Origin: Asterias rubens | Lineage: Eukaryota | Length of the DNA stretch: 64,000 nt | Direction of reading: 5' to 3' | Assembly (NCBI RefSeq): GCF_902459465.1 | Contig: NC_047068.1 | Coordinates: 6,572,001-6,636,000 of the forward strand | Notes under the pieces: model-generated | Seen by the model: the letters and a program-made list of their open reading frames with translations, nothing else | Told to the model about the DNA's origin: nothing | Database searches by the model: none | Shown: piece after piece, positions 1 to 64,000 of the stretch | Position numbering within the stretch: the first letter of the stretch is position 1 | How the letters are laid out: every line of letters starts with the position of its first letter | Position numbers and translations under genes: made by a program

Positions 1-332
1 ATGCACAACATAACAAACCTGTGAAAATTTTAGCTCGATTGGTCGTCGAAGCAGCGAGATATTATTGAAAGAAAAAAACACTCTTCTCGCACCATGGTCA
101 AGCGAAGTTGTGTGCTTTCAGATGCTTGATTTCGAGACCTCAAATTCTAAATCTGAGGTCTCGAAATCAAATTCGTGGAAAATTACCTCTTTCTCGAAAA
201 CTACGTCACTTCAGAGGGAGCTATTTCTCACAGTGTTTTATACTATCAACCTCTCCCCATTACTCGTAATCAAGAAAGGTTTTATGATAATAATTTTTTT
301 GAGTAATTACCAATAGTATCCACTGCGTTTAA
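1..332. mobile_element. MITE family A (TTAA-flanked, Kolobok-like), left end outside window
   Basis: Same internal sequence as 4657-5047; ends with the TIR AATTACCAATAGTATCCACTGCGT followed by TTAA at 329-332. Confidence 0.8.
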
Positions 333-1115
333 GCCTATACACTGATCAGCTATACCAACAGAAAATAGCAAAACATTGAGCTTAGGGTTCGTTGCCTAGT
401 TTGATTATATCTTATAAATTAGTTGATGATGCCGTGATATCGGCGAGTAATTAAATGAATGAACACAGGTTTGATGGTCTTCATTTTCTATCAACTGTGA
501 AAACACAAAGGGTTTCCACAACATTTTCTCAGGGTCACACAAGGTTTATGTGTTTAAAATGTCTATGTTCATGCCTATGTGATACGAAGAAACAACTAAA
601 ACAATTTTCAATCATTGTTTCACAGTCATTTTATTGTAAAACGTAACCAAAAAAAGAATCTGACGACTGATCTTTAATTCCAAAATAATAATCACGTACA
701 ATAAGCCATACAGAAAACACAAAGAAATTGGAACTATACAACTATCAAGATGGAACTATACAATTTAACTATCAGTTTGTGTCAGCAAGATAGCAGGCTA
801 TAATTATTCACGGGTAAGGTTAAAGGGCATAATCCAGCCAGCAAGAATGTCTATTGACTTATCTGATTATCAGAATTGTTGTTCAAACTATAGGCCTTCA
901 TCTGCACCGACACTAGAAAGCAAAATTAAGTTTGATATTGGGGTCAAGAGATGGCGCTTCATGGGTTTCAACATTGAACTCAATTTTACTGACTGGATAG
1001 ACAACTCAGCATATTTGATAGTATGGGTTCGGGTGTCACTGAACTTTATCGCGTTTGCTTCCAACTAGTTTTCCCATGAAAATGGATCTACTCTTTAAAA
1101 TGGGAGTGTGCATTG

Positions 1116-1390
1116 GGCTCAATTTCATAGCGCTGCTTAACATTAAGCAAATTTGCGTGCTTACTGTAGCAGACAAATTTGCTTATGCCTTAGCGTATGG
1201 TTAGCAGAAACATTGCGCGGCCATATTGCGTGTTTACCATGGATTTGCATTGTGACGCCATTTATTTTCGTGCGGTAAGCACCGAAAGGGTAGCATGCAT
1301 TTTCGTGTTCTTACGGTTAGCAGCCCTATGAAATAGAAATTGCACAGTAAGCATAAAATCGGCCGCTAAGCAGCGCTATGAAATTGGGCC
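1116..1390. mobile_element. Harbinger-like MITE
   Basis: TIRs GGCTCAATTTCATAGCGCTGCTTA / TAAGCAGCGCTATGAAATTGGGCC; flanked by TTG/CTG (CWG-type 3-bp TSD with one mismatch). Confidence 0.65.
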
Positions 1391-1924
1391 CTGGTTTGGT
1401 TAGGCCATCCATGCACAACGTCACAATGTTTCAGTTTGCATTTTAACATCACATATAAAATAAGAATAAGTGGGCTGGCTCAACGGCGTATAAATAAGAC
1501 AACTAACTACAATTTCGGTTGAGACAACCAGGCTATGTTGTTATAACCTTAAATATTGTGACAATCATTTTCATGGTGGTTACTTGTAGTATTTATTGGC
1601 ATGGTGAATGAGTAAAACTTCGTACATGAATGAGGAACTAGTAATTAATTGGCATTGGGAAGAGGCAGGCATCTTGAATGAATAAGGAGCTTGTAAATTG
1701 GCACGGTGAAAGAGTCAGTCGCCATGTATTACGAATGAATAACTTGTAAATATTGTCATAGTAAAAGAGTCAGACGTCGTGAACGTACAATTTTACAAGG
1801 AGTTAGTAAATTGGTAGGCGAAAAATTCATGTACAAATATTAAAGCGTCTGACGTACATCCGGCAAGAGGGGACGATACGGCACTCTCCGTGGGAACGTG
1901 GTTGCAACATCATCTTCTGCACTT

Positions 1925-4900
1925 CTAAAACAGCATTGGTATAAGTCTATACGGCACCTTGGCTGTATATTCATCCCACGCTGATCCATACTTAGCCTTA
2001 CATCTATGCTCATCCCGTACACATCGATGCACCAATAAGATGGTCATAAAGATGATGTAGAAGTACGGGTGTAGATGGGTCACACCACACGCCAGACAGT
2101 AAGCCAACGACCCCATAAGATCTCCGGTGTAGTTCATGTGCCGTGCTATGCCCCACCAACCGGAGAGAAGAAGCTTGCTTTGTCGCTTCTTGTTGTCTGA
2201 GCTGTAGTACTCCACCTTCATGTACTTGGGTTTGCTCCCCCAGACGGTGGCCTGGCCGTCGGAGCGACGGAATGAATCCTTCTGGTGGTTGACTGCGCGG
2301 AAGATGTAGTAGCCGGATAGACCGAGGAAAAGGACGCCACCAGCGGCTGCTTGCGAGAGATGGACTGGGTTGAAGACCAAGAAGAAGCCCTGTCGGGAGA
2401 GGGGAGTAAAATAGAAATGCTTTTGAAAAAGTAAAGAGGCAATTATTAATTAACACTATACACTAATGCGCAAAACTTTCAGTGTAAGATATTCTCTTGA
2501 TTAAATTCTTATAGTTTTTGTTTTGTTTTTGTTTTTGTCTTTCATGCAAGTTGCCAGTCACACGAGGCCAGAAGGCCACTTTTAAAGGTGTGGGCTATAA
2601 ATCAACATTGTTTTTCTTCAGAGCCGTTGCCACCTACTCTTGAGGTTAATACAAAGTTACCACCCTTACTGTCCATACTGAGGCTAGGGTATAATGGCTG
2701 GTCGAAAGCACTACCCCAACCTTACGAAGTAATCATTGCTAGTTTTTTGCTTAAGGAGAAAAGTGTCACGACCGGGACTCGAACCCACGCCCTGCTGATC
2801 AGAAACACCAGAACCGTAGTCATAAACAGTGGTGTAACAAGAGGGGCGAGGGCAGGGAAGTCTGCCTCTCGCATAAAACGCTTGCTCCCTTTCCGTTTGT
2901 TTGCAACGTTTACGTACCTGTAGTGTGTACATGGTCGGCAGCCACACTGAGTCTCCCCATCCCAGCATAAAACCAAAATGGTCATGGTGCATGTCAATGG
3001 TGTTCAGGTACCAAGCTTCGTTCCAGAAGAAGTCCACAACATAGATAGCCTGGAGACCATTCACCAACACCATGGAGTTGGTCAAGTGTCCGTGCAACTC
3101 GTACTGCTTCCACGCGTACGACATGTTGATGATCGTCCAGGCTACTATCCCAGGTCGACCGTTGTAGAACAACTTGAAGTCGAACCATTTCCCGATGCGC
3201 GGGTTGAACTCGATCCCCATCAGGAAATCGTAGAGGATGTTCCCACTAAATTTGCGATCGGATTTGAAGGAAGGGAAGAGGTACGCCTTGACCATGGCGA
3301 AGATACTCACACTGTACCCCATGATGTTGGCCATGATCAGCAAGGGGCCGTAATTGTCCACGATGATCGTCGGGGAGAACCAGCGGAAGTGGAAGGCGTT
3401 TGCGAGGAAAAGAGCATTGGAGATGATCCAAGCCTGGAGACCGTTGACTCCGTAGCTAAGACGGTTACCGGCAGGGGTGACGGCACCGAGACACACGCCG
3501 CCACGATACCCAGGGATGATGTAGTGACACACGTCGGGAAGGTACCATAGTATAACCTTGAAGAAACAACAGTCAATATTTAAACTAAGTATTTCCATAA
3601 TTAAGGTGTTTCCAATGTCTATTTTAATTTTTTTTTTCGTTAGCGTAAATTTAGTGAAATCTGTCCCCGAAGATTTGTCATGGGCTGAATGAGGTAGATT
3701 ACAAAGAGGGCGCTGTCCAAAGAAGTTTGTATAGGCAGTTTGTCCGTATGCAATTGTTTTTGTCTGTACACCAAAAGGACCACTGTCGTAGTGCTTCTCA
3801 ATTGGGAAATGTTTCTAATTCGATTTTTGAAAAGGGAATCCTTAAACAAAAAATCAGGAAAATTTTGAGGACTGCAACTCTATACTACAGAAATTGCTCT
3901 CCGTATGATGGAGAGAACCTCCTCCCAACATAATGTCAATGTTTGACCCGGAAATGGTTGACTGATTTAAAGCGAATATCAAGTTTGTTTAAAAAAAAAA
4001 ATCAATTTGCAGCTTAACCTTACCTGGAATGTAAACCAAATTGCGTACAGCGCGGCGGCTTTAGCAGTGACACTTGGGACATGTTGCCACAGTTGCGTCA
4101 AAGTGACGTCACCTGCTACAAGCTTGGTGATTGGCGTGCTCAGTTCACATTGGTAATCTGTACATGAAATGTAGTAATAGATGGGTAGCACGGGGCAACA
4201 GCAAAGGACGAAGAGGACTGCAAGCATGCTCAGTAGATCGACACTCCTGCAAAACAAAATCAGACAACAATCAGAAGTCAGCCAATGTTATTTTCACCAT
4301 AAGTGAGCACGCGTGTCCAAATCGAGGCAGCCAGTGAAGCCACATGTCTCACTCTCGGATTGTATTGGATCAGGAAGCTCATCTAAAACGCTTGGTAATT
4401 TTTTTTTAGTGGACCACTGTTTGTGGCATTCACTCCCTAGCGAAGCTTTGATTTTCCCCGAGAAATCTCAAATCACTGCTTTTCCGACTGACTCAGGCCT
4501 TGACTGAATGGTTTTAACGTTAAAACGTTTATGAGAACTGACATGTGTCGCGACATGTCAGTTCTCAAGAACTTTAACCAGTCAGTCGGAAAAGCTATTG
4601 GTCATTGTTGCCATCACAAGCAAGTTGTAAACCGGTCGTCAGATTTTACTTCAACGTTAAAGACACTGGACACTATTGGTTATTTTCAAAGACCAGTCTT
4701 CTAAATTGGTGTATATCAACATTATACATAAAATATGAAACCTGTGAACATTTGAGCTCAATTATTGGTCGTCGAAGTTGCGAGATAATAATGAAAGAAA
4801 AACACCCTTGTCACACGAAGTTGTGTGCTTTCAGATGCTGGAATTCGAGACCTCAAAATCTAATTCATAGGTCCCGAAATCAAATGTGTTGAAAATAACT

Positions 4901-5425
4901 TCTTTCTAGAAAACTACGTTTTACTTCAGAGGGAGCCGTTTCTCACATTGTTTTATACTATCAACCTCTCCCCGTTACTCGTTCCCAAGTATGGTTTTAT
5001 GCTAATATTTATTTTGAGTAATTACCAATAGTGTCCACTGCCTTTAAAACGAGTTAACACCGTGGTGCAACTAGTTAGCCTGTTTGGGGTATGTGGACAC
5101 TAGGAGTGCACTTTTTTTGTTTGGGTGTATACAGACAAATTTACCCAAACCCTGAGTTTCATATGAATGCAATCACTTTAATATTTCAAAATGGCTTATG
5201 AAGACTTATGTTGGAAAGGTGGGTCTTCGTAACCATGGCCTTTCCCCTATAGAAAATCTCTCATTGACCCGATATTCAAAAAAAGAAATAGGTAAGTAGG
5301 TATACGGTAGCTTACCATGCACGCCCCCACTCTCCCGGCTTCTGGGCATTGCCAGCCCTCTTCTTTGATGAATTCAACGGGTCAGCTTCGCCGCGACGGC
5401 CCGCTAACGGTACTTTTGACTTCAT
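1925..5425 (-). CDS. DHCR7: 7-dehydrocholesterol reductase (ERG4/ERG24 family), 478 aa
   Basis: Exons 5425-5316, 4246-4024, 3556-2918, 2389-1925; all introns GT-AG; total 1437 nt, open frame, TAG stop. Motifs [76 protein letters not shown] match vertebrate DHCR7. Confidence 0.97.
2515..2815 (-). mobile_element. tRNA-derived SINE in DHCR7 last intron
   Basis: Minus strand carries B-box GGTTCGAGTCCC followed by a body and a (CAAAAA)n tail; no complete cloverleaf. Confidence 0.65.
4657..5047. mobile_element. MITE family A, complete (about 390 bp), DHCR7 intron 1
   Basis: TTAA|AGACACTGGACACTATTGGT ... ACCAATAGTGTCCACTGCCT|TTAA. Confidence 0.9.
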
Positions 5426-6275
5426 GTTTGAACTCTCTCAAGTCGAAAGTCACAATGACCGTTTTAGTGCCGCAATACCGTTGGTTTGTTTTATAATACC
5501 GAAATAAATCTCAGCGTCAAAAATAAACCACACTCCTATACTGTGTAAAGATAAATATAACTCACGGCCGAGGTCTATTTCCAGGTGAGTGCAGATCACA
5601 ATCAGCCATTTTGAAATGACCTTTTTGCCACAATGATTAACTACATTGTATTTACGAACACTTTGGTTAATCTTCTCTTATCAGTTTGACACGAAGGGTC
5701 AGAAGGAAAAAATACTTAGGGAAGTTTCGAATTGGAGACTAAGTAGTTTTGGGGTTTTCGTTATCAGGGAATGTCAAGGGTTTTATAACCAGACGTACTA
5801 TAAAATTAAATTATAGTATAGCAGAGTTGGATTGAGCCTATTAGGCTCAAGTTCGTAGATCGAAGGTTGACTTTTAAATCGTTAATTATAGAATGGTGGT
5901 TCCAATTTTGTTGCTGCTTCATAAAGACTGAAGACAAAATCCTCTATCGTTGGATCGATATTGCAGACTTTTGTTCGAATTAAAGGAAAGCGCTTGTCGT
6001 CAATTTAGCAAATAACAACTCGGACTCGGGCAATCTAAAATGTGTGCGCATAAAAAAATATCGAGTTTATACAGCTCGTGGTTTTTCGGTATCAGTTAGT
6101 TGCCCTTTCTTTAAATTATACAGCACCATTTTTTTTCACGGCATCATATTATTTCATTACAAATACAGTACTTTATTTCTTTAACTTTTTTGGGAAATCG
6201 CATTGAAGCATCTATATACAAACAGATTGGCGCTTTATATATTGGCAATTTAGTGTTATTTGTATATTAATAGCG

Positions 6276-6665
6276 TTAAAGGAACACGTTGCCTTGGATC
6301 GGACGAGTTGGTCTATAAAAAATCGTTTGAAACCGTTTGTTATGAATTGATATGGTTGGAAAGATGTTTTACAAGTAGAATATAATGATCCACACAAGTA
6401 TCACTCAAAATTGCACGGTTTTCATTTTACATCGCAAATTAACACGGTCGGCCATTTATGGGAGTCAACTTTTTGACTCCCATAAATGGCCGACCGTGTT
6501 AGTCGACGAGATAAAACGAAAACCACGCAATTGTGAGGCATATTTGTGTAGATCATTGTATTCTACTTTTACAACGTCTTTCTAATCATATCAATTTTAT
6601 AAAAAACGGTTACAAACGATTTTCGAAGACCAACTCGACCGATCCAAGGCAACGTGTTCCTTTAA
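6276..6665. mobile_element. MITE family D (TTAA-flanked)
   Basis: TTAA|AGGAACACGTTGCCTTGGATCGG ... CCGATCCAAGGCAACGTGTTCCT|TTAA; largely palindromic interior. Confidence 0.9.
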
Positions 6666-7364
6666 TGTGAACGTTTATTTTTGTGCGGATTTGACTGTTG
6701 TGTAATTGTGCGTGTCACGATGGCCTGAAGTGAAGGACAATTTATTGTTGCCCTCATAGGTGGACAGGGTTCATTCTGCCCCAAGTCAAATTCCAAAACC
6801 AAGTTAAACAATTATAATTACACATTTCGGAGAAGGCCACACATTTAGAGAGTCCCAAATCATGCCCTGGTCTGTCCACCCCACTCAACCTCAAAACCAT
6901 GGTCCTTGCCACCCCCTTACAACTAAAACCCGTTCTACTACCTTCCTTTGCCACTCCACCCAAACCCCTCTCCCGTCGATCAACGGCCCCCCCCCAGCCC
7001 GCCCATTCCCCCTCCCCCAATCCAACACCCTCTTCCTAGACCACCCAGACACGAAGTTCTAAAACACACTATTTTTTACATTAATCTTGATTGAGATACA
7101 AGTATCTTTATTTACACTTTTTGATATCATCAAATTATTCTTTATTTAAGTCCGTAGATCAACAAACTATTGTGAACAAAACTTCATTGTTCTTTCGAGG
7201 TAGTGAAGGCCGGTCTCAAGTCCAACGGTGACTCATATATAGTTATTACTCACAACTTTTTACTGATGAATTCCAAACTGGTTAAAGGTTAGGCACTATT
7301 TCAATACGCTCCATGGCGTGTGAATTTGAACACGAAATTTTAATATTCAAGTAATAGTATGAGT

Positions 7365-7700
7365 AACATTAATAACAATGATACTAAAACCATTTTTATA
7401 TAGCGTATATCACGTGAGGTACCTAAGCGCTCTAAAGGGAAATCAACCATTTTTGTACAAAGTAAGATATGTTTTTAACCGGGTTTTGATTTGATCTGAT
7501 GTCTCAGCCTGTTTAACAACCTCTGGAAGACTGTTTCATAACTGACTGCTGCATATTGGAAAGAGCAGGAACTGTACGGCTTGGTTTTGATAACTGGGGG
7601 AGTCAGAAGGGATTTATTTGAAGATCGCTAAATCCTTGTTGTTTACACTGCTTTGAAGATAAACCGGGGCAATACCATTGATACATTGATAAGTCAGAAC
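7365..7700 (-). mobile_element. Degraded 3' end of an L2-type LINE
   Basis: Minus strand translates to ...NSLPEVVKQAETSDQIKTRLKTYL (L2 ORF2 C-terminus style), followed by a GCGCT...CGCTATATAA 3' motif and a TAT-rich tail. Confidence 0.55.
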
Positions 7701-8813
7701 CAAAACTTTTAAATCAATTAACATAGGTTTTCTCGGTCAATTTCGGTAAATGGACATTCAATTTAATTTTCGTGCGTTCGAATTAAAGCTATTTTGCCTT
7801 TCCCATATTATTGCGTTTTCAATTTCAGAATTCGGCCTTTCAATTTCGTTTTGAGGCATTCAAGTTCCTTTAGCACTCTGTTCAATTTAGCATATCGTCA
7901 TTTTTGTTTGACAAACAATCATCATTCAATTTAGCAAAGCTGGTTTAAATAGAGATTTCGCTGATTTAATTCATTTCAATTTCGTAAAGAGGCAATCAAT
8001 TTTGCTTATTAAAGATTCAAATAAGTACGACTAAAGAAATATAAATAAGTGCGTACCGTCACTTTAGTTCAGGCAAACCTTTTTTTTCTTTTCTTTATTT
8101 AAGTTTCAAGTTATACCTTTGCAGGGGACCCATGAGGTTAACCCCTCTTCTTTGTTTTAATCTAGTTTCGTTTTTATCGGAGGGAGGGGAGCTTTTTTTT
8201 TTTTAGCTGACCAAGATCTAATTTTGTATTGTGTTTGATTGGATATTGTTAATGTTTGTTCTTCGCCAACCATCAATATGTTGCCAAAAGGTTTTTATCC
8301 CTCAAACATTATTAAGGAAAAACAAGTTAACCAACTGTTTTTAGATTGCACAAATTCAAAAAATGACTGCCCACAAGTTCAAAAAATGACTGCCCAAAAT
8401 AAATTTGAATGACTAAACACATGCCTCAAAAAACTCCTGCGAATTTGAATGCTGCTTTGTTGAATTGTAAACTCGAATGATATTCTTTTTTAATTTAAAT
8501 GACGCAACAGTGCATTTGACTAGTCCTAAAACGAAATCGAACGACTTTTTTCAGTAACACTCGATTTCTAATAGAAATAGAATAGCGTTGCGGTTAAAAT
8601 GGCCGTGCATTTGACGTCATTGATTGTTTTCGCTTTGGTTGTTTTCAGTTAATTGTTGCCATGGAAAAACTGCCAGCGTGCTACTGTTATTAGTTGTACG
8701 GTGTGGTTCCGGGTTGAATCTGACGGATATTCAATTAAGTTTGCCTTCCAATGGTCACTCGCACCGGGCAGCTTTGATAATAAGCGATAATTGATATAAT
8801 TGTTTTCGCCAGT

Positions 8814-9199
8814 TTAAGGCAGTGGACACTATTGGAAATTTCTCAAAATAATTGTTAGCATGAAACCTTTCTTTGTGACAAGTAGTGGGGAGAGGTTGAT
8901 GGTATAAAACATTGTGAGAAACAGCTCCCTCTGAAGTGCCATAGCTTACGAGAAAGAAGTAATTTTCCACGAATGTGATTTCGAGACCTCAGATTTAAAA
9001 CTTGAGTTCTCGAAATCAACCATCTAAACTCGCACAACTTCGTGTGACATGGGTGTTTTTCTCTTTCATTGTTATCTCGCAAGTTCGATGACCGATTGAG
9101 CTCAAATTTTCACAGGTTTGTTATTTTATGCATGTGTTGAGATACACCAACTGTGAAGGCTAGTCTTTGACAATAACCAATAGTGTCCACTGTCTTTAA
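8814..9199. mobile_element. MITE family A, opposite orientation to 4657-5047
   Basis: TIRs GGCAGTGGACACTATTGG / CCAATAGTGTCCACTGTCT, TTAA on both sides. Confidence 0.88.
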
Positions 9200-9358
9200 T
9201 TGTTGACCTGTAAACACTTCCAGCTTGGTATTGTAGTAATAACTAATAGTACGGTCAATTTCACCTTCTCGTGGTTACCCGCGCCAGCTTTAATAATGAC
9301 CAATCTGGAACGCCCCTGTGATATTGGTCTGCATTGGGTTCGACAAAAGCACCACAGC

Positions 9359-9390
9359 TATAAACACTGAAAACGGCAAAGTCAATCAGT
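9359..9390 (+). promoter_or_regulatory. TATA box plus Inr-like TCAGT upstream of lectin L1
   Basis: TATAAA at 9359-9364 and TCAGT at 9386-9390 (29 bp spacing); same arrangement upstream of L2, L3 and L4. Confidence 0.55.
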
Positions 9391-9644
9391 CGTTTTAACA
9401 CTAGCTTTCTGCCAACAACAGTTTGGAATTATTTCAAATCCCGATATATCTTTCTGTTATACGGTTTACTTCAAAAATCATTTTAAAAAACGAGACAAGT
9501 TTTATTTCTTGTTCTGGGTTTATGAAAAGACACTCTGAGGCATTTGGTCCATCTTTGTCTGGTGACGGCGGTCTGAAAACATTTTAAACGTTCAATTAGT
9601 TAATCTTTGACAATAAATTTCGAGCATTCTCAGGAATTTACAAG

Positions 9645-10266
9645 ATGCGTATAGTTCAAGTGTTGAGTCTTGTTCTTGGAGTTTACTGTGGCCGTCTATT
9701 AGCTGAAATCTGCCCTCCTGATTGGCACCGATACGGCGAGTCATGTTACTTCATTATAAAGGACAAGATGGATTGGTACCAAGCAAATCGCACTTGTGCC
9801 GAGTCACGAGCAAACCTAGCCATCCCAAACTCTCAATCCGAACAGGATTACATATGGGAACTATTCCTGAAAGAACCTGATCTGACAACAAATGACCATC
9901 TTTGGATTGGTTGCAATGACATATTGGAGGAGGGAAACTGGCAGTACTGTCCGTTAAACGGTGATGATACCAAAGCCTATGAGAATTGGGCGGATGAAGA
10001 GCCAAATGACTATAACGGTGGTGAAGATTGTGGTGTCCAAGACAAGAGGAGGGGGTGGTACATGGAACGATGACCACTGCGAAAACTCTCACTTTGCCGT
10101 ATGCGAGCTCCCTGTTAGCAGTGGTGGCCGCCTCACTCCTCAGTGCCTGCTACACCACGCCATGGGTGAAGGCATCGGATCATGTGGGAAGGCTTGCCGT
10201 TCACATCCCCGATGTCACTCCTTCAATCTGCCTAAACAAGCTGGAGGGAAGATGGTTTGTCCATGA
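9645..10266 (+). pseudogene. C-type lectin L1 (signal peptide + CTLD + PAN-like tail) with +1 frameshift
   Basis: ORF 9645-10073 continues in ORF 9961-10266. GAGGAGGGGGTGGTAC has one more G than paralog L5 (GAGGAGGGGTGGTAC), and the shift falls before WND. Could be a homopolymer assembly error. Confidence 0.8.
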
Positions 10267-10639
10267 AGCAGTAAGGATAAGTAGGAAACGAAGGAGACAT
10301 GAAGGAGAATATGGAGGACAACGGATTGTCATCTATTGATGAATATCGAAACTTTCAATTCTTTGTGTTTAGTGATGATTGTTTTTGTGAGGTACTCACT
10401 ATCTGTGTTTTCTAGTGGATGGTAAATTCAACGGCTATGTATGAGGTATGTTGACAATTATATCGTGTAGTCAAAGTGAAGCCGTAGTTTTATAAACGTA
10501 TGTTATAGAGGGGGCGAGGGTGGCAGGCAGTAGTCGCATGTAACGTTGGCGCAAGCTAGGTCAATACAATGTAATGGTACCAATTTGGCAACTGACACAG
10601 CCTGCAGTCGCCATTTCCGCTCGTAAAATATACCTTCTT

Positions 10640-10720
10640 GAACAAGATTGAAGGAAGATGGTTTGTCTAGAAAGCAGCAAGGGTCATAGAAAACGGCTAC
10701 AGGAGAAAATGAAGGACACA
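10640..10720 (+). pseudogene. Orphan degenerate copy of the lectin 3' end
   Basis: GAAGATGGTTTGTCTAGAAAGCAGCAAGGGTCAT resembles the lectin stop region GAAGATGGTTTGTCCATGAAGCAGCAAGGGTCAT; equivalents near 19630-19710 and 25290-25370. Confidence 0.6.
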
Positions 10721-11272
10721 ACAACTGATAATCAAAACAAAAAATTAAATTTGTAACTCTCGGTGTTTAATTAAGACATGCACTTTTTGTGAATTATTGT
10801 TCTGTCATATACTTATTAAAATTGCTGTTTTGTTTTATAAATGATTGATATATGCTGGCAACTATCAAGTAGTTGAGTTTAGCTGTTGTGCTATGCTGTA
10901 TTTGAACCTTTTCACAATTTTTAAGAAGTATAAATTGTTTGTGAAATCATAAACATATTCTGCACCTTAGTTGTAAACACTTGTCATGTAGATATGGACA
11001 TTGATTTTAGTGCGAGGTGTTAAGCTCCACACATTCATGTGAATGATTTGAAATAGAGTCATCGTTTGGTGTTCGTAAACGCAATGCTCATGTTAATGTA
11101 AAATTATCACGAAAAATAAAGTTAAAAGCCCACTGTGAAAGTTTGAATGCAATGAATACTTGTTGAGTAAACAGCAAAACCTCGTCCCAGATTTTTTATT
11201 ACAAGATCTAACCACCACGTATAGTGAGATGACAGTGGGCACCAAACGCACAGCGCGGAAAATTGATTCACC

Positions 11273-11496
11273 TTAAAGTCACCTGGAAATAGAATTTTTA
11301 TTTTGTCAAACATAAGAGTATATGTTTAGTAACAATTAAACAATTGTTTTAGTAATTGTTTGTAACGATATATATGTTAAAAAAATAGAAAAAGTTGTTT
11401 GGGGGTTGACTCCGCCTACCCCATTTGTGACGTCACATTATTATATTAGTGACAAAAGCTTTACTTTGACAAAATACCACTTCCAGGTGACTTTAA
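11273..11496. mobile_element. MITE family E (TTAA-flanked)
   Basis: TTAA|AGTCACCTGGAA ... TTCCAGGTGACT|TTAA. Confidence 0.8.
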
Positions 11497-11807
11497 GCCG
11501 AGTTTTGACATTTCTGAAATAATATTTCACTTCACAATATACTTACTATACCTTAACTGTCTAAATAGCATGGAGCCTTTGGAATAGAAATTACATAATT
11601 TGTTTATTTTAAGGTAATTAAGGGAGTTATGACACGTCATTCGATCCCATTCAACCAAAGTGAAGATTCATTCTAACCCTCACAAGAAGCACACCATTCA
11701 ATCAAGCCATGAAAAGAACAAACGTCTTCAATCAATCCGTTTGGGCAACTTGCCTGTGCCCCTACTGAATGGTTGATGCATCATATCGCTTGCTGCCAAC
11801 GATGAAC

Positions 11808-14076
11808 TCCCTCCATTACCACCCACCCACCCATCCTCCCTCCAAAACCACCCACCCACCCACCCTCCCTCCAAAACCACTCACCAACCCTCCGTGTCAA
11901 AACCACCCACAAACCCCCCCCTCCCTCCAACCCACCCTCCCTCCAAAACCACTCACCAACCCACCCTTCCTCCAAAACCACCCAACCACCCTCCCTCCCT
12001 CCAAAACCACCCACCAACCCACCCTCCAAAACCACCCGTCAACCCACCCTCCCTCCAAAACCTGCCGTCAACCCACCCTCCCTCCGAAACCACCCACCAA
12101 CCCACCCACCCTCCAAAACCAACCACCAACCCACCTTCCCCCAAAACCACCCACCAACCCACCCTACCTCCAAAACCACCCACCAACCCACCCTCCCTCC
12201 AAAACCACCCACCAACCCACCCACCCTCCAAAACCACCCGTCAACCCACCCTCCCTCAAAAACCACCCGTCAACCCACCCTCCCTCCAAAACCACCCGTC
12301 AACCTACCCTCCCTCCAAAACCACCCACCAACCCACCCTCCCTCCAAAACCACCCACCATCCCACCCTCCCCCAAAACCAACTACCAACCCACCCTCCCT
12401 CCAAAACCACCCACCAACCCACCCACCCTCCAACCCACCCTCCCCCAAAACCACCCGTCAACCCACCCTCCCTCCAAAACCAACTACCAACCCACCCTAC
12501 CTCCAAAACCACCCACCAACCCACCCTCCCTCCAAAACCACCCACCAACCCACCCACCCTCCAAAACCACCCGTCAACCCACCCTCCCTCCAAAACCACC
12601 CGTCAACCCACCCTCCCTCCAAAACCACCCGTCAACCTACCCTCCCTCCAAAACCACCCACCAACCCACCCTCCCTCCAAAACCACCCACCATCCCACCC
12701 TCCCCCAAAACCAACTACCAACCCACCCTCCCTCCAAAACCACCCACCACCCCACCCCCCCTCCAACCCACCCTCCCCCAAAACCACCCGTCAACCCACC
12801 CTCCCTCCAAAACCAACTACCAACCCACCCTCCCTCCAAAACCACCCACCAACCCACCCACCCTCCAAAACCACCCACCAACCCACCCTCCCCCAAAACC
12901 ACCCGTCAACCCACCCTCCCTTCAAAACCAACTACCAACCCACCCTCCCTCCAAAACCCACCCTCCCTCCAAAACCACCCACCAACCCACCCTCCCTCCA
13001 AAACCACCACCAACCCACCCACCCTCCAAAACCACCCACCAACCCACCCTCTCCCAAAACCACCCGTCAACCCACCCTCCCTCCAAAACCAACTACCAAC
13101 CCACCCTACCTCCAAAACCACCCACCAACCCACCCTCCCTCCAAAACCACCCACCAACCCACCCACCCTCCAAAACCACCCGTCAACCCACCCTCCCTCC
13201 AAAACCACCCGTCAACCCACCCTCCCTCCAAAACCACCCGTCAACCTACCCTCCCTCCAAAACCACCCACCAACCCACCCTCCCTCCAAAACCACCCACC
13301 ATCCCACCCTCCCCCAAAACCAACTACCAACCCACCCTCCCTCCAAAACCACCCACCAACCCACCCACCCTCCAACCCACCCTCCCCCAAAACCACCCGT
13401 CAACCCACCCTCCCTCCAAAACCAACTACCAACCCACCCTCCCTCCAAAACCACCCACCAACCCACCCACCCTCCAAAACCACCCACCAACCCACCCTCC
13501 CCCAAAACCACCCGTCAACCCACCCTCCCTTCAAAACCAACTACCAACCCACCCTCCCTCCAAAACCCACCCTCCCTCCAAAACCACCCACCAACCCACC
13601 CTCCCTCCAAAACCACCCACCAACCCACCCACCCTCCAAAACCACCCGTCAACCCACCCTCCCTCCAAAACCACCCGTCAACCCACCCTCCCTCCAAAAC
13701 CACCCGTCAACCTACCCTCCCTCCAAAACCACCCACCAACCCACCCTCCCTCCAAAACCACCCACCATCCCACCCTCCCCCAAAACCAACTACCAACCCA
13801 CCCTCCCTCCAAAACCACCCACCAACCCACCCACCCCCCAACCCACCCTCCCCCAAAACCACCCGTCAACCCACCCTCCCTCCAAAACCAACTACCAACC
13901 CACCCTCCCTCCAAAACCACCCACCAACCCACCCACCCTCCAAAACCACCCACCAACCCACCCTCCCCCAAAACCACCCGTCAACCCACCCTCCCTTCAA
14001 AACCAACTACCAACCCACCCTCCCTCCAAAACCCACCCTCCCTCCAAAACCACCCACCAACCCACCCTCCCTCCAA
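11808..14076. repeat. C/A-rich complex minisatellite, about 2.27 kb
   Basis: Built from CCACCCACCAAC / CCACCCGTCAAC / CCAACTACCAAC alternating with CCACCCTCCCTCCAAAA (about 29 bp dimer); higher-order blocks of about 610-640 bp seen as recurring ORF starts. Confidence 0.95.
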
Positions 14077-14499
14077 TTCAACTAAAAATATTTGATATTG
14101 ACTTTGATCTGTTTCCAAACCGTAAACGTGGCAAGACGATGATGAACTAAATTAAATGTTCTTCCTAACCAGAGAATTGAAGCATACAATGTTGGATATA
14201 TTCTATTGAAATGGTAATTTTCAATGGTAGTGCGTCATTGTTACCAGGGAAACAGGTTAAATAAAACCACGGAGTGTTTAGAATCTGTCTTTTTAATACA
14301 ATATATTGAACACGATACCAGCCTGTCCAACCACCGAGTGAAATCAATTTTTTAATGTTATTTTTTTATTTTGCATATCAGTCTTAGTTTTATTGGTTAT
14401 GCTAGCATTCCACATCATATTCGGTTTCAGTGAGGAAAACATACTGCGATAGCCTACCATTCTGTACTTGTACGGCTTTTGGTAATGGCCTTAAGTGTT

Positions 14500-15030
14500 A
14501 TTTAAGGGAATCAATGTGTAGTGAAGAGGTTAATCCCAACGAGGCCTGGTTCTTGATAATTTTACCGAGACGAAGTCGAGGTAAATTATAAAGAACCGGG
14601 CCTCGGCGGGTTTAAACCACTAGTTGAAAACCGATTCAACACACTTTGTTTCCCATTCATAATTACCTTTTCGGTCAAAAACCTCATCACTTTTTGGTCA
14701 AAAAGTAAAATAAATGCAAATAATAAATGCATTATAATTGTTAAATAATTTCTTTCAACACAACACCCCTCCAGATGAAATGGTAAAGCCCTCTGCCGCC
14801 CTCGGGTAAACAACTCCTCATAAGGGAATGCTGTGCGCGTCGCGCGTATCGCGTGATGTGGCACAACTGTCTCAGCCGTTGCTCTCGACCAATAGGAATG
14901 AAGAAACTGTCTTATAAGAACAGGTGCAAGGTCGCGTGTCACGCCCATGAATTAACACTTTTTACCGGTCATAAACAAAGGTTTATACACACCCACGTGA
15001 AAAGCGAAACTGTCTGGGGTATTTATGAAT
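14500..15030. mobile_element. Non-autonomous element with central hairpin
   Basis: CGAGGCCTGGTTCTTGATAATTTTACC-GAGACGAAGTCGA-GGTAAATTATAAAGAACCGGGCCTCG at about 14540-14605; element boundaries approximate. Confidence 0.45.
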
Positions 15031-17100
15031 ATCAGATCGTACTATCATTTGTAGGTCACATATGTCTTTAACACTGACTTGCTTGTGTTCTAAATTGGTT
15101 GAGGACAAACCTGACGGAGCAAAATCTCTCCAATAGACCTGTTTTTGTTCGCGACGTCACGTCCGACTTTTGCCAAGCTAGCAAGGTTTGGATTCTATGA
15201 GAAACCAAAATAGTGATATATTTGTTGGAAACAACGAAACCAGTCATGGCATGCATTTTGACCAAAAAAATATGAATATTTTGTTGCAGAAATGTTGAAT
15301 TTTATCACAATATATTAACATACGATTGAATGTTTTGCTATCACTCGGGCCGTCCATGCAAACCAGCGCGGTTAGTTTGTGAACAATAGAAGGGTTTATA
15401 ATACAGGGATTCACTATGATAAAGCGCCACCAAAAGTCATGTTTAGTTCTCTCATTCACACGAGAAGAGTTTTGCAATGATAAAGACGTGCTTATATTTT
15501 GTTAACCGAATATAATTACATCGACTCATCCATAAAAACCACCATAAAACTTAAATTAACACTAAAAAAGACCCATAATTTCTTCTGCCAATTCCAGTAT
15601 GCTACACAAACTATCACGACGATGAAATTAATTAACCGTTAAATTCAACTAAGAAGCACACCGGGTAGTAGTTATTATTGCAACTGAACACTGGCCGTGT
15701 TGCCAGGGTAACAAGTAAGCATAAACAACCTAAGGTGAAGTCAATCAATTATTGGCAAGTCTAATTTACTGCAGAACTACGCCGTACAACCGCCGGTTAA
15801 ACACGATATTTGTTTGTATAGAGTGAAGAAGCAGTTCCTACATAAGCAGTCTAGAATTTAAACCTATGCGAATTCAAAGCGAAAACACAAGAAGGTTTTA
15901 GAACTTTCTCAGAATAACCGAGTAAAACTATAAAGACAAAAACAAAAGACGACAAAAATCACCAAATGGGGGAAATACGGACCCCATAAAAAGGCATGAA
16001 TTTTACAAAATGCTGGTAACTGAACAAAATTGTTGAGGTTGAATTCCAGCCAAGATACCATATTATTACATATTACATCTTGACTGGTACTTTGCTCATT
16101 TCTGCTCAGCGGAAAACGGTTCAGCAATATTTTCCTAGTAATTGGGTCAAAGCTGGAGAACTTTAACCAAGGAATGGCATAATAATGGATTTATACAAAG
16201 TAAGCAAACGTTTTGTGCTACACCAATCACCCATAACATGGTGCATAAAACCTAGAGGCTTGAATGTATAGATACTGCAATACCTGTTTTAACAAACCAT
16301 TTTTCAATTGAATTAAATTTAATTTAATTGAATTTAATAATGGGCTTTGGTCGTTACGTTGTTAACATTCGCAAGCTAATCCCAACTGAGAATGTGCTGA
16401 ATGTGAACCCCAAGTAATGGTAGTTTTTATCTCTGGAACGAGAGTATGGCTAAGAGAGTTCAGGATTACGATTGGTGCTTTCATATGAGCAGGACCTTAA
16501 CTTTGCATTTTTAGGGGTACAAGCGATGCGTCCTGACTAACAGCAGTGGGGAAAAAATGCATAATTAAAAGGGAAGCATATTGTTGTTTTTCCATTAGTT
16601 TCACAAAACTATGATTGAATGATTTACTAACATTAGACCATCCAAATACTAACCAGCGCGGTTTGTTTATTAAAAAATGTAGGACGTTATATCAGGTGAT
16701 TCTCTAAAAAAAAATAAAGCGCGCCACCAGTAGTCTTGTTTTATTCTCTAATTCAAACAAACAGTTTTGCTAAGAAGTTGATGGGTTCGCATTTAAAAAC
16801 AAAAAAGGGATGTGATGAGTTAATAGACCATACCCTCGTCATGAAATGAGAGACAAAATGGCTGCCTGCTTTGGCTCTTCCCATAGGGATGTAGTTGCGA
16901 AGTTAAATGATAAACCTTGGAGGTAGGATTCGCATAGCTGCCATTGAGTGTTACTAATTGAATTCACGATCAAGAGTTGAAGTATATTGTGAAACCATTT
17001 TGCCAACGTTGCAAGGACAACAGCATGTGGGTTGATGTTTTTGTAAAAGGAGAGTGTTTTGGGAGTGGTTTTCGAGGGAGGGTGGTTCGGTGGTTTCTTT

Positions 17101-18930
17101 AATAGTAATAATAATAACCGAATTTATAAAGCGCCTTTTCCAAAGGATGCAAAGCGCTAGGGATAATGCAACCAAAAACCCAAAAAGAGAAAAAGACTAG
17201 AATCAAAAACACATTAGATGGAACGATTAAACAGATGTGTTTTTAAAAGTCCTTTAAACTGTTCTACAGAAGAAGCGTTCCGGATGTTTGTTGGGTGTGA
17301 GTTCCAGTTGCAGGGACCAGCGATGGAGAATGCACGGTCTCCAAACTACCTTGAGGATCGAGGTACTACTAGATTGGATTGAGATCGAAGACCTTCACAT
17401 TTGGGTTTGCTGAGATCTAGTGTGTCTGAAATGTAGGATGGGAAAGTTTTTGTAAGCGGTTGAGATCGTGTTGCTTCAGTCCAGTGAGAAGGGAGTTGCA
17501 GTAGTCGAGGCGTTAGAGTACCAGTGCACGAACAACAGAATGACAGGTGTCATAATCCAGGTATTTGCGTATCATTGTGATGTTGTGTATGTGATAGTTA
17601 ACGGATCTGCAGAGACCAGTGACATGTCGACTCATTGACATGGAGTTGTCGAAAGTTACTCCCAGGTTCCGAACGGATGAGACAGGATTGATGGTTGCGT
17701 TTCCTATGGTGAGGGTTAGTAGCTCAAGACGTTTGTAGTGATATGATGACGATGCTATGAAAAACTCTGTTTTATTTTCATTCAGCACGATTTTGTTTGC
17801 GAGCATCCAGGTTTGGACCTCCTGGATACGGTTGGATAGCCTAAACAAGCAGCCCTCGGCATCACACGGGATGGTAGGATCAAAACCTAGGTAAATTTAA
17901 ATGTCATCAGCATACATGTGGTAGTTGACTCCATGCCGATGAAGGATGTCCCCGATAGGAGTAACGTACATGGTGAATGCACGTGGACCGATAACAGAAC
18001 CTTGAGGGACACCAAACTCAAGGTGATGGACATCAGAGTTGGCACCTGCGGCATGGACCCAATGTGTTCTTCTTGTAAAGTAGGACGAGAACCACTGAAG
18101 AGCAGTACCAGTGATCCCGAAACGATCACGAAAGCGCTGTAGTAGGATATCGTGGTCAAGGGTATCAAAAGCAGCAGAGAGGTCGAGCATTACTAAGAAA
18201 ACTGCTCTGCTGCCGTCCATTATGCGGAGGATGTCGTTGTGTACCCTGAGAAGAGCTGTCTCGGTGCTGTGACCAACTCTGTATGCGACTGCAATGGATC
18301 GAGTAGCTTGTGGTCGTCCAGGTATTGAGTGAGTTGGGAGCAGACTACCGTTTCAATGACTTTCGACAGGTAGCGGATGTTGGAAACTGGGCGATAGTTC
18401 TTGAGTTCTTCTTTATCCATTGAAGGCTTTTTCAAGATTGGTGTTACTATTGCATCCCCCAGACTCTTTGGAAAGACACCTGACTGTAGGGATGCATAAA
18501 CAATCTCAGTCAGCTTGGGAAGGAATGTCATGATGTGACGCTTGAGTACTGATGTGGGAATTGGATCCAGCTGGCATGATTTGTTGGTGGATCGCTGAAC
18601 AATCTTCAAGAGTTTTTCCGAAGTAACAGGATGAAAATCCGACAACTGGCAGTCTGAAGACGGCAAGGTAACCGACAATTGCTGATCGACGTGTTGATCA
18701 GCAATAAACAAACGAATGTTCTTTACCTTCTCCATAAAGTGTTGGCTAAATTGCTTGGCCAGCGCGGTTGGTGATATTGAAACGGTAGGTTCTTGTGGGA
18801 TGCTGCCAATTAATTTTATTGACGGTACGGAAGATGACTTTAGGGATTGCGGCAGTGATGCTTCGTAAAAACGCTTGGTTCTACTCCGTGAAACTGAAGT
18901 TTTCTCTTTTGTCATTTTGGGCTTTGTGTG
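17101..18930 (-). mobile_element. 5'-truncated L2/CR1-group LINE (RT domain, frameshifted)
   Basis: ORFs with LKKPSMDKEELKNYRPVSNI, LDLSAAFDTLDH, GVPQGSVIGP, MYADD, RNLGVTFD; 3' end GGCGCTTTATAAATTCGG(TTA)n; 134 bp deletion relative to the second copy. Confidence 0.92.
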
Positions 18931-19085
18931 AGAGTGGGTGGTTTTGAGGGAGGTGGGATGGTGGGTGGTTTGGAGGGAGGTTCGGTTGATGGGTGGTTTT
19001 GGAGAGAAATTGGGATGGTAGTAGTTTGGAGGATGGGTTGGTGAGTGGTTTAGAGGAGATGGTTAGTGGGTGGTTTTAGAGCGAG
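18931..19085. repeat. Short degenerate G-rich repeat (reverse complement of the satellite motif)
   Basis: GGGTGGTTTTGAGGGAGGTGGG-type motifs; paralogs at 24591-24745, 28356-28495 and 33293-33433. Confidence 0.75.
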
Positions 19086-20142
19086 TTTAGAGTAGCCGGT
19101 AACACTTTGCACTAAAATCAACGTCAAAATATACAAGTACATTGTGCAGAAAATGTTTAATACTTTGTAATTAAATAACTGTTGATAATTGTGCTGAGAA
19201 AATGGTGCAAATACACAATCTTGAAAAAGTTTTTAGATTTGAAACACATTTCTAAGAATACTTCTGTAACGACGTTTTCCTCATGTTATTCTTAATCATG
19301 TTTAGACTCTTGCGTGAGTTTGAATCCTACAAACCATGTAAGCAGGTGTCAAAATGATTACCACATGTTTAGAAAGTCGGTACAACTTATATTGTAAACT
19401 AAGCACTGTTTTTACAGTGCATCATAACCTTAAAAACAACAGCTAAATTAAACAATTTTGTAAAGTTTTCAGGATCAAGATCTGCAATCATAATCAAATC
19501 GACCGTCACCTAAAAAACATATTTTTGTTTAGTGTCTGACGAAACAAAAAATCACTAATCCTGTTCATTAAACACCAAGAGTTAAAAAATGTGAACCTAA
19601 TCAACACGTTTTCAATCGGTTACTGTGTCTTCCATTTCCACCTTTAGCCGTTGTTTTATGGTCCTTGCTGCTTTCTAGACAAACCATCGTCCCAAAAACT
19701 TGCTAAAGCAGAGAACATTTACGAATAAATATGGCAAAAATTGCACCAGACTAGTTAACAATGAAGCATTGGGCCGTGCCTGTATTGGCGACTGCAGGCT
19801 GTGGCAGTTGAGTGTGTCAAATTGGTACCATTACATTGTATTGACCTCTTGCACCAACGTTACATACGACTACTGCCTGCCACCCTCGCCCCCTCTATAA
19901 CATACGCTTATAAAGCTACGGCTTTACTTTGACTACACGATATAATTGTCAACATACCTCATTCATCATCATTGAATTTACCATCCACTAGAAATCTCAG
20001 TTATTGAGTATCCCACAAAAAACAATCATCACTAAACACCAACAATTAAAAGTTTCTAGTTTCATCAATAGATGACAATCCGTTTCTGTACCTCCATAAT
20101 TCTCCTTCATGTCTCCACCGTTTCCTAATGACCCTTGCTGCT

Positions 20143-20769
20143 TCATGGACAAACCATCTTCCCTCCAGCTTGTTTAGGCAGATTGAAGGAGTGACATCGG
20201 GGATGTGAACGGCAAGCCTTCCCGCATGATCCGACGCCTTCACCCATGAACTCCTCCATGGCGTGGTGTAGCAGGCACTGAGGAGTGAGGCGGCCACCAC
20301 TGCTAACAGGGAGCTCGCATACGACAAAGTGAGAGTTTTCGCAGTGGTCATCGTTCCATGTACCACCCCTCCACTTGATTTGGACCCCACAATCTTCACC
20401 ATTTAAGTCGTTTGGCTCTCCATCCTTCCAATTCTCATAGGCGTTGGTTTCACCCTTCAACGGACAGTTCTGCCAGTTTCCCTCCTCCAATATGTCATTG
20501 CAACCAATCCAAAGATGGTCATCTGGTGTCAGATCAGGTTCTTTCAGGAATAGTTCCCATATGTTATCCTGTTCGGATTGAGAGTTTGGGATAGCTAGGT
20601 TTGCTCGTGACTCGGCACAAGTGCGATTTGCTTGGTACCAATCCATCTTGTCCTTTATAATGAAGTAACATGACTCGCCGTATCGGTGCCAATCAGGAGG
20701 GCAGATTTCAGCCATTAAACGGGCACAGTAAATGCCAAGAACAAGACTCAATACTTGAGCTATATGCAT
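20143..20769 (-). CDS. Secreted C-type lectin L2, 208 aa, single coding exon
   Basis: Signal peptide; CPPDW..ESCYF, WIGCND, EPN, EDC, WND, VCE; C-terminal CGKACRSHPRCHSFN PAN/apple-like tail; intact ORF. Confidence 0.92.
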   Translation of the reverse strand: MHIAQVLSLVLGIYCARLMAEICPPDWHRYGESCYFIIKDKMDWYQANRTCAESRANLAIPNSQSEQDNIWELFLKEPDLTPDDHLWIGCNDILEEGNWQNCPLKGETNAYENWKDGEPNDLNGEDCGVQIKWRGGTWNDDHCENSHFVVCELPVSSGGRLTPQCLLHHAMEEFMGEGVGSCGKACRSHPRCHSFNLPKQAGGKMVCP

Positions 20770-21000
20770 CTTGTAAATTCTTCAAAATGCTTGAAAACGA
20801 CTGCAAAAGATAAACGAGTAGAATATTTTATCTGTTTTATACAGACAGTAACAGTCGCCAGACAATGGTGAACAAAATGGTAGACAGTCTCCAGCCAAAT
20901 CCAGCTAATTCTTAAAATGTCTGAAATACTTCAAAGTACAGTATTTGAAATAATCCAGAAACTGATACAGTTTGTCAGACGTTGAGTGTTCGAGCAGCTT

Positions 21001-21033
21001 ACTGATGACGTGGATATCTTTTAGTGGTTTATA
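21001..21033 (-). promoter_or_regulatory. TATA box plus Inr-like TCAGT for L2
   Basis: TATAAA at 21033-21028, with the A of TCAGT 30 bp downstream. Confidence 0.55.
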
Positions 21034-22631
21034 CCGTGGTGGTGTTGTTGAACAAAGTGCAAACTAAACATTGATTTCACGGAGATGCGCCCCATTAAAA
21101 TGGTTATTATTGCAACCTCAAGGCTGGCCGTGTTTTCGAGGGCAACAACTAAACACAAACTATCACGACGATGAAATCAATCAACCTTTAAATTCACCGG
21201 GTAGTAGTTATTATTGCAACTGAACACTGGCCGTGTTGCCAGGGTAACAAGTTAACCTAAACAACCCAAGGTGAAGTCAATCAATTATTGGCAAGTCTAA
21301 TTTACTGCAGAACCACGCCGTACAACCGCCGGGTAAACACGATATTTGTTTGTATAGAGTGCAGAAGCAGTTCCTATATAAGCAGTATAGAATTCAAACC
21401 TATGCGAATTCAAAGCGAAAACCCAAGAAGGTTTTAGAACTTTCTCAGAATAACCGAGTAAAACTATAAAGACAAAAACAAAAGACGACAAAAATCACCA
21501 AATGGGGGAAATACGGACCCCATAAAAAGGCATGAATTTTACAAAATGCTGGTAACTGAACAAAATTGTTGAGGTTGAATTCCAGCCAAGATACCATATT
21601 ATTACATATTACATTTTGACTGGTACTTTGCTCATTTCTGCTCAGCGGGAAACGGTTCAGCAATATTTTCTTAGTAATTGGGTCAAAGCTGGAGAACTTT
21701 AACCAAGGAATGGCATAATAATGGATTTATACAGAGTAAGCAAACGTTTTGTGCTACACCAATCACCCATAACATGGTGCATAAAACCTAGAGGCTTGAA
21801 TGTATGGATATTGCAATACCTGTTTTAATAAACCATTTTTCAATTGAATTAAATTAAATTTAATTGAATTTAATAATGGGCTTTGGTCGTTACGTTGTTA
21901 ACATTCGCAAGCTACCCCAACTAAGAATGTGCTGAATGTGAACCCCAAGTAGTGGTAGTTTTTACCTCTGGAACGAGAGTATGGCTAAGAGAGTTCAGGA
22001 GTTACGATTGGTGCTTTCATATGAGCAGGACCTTAACTTTGCATTTTTAGGGGTACAAGCGATGCGTCCTGACTAACAGCAGTGGGGAAAAAAATGCATA
22101 ATTAAAAGGGAAGCATATTGTTGTTTTTCCATTAGTTTCACAAAACTATGATTAAATGATTTGCTAACATTAGACCATCCAAATACTGACCAGCGCGGTT
22201 TGTTTATTAAAAAATGTAGGACGTTCTATCAGGTGATTCTCTAAAAAAAAATAAAGCGCGCCACCAGTAGTCTTGTTTTATTCTCTAAATCAAACAAACA
22301 GTTTTGCTAAGAAGTTGATGGGTTCGCATAAAAAAAAGGATGTGATGAGTTAATAGACCATACCCTCGTCATGAAATGAGAGACAAAATGGCTGCCTGCT
22401 TTGGCTCTTCCCATAGGGATGTAGTTGCGAAGTTAAATGATAAACCTTGGAGGTAGGATTCGCATAGCTGCCATTGAGTGTTACTAATTGAATTCACGAT
22501 CAAGAGTTGAAATATAAGTGTGAAACCTTTCTGCCAACGTTGCAAGGACAACAGCATGTGGGTTGATGTTTTTGTATAGGGAGGGTGTTTTGGGAGTGGT
22601 TTTGGAGGGAGGGTGGTTCGGTGGTTTCTTT

Positions 22632-24590
22632 AATAGTAATAATAATAACCGAATTTATAAAGCGCCTTTTCCAAAGGATGCAAAGCGCTATGGATAATGC
22701 AACCAAAAGCCCAAAAAGAGAAAAAGACTAGAATCAAAAACACATTAGATGGAACGATTAAACAGATGTGTTTTTAAAAGTCCTTTAAACTGTTCTACAG
22801 AAGAAGCGTTCCGGATGTTTGTTGGGAGTGAGTTCCAGTTGCAGGGACCAGCGATGGAGAATGCACGGTCTCAAAACTTCCTTGAGGATCGAGGTACTAC
22901 TAGATTGGATTGAGATCGAAGACCTTCACGTTTGGGTTTGCTGAGATCTAGTGTGTCTGAAATGTAGGATGGGAAAGTATTGGATACAGTTTTGATTACG
23001 TTCAGTGCCGTCTTAAATTGATCCGCTGGTCGACCGGAAGCCAATGGAGATCCGTGAGCAGAGGTGTGGCATGGGAATACTTAGGATCAGTCGAGCAGCC
23101 TTGTTTTGGAGTTTTTGTAAGCGGTTGAGATCGTGTTGCTTCAGTCCAGTGAGAAGGGAGTTGCAGTAGTCGAGGCGTGAGAGTACCAGTGCACGAACAA
23201 CAGAATGACAGGTGTCATAATCCAGGTATTTGCGTATCATTGTGATGTTGTGTATGTGATAGTTAACGGATCTGCAGAGACCAGTGACATGTCGACTCAT
23301 TGACATGGAGTTGTCGAAAGTTACTCCCAGGTTCCGAACGGATGAGACAGGATTGATGGTTGCGTTTCCTATGGTGAGGGTTAGTAGCTCAAGACGTTTG
23401 TAGTGATATGGTGACGATGCTATGAAAAACTGTTTTGTTTTCATTCAGCATGAGTTTGTTTGCGATCATCCAGGTTGGACCTCCTGGATACGGTTGGATA
23501 GCCTAAACAAGCAGCCCTCGGCATCACACGGGATGGTAGGATCAAAACCTAGGTAAATTTGAATGTCATCAGCATACATGTGGTAGTTGACTCCATGCCG
23601 ATGAAGGATGTCCCCGATAGGAGTAACGTACATGGTGAATGCACGTGGACCGATAACAGAACCTTGAGGGACACCAAACTCAAGGTGATGGACATCAGAC
23701 TTGGCACCTGCGGCATGGACCCAATGTGTTCTTCTTGTAAAGTAGGACGAGAACCACTGAAGAGCAGTACCAGTGATCCCAAAACGTTCACGAAAGCGCT
23801 GTAGTAGGATATCGTGGTCAAGGGTATCAAAAGCAGCAGAGAGGTCGAGCGTTACTAAGAAAACTGCTCTGCTGCCGTCCATTATGCGGAGGATGTCGTT
23901 GTGTACCCTGAGAAGAGCTGTCTCGGTGCTGTGACCAACTCTGTATGCGACTGCAATGGATCGAGTAGCTTGTGGTCGTCCAGGTATTGAGTGAGTTGGG
24001 AGCAGACTACCGTTTCAATGACTTTGGACAGGTAGCGGATGTTGGAAACTGGGCGATAGTTCTTGAGTTCTTCTTTATCCATTGAAGGCTTTTTCAAGAT
24101 TGGTGTTACTATTGCATCCCCAGACTCTTTGGAAAGACACCTGACTGTAGGGATGCATAAACAATCTCAGTCAGCTTGGGAAGGAATGTCATGATGTGAC
24201 GCTTGAGTACTGATGTGGGAATTGGATCCAGCTGGCATGATTTGTTGGTGGATCGCTGAACAATCTTCAAGAGTTTTTCCGAAGTAACAGGATGAAAATC
24301 CGACAACTGGCAGTCTGAAGACGGCAAGGTAACCGACAATTGCTGATCGACGTGTTGATCAGCAATAAACAAACGAATGTTCTTTACCTTCTCCATAAAG
24401 TGGTGACTAAATTGCTTGGCCAGCGCGGTTGGTGATATTGAAACGGTAGGTTCTTGTGGGATGCTGCCAATTAATTCATTGACGGTACGGAAGATGACTT
24501 TAGGGATTGCGGCAGTGATGCTTCGTAAAAACGCTTGGTTCTACTCCGTGAAACTGAAGTTTTCTCTTTTGTCATTTTGGGCTTTGTGTG
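22632..24590 (-). mobile_element. 5'-truncated L2/CR1-group LINE, duplicate of 17101-18930
   Basis: Same RT motifs, same truncation point and same flanks, so it was copied with the segment. Confidence 0.92.
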
Positions 24591-25803
24591 AGAGTGGGTG
24601 GTTTTGAGGGAGGTGGGATGGTGGGTGGTTTGGAGGGAGGTTCGGTTGATGGGTGGTTTTGGAGAGAAATTGGGATGGTAGTAGTTTGGAGGATAGGTTG
24701 GTGAGTGGTTTAGAGGAGATGGTTAGTGGGTGGTTTTAGAGCGAGTTTAGAGTAGCCGGTAACACTTTGCACTAAAATCAACGTCAAAATATACAAGTAC
24801 ATTGTGCAGAAAATGTTTAATACTTTGTAATTAAATAACTGTTGATAATTGTGCTGAGAAAATGGTGCAAATACACAATCTTGAAAAAGTTTTTAGATTT
24901 GAAACACATTTCTAAGAATACTTCTGTACCGACGTTTTCCTCATGTTATTCTTAATCATGTTTAGACTCTTGCGTGAGTTTGAATCCTACAAACCATGTA
25001 AGCAGGTGTCAAAATGATTACCACATGTTTAGAAAGTCGGTACAACTTATATTGTAAACTAAGCACTGTTTTTACAGTGCATCATAACCTTAAAAACAAC
25101 AGCTAAATTAAACAATTTTGTAAAGTTTTCAGGATCAAGATCTGCAATCATAATCAAATCGACCGTCACCTAAAAAACATATTTTTGTTTAGTGTCTGAC
25201 GAAACAAAAAATCACTAATCCTGTTCATTAAACACCAAGAGTTAAAAAATGTGAACCTAATCAACACGTTTTCAATCGGTTACTGTGTCTTCCATTTCCA
25301 CCTTTAGCCGTTGTTTTATGGTCCTTGCTGCATTCTAGACAAACCATCGTCCCTAAAACTTGCTCAAGCAGATAACATTTACGAATAAATATGGCAAAAA
25401 TTGCACCAGACTAGTTAACAATGAAGCATTGGGCCGTGCCTGTATTGGCGACTGCAGGCTGTGGCAGTTGAGTGTGTCAAATTGGTACCATTACATTGTA
25501 TTGACCTCTTGCACCAACGTTACATGCGACTACTGCCTGCCACCCTCGCCCCCTCTATAACATACGCTTATAAAGCTACGGCTTTACTTTGACTACACGA
25601 TATAATTGTCAACATACCTCAGTCATCATCATTGAATTTACCATCCACTAGAAATCTCAGTTATTGAGTATCCCACAAAAAACAATCATCACTAAACACC
25701 AACAATTAAAAGTTTCTAGTTTCATCAATAAATGACAATCCGTTTCTGTATCCTCCATAATTCTCCTTCATGTCTCCACCGTTTCCTAATGACCCTTGCT
25801 GCT

Positions 25804-26436
25804 TCATGGACAAACCATCTTCCCTCCAGCTTGTTTAGGCAGATTGAAGGAGTGACATCGGGGATGTGATCGGCAAGCCTTCCCGCATGATCCGACGCCT
25901 TCACCCATGAACTCCTCCATGGCGTGGTGTAGCAGGCACTGAGGAGTGAGGCGGCCACCACTGCTAACAGGGAGCTCGCATACGGCAAAGTAGAGGTGAT
26001 TACATGGGACATCGTTCCATGTACCACCACCCCACTTGGATTGGATCACACAATCTTCACGCCCGTTATAGTCATTTGGCTCTCCATTTGGCCAATTCTC
26101 ATAGGCTTTGGTATCATCACCCTTTAACGGACAGAGCTGCCAGTTTCCCTCCTCCAATATGTCATTGCAACCAATCCAAAGATGGTCATTTGGTGTCAAA
26201 TCAGGTTCTTTCAGGAATAGTTCCCATATGTCATCCTGTTCGGATTGAGAGTTTGGGATAGCTAGGTTTGCTCGTGACTCGGCACAAGTGCGATTTGCTT
26301 GGTACCAATCCATCTTGTCCTTTATAATGAAGTAACATGACTCGCCGTATCGGTGCCAATCAGGAGGGCAGAATTCAGCCATTAAACGGGCACAGTAAAC
26401 GCAAAGAACAAGAATTAATACTTGAGCTATATGCAT
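25804..26436 (-). CDS. Secreted C-type lectin L3, 210 aa
   Basis: Intact ORF with EPN and WND motifs and PAN-like tail. Confidence 0.92.
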   Translation of the reverse strand: MHIAQVLILVLCVYCARLMAEFCPPDWHRYGESCYFIIKDKMDWYQANRTCAESRANLAIPNSQSEQDDIWELFLKEPDLTPNDHLWIGCNDILEEGNWQLCPLKGDDTKAYENWPNGEPNDYNGREDCVIQSKWGGGTWNDVPCNHLYFAVCELPVSSGGRLTPQCLLHHAMEEFMGEGVGSCGKACRSHPRCHSFNLPKQAGGKMVCP

Positions 26437-26667
26437 CTTGTAAATTCTTCAAAATGCTTGAAAACGACTGCAAAAGCTAAACGAGTAGAATATTTGATCT
26501 GTTTTATACAGACAGTAACATGCGTCGGAAAATGGTGACCGATATGGTAGACGGAATCCAGCCAAATCCAGCTTTTTCTTAAAATGTCTGAAATACTTCA
26601 AAGTACAGTATTTGAAATATTCCAGAAACTGATACAGTTTGTCAGACGTTGAGTGTTCGAGCAGCTT

Positions 26668-26700
26668 ACTGATGACGTGGATATCTTTTAGTGGTTTATA
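26668..26700 (-). promoter_or_regulatory. TATA box plus Inr-like TCAGT for L3
   Basis: TATAAA at 26700-26695; TCAGT at 30 bp spacing. Confidence 0.55.
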
Positions 26701-27489
26701 CCGTGGTGGTGTTGTCGAAGCAAGTGCAAACTAAACATTGATTTCGCGGAGATGCGCCCCATTCCAAACCGTTAACGTTGTCAGACGCGATGACAGGACT
26801 AAGTGGCTGCTTGCTTTGGTAGTATTCCTTGCAAATGGTGATTTTCAGTGGCAGTTCGTCAGGCCTGCAGTGCGTCATCGTTTCCAGGGAAACAGGTTAA
26901 TTAAAACCACGGAGTTTTAAGAGTCCGACTTTTTCTGAGAATATATTTTCAACACGATACCAGCCTGCCCAACCGCCGAATCAAATCGATTTTATTCGAA
27001 ACTGTTATTTTCTGACCTTCAGTCGCCATATAGTATTGGTTTTGCTCGCAAGCATTCTACTCAGGTTCGATAATTTCTTTCAAAGAGGTAACAATACGCA
27101 AACAGTCAGTGCTGTATTTCTTTAATTACCTGCTTTTGGGTTAATTAGCCTGTAATATTGGTTGGTTACTGCTTATGTCTTAACACAGACTCGCTTATAT
27201 CATACAATTAGACATTCCTATTGCAACGTCACTGTCCATACGGGGTAATCGCTATAATAAAGCGCGCCACCAATAGTCATGCTTAGTCCTTTCCTTCACA
27301 ACACAACAGTTTTGCAAAGGATGGGGTGTGCTTGATTTAAAGCAACTTGTAATTTCCTTTAAATTGAAGATAAAGTACAACGACACGTCCAGAATGACTG
27401 TCATAACAACTGTGATTATTACTCATAGTCTGTCAAAATTAATCCACACTTTCTTCCTTCTAAACCGGTACGACACAAAGGTTGATCTG

Positions 27490-27640
27490 ATTGTGGAATC
27501 CAATTTCGAAGATGTATGGTATCTTTCATTGATGGTTTTCCTTGGCCTTGTTGCTTGCTGGACAAGTCTTATTCCCTCAATCTTAATCCAGCAGATTGAA
27601 GGAGCGACATCTTATTGTATGCATGACCAACACGGAGCTA
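27490..27640 (-). pseudogene. Old relic of a PAN-like lectin tail
   Basis: Minus strand reads R-C-R-S-F-N-L-L-D-*-D-*-G-N-K-T-C-P, and the DNA aligns to the lectin AGATGTCACTCCTTCAATCTG segment; duplicate at about 32428-32577. Confidence 0.55.
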
Positions 27641-29124
27641 TTTTGTAAGAAATACTTTGTATTCTAAATTATTCTCAATAATATAGCGACGAGTGATACT
27701 TCGTGCAAACACGTCTCTTTCGTACAAAGGTTTCCATGGACGTTTACGCCAAATACTTTCAAAAGTAAAGCTCTCATAACAATTAATGTTTACACATTCA
27801 AAATAAAATCGAAAAAAATCGAAACAAAGAGATTAGCACGTACAGTGCCACTCCGTGCTGGTGTACGTGCTGGATTGTTAAACCTTCGTCGTCACGAGGC
27901 GAGAGACAAAATGGCTGCCTGCTTTGGCTCTTCCACGAGGGTAGTTGCGACGTTGAAGGTTGAATCAAGTATAGCCGCCATTGATTGGTTATAATTGAAT
28001 TCACGACCAAGGATTAAATTGAAATATAATACTATGAGGCCAGTGTTGCCATGACAACAGCTTGACGTAAACCCCACAGAAAATCAGAGGTGGGTTTATG
28101 CAGTTACAAAACCCAAAGCTCAAGTCAAACCCACACAACCGTAGAGAAAATCGATATATTTTAAAACTGCTCGTTTTTTTTACTGACGTCGCAGTCGCCA
28201 TGTTGGTTATTTTTCCCAGCAAGTCTACGCATGCAATTAAGGATACCAAAATCACGTTTGTTTCACTTCGTTTCTTTGAATAAGAGAATTCGCTCCTCCG
28301 TGTTCGATGTGGTACTTGGGTCGTCTGCACGAAACTAAATGATACATTGTTTATTGGTAGGTGGGTTTGCTTTGGAGGAAGGGTTGATTTTGAAGGGATG
28401 GGGGGTTTGTGATTGGTTTTAGAGAGAAGTTGGGTTGGTGGATGGTTTTATTAGGGTGTGTGGGTTGCTGTGTGGTTTTGAAGGAGGGATTTGTTGTCAG
28501 CAAGTGCGTTAACCATCAACCATTCAGTGGGGGCACTGACAAATAGATCAAAGACGTTTTTGTTCACAGCTTGATTGGATGGTGTGCTTCTTGTGAGAAT
28601 TAGAATGAATCTTCACATTCATCTTCACATTGGTTGAAAGATGAATATGTAGAGAGAAATGGAATGAGTCTAATCTTTCAAAATCAATGACGTATCATAA
28701 CTTCCCTTATGACCTTCACACAAATTGTGTAATTTCTATCAAAGGCTTAGACTGTGAAGGTACAATAAGAATCCGGTGAAATGATTAGTTGCTCAAAACT
28801 CGCCCTGAGAATCACATGTCCGTGCTGTGCGTTTGGTACCTACTATACCATAAAGGGATGTTTTGATGTTCTAATGAAAAAAAACTATGAGGAGGTTTTT
28901 CCGGTTTTCTTAGCAATTAGTCATTGCATTCCAATCAAACTTCTACATGGGATTCACATTATCTCTCTTGATAATTTTACATTTAAATCAGCATTGTGTT
29001 TACAATACTAACCCTAATTCAAATCATTCACAATAATGTTTGGTTTTGAACTTGAATACTTTTGTACTAAAATAAACGTCCATATCTACTAGACCAGTGT
29101 GTATAACTAAGGTGTAGAATATGT

Positions 29125-29495
29125 TTAAAGGCAGTGGACACTATTGGTACAGAATTACTCAAAATATTTATAAGCTTAAAACCTTACTTGGTAACCAGTA
29201 ATGGGGAGAGGATTATATAGTATTAAACAGATTGAGAAATTGCTCCCTCTGAGGTGACGTACTTTTCGCGAAAAAGGGAATTTTCAACTAGTTTGATTTC
29301 GAGACGTTTGATTTTGAGGTTTCGAAATCAAGCACCTGAAAGCACACAACTTCGCGTGACAAGGGTGTTTTTTCATTCACAGTTATCTCGCAACTTCGAC
29401 AACCAATTGAGCTCAACTTTTCAAAGGTTTGTTATTTTATGCATAGTTGAGAAGACCGGTCTTTGACAATTACCAATAGTGTCCAGTGTCTTTAA
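29125..29495. mobile_element. MITE family A, complete
   Basis: TTAA|AGGCAGTGGACACTATTGGT ... ACCAATAGTGTCCAGTGTCT|TTAA. Confidence 0.9.
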
Positions 29496-30047
29496 TACTT
29501 CTTGATAACTGCTGGTAAACTCTAACTACTTGGTATAATTTTGAGAAAATCTTTAAGATATCAGGTGCGTTTTCGCGGCAGTAACCGATAACTGTTTTTG
29601 TCATTGACACGTAATCAACCAATGACAAATTCAACCAAAACAGTTCTGGGTTATACGACCGCGAAAACGCATCCCTGTAATCATCATTGAATCTCCATCC
29701 AAACGTAAATCGAGTTACAGAATATCCAACTGAACAACAATTTACCAATCGATCTTTTCATTAAACACAAGTAAGTATATTTTCAAGTTTCTTCAATATT
29801 CCTCAGTATAATAATATACATATCGGTTTTTGTGTCCATCACATTACTAGTTCACTGACCTATCATTTTTCGTTCTTTTTGCTCAAGAAGATTTTTTTAA
29901 AAACAAATGAATTATGCGTAAATGTCACCAGACTATTTTCCAATGAAGCATCGGGTTGTGCCTGTATTGACGAACAAGGGCTGTGGCAGTTGCTAAAGTT
30001 GTGTCAAATTGGTACCATTACGTTGTATTGACCTCTTGCGCCAACGT

Positions 30048-30483
30048 TTAAAGGATTCGGGTACTTTTTCAAAATGTCCACAGATTTACATTAAACTTAC
30101 AGGGTTTGAAGATAATGATATAGTGGAAAGCTTCCCTTCAAATATTACTAACTAAGGTTGTGTAGTTTTTGAGAAATGAGTAAAACAAGTCACAAAATAA
30201 TTTTGGTCTCATGAGACCAAAATTATTTTAGCATGTAAAATCCCCTTAACCAGTTATGATATTATACCAAACCATAGCATAACTGGTTAACACGTTTTTA
30301 CATGCTAAAACTGAGACGAAAATTATGACTTTCACTCATTTCTCAAAAACTACAGCACCTCAGTAAGTAAAATTTCAAGGGAAGATTTCTAATATCATAA
30401 TCTTCAAACTGTGTAAGTTTAATGTAAATCTGTGGACATTGTGTTTTTTGTTAGGAAAAAGTACATATACATGTAATCTTTAA
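30048..30483. mobile_element. MITE family B (TTAA-flanked) in L4 3' flank
   Basis: TTAA|AGGATT...AATCT|TTAA with internal inverted arms; empty site CCAACGTTACATGCG present in L1 and L3 flanks. Confidence 0.88.
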
Positions 30484-30743
30484 CATGCGGCTACTGCCTG
30501 CCGGCCTCGCCCCCTCTATAGTAAACGCCTACAACGCAACAACTTTATTTGTCAACATACCTCACACATCATTGTTGAATTTACCAGGCACTAAAAACAG
30601 AGTTATTGGGTATCCCTAAAAAAAAAATCATCACTAAACGCCAAGATTAAAAGTGTAAAATTTCATCAATAGATGACAATCCGTTTCTGCGTCCTGCATA
30701 TTCCCCTTAATGTCTCCTTCGTTTCCTAAAAACCCTTACTGCT

Positions 30744-31373
30744 TCATGCACAAACCATCTTCCCTCCAGCTTGTTTAGGCAGATTGAAGGAGTGACATCG
30801 GGGGTGTGATCGGCAAGCCTTCCCGCATGATCCGACGCCTTCCCCGATCATCTCCTCCATGGCGTGGTGTAGCAGGCACTGAGGAGTGAGGCGGCCACCA
30901 CTGCTAACAGGGAGCTCGCATACGGCAAAGTGAGAGTTTTCGCAGTCGTCATCGTTCCATGTACCACCCCTCCACTTGATTTGGACCCCACAATCTTCAC
31001 CATCTCCTGAGTCGTTTGGCTCTCCATCCGCCCAATTCTCATAGGCGTTGGTTTCAACCTTTAACGGACAGTGCTGCCAGTTTCCCTCCTCCAATATGTC
31101 ATTGCAACCAATCCAAAGATGGTCGTCTCGTGTCAGATCAGGTTCCTTCAGGAATAGTTCCCATATGTCATCCTGTTCGGATTGAGAGTTTGGGATAGCT
31201 AGGTTTGCTCGTGACTCGGCACAAGTGCGATTTGCTTGGTACCAATCCATCTTGTCCTTTATAATGAAGTAACATGACTCGCCGTATCGGTGCCAATCAG
31301 GAGGGTAGAATTCAGCCATTAAACGGGCACAGTAAACGCATAAAACAAGAATTAATACTTGAGCTATATGCAT
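30744..31373 (-). CDS. Secreted C-type lectin L4, 209 aa
   Basis: Intact ORF with EPN and WND; first CTLD Cys replaced (EFYPPDW instead of EICPPDW). Confidence 0.9.
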   Translation of the reverse strand: MHIAQVLILVLCVYCARLMAEFYPPDWHRYGESCYFIIKDKMDWYQANRTCAESRANLAIPNSQSEQDDIWELFLKEPDLTRDDHLWIGCNDILEEGNWQHCPLKVETNAYENWADGEPNDSGDGEDCGVQIKWRGGTWNDDDCENSHFAVCELPVSSGGRLTPQCLLHHAMEEMIGEGVGSCGKACRSHPRCHSFNLPKQAGGKMVCA

Positions 31374-31604
31374 CTTGTAAATTCTTCAAAATGCTTGAAA
31401 ACGACTGCAAAAGATAAACGAGTAGAATATTTGATATGTTTTATACAGACAGTAACATGCGTCGGACAATGGTGACCGATATGGTAGACAGTCTCCAGCC
31501 AAATCCAGCTTTTTCTTAAAATGTCTGAACTACTTCAAAGTACAGTATTTGAAATATTCCAGAAACTGATACAGTTTGTCAGACGTTGAGTGTTCGAGCA
31601 GCTT

Positions 31605-31637
31605 ACTGATGACGTGGATATCTTTTAGTGGTTTATA
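31605..31637 (-). promoter_or_regulatory. TATA box plus Inr-like TCAGT for L4
   Basis: TATAAA at 31637-31632; TCAGT at 30 bp spacing. Confidence 0.55.
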
Positions 31638-34052
31638 CCGTGGTGGTGTTGTCGAACCAAGTGCAAACTAAACATTGATTTCGCGGAGATGCGCCCCATT
31701 CAAAACCGTTAACGTTGTCAGACGCGATGACAGGACTAAGTGGCTGCTTGCTTTGGTAGTATTCCTTGCAAATGGTGATTTTCAGTGGCAGTTCGTCAGG
31801 CCTGCAGTGCGTCATCGTTTCCAGGGAAACAGGTTAATTAAAACCACGGAGTTTTAAGAGTCCGACTTTTTCTGAGAATATATTTTCAACACGATACCAG
31901 CCCACCCAACCGCCGAGTGAAATCGACTTTATTCGAAATTGTTATTTTCTGACTTTCAGTCGCCATATAGTATTGGTTTTGCTCGCAAGCATTCTACTCA
32001 GGTTCGATAATTTGTTTCAAAGAGGTAACAATACGCAAACAGTCAGTGCTGTATTTCTTTAATTACCTGCTTTTTGTGTTAATTAGCCTGTAATATTGGT
32101 TGGTTACTGCTTATGTCTTAACACAGACTCGCTTATATCATACAATTAGACATTCCTATTGCAACGTCACTGTCCATACGGGGTATTCGCTATAATAAAG
32201 CGCGCCACCAATAGTCATGCTTAGTTCTTTCCTTCACAACACAACAGTTTTGCAAAGGATGGGATGTGCTTGATTTAAAGCAACTTGTAATTTCCTTTAA
32301 ATTGAAGATAAAGTACAACGACACGTCCAGAATGACCGTCATAACAACTGTGATTATTACTAATAGTCTGTCAAAATTAATCCACACTTTCTTCCTTCTA
32401 AACCGGTACGACACAAAGGTTGAACTGATTGTGGAATCCAATTTCGAAGATGTATGGTAACTTTCATTGACGTATTTCCTTGGCCTTGTTGCTTGCTGGA
32501 CAAGTCATATTCCCTCAATCTTAATCCAGCAGATTGAAGGAGCGACATCTTATTGTATGCATGACCAACACGGAGCTATTTTGTAAGAAATACTTTGTAT
32601 TCTAAATTATTCTCAATAATATTGCGACGAGTGATACTTCGTGCAAACACGTCTCTTTCGTACAAAGGTTGCCATGGACGTTTAGGCCAAATACTTTCAA
32701 AAGTAAAGCTCTCATAAAAATTAATGTTTACACATTCAAAATAAAATCGAAAAAATCGAAACAAATAGATTAGCACGTACAGTGCCACTCCGTGCTGGTG
32801 TACGTGCTGGATTGTTAAACCTTCGTCGTCACGAGGCGAGAGACAAAATGGCTGCCTGCTTTGGCTCTTCCACGAGGGTAGTTGCGACGTTGAAGGTTGA
32901 ATCAAGTATAGCCGCCATTGATTGGTTCTAATTGAATTCACGACCAAAGATTAAATTGAAATATAATACTATGAGGCCAGTGTTGCCATGACAACAGCTT
33001 GACGCAAACCCCACAGAAAATCAGAGGTGGGTTTATGCAGTTACAAAACCCAAAGCTCAAGTCAAACCCACACAACCGTAGAGAAAATCGATATATTTTA
33101 AAACTGCTCGTTTTTTTTACTGACGTCGCAGTCGCCATGTTGGTTATTTTTCCCAGCAAGTCTACGCATGCAATTAAGGATACCAAAATCACGTTTGTTT
33201 CACTTCGTTTCTTTGAATAAGAGAATTCGCTCCTCCGTGTTCGATGTGGTACTTGGGTCGTCTGCACGAAACTAAATGATACATTGTTTATTGGTAGGTG
33301 GGTTTGCTTTGGAGGAAGGGTTGATTTTGAAGGGATGGGGGGTTTGTGATTGGTTTTAGAGAGAAGTTGGGTTGGTGGATGGTTTTATTAGGGTGTGTGG
33401 GTTGCTGTGTGGCTTTGAAGGAGGGATTTGTTGTCAGCAAGTGCGTTAACCATCAACCATTCAGTGGGGGCACTGACAAATAGATCAAAGACGTTTTTGT
33501 TCACAGCTTGATTGGATGGTGTGCTTCTTGTGAGAATTAGAATGAATCTTCACATTCATCTTCACATTGGTTGAAAGATGAATATGTAGAGAGAAATGGA
33601 ATGAGTCTAATCTTTCAAAATCAATGACGTATCATAACTTCCCTCATGACCTTCACACAAATTGTGTAATTTCTATCAAAGGCTTAGACTGTGAAGGTAC
33701 AATAAGTATCCGGTGAAATGATTAGTTGCTCAAAACTCGCCCTGAGAATCACATGTCCGTGCTGTGCGTTTGGTACCTACTATACCATAAAGGGATGATT
33801 TGATGTTCTAATGAAAAAAACTATGAGGAGGTTTTTCCGGTTTTCTTAGCAATTAGTCATTGCATTGCATTCAAACTTTCACAGGGGACTATCACATTAT
33901 CTCTCTTGATAATTTTGCATTTAAATCAGCATTGTGTTAACAATACTAACCCTATTTCAAATCATTCACAATAATGTTTGGTTTTGAACTTGAATACTTT
34001 TGTACTAAAATAAACGTCCATATCTACTAGACCAGTGTGTATAACTAAGGTG

Positions 34053-36866
34053 TGTGGACACTATTGGAACAGAATTACTCAAAATACTTATTAGCTTAAA
34101 ACCTTACTGTTTGATGTTGTGTCTTGATCATCGAGTGTGAAAACCATTACTTTGGTCTTTGGTACATTGATCTCCATTCCGTACTTATTGCTGGTGTCAT
34201 GCACTCTGTCAAGTAATCAATCTTGCACCGTATCCCGCATGACGTTGGCTCCACGAATTTTCTTTTTCCACTCTTGCCTATCTTGCGCTCTTCGATGTTC
34301 CAGGTAGAAGGTGCTGTTCATGATGATGTCGTTTTCCCACCTCTTCCGTGGCCTACCCCGTCTATTTTTTCCAGTTACTGTTTCAAGAAGGATGCATTTT
34401 GGATGTCTGCTGTTTTTCATTCTCACTATGTGGCCAAACCAGGAAAGTTGGATCTTGTGGATGCGTGAAGTGATCAACTCTGGTGGGTTACCACCAGCTG
34501 ACGCTCTCCTCCACACCTCTTCATTTCGCACATTGTCTTGCCAGGAGATGTTCAGGGTTTTGCGCAGGCAGCGCATTTGGAAAGCTTCTAACTTCTTTTG
34601 GTCTGCCTTCCTGATGGTCCAGGCTGCTGCGCTGTATAGAAGAACTGGATAAACCAGTGCATTCACGAGCCGCAGTTTTGTTTTTTTGTTACGTATTTGT
34701 CATGCCAAGTTCTTTGAAGTTTTCCAAGTACCACGGATGCTAGCATCAGCCTCTGTTTGATCTCACAGGAGGAGTCGTTGGATGGTGTCAGAGTCACACC
34801 AAGGTATTTGAACTGTGACACCTGCTCCAGTGCTGAACCATTGATTGTGATGTTTGATGTTGTGTCTTGATCATCGAGTGTAAAAACCATTACTTTGGTC
34901 TTTGGTACATTGATCTCCATTCCGTACTTATTGCTGGTGTCATGCACTCTGTCAAGTAAATTCTGGAGATCAGCTTCTGACTCTGCTATCAGAGCGATGT
35001 CGTCTGCAAAGAGTAGATCCCGCAGTCTGTACCCGTCTACATTAATCCCACACTGGTCACACTCAGCAAAAGCCTCTGTCAGGATATTCTCCAAGAAGAA
35101 GTTGAACAGGCCAGGAGATAACAGGCAACCCTGCCGCACCCCTATAGTAGTTAGAAACCAGTCGGTGTGTTCGTTGCTTATCCTGATGCAGCTCTTAGCC
35201 TTGTTGTACAGATCCTTAATGATGTTGATTAGTTTTCCAGGGACACCATATTGTTGCAAGACAGCGAACAAACCAAAATGCCATACACGGTCGAATGCTT
35301 TTTTGTAGTCGACAAACACAGCAAAAACCTTTCCACCTTGTTTCTCTAATCGGTGTTGGATGAGGAGTCTTAGGGCAAAAACTTGTTCCACTGTGCTGCG
35401 GCCCACTCGAAAACCTGCCTGTTCTTCGGACAGAATAGCTTCGACATATGGTTTCATGCGCCTTCTTATTATCTCTAGGAGAATTTTGCTGCCATGATTG
35501 ATAAGGCTGATGGTCCTATGGTTCTCGCAGCAACTGGTGTCTCCCTTTTTTGGTAATGTGACCATGATAGATGTTGTCCACTCATCCGGAATCCTTTCAG
35601 ATGTCCATATATTGTTGCAAATGCGATGATACGTGTCGATCATTTTATCGCCTCCCATCTTTAGTAGTTCGCCTGGTATCTCGTCTGTTCCCGGAGATTT
35701 GCCTGCTTTAAGCTTGTGAATAGCTTCCACTATTTCAGACCGGAGTATTGAAGGTTCGCTGTCAGTAGGCATTGATGGCATGTCTGCACATACTGATGGA
35801 TCTGCCCCAGTTTTATGGTTGTGTAGTGTCTGACCGTATTAATTGATAGCTCTTCGATGTTCCAGGTAGAAGGTGCTGTTCATGATGATGTCGTTTTCCC
35901 ACCTCTTCCGTGGCCTACCCCGTCTATTTTTTCCAGTTACTGTTTCAAGAAGGATGAATTGTTTAATTTCTGTTGCGTTTGATAGTAGTTCTCCCTGCTT
36001 GTTGCGAATGCACTTGGTCATCGGTTGTCTGGCAAGGCCTTTGCTTATGATCTTGATAGTGCTGAAGACTTCTTTGCTCTTGTTCTGTTGCATGTTGTTT
36101 TCTATTTGCTGACACTGGTCATTAAACCACTTCTCCTTGTCACCTTTCAGGCTCTTTTGGACTTTTCTTGTCAGCTCATTGTACAATCGCCGCCGGTCTC
36201 GATCTTTCAGAGCTTCCTTTCTTGCTTTACGCCGTTGGGCGGTCAGGTCAAGGGTTGCATCAGAAATCCAGGGTTTTCTCTTCGATTTTGAGCTACTGAG
36301 GATTGTATCTGTTGTTTCCTTTATGATGTTGTTAGTGTGTTGGATGAGTGCATCTGTATCCATTTCTCTAGTGTCGACTTCGTCTTCAAGGACACAGAAT
36401 CTGTTTTTAATTTGTAGTTGAAACCTTTGCTTTACTTCCAGATCAGCGAGTTTGTGGAGCTCCCACTTCTTCCGTTTGAGTGCCTCTGGCTCCATCTTAA
36501 ACTTGATTTTGATCTTGGCCATCAGAAGGTTATGATCAGACCCAACGAGTAATGGGGAGAGGATTATATAGTATTAAACAGATTGAGAAATGGCTCCCTC
36601 TGAGGTGACGTACTTTTCGCGAAAAAGGTAATTTTCAACTAGTTTTATTTCGAGACGTCAGAATTAGATTTTGAGATCTCGAAATCAAGCACCTGAAAGC
36701 ACACAACTTCGTGTGACAAGGGTGTTTTTTCATTCACAGTTATCTCGCAACTTCGACGACCAATTGAGCTCAACTTTGCAAAGGTTTGTTATTTTATGCA
36801 TAGTTGAGATACACCAAATGAGAAGACCGGTCTTTGACAATTACCAATATTGTCCAGTGTCTTTAA
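34053..36866. mobile_element. MITE family A split by an RTE LINE (about 34053-34107 and 36544-36866)
   Basis: Both halves match the uninterrupted paralog at 29125-29495. Confidence 0.85.
34108..36543 (-). mobile_element. 5'-truncated RTE-clade LINE with internal rearrangements
   Basis: Begins at the endonuclease GSDHNLL motif; RT motifs KSPGTDEIPGELLK, FVDYKKAFDRV, GVRQGCLLSP, LFADD; C-terminal RGRPRKRW...QDRQEW; 1-nt frameshift in an A-run near 34681-34687. Confidence 0.92.
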
Positions 36867-37464
36867 TACTTCTTGATAACTGCTGATAAAATGGTGATAA
36901 CACATCATAAAACACAGCTGGTAAACTCTAACTACTTGGTATAATTTTGAGAAAAACATCAAGATATCAGGTGCGTTTTCGCGGCAGTAACCGATAACTG
37001 TTTTTGTCATTGGCCCGTAATCAACCAATGACAAATTCAACCAAAACAGTTCTTGGTTACGACCACGAAAACGCATCCCTGTAATCATCACTGAATCTAC
37101 CATCCAAAAGTAAATCGAGTTACAGAATATCCAACAAAACAACAATTTACCAATCGATCTCTTCATTAAACACAAGTAATTATATACTATAAGTTTCTTC
37201 AATATTCTTTAGTATAATAATATACATATCGGTTTTGGTGTTCATCATTTACTCCTTCAGCCGTATGACTATTACTAGTTCATTGACCTATCATTTTCCG
37301 TTCTTTTTGCTCAAGAAGATTTTTTTTTTTAAACAAATAAATTATGCGTAAATGGCACCAGACTATTTTCAAATGAAGCATCGGGCTGTGCCTGTATTGA
37401 CGAACAAGGGCTGTGGCAGTTGCTAAAGGTGTGTCAAATTGGTACCATTACGTTGCGCCAACGT

Positions 37465-37877
37465 TTAAAGGATTCGGGTACTTTTTCAAAATGTCCACAG
37501 ATTTACATTAAACTGACAGGGTTTCAAGATAATGATAGTGGAAAGCTTCCCTTCAAATATTACTAACTAAGGTTGTGTAGTTTCTGAGAAATAAGTAAAA
37601 CAAGTCACAAAATTATTTTAGCATGTAAAATCCCCTTAACCAGTTATGATAATATTATACCAAAACCATAGCATAACTGGTTAATACGTTTTTACATGCT
37701 AAAACTGAGACGAAAATTATTACTTTTACTCATTTCTCAAAAACTACAGCACCTCAGTAAGTAAAATTTCAAGGGAAGCTTTCTAATATCATAATCTTCA
37801 AACTGTGTAAGTTTAATGTAAATCTGTGGACATTGTGTTTTTTGTTAGGAAAAAGTACATATACATGTAATCTTTAA
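37465..37877. mobile_element. MITE family B, duplicate in L5 3' flank
   Basis: Same insertion site and TTAA TSD as 30048-30483. Confidence 0.88.
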
Positions 37878-38136
37878 CATGCGGCTACTGCCTGCCGGCC
37901 TCGCCCCCTCTATAGTAAACGCCTATAACGCAACAACTTTATTTGTCAACATACCTCATACATCATTGTTGAATTTACCAGGCACTAAAAACAGAGTTAT
38001 TGGGTATCCCTAAACAAAAATCCTCACTAAACGCCAAGATTAAAAGTGTAAAATTTCATCAATAGATGACAATCCGTTTCTGCGTCCTGCATATTCCCCT
38101 TAATGTCTCCTTCGTTTCCTAACGACCGTTGCTGCT

Positions 38137-38766
38137 TCATGGACAAACCATCTTCCCTCCAGCTTGTTTAGGCAGATTGAAGGAGTGACATCGGGGGTGT
38201 GATCGGCAAGCCTTCCCGCATGATCCGACGCCTTCACCCATGAACTCCTCCATGGCGTGGTGTAGCAGGCACTGAGGAGTGAGGCGGCCACCACTGCTAA
38301 CAGGGAGCTCGCATACGACAAAGTGAGAGTTTTCGCAGTGGTCATCGTTCCATGTACCACCCCTCCTCTTGTCTTGGACACCACAATCTTCACCATCTCC
38401 TAAGTTATTTGGCTCTCCATACGCCCAATTCTCATAGGCGTAGGTTTCACCCTTCAACGGACAGTGCTGCCAGTTTCCCTCCTTCTAGATGTCATTGCAA
38501 CCAATCCAAAGATGGTTATCTGGTGTCAGATCAGGTTCCTTCAGGAATAGTTCCCATATGTAATCCTGTTCGGATTGAGAGTTTGGGGTAGCTAGGTTTG
38601 CTCGTGACTCGGCACAAGTGCGATTTGCTTGGTACCAATCCATCTTGCGCGTGATAATGAAGTAACATGACTCGCCGTATCGGTGCCAATCAGGAGGGCA
38701 GATTTCAGCCATTAAACGGCCACCGTAAACGCCAAGAACAAGACTTAACACTTGAAAAACACGCAT
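38137..38766 (-). pseudogene. C-type lectin L5 with in-frame TAG
   Basis: ORFs 38766-38485 and 38457-38137 are in the same frame, separated by TAG at 38487-38485 (WIGCNDI*KEGNW); proximal promoter absent. Confidence 0.85.
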
Positions 38767-39599
38767 TTTGATGTTAACTGGAAATAATTATTTGAAGTTG
38801 ATTGTGAAAGAGAAACTGTTTTGAGAGTTCCACTAGTTCCAAACCGTTAACGTTGTCAGGACTAAGTGGCTGCTTGCTTTGGTAGGATTCGTTTCAAATG
38901 GTGATTTTCATTAGCAGTTCGTCAGGCCTGCAGTGCGTCATCGTTTCCAGTGAAACAGGTTTATTAAAACCACGGAGTTTTAAGAGTCCGACTTTTTCTG
39001 AGAATATATTTTCAACACGATACCAGCCCGCCCAACCGCCGAGTGAAATCGATTTTGTTCGAAACTGTTATTTTCTGACTTTCAGTCGCCATATAGTATT
39101 GGTTTTGCTCGCAAGCATTCTACTCAGGTTCGTTAATTTGTTTCAAAGAGGTAACAATATGCAAACAGTCAGTGCTGTATTTCTTTAATTAATTACTTTT
39201 TGTTTTGATTAGCCTGTATAACTGTTGCTTGGTGTCCTGTAACATTGTCGATATGAGTAGTAGACAAGTTTGATGGCTTTCATTTCTATCCAACACCCTC
39301 AACTTATCAACGTGAAGAGTGGGTTGGTTTTCTGGTTCTGGCTTTCAATTCTAACATGGAGGGGATGCTGGCTGGCTGGGCGATGGATGTATTAATGCTT
39401 GCACTGACCACCTTCGTTTTCATTGTGGTCAGTTTATTTGTACAGTGGTACAGTTGTACTCTTGGTGTCCAGCAGCATTTTCGATGTGAGCAGTATACAG
39501 GCGGGTTTGATGGCTTTCATTTCAATCCTAAACAATCACCTTTTGTGGTGATTCGATGATGTAGCGAGTGGCTTGTGGCTTGCGGTTTGTATTTGGAGT

Positions 39600-39800
39600 C
39601 TGGGCATGGTCACTAGCCTCGTTCCTATGACGAAGCGATACACTGGGCTGATGAATGGTGATCGCACTTGCTCCCACGGTCCCCGTGTGTCTTTGGATGA
39701 TGAGCGGTGATGGCCCATGGTGCAAACATTTTCGGCATGGATGTGTTCTTACAATCTGAAGTTTTGTTACTCGGCCAGTTACACGGTGCATCACAGAAGG
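39600..39800 (-). mobile_element. Possible degraded Ty3/Gypsy integrase relic
   Basis: Frame-broken motifs WP..., IVRTHPCRKCL (CxxC), PWEQV..FISP..YRFVI resemble the zinc-binding/core junction of retroviral-type integrases. Confidence 0.35.
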
Positions 39801-40024
39801 GAACTGCAAACCTTAAGTTTCTGAAGGGGAAAAAAGGAAAGATTGAGATTTGGGCTACACTCAAAAAGTCCAGAAAGGAACTCAAACTTCTAGGACACAA
39901 TTCTTTTGAGTGTCTTTTGATATATGAGGTTAACTTGACCTTAGCAAGAACAATGTTCAATTTTATTTGAAACATCATGACCTTACATAGGATTTGAGGC
40001 ACTGCATGGTGAGGTATCAGTATG

Positions 40025-40204
40025 TATATTTGGTTTGCGGTAACACCATGTGTGTTTCTACTTGCCAGGTAGGGTTTGTTCTTTATAGAGAACTGTCTTT
40101 CTATTCTACTCCGGGGCAGTAGAATGAAGAAAGACAGTTCTCTGAAGAACAAACCCTACCTGGCAAGTAGAAACACACATGGTGTTACCGCAAACCAAAT
40201 ATAT
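40025..40204. repeat. Near-perfect 180 bp foldback palindrome (hairpin MITE)
   Basis: Arms TATATTTGGTTTGCGGTAACACCATGTGTGTTTCTACTTGCCAGGTAGGGTTTGTTCTT... and their reverse complement; loop CCGGGGC; TA-rich ends. Confidence 0.88.
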
Positions 40205-40253
40205 ATCATGAGCTAAGTAAGCTCGCGTATCAGTCAGTGGTGTCCACGAATCT

Positions 40254-40608
40254 TTAAAGGCACTGGACACCTTTGGTAAGGGTCAAAGACCAGTATTCTC
40301 ACTAGGTGTATCCAAACATATGCATAAAATAACAAACCTATTAACATTTGGACTCAATTGGTCATCGCAGTTGGAAGAGAAAAATGAAACGAAAAAAAAC
40401 CTTGTTGCACAAAATAATTTGTGTGCTTTCAGAATGTCTAATAAATGGCCTTTTTCTACTTTTAGTAAGAAGTAACCTCTTTCTCAAAAACTATGTTACT
40501 TCAAAGGGAGCCGCTTCTCACAACGTTTTGTACTATCAAAAGCTCTTCAATGCTCGTTCTTACCAATTATTTTAAGTAATATTACCAATAGTGTCCATTG
40601 CCTTTTAA
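40254..40608. mobile_element. MITE family A (diverged)
   Basis: TTAA|AGGCACTGGACAC ... GTGTCCATTGCCT followed by TTTAA. Confidence 0.8.
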
Positions 40609-41035
40609 TAACGATCGCGTTTGTTGTTCAGTTTCTGTTTATTTATTTAACTATATGTCAACACAACGCTGTCACTAGCCAGGAGGATAGTTGAGATAAA
40701 GTGTTAAGGTCAGATAGATCTAGAGTTCAAGAAACTTTGAACTTACTCAGCGGCCCTGTTGTGATGTTGTTGTTCATTGAACTCGGGTTGGGCTGTCGGC
40801 AGGAAGGGCGCCACCTTGCAAGTGTTTCTCCCTTTGTATGACGTGTGTACTCGTTCCCACCGTTCCTTTTCAGTGGTCATTGTGACTAGGTTAATGCGGT
40901 CAATCTCTCGTTAGCAGGTCATACTATACTTTGGACCCTGGGAAGGACAAGGAATTCATGAGTTATACTCTCTTTTTCAAAACAAGTCAAACTATTTAAC
41001 ACAAAACAAAACTGTCCAAAACTTCTCGCGTTTCT

Positions 41036-41301
41036 TTAAAGGCACTGGACACTATTGGTAGTTACTCGAGACCTTAGCAATAGATGTTGAGGTCTCGAAG
41101 TCAAGCATCCAAAAGCACACAACTTCCTGTGACAAGGGTGTTTTGTTTTTTCTTTCCATTATTATCGCGCAACTTCGACGACCGATTGAGATCAAAATGT
41201 TTACGGGTTTGTTATTTTATGTTTATTTTGTTATTATGTTAAGATACACCAAGTGAGAAGACTGGTCTTTGACAATTACCAATAGTGTCCAGTGTCTTTA
41301 A
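41036..41301. mobile_element. MITE family A (internally deleted)
   Basis: Both TIRs and both TTAA present; about 130 bp shorter than full copies. Confidence 0.8.
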
Positions 41302-42039
41302 ACCACAGCAGCGTCTGTTTATCACTAAGGGTCGGACATTATTGGACAAAGTTATAGTGGCATCGAGGTCAAGTGTGATCGCAAATAAGCCCTGGGCCTA
41401 CTAAACAAACAAAAACAATTCCTGTATGGGAGTTGTAAAATGGCAATGACAACAACAAAAGTTCAATCAATAAATAGGTGAGAAAATAAAATAAGCTGTT
41501 GCAAACTGCTTATCAACCAAAAGGACCAATAAATGCAAAAAATAGTTAACGGCCTGACGTTTCGATCCTATAGCTTCACTGCCCATGTGACACACTTAGT
41601 TTATCCATAGAGCAGGACCAGTGGTTTGCCTTTCATGTGTTATGTGTTTTCATTATGGCCTTCGAGAAAGACTATGGTCGAAACGACAGACCATAAGTAA
41701 TATTGGTTTGAGAAGTTTGTTACCTTATCAAAGTCACTTAAAAGACTCGACGTGACATCATCATGAAATGACAAGATTGAAATTCCAAATGAGCAGGTTC
41801 TGCAGGTCGGAATGTCACACCGGACGGCACGGCTCGACGACAGATTCAACCGGGGCTCAGTGGCTGTGTGGACGGCAGAGGACCAGCTGCATCGGCAGGC
41901 CTCGGTGTTTAAACTTGTTTATTTGGAATTAAGTGGGACCTTGGAAGTGGACTTTGAGAGGTCATGTTGCGCAATTTTTGTGTGGGTTTAGGCCATGGTC
42001 TACGTGCCAGTTACATTAACTTCCTTCTCGTTGCTATAC

Positions 42040-42375
42040 TTCAAGGCACTGGACTGGACAAAGACCAGTAATCTCACTTGGTTTAACCCAACGTATGCAT
42101 AAAATAACAAAATATTTGTGAACATTTTGACTCAATTAGTCATCGAAGTTGCAATAGAATAATACTAGATAAAACACCATTGTTGCAAAGTTGTTCGTGC
42201 TTTTTAGATGTATAGGCATGATAAAAGGCTTCAGGCCTGAAATTGAGTGAGATACTACCTCTCTCTCAATACTTCTCACAATGGTGATCAACATCTCTCC
42301 GTTGCTCGTTACTAACGTCAGTTTTTATGCTAACAATTACTATGTGACATTACCAATGGTCTCCATTGCCTTTAA
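42040..42375. mobile_element. MITE family A (old, degenerate)
   Basis: Recognisable interior and right TIR TTACCAATGGTCTCCATTGCCT|TTAA. Confidence 0.65.
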
Positions 42376-42993
42376 TTTCGACATTCGGATAAACTAAAAC
42401 TATGGATAACAAACCAAAAACGACAACAGCAACAGAAGACACATTGTAAGAACAACGAACATGGTTTTTTTCCCCAAGCTATCACGATGGAAATTAACTT
42501 TATTAATCCGTTGCTCCCCACCTCTCCCTTGCAAAAAAAGTATATTCTTCATAATGTTCATATCTCGCCGATTATTCCTGTCGGTGTAAACTGTGATACA
42601 GTGCTTTATTTATACAATTAAGTAAATGACAACATTGAATTTTATTTCCCACATTTTTGAAATGTTATACCTTTTAACTTTACAAAATTGTGTTGTATTA
42701 ATTAGTTGTACCTTTCTGTTGACTTGGTATTTAATTGGTATTGCTATAATAAGGCATGTGGTTATTTTTATCGGAGATGGTCGGTAGGTGTCACTTGGGA
42801 TTTTTTTCCCCGAGTGTGTCTCCATACATGGTCTGGAGGAAGTTTGTTCAAAAGAGGATGAAATTTCTCCACATAATTTCGTGCTGCCATCAAGCGCCTC
42901 ATATCGTCCACTGACACAATATTTGCCGGATAAGAGTCTCCTGCCATACCGGCCAATTAAAGCAGATCGGAATAGTGGTTTTATCAACAACTT

Positions 42994-43515
42994 TCACATT
43001 GTACTTGCAATCTGGACTAAAACCAATTTGTACTCAATCTGTGGGCGGTAAACATGAAGCGCCGTGACGGCAGGCACATGAGCCTTCACCGCTGTTAACC
43101 GACCCGCCGATGGGCTTTCATCATCGCCTCGGTACACCCCGCGGTACCTCATCACCATCTCCCCGTGACTGTATATGTCTTTGTAGTACAACACAAGAGC
43201 TGTAATGTAAGCGAAGACTCCGAGGCATAGCAAGGCGATGCCGATGGGCACACCGGTAAAACCTCCTGTGGTACCGGTGCTGTCGTCGTCAGTGCTCCCG
43301 GCACCCATCATCTTTGCACTGTCGTGTCGTCTCGGAACACGTAGCGGAGGCGAGAGGATTACCACTGCAGCACCGCTCGTCAGCAGCACGGTACCGACGA
43401 AGGTGAATGCCCGAACGAGGCTGTGGAGTGTTGATGCATATCGCCTCGTTATGGGTCGTGTATGGACGACCTGGCTCGTTGGAAGGTCCTGGTAGGGTCT
43501 GGTATTAGTCGACAT
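42994..43515 (-). CDS. Uncharacterised 173 aa protein with two predicted transmembrane helices
   Basis: GC-rich ORF in AT-rich surroundings; hydrophobic segments AFTFVGTVLLTSGAAVVILSP and GVPIGIALLCLGVFAYITALVLYY separated by a Gly/Thr/Asp loop; candidate splice acceptor TTCAG at 43574-43570 upstream; no family recognised. Confidence 0.55.
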   Translation of the reverse strand: MSTNTRPYQDLPTSQVVHTRPITRRYASTLHSLVRAFTFVGTVLLTSGAAVVILSPPLRVPRRHDSAKMMGAGSTDDDSTGTTGGFTGVPIGIALLCLGVFAYITALVLYYKDIYSHGEMVMRYRGVYRGDDESPSAGRLTAVKAHVPAVTALHVYRPQIEYKLVLVQIASTM

Positions 43516-44649
43516 TTATGGTGCCATGTTTCGAACTGCTGTCGTCATTGTGTGAGTTGATGCTTGTACCTGAATAGTAGTTTTATCAAATAAATAATAT
43601 TATAAATTTTAAAGTCGGGTGAGAAAACCACCCGTAGTGTTGTTCTTCCCTTGACCCAGCACCGCCAAACGAACCTACGAGCGGTACGCGCCCTATAAGG
43701 GCCAAATTCATGAAGCCCTGAAGCACATGCACACCGTAGCACATGCAAGTCTTGGCTTATATATTTTTACAGCAACAACAGGTTACCAGCCAACACCTCA
43801 TACATTTTTGCAAATAATATTGTGACTGTAGCCCAACTACAATGCAATTACCAAATGTTACGCCAACATAACGTTTTGTTGTTATGTCTTTATTGATAAA
43901 CTGAGTATTTCTTTATGAAAGTGGATCCATGCCTGTGGCCTACCACGGTATAACCACGGTGTATGTTGCACTGTTGTTGTATTTTATTGTTATAGGCCCC
44001 TCCAGGAAACTAACTGAGGCACTAAACTAAACCCTCTGGTTTGGGTTTCGAACTCACTTAGGATTGATTGGTATAGGCCTTAAGTTTTCACACACATAAT
44101 GAGTTCAACGACAACATCACTTGAACATAAACATCACTTGAACATCAGAAAGAACAGCTTTACACACATGGGGGGCAGAGTAGTTGACCACTGGGAATGT
44201 CCCTAAGACGGCAGTATGAGTAGAAGCAGCATCAATCAATGCCTTCAAAGGTAACATTTATGGGGGGGGGGGGGTTACAAGAAAGTACGACAAGTATGAC
44301 TATAATTTATAAAGCGGACAAAATATATCTGCTTTCCTTTTCAGATTTATCTTTGTACAACATGATAACCCATGCAGTGGATTTTGAATGAAATAAGGTG
44401 GGCATTATGACTAGCCTTAAAGAGCCCAGGTAACTAAAAACTACAGGTAACGTGATTGTTTTACGTCCTCTGCCAAAAGTTGAGGTAGGGGAACAAACTT
44501 CCCTATTTAATATTACAAAATTTAACAGAGAAATTCTGGAAAGAAAATGGATGACGAGTTACTCAATCGCAGTCTATTACTTACCTTATTATGGTGATTT
44601 TATTGAGAAATCATTGTTGTTCATTATTTTGTGTTCAGTTGCCTTGGAC

Positions 44650-44956
44650 CATAGATATAGAATTAAAATAAAACTAGATCGGCCGCGCGTACATATTATG
44701 CGCCATTGCCTGTGTAGAAAAGTTTTTGTTCGCCATGGACGTAGTAAAATGTCACGTTCGAAAGGTTACACGCGAAAATGAACACGGTAGGTAGGCCTTT
44801 TTTTGACGCGCTAAATGTCACGTGCCGACGGCAAAAAGTCACGTGCTGACGGCAACGCACAGAAAATGTACACGGGGAGATAGGCAATGGCGGCCCCCAT
44901 GCCAGAACCCGCGTATGTACGCGCGGCCGATCTAGTCATTCTATTCTATATCTATG
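44650..44956. mobile_element. P-like MITE (CATAG termini, 8-bp TSD)
   Basis: CATAGATATAGAAT ... ATTCTATATCTATG flanked by identical CCTTGGAC at 44642-44649 and 44957-44964. Confidence 0.85.
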
Positions 44957-45121
44957 CCTTGGACCTGTGTGGTTGTTTTATAACACCTTTTTGTATACGC
45001 GGGCGTCTCGTGGCATTATTCTTACGCCCGTCGTTCACAAAGGTAGTCCTAACTTCGGACTAGTCCTAGGATGCTAAGAGATAAGACCAGTCCTAAGTTA
45101 GGATGAGTTACTGGTCCTAAC

Positions 45122-48100
45122 CATAGAGCTATATATATATTGACTAGAGCGCTAACACCCCGTTATGCACGCACAAGGTTTTGAAGCCGTGTGGGCGCAT
45201 CCATGTTTATGTACAATCCAATGCAAAAGCTTGAAATTTTGTACGGCAATTGTACGGCTATTTGCATGATAGTGCGTTTGTTCTTTTCTATGTGTCATAG
45301 TATACAACTATTGACTGCTTCAGTGCTATGGTTAAAACTATGACTCCCGAGGTGATCCCCGGGAGCGTTCTATTTTCCCGAGGCGAAGCCGAGAGAAAAT
45401 AGAACGCTACGGGGATCACCGAGTGGATCCAAGCCATTTTCTTCATGCAGTGACACTTCATTCCAAGAAGCTTTTGCCGACTTGCCAAAATCCTCTCATC
45501 CATCAGTTGACATCAGAAGACTTCCAAGTATATCCGATAGCACCCTGTCAGCCCAACCGCATCCCCTAGTCACCTATCTGGGCTGTTATTTAATGCTCGC
45601 AGTGTCCGAAACAAGGGTTTGGATCTTGCCACTTCAATCGCCTCTTCGACCCCACCTGACATCCTGGCTCTGACGGAGACTTGGCTCAAGGAACATGATT
45701 CGGACGCCATCTTGGGACTCCCTGACGACTACTTGATCTTCCGTAAGGACCGTCCCTCTCGCGGTGGTGGCATCTTGACTGCAGTCAAAGCAAACCTTCA
45801 TCCTGTCCACCATGCCGAGTTTGACTCCCCCGAGCTTGAACTCTTGTGGGTGTCGTTATCCTGCCAGCGAAGTAGATGTCTTCTTGGCACATTATATCGC
45901 CCTCCCTGTGCCACTACTTCGTTTTGGGATGATCTCAACGCCGTGGTCTCAAGAATGGATCACTTTCTTCCCAAATTTGACTGTATTATTTTCATGGGAG
46001 ATTTCAACATTGACTGCAATCCTGCGGTAGCCGACTCCCCGAACCGTTCTCGTTTGTTTGAACTTGCCGACTCGTTGAACCTATTTCAGCTTGTCACCGA
46101 CATCACTCATCCCCCTTGTAGTGATGATACCATTTCTTCTGGGTCCACTATCGACTTGGTGTTCAGTAGTTCTCCACATAACTTTGTATCCGTTGAGACT
46201 GTTCCCAACCCTGTTACCAGCGATCACCTTGCCGTTCAGTTCGTCACTCGTCTGAACACTTCTCCTCCGCATCCCTCTGTTGTTAGACAGTTTTTGTCTT
46301 ACAATCCTGATTCTATCTCTCATCTCAACGCTCTCCTCCAATATGCACCCTGGGATCTTGTTTTTGACAAAGATGACATCAACTCTTCATGGGAAGGTGT
46401 TTTGGATCTGATTAATGCTGCTGTTAAAGACGCCATTCCTGGTTCTAGGAAGCGGACAAGGAAAAGAAACAATTCTCCATGGGTTGATGCTGACCTGAAA
46501 CATTTTTGCTCTGTAAAGCGTAAACTGTTTTCCAAGGCTAAGCGCTCTGGATCTCTTGTTGATTGGAACACTTACAAACTTGTACGTAATCAGCTAAAAT
46601 ATTGCTCCCGCAAGGCTTATAAACACTTTGTTGATAACATGTTTTCATCTAAGGATAACAAAAAAAACGGTTTTGGTCCTTTGTTCGTAGTAGAAAACGA
46701 TCACCTACCCCATTGTCTTTTAAACATGGAGCTCAAACACTAGTCAACCCCCATGAAATAGCTTGTGCTTTTAATACTTATTTTGCTTCAGTTTTTTCTG
46801 CTGATGTTCCTGTTTGTCAAGACCCTCCCACATGTGATTTTCCCATTCCAGCTCTGTCTAGTATTAACTTCTCAGTTGATGATATTCAGCGTACCTTATC
46901 TTCCTTACCTCTGGGGAAGGCTCCTGGGCCAGATGGAATCAACGCTAAATTCTTGCGTAACACAGTTTCTACAATCTCTCCGGTTCTCTGTAGAATATTC
47001 AATGATTCCATTGCCTGTGGACGCCTTCCCCGTGGTTGGAAGCTTGCCAACATCACCCCTGTGTTTAAATCTGGTGACCGTTCCCTTCTTAGTAACTATA
47101 GGCCTATTGCTCGTACTTCTCTCGTTAGCAAGATCATGGAGAGACTACTAGCTAATGCTGTTAAAGATCATTTAAATTCTAATTGTTTATTGTCTGATAA
47201 GCAGCATGGTTTTGTTCCTTACACATCTTGTGTCACCCAACTTATGAATGTGTATCATTCATGGGCTACAACTTTAGATAAGCGTAGTCCCCCAAGAATT
47301 GATGCAGTTTTCTTGGATATGAGCAAAGCCTTTGATCGTATGCCCCACCATATACTTGTTCGTAAACTTGCCAGTAACTTAACATCCGTGGATCTCTCTG
47401 GAGCTGGATAAAAGATTTTCTGGTTGATCGTCAACAAAGAGTCACATTTGTTGGTATGAACTCCTCATGGTCCGTAGTTAGCTCTGGTGTTCCTCAAGGA
47501 AGTGTTCTTGGGCCTCTGTTATTTAATTTATTCATCAATGATATATCTTACAACCTCAGTTCTAACTGTGTTCTTTTCGCTGATGATGTATTAATTTATC
47601 GTCCAATCCGTTCCTGTTTAGATGTAAGTTCCCTCCAGCATTACCTCGATGAGCTAAGCACTTGGAGTGTTTCCAATGGTATGACGTTCAACCCTACAAA
47701 AGTCCAAAATCATGCATATTTCCCGTAAACACTCTCTCGACCCCCCTGTTTACACTCTTTCAGGTTTTCCTGTGCAACCCACATCCTCTGTCAAATACCT
47801 TGGAGTCACTCTGAATGCTCAGCTCTCTTGGAATAACCATGTTAAAAATGTTGTTTCAAGTGCCAATAGAACATTGGGCCTCATTAAGACCATTGCTTTC
47901 AATTCTTCTGTTTCAGCTAAGTTCTGTCTTTGTAAATCCCTAGTTCTCCCAATTTTAGAATATTATGGCATGCCAGCTTGGCTCCCTCATACACCTCTCC
48001 AGACTCAGGCCCTCGAACGGGTACAAAAACGTGCTACTCGGTTTATTCTTGGGCAGAGGATGGGTGAGATGTCCTACCCCGATAGTCTTAAGTCCCTCAA

Positions 48101-48865
48101 CTGGTCGTCTCTGTCAATTCGTCGTAATTTTTCTGTTTTGTATTTTATCATTAAGTGTAAGTTTAACCTTATTCACTGCGATGTGGCAGACATCATTTCT
48201 GTCAACCATAGATATCCTAATGTTCTCACCTTCAAACACCTGTATGCTAGAACCGATGCTCTGCACTTATCTGCTCCTCATCTTTTTCCCAGACTTTGGT
48301 CTAGTTTGCCAGAAAACATTCGTAATTCACTACTGCTCTTGCCCTTCCACAGCTTTCTCAAATCACTTAGATTTTCTGTCTGTCAAATCTCATGCATCTA
48401 CTGAATAGTAGCTTTAGCCCTATCACTTGTGCAATATTTTAAGTCTGTTTAGGTTTTATTTATTTATTTATTTCCCTTTATTGTTTATCCTTACCCCATC
48501 TGTTATTTTTACTTATTTATTTATTTTTAATTTAATTTATTTTTTATTCTTAATATATATTTAGCATTTTCTATTGGTTTTTAATTTTCTGCTTTTATTA
48601 TTGCTTTGTGTACTATATTATGTTAAATCTATATTAATGTTATTGTGTACCCCAGATGTGGAGCTACAGATCTACGGATCATAGTATGTATTTGCTTTTG
48701 TTGTCCCTTGCCCATCTTGGGGTATAATGTTGTCAATGTATTTTGTTTTGTACTGTTATAGCGAATAAAATCGTTCCGTAGTCACGCAACACTTCAAACA
48801 CGTCTGCGCTCAGGGTGGCTTCAAAACGCAGAGCAAGTTAGCGCTCTAGTCAATATAGCTCTATG
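45122..48865. mobile_element. P-like non-autonomous element (CATAG termini) containing a CR1 insertion
   Basis: TIRs CATAGAGCTATA..TTGACTAGAGCGCTAAC / GTTAGCGCTCTAGTCAATATAGCTCTATG; 8-bp TSD GTCCTAAC / GTCCCAAC. Confidence 0.82.
45500..48770 (+). mobile_element. CR1-like LINE ORF2 (APE endonuclease + RT), frameshifted, with 3' UTR
   Basis: FNARSVRNK, LTETWL, GTLYRPP, MGDFN, TIDLVF, SDH; KAPGPDGI, FLDMSKAFD, GVPQGSVLGPLLF, FADD, VKYLGV, LERVQKRATR; AT-rich 3' UTR ending in AATAAAAT; ends approximate. Confidence 0.92.
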
Positions 48866-49442
48866 GTCCCAACTTAGGACTGGTCATGTCTCTTAGCATT
48901 GCCTAGGACTAGTCCTAAGTTAGGACTACCTTTGCGGCTGCGTAACTAAAACCTTGACCTAAATGCTGAAATATTTATTCTCATCGGGATGTCCAACAAT
49001 AATTTGTATAGGATTTTGGCAAGGGTAGCACAGCTTGGAAAGTTTGTGGCATTCCCTGCGGCCGTTCGAAAAAGGGGTAAAATTATATATTATTATGACT
49101 TCTCACTGATGTTAAAAATAATAACAAGTTTTGGACATTCAAATGGATGTGCTTTTTAGATGTTATAATAAAATGAGAGTGAATTGTTGGTTCTCTTTGG
49201 ATTGGTCTAACAGCGAAAATAAAGAGTTGTTGAAAAATAAAATTATGAGAGGTGACAGTGTTCGGTTTTCGCAGCTCAAAAAATGTAACTGAAAAAGGGT
49301 GACACCGCCCTCAATCTTAATCTTACGGTGGTAACGCCCTCAAGTGACAATTTATTGCCAGCGTCGAAGGAAATCAATAATGACACGAGTAGTAAAATTT
49401 TAGTGTAAAAAATACCCCCAAATTGTTCATTTCGCCATCGTC

Positions 49443-54398
<4,956 letters not shown>

Positions 54399-55963
54399 AT
54401 AGCGCATTTGTAAACTTCTACTTCACAACTCCAGGTACAACTTGATGTTGTTTACGCGCTTACGTCTTAGACTTGACTTTGATCAGTGCCAGGGTCTAAT
54501 GACACTCTGGTTCTGGTGGTTATCTAAAAGGTGTTTTTTTTTTGTATGGCTTGTTAAGTTTTTGGGACAGCGGCGATTAATTCATACTTGACCATCTTGC
54601 CCTAGTAATTTGTCTGTTCACCCTTGAAGTTACATCGCCCCAAGTTTTCTTAGGAAGATGCAACAAATGAATAAATATTTTCCAATAGAATTTGGACAGA
54701 TCATGCAGTTTTAAAAACAATATCAAACACTTGTATCATGCAAAATTGTTCACAAGTGGCTATTGATAACGCGAGAAAATGATGTTTATTTAAACTAACT
54801 ATTGCTATTCCTAAATAGATTTTTTTTGGGGGTGGGTTCGGTGTCTCGGCCAGTTTTGCAGATCTCTTGACTGAGGTCTGTAGACTGTTGGGGGGACAAG
54901 TTTTACCAGTCTCAGGTATCAGTTTTGGTCTCAGACGCTAAGGTCTTGTCCTGATTTTTGTCTCAAACTATTTGGATCTTGACTACAACTTTGCCATTGA
55001 CTTAAGGAAATGGCTTTCTAACATTCAAAATAATTGTTTCCATAAATTCCGCAAAACAAAAATGCAATGCATCTTTAAGTAAATACTTGTCAGATGTTCT
55101 TTTATCACAAACCGTTCCTTGAAAATTATATCTCTTTCTACAAGCCTCAATTTCTCTTTCTACAAGCCTCAATTTTCAGATATAAACTGGGACTAGGGCA
55201 ATGCTTAAAAAAAACCTGCTTTACTATTTAATTTCAAATTCATACATTTATGTACAAGTCTTTATTTATTTGGTGAAAAGCAAACTTGATAAAAAGCAAA
55301 TATTTTTCAATATTTTATTAAGTTGTTGAATAACCAAGGATGAGAAATTTCAGAGTGTTATCTGAATTCAGATTTTGTTGTAGTAGAAATGGATGTATTT
55401 TTCTTCTTTAAATCAAATTTGTTGTTGTTTTTGATCTACTTCTCTAGTACTGAGAATAGTGCTCAAAGAAGCTCCTTGGAATCAATGACTCCAGGGGTTA
55501 CCAAAAGCTGCACTTTCCCTCATTTTAAGGTACCTCCTCAGATCTGGAACCCAGTTTCAGACTTTAGTCAGCAATGTCTCTCATCTCTGAATAACCCATA
55601 AAACAAAATTGATCTAACATGTTATGACCAATTTCTGAATGTGTCTAGAACCCTAGATAATATTCAAAGACAGGTTCTTTTGCTTCTCACATATTTGTTA
55701 TTTTTATCACAAAGTTTAAAACTTGTTTATTTCCCCTGTAACATTTTTTTTTAAGCTGCTTACCATGTTTTATGGTGTACAAATTATTATTTATTAAAAT
55801 TGCAGCGATAATAAAGTGTTCTGTAAAATTGAGACCAGTTCCAGCTTCATCAGTTTCTTCTTCAATCAAGAACTATCCCCTTGTTCCAATCTCACATGTC
55901 GCTTTTGTCTACTACGATCAGTGACCGACTACGATCGCCATTTTGGGAGTCAACTTGCACCTT

Positions 55964-56335
55964 TTAAGGCACTGAACATCTTTTGTAATTGTCAAAAACC
56001 ACTGTTTTCACTCTGTGTATCCAAGCATACGCATAAAATAACAAGTTTGCAAACATTTTAAATCAATTTGTCATCGAAGTTGCAAGAGAAAAATGAAAGA
56101 AAAAGACAATTGTTGCACACATTTGTGTGCTGTCAAATACCTTGAAGGGTTACATGCCTGAAGTCTTTTACTATTTGATTGAGAAATTACCTCTTTCTCA
56201 AAAAGTACATGACATCAGAGGGAGCCGTTTTTTACAATGGTTTATACCATCAATAGCTCTCAAATGCTCGTTTCCAAGTCAGTTTTATGATAACAATTAT
56301 TTTGAGTAATTACCAATAGTGTCCAGAGCCTTTAA
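55964..56335. mobile_element. MITE family A (diverged)
   Basis: Family A interior; right end TTACCAATAGTGTCCAGAGCCT|TTAA. Confidence 0.75.
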
Positions 56336-56359
56336 TCAAATTATATTCATGTACAAAAA

Positions 56360-59178
56360 TTAGAACTTCTGATTTGGTGGCTTTGCGTATAAGCAGTCAC
56401 TCGTCTGCACCGTTTCGATTGGCTTATTGTAGAATTTATCGAAACCGTTAGATTTGAGCCACTGGAGAATGTCTGCTTCAAAACGGGAGCGGAAATCTTT
56501 GGGGTTCCTGGCGAGCACGAAGAGGGTGGTCCTGAAGGAGTCCGTCACCACAGAGTACTGGTACTGGGGTGTGGCATTTTGTGGCGTTGTTTCTTTGGGT
56601 CCAAGTTGAACCACCCAGTCTGTGAGGAAATGAAAGCCGGACATGGAGGTTATAGGGGTGTGGTGTGGTGTGGTTCAACCCATGAGGGGTTTCCATACAA
56701 AACGAAACAAAATTCAAATGGAACATGAATTAGGCCACTGTACTCAAAGAGGTGATTTTTAAAAGTATTTTTAACCGACATCAGCAGTTGTGCTTTGTTG
56801 TTTTTTGAAGGTTTTCAGATACAGTTTTTTCCAATGTGACGGGGAAATATTCCACAGAAAATTTGTTCATTAAGAACTTCATCAACTTCATGAGCTTCGT
56901 TGACAGTAGGCCCTCCAGTACATGTATACCTTTCAGACTGACACCGAATCATGGTGTTTTAATCTTAACATTCCTGAGGTCTATTTAACCTTTAAAGCCA
57001 TTATACACTTTAGGTACAGAACAAAAATAAAAGTTCACAGATTTACAAATAATTTACAGGGTTTACAGAAGGTAATGGTGAAAGACTTCTCTTGAAATAT
57101 TATTCAATGAAATGCTTTACTTTTTGAGAAAACATTAAAGCAATATCAATTCTCGATAGCGAGAATTACGGATTTATTTTAAACACATGTCACGGCGAAA
57201 CGTGCGGAGTGGGTTTTCCCGTTATTTTCTCCCGACTCCGATGACCGATTGAGCCTTAATTTTCACAGGTTTGTTATTTTATATATAAGTTGTGACACAC
57301 GAGGTGTGGGACTTGGACAATACTGTTTACCGAAAGTGTATAATGGCTTTAAAGAGTGGGAAAGATGAACAACTCCAAACCGGCAATTGACAAGACTTAT
57401 TTATTTTTTCGCAGTGTATGAAATGAACAATTTTCAGCAATTGGTCTACTTTATTTCAGGGGACTTTGAATAATCTGTTTTTGAAACGATAGTTCTCAAG
57501 TCGAAACCCTGCCAATGTGTTCATATCGAAAAGTATTTAATTAAGTTTATTATCTGATTTAAGGTTGAATAAAGACAAACTTGAAGTGGGACTTGAGTCC
57601 CACTTCAAGTCCCACTCTAGTCAATTTGTTCTTTGTTCAACCCCCAAATCATTACAAATTTACCAAGAGGTCAGTTTCCCTTGTGGTTTATATTGATAAG
57701 TTTGTTATCAGTAAAAAAAGAAAATGATAAAACACACGAGGACTCACATTGTCCGGGGACGGGCTGAACCGGGAATTTCACCTCTAGTTTGCCGGGCTCT
57801 GCGGGGTCAACCACTACGGCATAACCCTTGATGTCGTTCAGTTTCCCCGTTGGGCTGTCCACACGGTTCGCATTGTACACCGAGATGGTTTTGTTGGGAT
57901 TGAGGCCATCTGCAAATGTCAAAATACAGAAACCAATATTAGCTGCACATTAAAGGCAGTGGACAATATGGCCTATTGATAATTACTCAAAATAATTATT
58001 AGCACAAAACCTTACTTCGTAACGAGTAATGGTGAGAGGTTGATATTATGTAACATTGTGATAAACGACTCCCTCTAAAGTAAATTAGTTTTTGAGAAGG
58101 AAGTTGTTTTCCTCGGATTTGATTACAAGACCTCAGATTTAGAGTTTTAGGTCTGGAAGTCAAGCATCAGAAAGCACACAACTTCGTGTCACAATTTTTT
58201 TCTTTCATTATTATCTCACAACTTCGATGACCGATTGAGCTCAAATTTTCACAGGTTTGTTATTTCATGCATATGATAAGATACACCAAGTGAGAAGACA
58301 GTCTGGTGTTTGACAATTACCAAATAAAAATAGTGTCCACTGTCTTTAAGCTCTTGCATGTGGTTTATAAACTGCTATTTTGCTCTGGGTTTTCACAGGT
58401 TTTTTTTCACAAATACTTTTGGAATAAAATGTTTAGGCATGTGGAGTCATCAATTTCGGAGCTTCCGCTTATAACAAGTCTTATTTGTTTTGTATAATAA
58501 CTTTGTGAATCATTTATAAATATTTTGAGTGTGAAGGAAATAATTTCGGGTTAAAAAAAATGATGGGTAGGCCTTTTGGCTACTTACAGTCGGCCGTGAC
58601 GCAGTAGGCATTTCTCTCAAATGTAGATACAACCACAAAATCAGCATACATCTAGAATACATGAAAGGAAAGAATTCGAAAATCATTCTGGCATTTGTGA
58701 TACTATATGGTTACTTAATTACCTATATATTGCTAGATGAGGTAAAACAAACTGTTTTAAAGTTTTCGATAAAATGTAATCATGTCATATGCTCGTCCGT
58801 ATAGCTTTTAAGTTCTATGGCATGCCGTGCCTACAGCACTTGGTTTTCTGTTGTCTCTTTTCAATTAAAAAACTGTTCAAATATACTATATTATTAGAAA
58901 GTGTCCTTCAAATTCACGCATACAGTAAAAGTATTGAAGCACTAAAACAAACTTACACATGTCATTTTTATTTAAAGTGTAAAAAAAGAACCCTAGGTTA
59001 ATCGAATGCTTTGCATCTTTTGTCTAAGACAAGGATGAACAAAAACCAAACCTACCTGATACCATCTTCCAAGATAACTTGGGAGCTCCAGTTCGGGCAC
59101 CGTCTTGGGAGGGGCAAACAAACCAGGGGCTGCGAGACTCGACGCAACAAGACACAGAGACACCACCGCTGCAAACAT
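56360..59178 (-). CDS. Apolipoprotein D-like lipocalin A, 202 aa, secreted
   Basis: Exons 59178-59056, 58651-58588, 57909-57748, 56619-56360; GT-AG introns; 609 nt, TAA stop. Signal peptide; lipocalin motifs YLGRWYQ, CVTADY, GKLEVKF, YWVVQLG, YQYSVVTD, LFVLARN. Confidence 0.92.
56992..57352. mobile_element. MITE family C (TTAA-flanked)
   Basis: TTAA|AGCCATTATACACTTT ... AAAGTGTATAATGGCT|TTAA. Confidence 0.9.
57950..58349. mobile_element. MITE family A
   Basis: TTAA|AGGCAGTGGACA ... TAGTGTCCACTGTCT|TTAA. Confidence 0.85.
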
Positions 59179-59269
59179 AATGATCGAGTGTGTTTTACTG
59201 TTGAATGTGGACAAGAGTTCTTTTCCGTGATGCGGGTTCGGTTTGGAGTAAAGTGACGAACCTTGCGTC

Positions 59270-59277
59270 TTTATATA
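59270..59277 (-). promoter_or_regulatory. Candidate TATA box of lipocalin A
   Basis: TATATAAA about 95 bp upstream of the ATG. Confidence 0.4.
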
Positions 59278-61824
59278 GTGACCAACTCCACAAAGTTATA
59301 CTTTAGGCACTGGTTTTTGATGAAGCAATCTTGATTTTGATCGTTGAGGGACAGAGACCCCTCGTGACTGGTGGGACACAAACGGATGTTGTTTGCAGTT
59401 GATATTTCGTCACGCTGAGTTCTTACATAGGAAACCGTTCCATCATTATTTTACAGCTCAGACCAACGAGGCGGAACAGAAGCATGAAATAACTGATCAA
59501 AGGTCATTTTTTGTCATCGGGACACAATGTGTTATATGGGTTAGCTTTGGTGGTTGACATGGTTGTAGCTAGACACATTTTAGGAGTGGCTTATAAAATC
59601 ACAAAGGAAAGCGGATCAACAAAATTATTCATGTTTAAATGGGCCTTCATTTCTGAAGTGCAAGCTTCAGGCGCGACGCCAGGTTTCAAAACTGTTCATG
59701 TTATGACATGAGGCCATGATGGATAAGTTGAATGGCTCTTTGACTGTGTTCATTCTCAGTGACATTTTTCTGGGCAAAGTTCGTAGAGCTAATAAGCAAA
59801 CAAATAATGCTCACAAGTTTTCTCTGCTAAGCAAACATTGTGAGACACCAGCTACAATGCAAACTGAATGTAATTTCGCCATTAACCTGTTTCTGCTAAG
59901 CAATTCTATTGTGTGCTTAGCAAGCTGTTATAGGCTTTATGAAATAATGCCATGGTGTTTCATACATGTCTGTCGTGAGCTTGCAGATTCTAGTGTCAAA
60001 TTTGTTTTTAAATGTGACAATTGCTATGACACGAGCCAAAAGACCTTTATCACGCTGTCATCATCTTGGTCATGTTCTTGTTTGCAATAACAGTGATGAA
60101 TGCTTACATTCTTGCGCAAACAAGGCACCAGACTATTATTCGTCCAGCCTCAGTTTGGTTACAATGAGTGGAACGGAGTGAAATCAAGATGGCCACACCG
60201 TGATAAATGTCTATTAACAGGCACTCGAATGAATTGCTCACTTCTTTCTGAAAATCTTCGGGGGAAAATTGAACAACAAAAAAGAACAAAAACAAGTCAT
60301 CGGATAATGAGAACTAAGACTAGCACTGACGACACGTTTGAAGCAATGGTTCAGCATTCTTGGGAAGGAGTTATATTAGTAGGGAATTTAATATTATTAA
60401 CTTTAAAAAACAGTTGTACAAGAAAACACCCACCAGGAAATGAAGGGCTCAATGTTGTGAAGGATTTTCCTGTAACCTGATATTTGTCCGGCTGTTTGGT
60501 CGATGGTGTTGGGAAATGGTCTCTGTCCTTTAATACTCTATGGTCAAACGGAGACCCTAAAGTATCTTATTTATAGACGTAGTTACGTAACAAGATATTG
60601 ACCATTGTCATGGCACAAAGCCAAAACACACAAAACAATATCGTAAGAGCTTATTTATAAAACAAACAGTTTTTTATGATCTTAATCTTTATAAGTAAAT
60701 TGTCTTTTTTGTTTTCAATTGTCTGAATAAAACAAGTGCAAAGTCATGAACATTTTACAGGCCTGGATTTGTAATTATATTCGTTTTATAACCCAACTTT
60801 CCAACCGAACTTGAACTCCTTTTTTTATATAACTGACGATTTCATAGAAAGTCTTTTGACCCGTTTCATAAGTTCCTGTGTTTACTTTTTCTGACGTGAT
60901 GCTCTTTATCACAGTAGCTTATAATAGATATGTTGTTGGGTTTTGGGGTGTTTTTTTTTGTGTGTGTTTTTTTCCATAATGCAACAAAAGACATACAAAA
61001 ATACAATAAATCACAGAAAAAGCAATAATAGATACTTGTGTTTTTACCAAGTGCAGACATTTACAATAGCACTTAGAAAAGGGGCAAGGGCGTTAAAGGG
61101 GCCCTGTCCTTTTAGGGGTATAGGAATGGTGTGTTACCTTGTGTGGTTGGATTGTATTTTATAGCGGTTTTGTTTTCTCTTAATTTTAGTTATAACATGT
61201 TATCCAGTCTATACGGCTGATCGTGGGACCTATGCTAGCCGTATGAGGACAGTTTTAAGCTTAATTCCTCCCTAGTTGGAAATTTGCATCGGGGATAAAG
61301 AATATTAATTGCGTTTTTTTACCCAAATATTATTTATGGTCGGGTTACTTTGTAACTAATATGACCTGTAATTCTTAATCCCACCGAGTGTCTGTGATTT
61401 CTTTTTTTCACACAGCTCGGGAAAGTACACAGTGCTATCACACATCGGTGTGTATTCGGTAAAATCAAAATTAATATTTTAAATTCCTCTCGCTAGAACT
61501 TGTTGATTTAGAACATAATTATATAGAGGTAATCTTGGACCACCCAGCCTCGCTTTGATCAGATTGGATACACAACGCATAGAACTATATCTTTCATCGC
61601 AAAAAAAGTCTATATGTGTATTAGGGACGTGCAGAACCTGAACTTTGGACTACTTTGTAACTAATATTATGACCTTTAATTATTCTTATCTCAACTTCGT
61701 CGAAGTTGTAGGCCCATTGGCTACCCGATGAGAAAACTTCCTGGCTGAGATTTAACTTAAAGAAGACGACCAAACTTGCTCTTAGTTGACTCTGGTTGAC
61801 TCTTGACTTATTGCTATTTCAATC

Positions 61825-63684
61825 ATGGGTTGGAGGGAGATGGTTGGGTTTCTCGTGCTCTTGGCGGTTACCGTGTGCAGCGCGGACATTCCGACCGTTG
61901 GGGAGCTGGAGCTCACGGCGTACGAAGGTCGCTGGTACACGGTGAGAGGTTTTATTTCAGAGTGAACTAGCATGATTGTTGACAAAACTTGTTGGTTCAA
62001 TCGTTGTTTTGTCGACAATTTCTTTTACTGCCATTTTTGTCCTTTTTTAATTAAACTCATGTTGAGCTTAGAAAATTGTTTTCCAAATTGATGGTCATGT
62101 CCATTTAACTTTGTGGTGAAAGTATAGTTCGGGGTTAGGATTTAATATGGAGTGGTCTCGACTGTTAACCACTGGTATAATTTTTGCCATCTATTTTTCA
62201 AATGTTTTTGTTCTGAATAGGTTTTATGAGGATGATCGTATGGATTGGACATTGTTGTTCGAATGGTCATGTCCATTTAACTTTATGCTTACATTTTGGG
62301 GGGAATTAAATTTGACTCAACTTTTGGTTGGCAGTCTCGACTGCTTATCAGTGATATAATTTGTGTTATCTATTTTTCTTCTTTTTTTCCTGAATAGGTT
62401 TATGAGAATGGTTGGACTAACATTGTCAACATGGACATGGACTCTGTGTGTACAACAGCGGACTGTAAGTAAACTCAAGAATCGGGGTTATGGTTTGTAA
62501 CTATTAAAGCCATTGGACGCTTTTGGTACACAGTATTGTCCAAAGGCCCACACTTCGTGTATCACAACTTATATATATAAAACAAAAACTGTGAAAATTT
62601 AGGCTCAATCGGTCATCGGAGTCGGGAAAAAATAACGGGAAAACCCAACCTTGTTTCCGCACGTTTCGCCGTGTCATGGCATGTGTTTACTATTATCCGT
62701 AATTCTCGTTGTCGAGAATTGATAATTGTTTTAATGTTTTCTCAAAAAGTAAAGCATTTCATGGAATAATATTTCAAGAGAAGTCTTTTACCATTACCTA
62801 CTGTAAACCCTGTGAGTTATTTGTAAATCTGTGAACCTTTTGAGGTTTTTCTGTTCCGAAAGTGTATAATGGCTTTAACAAAATATGTTTTTGTTGTTAT
62901 GCTTATTATAACTTTTTGTTTAGATAGGCCTATGCATGTATTTGTTGTAATTTTTTAGAAAAATCATTATTAGATTCGCAAGGAATTTCATTCAGTCGAA
63001 CTTCTCATCGTAATTGATACAAACTAAAAACTAAAATCATAATTATTTAAATCAATTATTTTGAAACAGAATATTGCGGTTACAGTTTAGCCGAGTGAAC
63101 TAAGGGTTTGTGTGAGGGTTTAAGGTTAGGGCGAGAAGTTAGTATCAGGTTCAATAAGGAATAGGGTTTGTGGTTAGGGTTGGAGTTAGTGTTATAGGGT
63201 AGGGGCTGCGGTCGGGGTTATGGTTATTTTGTAAGTGTTCTTGTTTGTGCTAAGGTTTATTGCTGCTGTAGGGTTTTGTGGGTTATTTCAGGTTTTGTAT
63301 ATGGTTGTTTAGAGGTCAATAAATAATTCCGTAAACGTCATTGCTGAGACTTACTTAACCAACGTTGGTCGTTTTTCGTGTTTTTTTAATGTAAAATTGT
63401 TTTAACCATTAACCGTCTTCCTTCTTTTTTTCAGATAAGGTTACCAATAAGACATTTGTTTCAGTGTACAATTTAATGTTGTACAATTGCCGCCCTTTTC
63501 TGTTTTTTCTTTTTTTCTTCAGATAAGATAATCAATAAGACATTCGTTTCGGTGTACAATGCTGGTCGAGAAGGTTTTCCAGAGGGACGACGTAAAGACA
63601 TAGCTGGCTTTGCCTACGTACCAGACGTTACCAAGCCCGGTAATCTGAAAGTAGTACTTGAAGGTGTGCCCGTCGAAGGAGATT
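61825..63684 (+). CDS. Apolipoprotein D-like lipocalin B (partial; last exon beyond window)
   Basis: Exons 61825-61941, 62398-62464, 63523-63684; signal peptide; YEGRWYT, CTTADY, VSVYNAG, GNLKV; same intron phases (0,1,1) and same 162-nt exon 3 as lipocalin A. Confidence 0.88.
62504..62878. mobile_element. MITE family C, opposite orientation to 56992-57352
   Basis: TTAA|AGCCATTGGAC ... AAGTGTATAATGGCT|TTAA. Confidence 0.88.
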
Positions 63685-64000
63685 GTAAGTTTCTTACCAT
63701 CTTTAAAATGAAACTCGTTGCAATTAAGTTTGTGGTAAAATCAAGCAAGAAGCTTTTGTGTAAATGGGGCGTGGCAGATAGGACGGGCTTTTTATGATAA
63801 TTGTTCGATTTAAGCATGACATTTTCGGACGTAAATTATTTTAAATTCACGTGATCTGTTGTTCATTTGAAAATCCAAAATGGCGGCTACTCTATTAACA
63901 ACTTTTCATCAGCCAATCTTACGTCATTATGGCCGCGTCCAAAATTTAGCGCCTTCGGCTGCACGCCTTTGCCGGCAGCGATACCGAATTGAAAAGTTGG

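Follow-up and report, generated by a model that had tools for sequence, protein, structure and literature searches.

The CD209/DC-SIGN and Ly49/NKG2 clusters of vertebrates and the snaclecs of snake venoms consist of tandem CTLD paralogues that evolve by birth-and-death, conversion and positive selection on the ligand-side loops, and in conotoxin-type families hyperconserved segments flank a hypervariable mature segment. The lectin array described here lies in a 64,000-nucleotide window of the Asterias rubens genome (GCF_902459465.1, contig NC_047068.1, positions 6,572,001 to 6,636,000 of the forward strand; all coordinates below are positions in this window). It shares the evolutionary mode of the vertebrate clusters and snaclecs, but belongs to another lineage and has another architecture, its products being predicted to be secreted and to carry a PAN tail. 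Like the conotoxin-type families, it shows a sharp border where blocks with hardly any variation, silent sites included, meet a segment in which both dN and dS are raised; it differs from them in that about 22 invariant structural codons lie within the variable segment, and in that its diversity appears to derive largely from the reshuffling of old cassettes rather than from continual new mutation.

Among echinoderms, the SpTransformer (Sp185/333) genes of sea urchins are described as tightly linked, similar genes for short secreted proteins, with variants that resemble mosaics built from common blocks and have been attributed to segmental duplication and conversion (PMC5103432; PMC1988830). 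The Asterias array is comparable in its linked, similar and short (here predicted) secreted-protein genes, its echinoderm host, its mosaic variants and its segmental duplications. However, no homology to SpTransformer was found, the sole significant domain being Lectin_C and all relatives being CTLD proteins. SpTransformer proteins are Gly/His-rich, disordered and encoded by two exons, whereas the array copies comprise a CTLD in one coding exon; SpTransformer variants differ by the presence or absence of elements, whereas the array shows substitution patches with one-codon indels; and, unlike in SpTransformer, no GA or GAT microsatellites were detected by TRF beside the lectin genes, where it reports only a 27-29-bp minisatellite. 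The likeness to SpTransformer proposed in the first-pass annotation is an analogy only (linked genes, mosaic variants) and does not extend to ancestry, two-exon structure or flanking GA microsatellites. Closer are the echinoidin-type, single-CTLD ‘group VII-like’ echinoderm lectins and the echinoidin-like/perlucin-like CTLD-PAN family of Asterias, which have in common with the array a signal peptide, one long-form EPN/WND CTLD and a single coding exon. Many of the Asterias CTLD-PAN relatives (245-256 aa) possess a full PAN domain, whereas the PAN-like tail of the array copies stops after its fifth cysteine. A literature search returned no specific paper on the asteriid CTLD-PAN family or on starfish CTL arrays, and no published function.

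Between positions 9645 and 38766 there are five tandem homologous C-type lectin copies, each with a truncated PAN tail, of which three are intact. A single copy, L1 (9645..10266, + strand), is inverted relative to the other four, which are all on the minus strand. An independent assembly of A. amurensis contains an array with the same 1(+)+4(-) layout (copies A1 to A5), with the same conserved scaffold and variable, mosaic loops. Uninterrupted reading frames are found in L2 (20143..20769, 208 aa, a predicted secreted lectin), L3 (25804..26436, 210 aa) and L4 (30744..31373, 209 aa), although in L4 a Tyr codon, also present in independent samples, occupies positions 31307-31305, where the long-form Cys23 is expected. 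In L5 (38137..38766), codon 94 (38487-38485) is an in-frame TAG that disrupts the copy, and the otherwise invariant N-terminal half has several replacements, which qualifies the earlier description of this half as nearly invariant, even though variation is indeed concentrated in the loops. L1 carries a +1 frameshift within a G5 run (10051-10055) inside its loop segment, with the ORF stopping at 10071-10073 (142 aa), as well as a 12-bp deletion (EEFM) near 10161; the frameshift, being in a homopolymer, could be an assembly error, and A1 (XP_071797655), the positional orthologue of L1, is intact. P0059/L008, considered as possible independent support for the frameshift, was set aside as a separate dispersed frameshifted copy, its similarity ending at the ends of the CDS.

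Because L1 and L5 are disrupted, what had been annotated as five genes is, at the same five places, three intact ORFs and two disrupted copies and, with L4 also wanting a structural cysteine, part of the variation in the array is decay. Similarly, the term ‘intronless’ applies to the coding sequence, where a single ORF extends from the ATG to the stop codon, the relatives likewise being annotated as single coding exons. The loop peptides originally quoted agree with the translations of L2-L5, and with that of L1 if the +1 frameshift is skipped.

The identification of the copies as EPN/WND C-type lectins was confirmed. Their Lectin_C (PF00059) matches extend over protein residues 41-154 and profile positions 2-106/107 (E=2.5e-15 to 6.7e-18; 57-66 bits against a Pfam cut-off of 22.6), sequence matches in the PDB include the mannose receptor, Mincle and DC-SIGN (E=1e-20 to 1e-15), and an AlphaFold model, confident in its CTLD core (pLDDT 85-96), aligns in Foldseek with the CRDs of Mincle, ASGR, MGL and DC-SIGN (E=1e-11, TM by target 0.69-0.85). 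The best database relatives are ‘echinoidin-like’ proteins of A. amurensis and A. rubens (77-87% identity). The ligands of calcium site 2 (EPN, the Glu of EDC, WND) are retained by all five A. rubens copies and by A1, A2, A4 and A5, whereas the A. amurensis pseudogene A3 has QDC and WKD. Six CTLD cysteines (four core and the long-form N-terminal pair) are found in all copies except L4, and a seventh, C102, is conserved too. EPN-type sites bind mannose/GlcNAc/fucose-type sugars, which are typical of microbial surfaces; secretion, calcium-dependent binding of the mannose/GlcNAc type and differences in specificity between the copies are predicted. The tail does not qualify as a full PAN/apple domain (PF00024), matching only profile positions 23-42 of 76 and scoring 13-14 bits where the cut-off is 21.4, and is modelled with pLDDT below 50; the ORF ends after MVCP, past the fifth cysteine, where full-length relatives go on with QLNNA...CYFFDL.

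Every copy has its own distinct flanks. The L2 unit (15604..21100) and the L3 unit (21153..26767) form a tandem of 5.5-kb units that are ~98% identical (97.6%), and because both copies are co-orthologous to the single A. amurensis A2, this duplication is later than the species split. The upstream flank of L3 (26437..29188) matches that of L4 (31374-34108) with ~96% identity, and the downstream flank of L4 (29508..30743) matches that of L5 (36914-38136) with ~92% identity, as well as that of A5. The flank relationships originally given, L2 with L3 and L4 with L5, describe the 3' flanks, whereas the 5' flanks group L2, L3 and L4 against L1 and L5. The C-rich 27-29-bp minisatellite lies 1.1-1.5 kb downstream of L1-L3; it is expanded behind L1 (11807..14076), and its short versions behind L2 (18934-19085) and L3 (24594-24745) indicate that it belongs to the ancestral duplication unit.

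As first proposed, variation is focused on the loops. Within codons 101-153, which comprise the long loop region through beta5, 26 of 53 amino-acid columns are variable, as against 17 of 136 elsewhere in the mature protein (Fisher p=3.6e-7). The loops have a mean pN of 0.162, the N-terminal half one of 0.034 and the tail one of 0.019, with mean pS values of 0.176, 0.083 and 0.062, respectively. The scaffold is thus nearly uniform even at synonymous sites, including in comparison with dispersed paralogues 10 Mb away and on other chromosomes, which is unusual beside the vertebrate clusters and snaclecs; this low synonymous divergence could reflect constraint at the nucleotide level rather than conversion.

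The loop segments themselves are mosaics. That of L1 occupies 9945..10104. The L2 segment (20469-20317, minus strand) is of L4/A4/L5 type within A2-type flanks, and that of L3 (26136-25978, minus strand) mixes patches of A2/A5 type with patches of L1/A1 type and contains 14 private changes, of which almost all replace an amino acid; no donor for the L3-private patch (...NDVPCNHLYF) was found among 70 family proteins. The L4 segment (31073-30918, minus strand) is A4-like, in a copy with an L3-like 5' end and an L5/A5-like 3' flank, and the L5 segment (38466-38311, minus strand) belongs to a copy that is, by its flanks, the positional orthologue of A5. Loop types are in part common to the two species but stand in different flank contexts, and in L2, L5 and L4 the loop type has changed relative to the positional orthologue since A. 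rubens and A. amurensis split.

The patches reported to be shared in conflicting pairs were found as described (GDDTK and DYNG in L1 and L3; QDKRR in L1 and L5; QIKWR in L2 and L4; GDGEDC in L4 and L5; FVVC in L2 and L5), and split patterns change along the gene. Short-tract exchange between copies, rather than a single tree, is supported by the PHI test (p=0.022 for the A. rubens CDS and 0.0002 with flanks; 0.0002 for the A. amurensis CDS; 0.0024 for the loops of 10 copies), by the four-gamete test (Rm of at least 9) and by Sawyer-type permutation tests, in which the tracts L1-L5 (375-450), L2-L5 (406-553) and A2-A5 (410-453) each have a global p of 0.0005. Between L1 (~10019-10094) and L5 (~38395-38321) the tract is identical across 38 consecutive polymorphic sites (global p=0.0005). 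Flank and loop distances also conflict: L2 and A2 differ by 0.075 in the 3' flank and 0.168 in the loops, L4 and A4 by 0.161 and 0.063, and L4 and A5 by 0.023 and 0.177, respectively. Within the young L2/L3 tandem, mismatch is 1.9% outside the gene compared with 31 of 159 bases in the loops (P=5e-22), and 27 of the 49 L2/L3 differences have both states in other copies.

Loop-wide dN/dS is ~1 (omega 0.9-1.3) with no significant departure from 1, which leaves diversifying selection to be argued from site models, and these are inflated by recombination. With codon models implemented in our own code (branch lengths fixed proportional to M0 values), the M2a versus M1a LRT reaches 32.3 with 10 copies and 29.9 when restricted to the 7 intact genes, placing 17% of loop codons at omega ~6.4. 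Under a null built from one recombination scheme and 136 replicates, the 95th percentile is 17.6 and the maximum 26.5, and 23% of replicates pass the nominal cut-off, whereas none of 77 control simulations without recombination exceeds 5.99; the nominal chi-square p values (1e-7 and smaller) were consequently discarded as unreliable. The M2a/M8 LRT of 32-34 exceeds all 136 replicates, but the five window copies alone give 13.75, within the null. The earlier claim of diversifying loops is therefore upheld for a subset of codons in the 10-copy set, and neither for the loops as a whole nor from the five window copies by themselves. Tree-free counts of states (61N:11S in the loops, 33N:19S elsewhere; Fisher p=0.010) point the same way. 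Codons 116, 123, 124, 133, 136, 144 and 147 are selected with posterior of at least 0.9, and they flank EPN and WND; the AlphaFold model places them around EPN in the long loop region, at the beta3-beta4 turn and in the beta4-beta5 loop. Codon 123 aligns (EPN+2 offset, motif-anchored) with MBP-A His189 and DC-SIGN Val351, both known secondary sugar contacts.

Taken as a whole, the locus is probably a tandem array of asteriid-specific, predicted secreted lectins that has been diversified by ordinary germline multigene-family processes. Each copy encodes a signal peptide, a long-form CTLD with a complete EPN...E...WND site and a PAN/apple-like tail cut by an old stop codon. Tandem duplication (L2/L3, after the split from A. 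amurensis) and loss (the disruption of L1 and L5) would change the number of copies, while ectopic gene conversion or unequal crossing-over would operate between them; exchange and strong purifying selection together may hold the N-terminal CTLD half and the tail near-identical, even at synonymous sites, as the 53-codon ligand-side segment is kept different. The loop cassettes appear to be old, several being common to A. amurensis, and to have moved between array positions in tracts of ~15-150 bp, with about 7-9 codons beside EPN and WND carrying an excess of replacements. Loop types of such age, in part common to A. amurensis, speak for germline birth-and-death evolution with conversion and against a special generator of diversity.

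A mosaic pattern of this kind could in principle arise if paralogues or alleles had been collapsed or mis-polished in the A. rubens reference, and short-read assemblers do make chimeras at the invariant block: the extra hybrid genes of ENA metagenome contigs (P0066-P0070, P0004), considered as additional natural recombinants, look like assembler chimeras. Contig L006 matches L1 at 100% as far as the invariant block and L4 at 100% from there on, and was treated as a chimera on account of this breakpoint; L007 may be either a chimera or a recombinant. The homopolymer frameshift of L1 would also fit such an artefact. It is nonetheless extremely improbable, given that the A. amurensis assembly repeats both the layout and the mosaic loops, that the flanks of each copy are distinct, and that the loop, 5' and 3' pieces of L4 have 0-2 differences in three other samples. 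The loop pieces are exact in these samples and show no sign of extreme between-individual diversity such as that of SpTransformer; variant bases at 31169 and 31195, in the N-half of L4 just upstream of the loop, occur in some of them. Four read runs behave like DNA unitigs and bear on the presence of the L4 haplotype in other samples; one of these runs (X3), possibly of RNA, covers only the last ~90 bases of the L4 CDS. A second alternative concerns adaptation: the loops may be the weakly constrained, near-neutral part of a young paralogue array in which strong purifying selection acts on the scaffold, and the patches in common would be ancestral variation sorted by few recombinations. Loop-wide dN/dS near 1, loop nucleotide divergence (0.14-0.19) similar to that of the 3' flanks (0.12-0.14), family-wide conservation of the N-half and tail proteins, two pseudogene-like copies and the inflation of site-model LRTs by recombination all agree with this. 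We consider it unlikely, because M1a, with its constrained and neutral codons, fits much worse than a model with a class at omega ~6, beyond 136 of 136 recombination-null replicates, and the signal remains with the 7 intact genes only; moreover, the loops have an N:S state ratio three times as high as other parts, almost every change private to L3 is a replacement, and the favoured codons adjoin calcium and sugar ligands rather than being scattered.

The array is likely to constitute a small set of lectins on one scaffold with differing fine glycan specificity, and their putative role would most probably be to recognise glycans (patterns) as humoral factors. Quickly evolving lectins occur in reproduction and adhesion, and a PAN/apple-type tail, as a module for protein or carbohydrate interactions, is not peculiar to immunity; the recognition of gametes or egg coats, the secretion of mucus or adhesives, or cues for feeding and settlement would be equally able to drive fast loop evolution, and such a function is the less probable choice. 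Among solved structures, the nearest relatives are CRDs that recognise pathogens (Mincle, DC-SIGN, mannose receptor, collectins), and the sugars of EPN-type sites are those of microbial surfaces, both of which are weak arguments for immunity. A very unlikely extension would make the invariant blocks the homology arms of a cassette-exchange system in which the disrupted copies L1, L5 and A3 donate to expressed lectins, perhaps somatically in coelomocytes; this would be analogous to the pseudogene-templated conversion of chicken Ig genes or to antigenic-variation cassettes, but on a lectin scaffold.

Under the preferred reading of germline duplication, loss and exchange, loop swapping here is a clear but ordinary example of immune-type gene family diversification. 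The array offers a clean two-species case from sea stars in which a uniform lectin scaffold carries a short ligand-side cassette that is diversified and reshuffled. It also carries two warnings, that recombination strongly inflates site-model tests on such arrays, and that short-read contigs yield false hybrid genes across the invariant block. L2, L3 and L4, with the seven selected codons, are candidates for differences in glycan specificity among echinoderm humoral lectins, a question that bears on asteroid immunity and disease, such as the wasting syndromes.

The lectin array consists of exactly five related copies, located by motif and tblastn scans of the window: L1 (9645-10266) on the forward strand and L2 (20143-20769), L3 (25804-26436), L4 (30744-31373) and L5 (38137-38766) on the reverse strand, with no further lectin copy in the remainder (39-64 kb). 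The first-pass annotation had described five genes, and the five copies are there, but two of them, L1 and L5, are not intact. L1 carries an extra G in a run at 10051-10055, within the loop peptide previously quoted for it, so that its ORF stops at 10071-10073, and its tail lacks 12 bp; the frameshift lies in a homopolymer and could be an assembly error. The chromosome bearing this truncated ORF also bears A. rubens XP_033630346. L5 has a TAG at codon 94 (38487-38485), together with several replacements in an otherwise invariant block.

A single ORF in each copy encodes a hydrophobic leader followed by a long-form C-type lectin domain (CTLD; Pfam Lectin_C, E=2.5e-15 to 6.7e-18) and a 57-residue tail. 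The EPN motif, the Glu of EDC, the WND motif and the CTLD cysteines are kept in all five copies, with the sole exception of Cys 23 of L4, which is replaced by Tyr. The solved structures closest in sequence belong to mannose receptor CTLD4, Mincle, DC-SIGN/DC-SIGNR and MBP, and an AlphaFold model of L3, which is confident in the CTLD core (pLDDT 85-96), of low confidence in the long loop region and without a modeled tail, is grouped by Foldseek with the CRDs of Mincle, ASGR, MGL and DC-SIGN (TM 0.69-0.85). The tail matches only positions 23-42 of 76 in the PAN_1 profile, below threshold. Many relatives of 245-256 aa run on beyond ...GKMVC with QLNNA...CYFFDL and bear a full PAN domain, so the tail of the array copies is a truncated PAN domain. 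What is left of the PAN C-terminus, in decayed form, is still in frame after the MVCP stop (10267-10340 and the equivalent stretches of the other copies), and its Cys, about 23 codons past MVC, matches the ...NCYFYDL end of the full-length relatives, which suggests an old nonsense mutation common to A. rubens and A. amurensis. The stop is lost in A5, one of the A. amurensis copies (A1-A5), giving a 216-aa product (P0060).

Self-comparison of the window reveals nested segmental duplications, with tandem units of 5.5 kb around L2 (15604-21100) and L3 (21153-26767), a stretch of about 3.5 kb common to L3 and L4 (gene plus upstream sequence) and one of about 1.9 kb common to L4 and L5 (gene plus downstream sequence). 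The units carry along LINE fragments and a C-rich 27-29-bp minisatellite, which lies 1.1-1.5 kb downstream of L1 (11807-14076), L2 (18934-19085) and L3 (24594-24745) and is expanded to 2.3 kb behind L1 only, the tract at the L1-orthologous place in A. amurensis measuring about 0.85 kb. The minisatellite yields long spurious Pro/Thr-rich ORFs (11769-14150). Non-LTR retrotransposon fragments are found at 17513-18915, 23013-23882, 34108-36543 (RVT_1 match at 34663-35781, E=4e-41) and 45619-48404 (endonuclease and RT at 45619-47411), and two such fragments were duplicated along with the L2 and L3 units. A dispersed repeat of 330-400 bp (1-338, 4651-5048, 8812-9206, 29119-29519, 36544-36890 and 57950-58349; 76-91% identity between copies) adjoins the array units, with one copy ending 440 bp ahead of L1 and others at the far end of the downstream segment that L4 and L5 share, and is a possible substrate for unequal exchanges. 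The L4/L5 downstream flank also contains a very high-copy MITE-like repeat (30050-30470; related inverted copy at 37487-37834), which in all four runs has roughly 1000-fold the word depth of adjacent sequence and shows many internal deletion joints.

The orthologous region of A. amurensis (CP134962.1, 1.784-1.819 Mb) likewise holds one forward and four reverse copies, and this independent assembly repeats both the arrangement and the variation pattern. Flank alignments (interspecific identity 91-95%) make L1 orthologous to A1 and place L4 and L5 closest to A5; A2 is the orthologue of both L2 and L3, so the L2/L3 duplication is later than the species split. The flank and loop relationships disagree, with 3' flank and loop distances, respectively, of 0.075 and 0.168 for L2-A2, 0.161 and 0.063 for L4-A4, 0.023 and 0.177 for L4-A5, and 0.030 and 0.184 for L5-A5; of the five pairs only L1-A1 (0.079 and 0.068) is concordant. 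The loop types are therefore old, because those of A1/L1 and A4/L4 are common to both species, but after the split they changed places within the array. Copy A3 (21002-21630 of the merged locus L002/L001) lacks an annotation and is frameshifted by a 1-bp deletion. Its loop, with GAQDNGYNGQW and WKD instead of WND, is nearer to P0002, a dispersed A. rubens paralogue, than to its array neighbors, a hint of conversion by a donor that is not part of the array.

The loop peptides and shared patches of the first-pass annotation are correct on retranslation, and variation is focused on the loops (codons 101-153) as it had described, with 26 of 53 loop columns variable versus 17 of 136 in the remainder of the mature chain (p=3.6e-7). 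Its flank relationships, L2+L3 and L4+L5, hold in the 3' flank, where informative sites separate L4+L5 from L1+(L2,L3), but not at the 5' end, where they separate L1+L5 from L2+L3+L4, with L3+L4 as a subgroup. In the loops the grouping alternates, inside 150 bp, among L1+L3, L2+L5, L2+L4, L4+L5 and L1+L5. The short-tract exchange proposed on these grounds is supported by this disagreement and by PHI permutation for the A. rubens CDS (p=0.022; p=0.0002 with flanks), the A. amurensis CDS (p=0.0002) and the loops of all ten copies (p=0.0024); taken by themselves, the five window copies offer too little power for their loop segment to reach significance (p=0.47). The four-gamete test gives Rm of at least 9 for the A. 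rubens CDS, and a Sawyer-type permutation identifies tracts inside the loop segment that are shared by L1 and L5 (nt 375-450), L2 and L5 (nt 406-553) and A2 and A5 (nt 410-453), all three at a global p of 0.0005. Outside the gene, the L2 and L3 units mismatch at 1.9%, compared with 31 of 159 bases in the loops (P=5e-22). Both states of 27 of the 49 CDS columns at which L2 and L3 differ are present in other copies, those of the other species included, which means that these states were transferred and are not fresh mutations; 14 differences are private to L3, nearly all of them replacements. Hybrid genes in metagenome assemblies are unreliable; one contig (L006) is identical to L1 as far as the invariant block and to L4 beyond it, and is treated as an assembler chimera.

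Mean pairwise pS and pN over the ten copies are, respectively, 0.20 and 0.10 in the signal peptide, 0.083 and 0.034 in the N-terminal half of the domain, 0.176 and 0.162 in the loops, and 0.062 and 0.019 in the tail, while the flanks diverge by 0.12-0.14 (3' side) and 0.27-0.35 (5' side) per nucleotide. Counted at codons with the same amino acid, silent fractions against P0002 come to 0.064 in the N-half, 0.31 in the loops and 0.074 in the tail, and A. amurensis paralogues on other chromosomes are also patchy (D15, 0.126 in the tail versus 0.286 in the N-half). These low silent differences mean that the uniformity of the 'invariant' blocks exceeds amino-acid constraint. We infer that conversion homogenized them, although nucleotide-level constraint may be responsible instead. 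Three dispersed members, L003 (A. rubens LR699098.1, 11.42 Mb) and L004 and L005 (A. amurensis, other chromosomes), are single-exon too. Their N-half or tail blocks are near-identical to those of the array at silent sites (0.06-0.15) and their loops differ (0.31-0.36), so that the mosaic conservation extends through the family and from one chromosome to another. A frameshifted copy with 92-95% identity to array copies lies on an ENA metagenome contig (L008:4729-5355). Its similarity spans the CDS only, beginning one base ahead of the ATG and stopping about 10 bases before the stop codon is complete, and its flanks are completely unrelated to the array; this copy is either dispersed or processed, or else a paralogue homogenized over the CDS alone.

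Across the loops as a whole, dN/dS is 0.92 (NG86) and omega is 1.31 in our own GY94 M0 fit, not different from 1 (p=0.32). Site models favor 17% of loop codons at omega of about 6.4, with likelihood ratio statistics of 32.3 (M1a/M2a) and 34.1 (M7/M8), 29.9 for the seven intact genes only and 13.75 for the five window copies alone. Because recombination is rife, the null was simulated under M1a with an independent random genealogy for each block of about 8 codons; 23% of 136 replicates exceeded 5.99 (95th percentile 17.6, maximum 26.5), compared with 0 of 77 in a control without recombination. The two-species signal lies beyond this null and therefore survives (empirical p < ~0.01), whereas that of the five window copies does not, so that the site-wise excess anticipated for the loops is borne out in the two-species set but not in the window alone. 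A tree-free lower bound counts 61 replacement and 11 silent states for the loops, compared with 33 and 19, respectively, for the N-half and tail (Fisher p=0.010). The favored codons are 116 (three residues before EPN), 123 and 124 (EPN+2 and EPN+3), all in the long loop region of the model, 133 and 136 (the β3 end and β3-β4 turn), and 144 and 147 (the loop following WND). By motif offset, codon 123 presumably corresponds to MBP-A His 189 and DC-SIGN Val 351, known secondary sugar contacts.

In unitigs of three other samples the L4 loop segment, Tyr 23 codon and both flanks recur with 0-2 differences. At the 3' end of L4 (30443-30834), runs X22 and X3 contain another haplotype with 9 differences, in which a change at 30749 turns the terminal Ala codon into Pro, as in all other copies; thus either the MVCA ending of L4 is polymorphic or the second-haplotype contig comes from a related copy. 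Run X3, marked 'RNA?', covers the L4 coding sequence only in its last ~90 bases. A literature search found no work on the Asterias CTLD-PAN lectin family. The domain type, intact calcium and sugar ligands and closest solved relatives point to a putative role in glycan recognition and defense; the role may instead be reproductive or adhesive.

The array is thus a set of lineage-specific C-type lectins that evolves in the ordinary manner of multigene families, through duplication, loss and conversion, with positive selection at particular sites, a kind of system already known from vertebrate CLR clusters and snaclecs. The likeness to SpTransformer drawn by the first-pass annotation is one of concept only; there is no relation, and the SpTransformer gene structure and flanking microsatellites are absent from the starfish array. 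The L4 loop matches in the three other samples give no sign of the extreme diversity between individuals that marks SpTransformer. What is added here is that exchange was fairly frequent after A. rubens and A. amurensis split, and that, in the two-species set, a few ligand-side codons carry a positive-selection signal robust to recombination.
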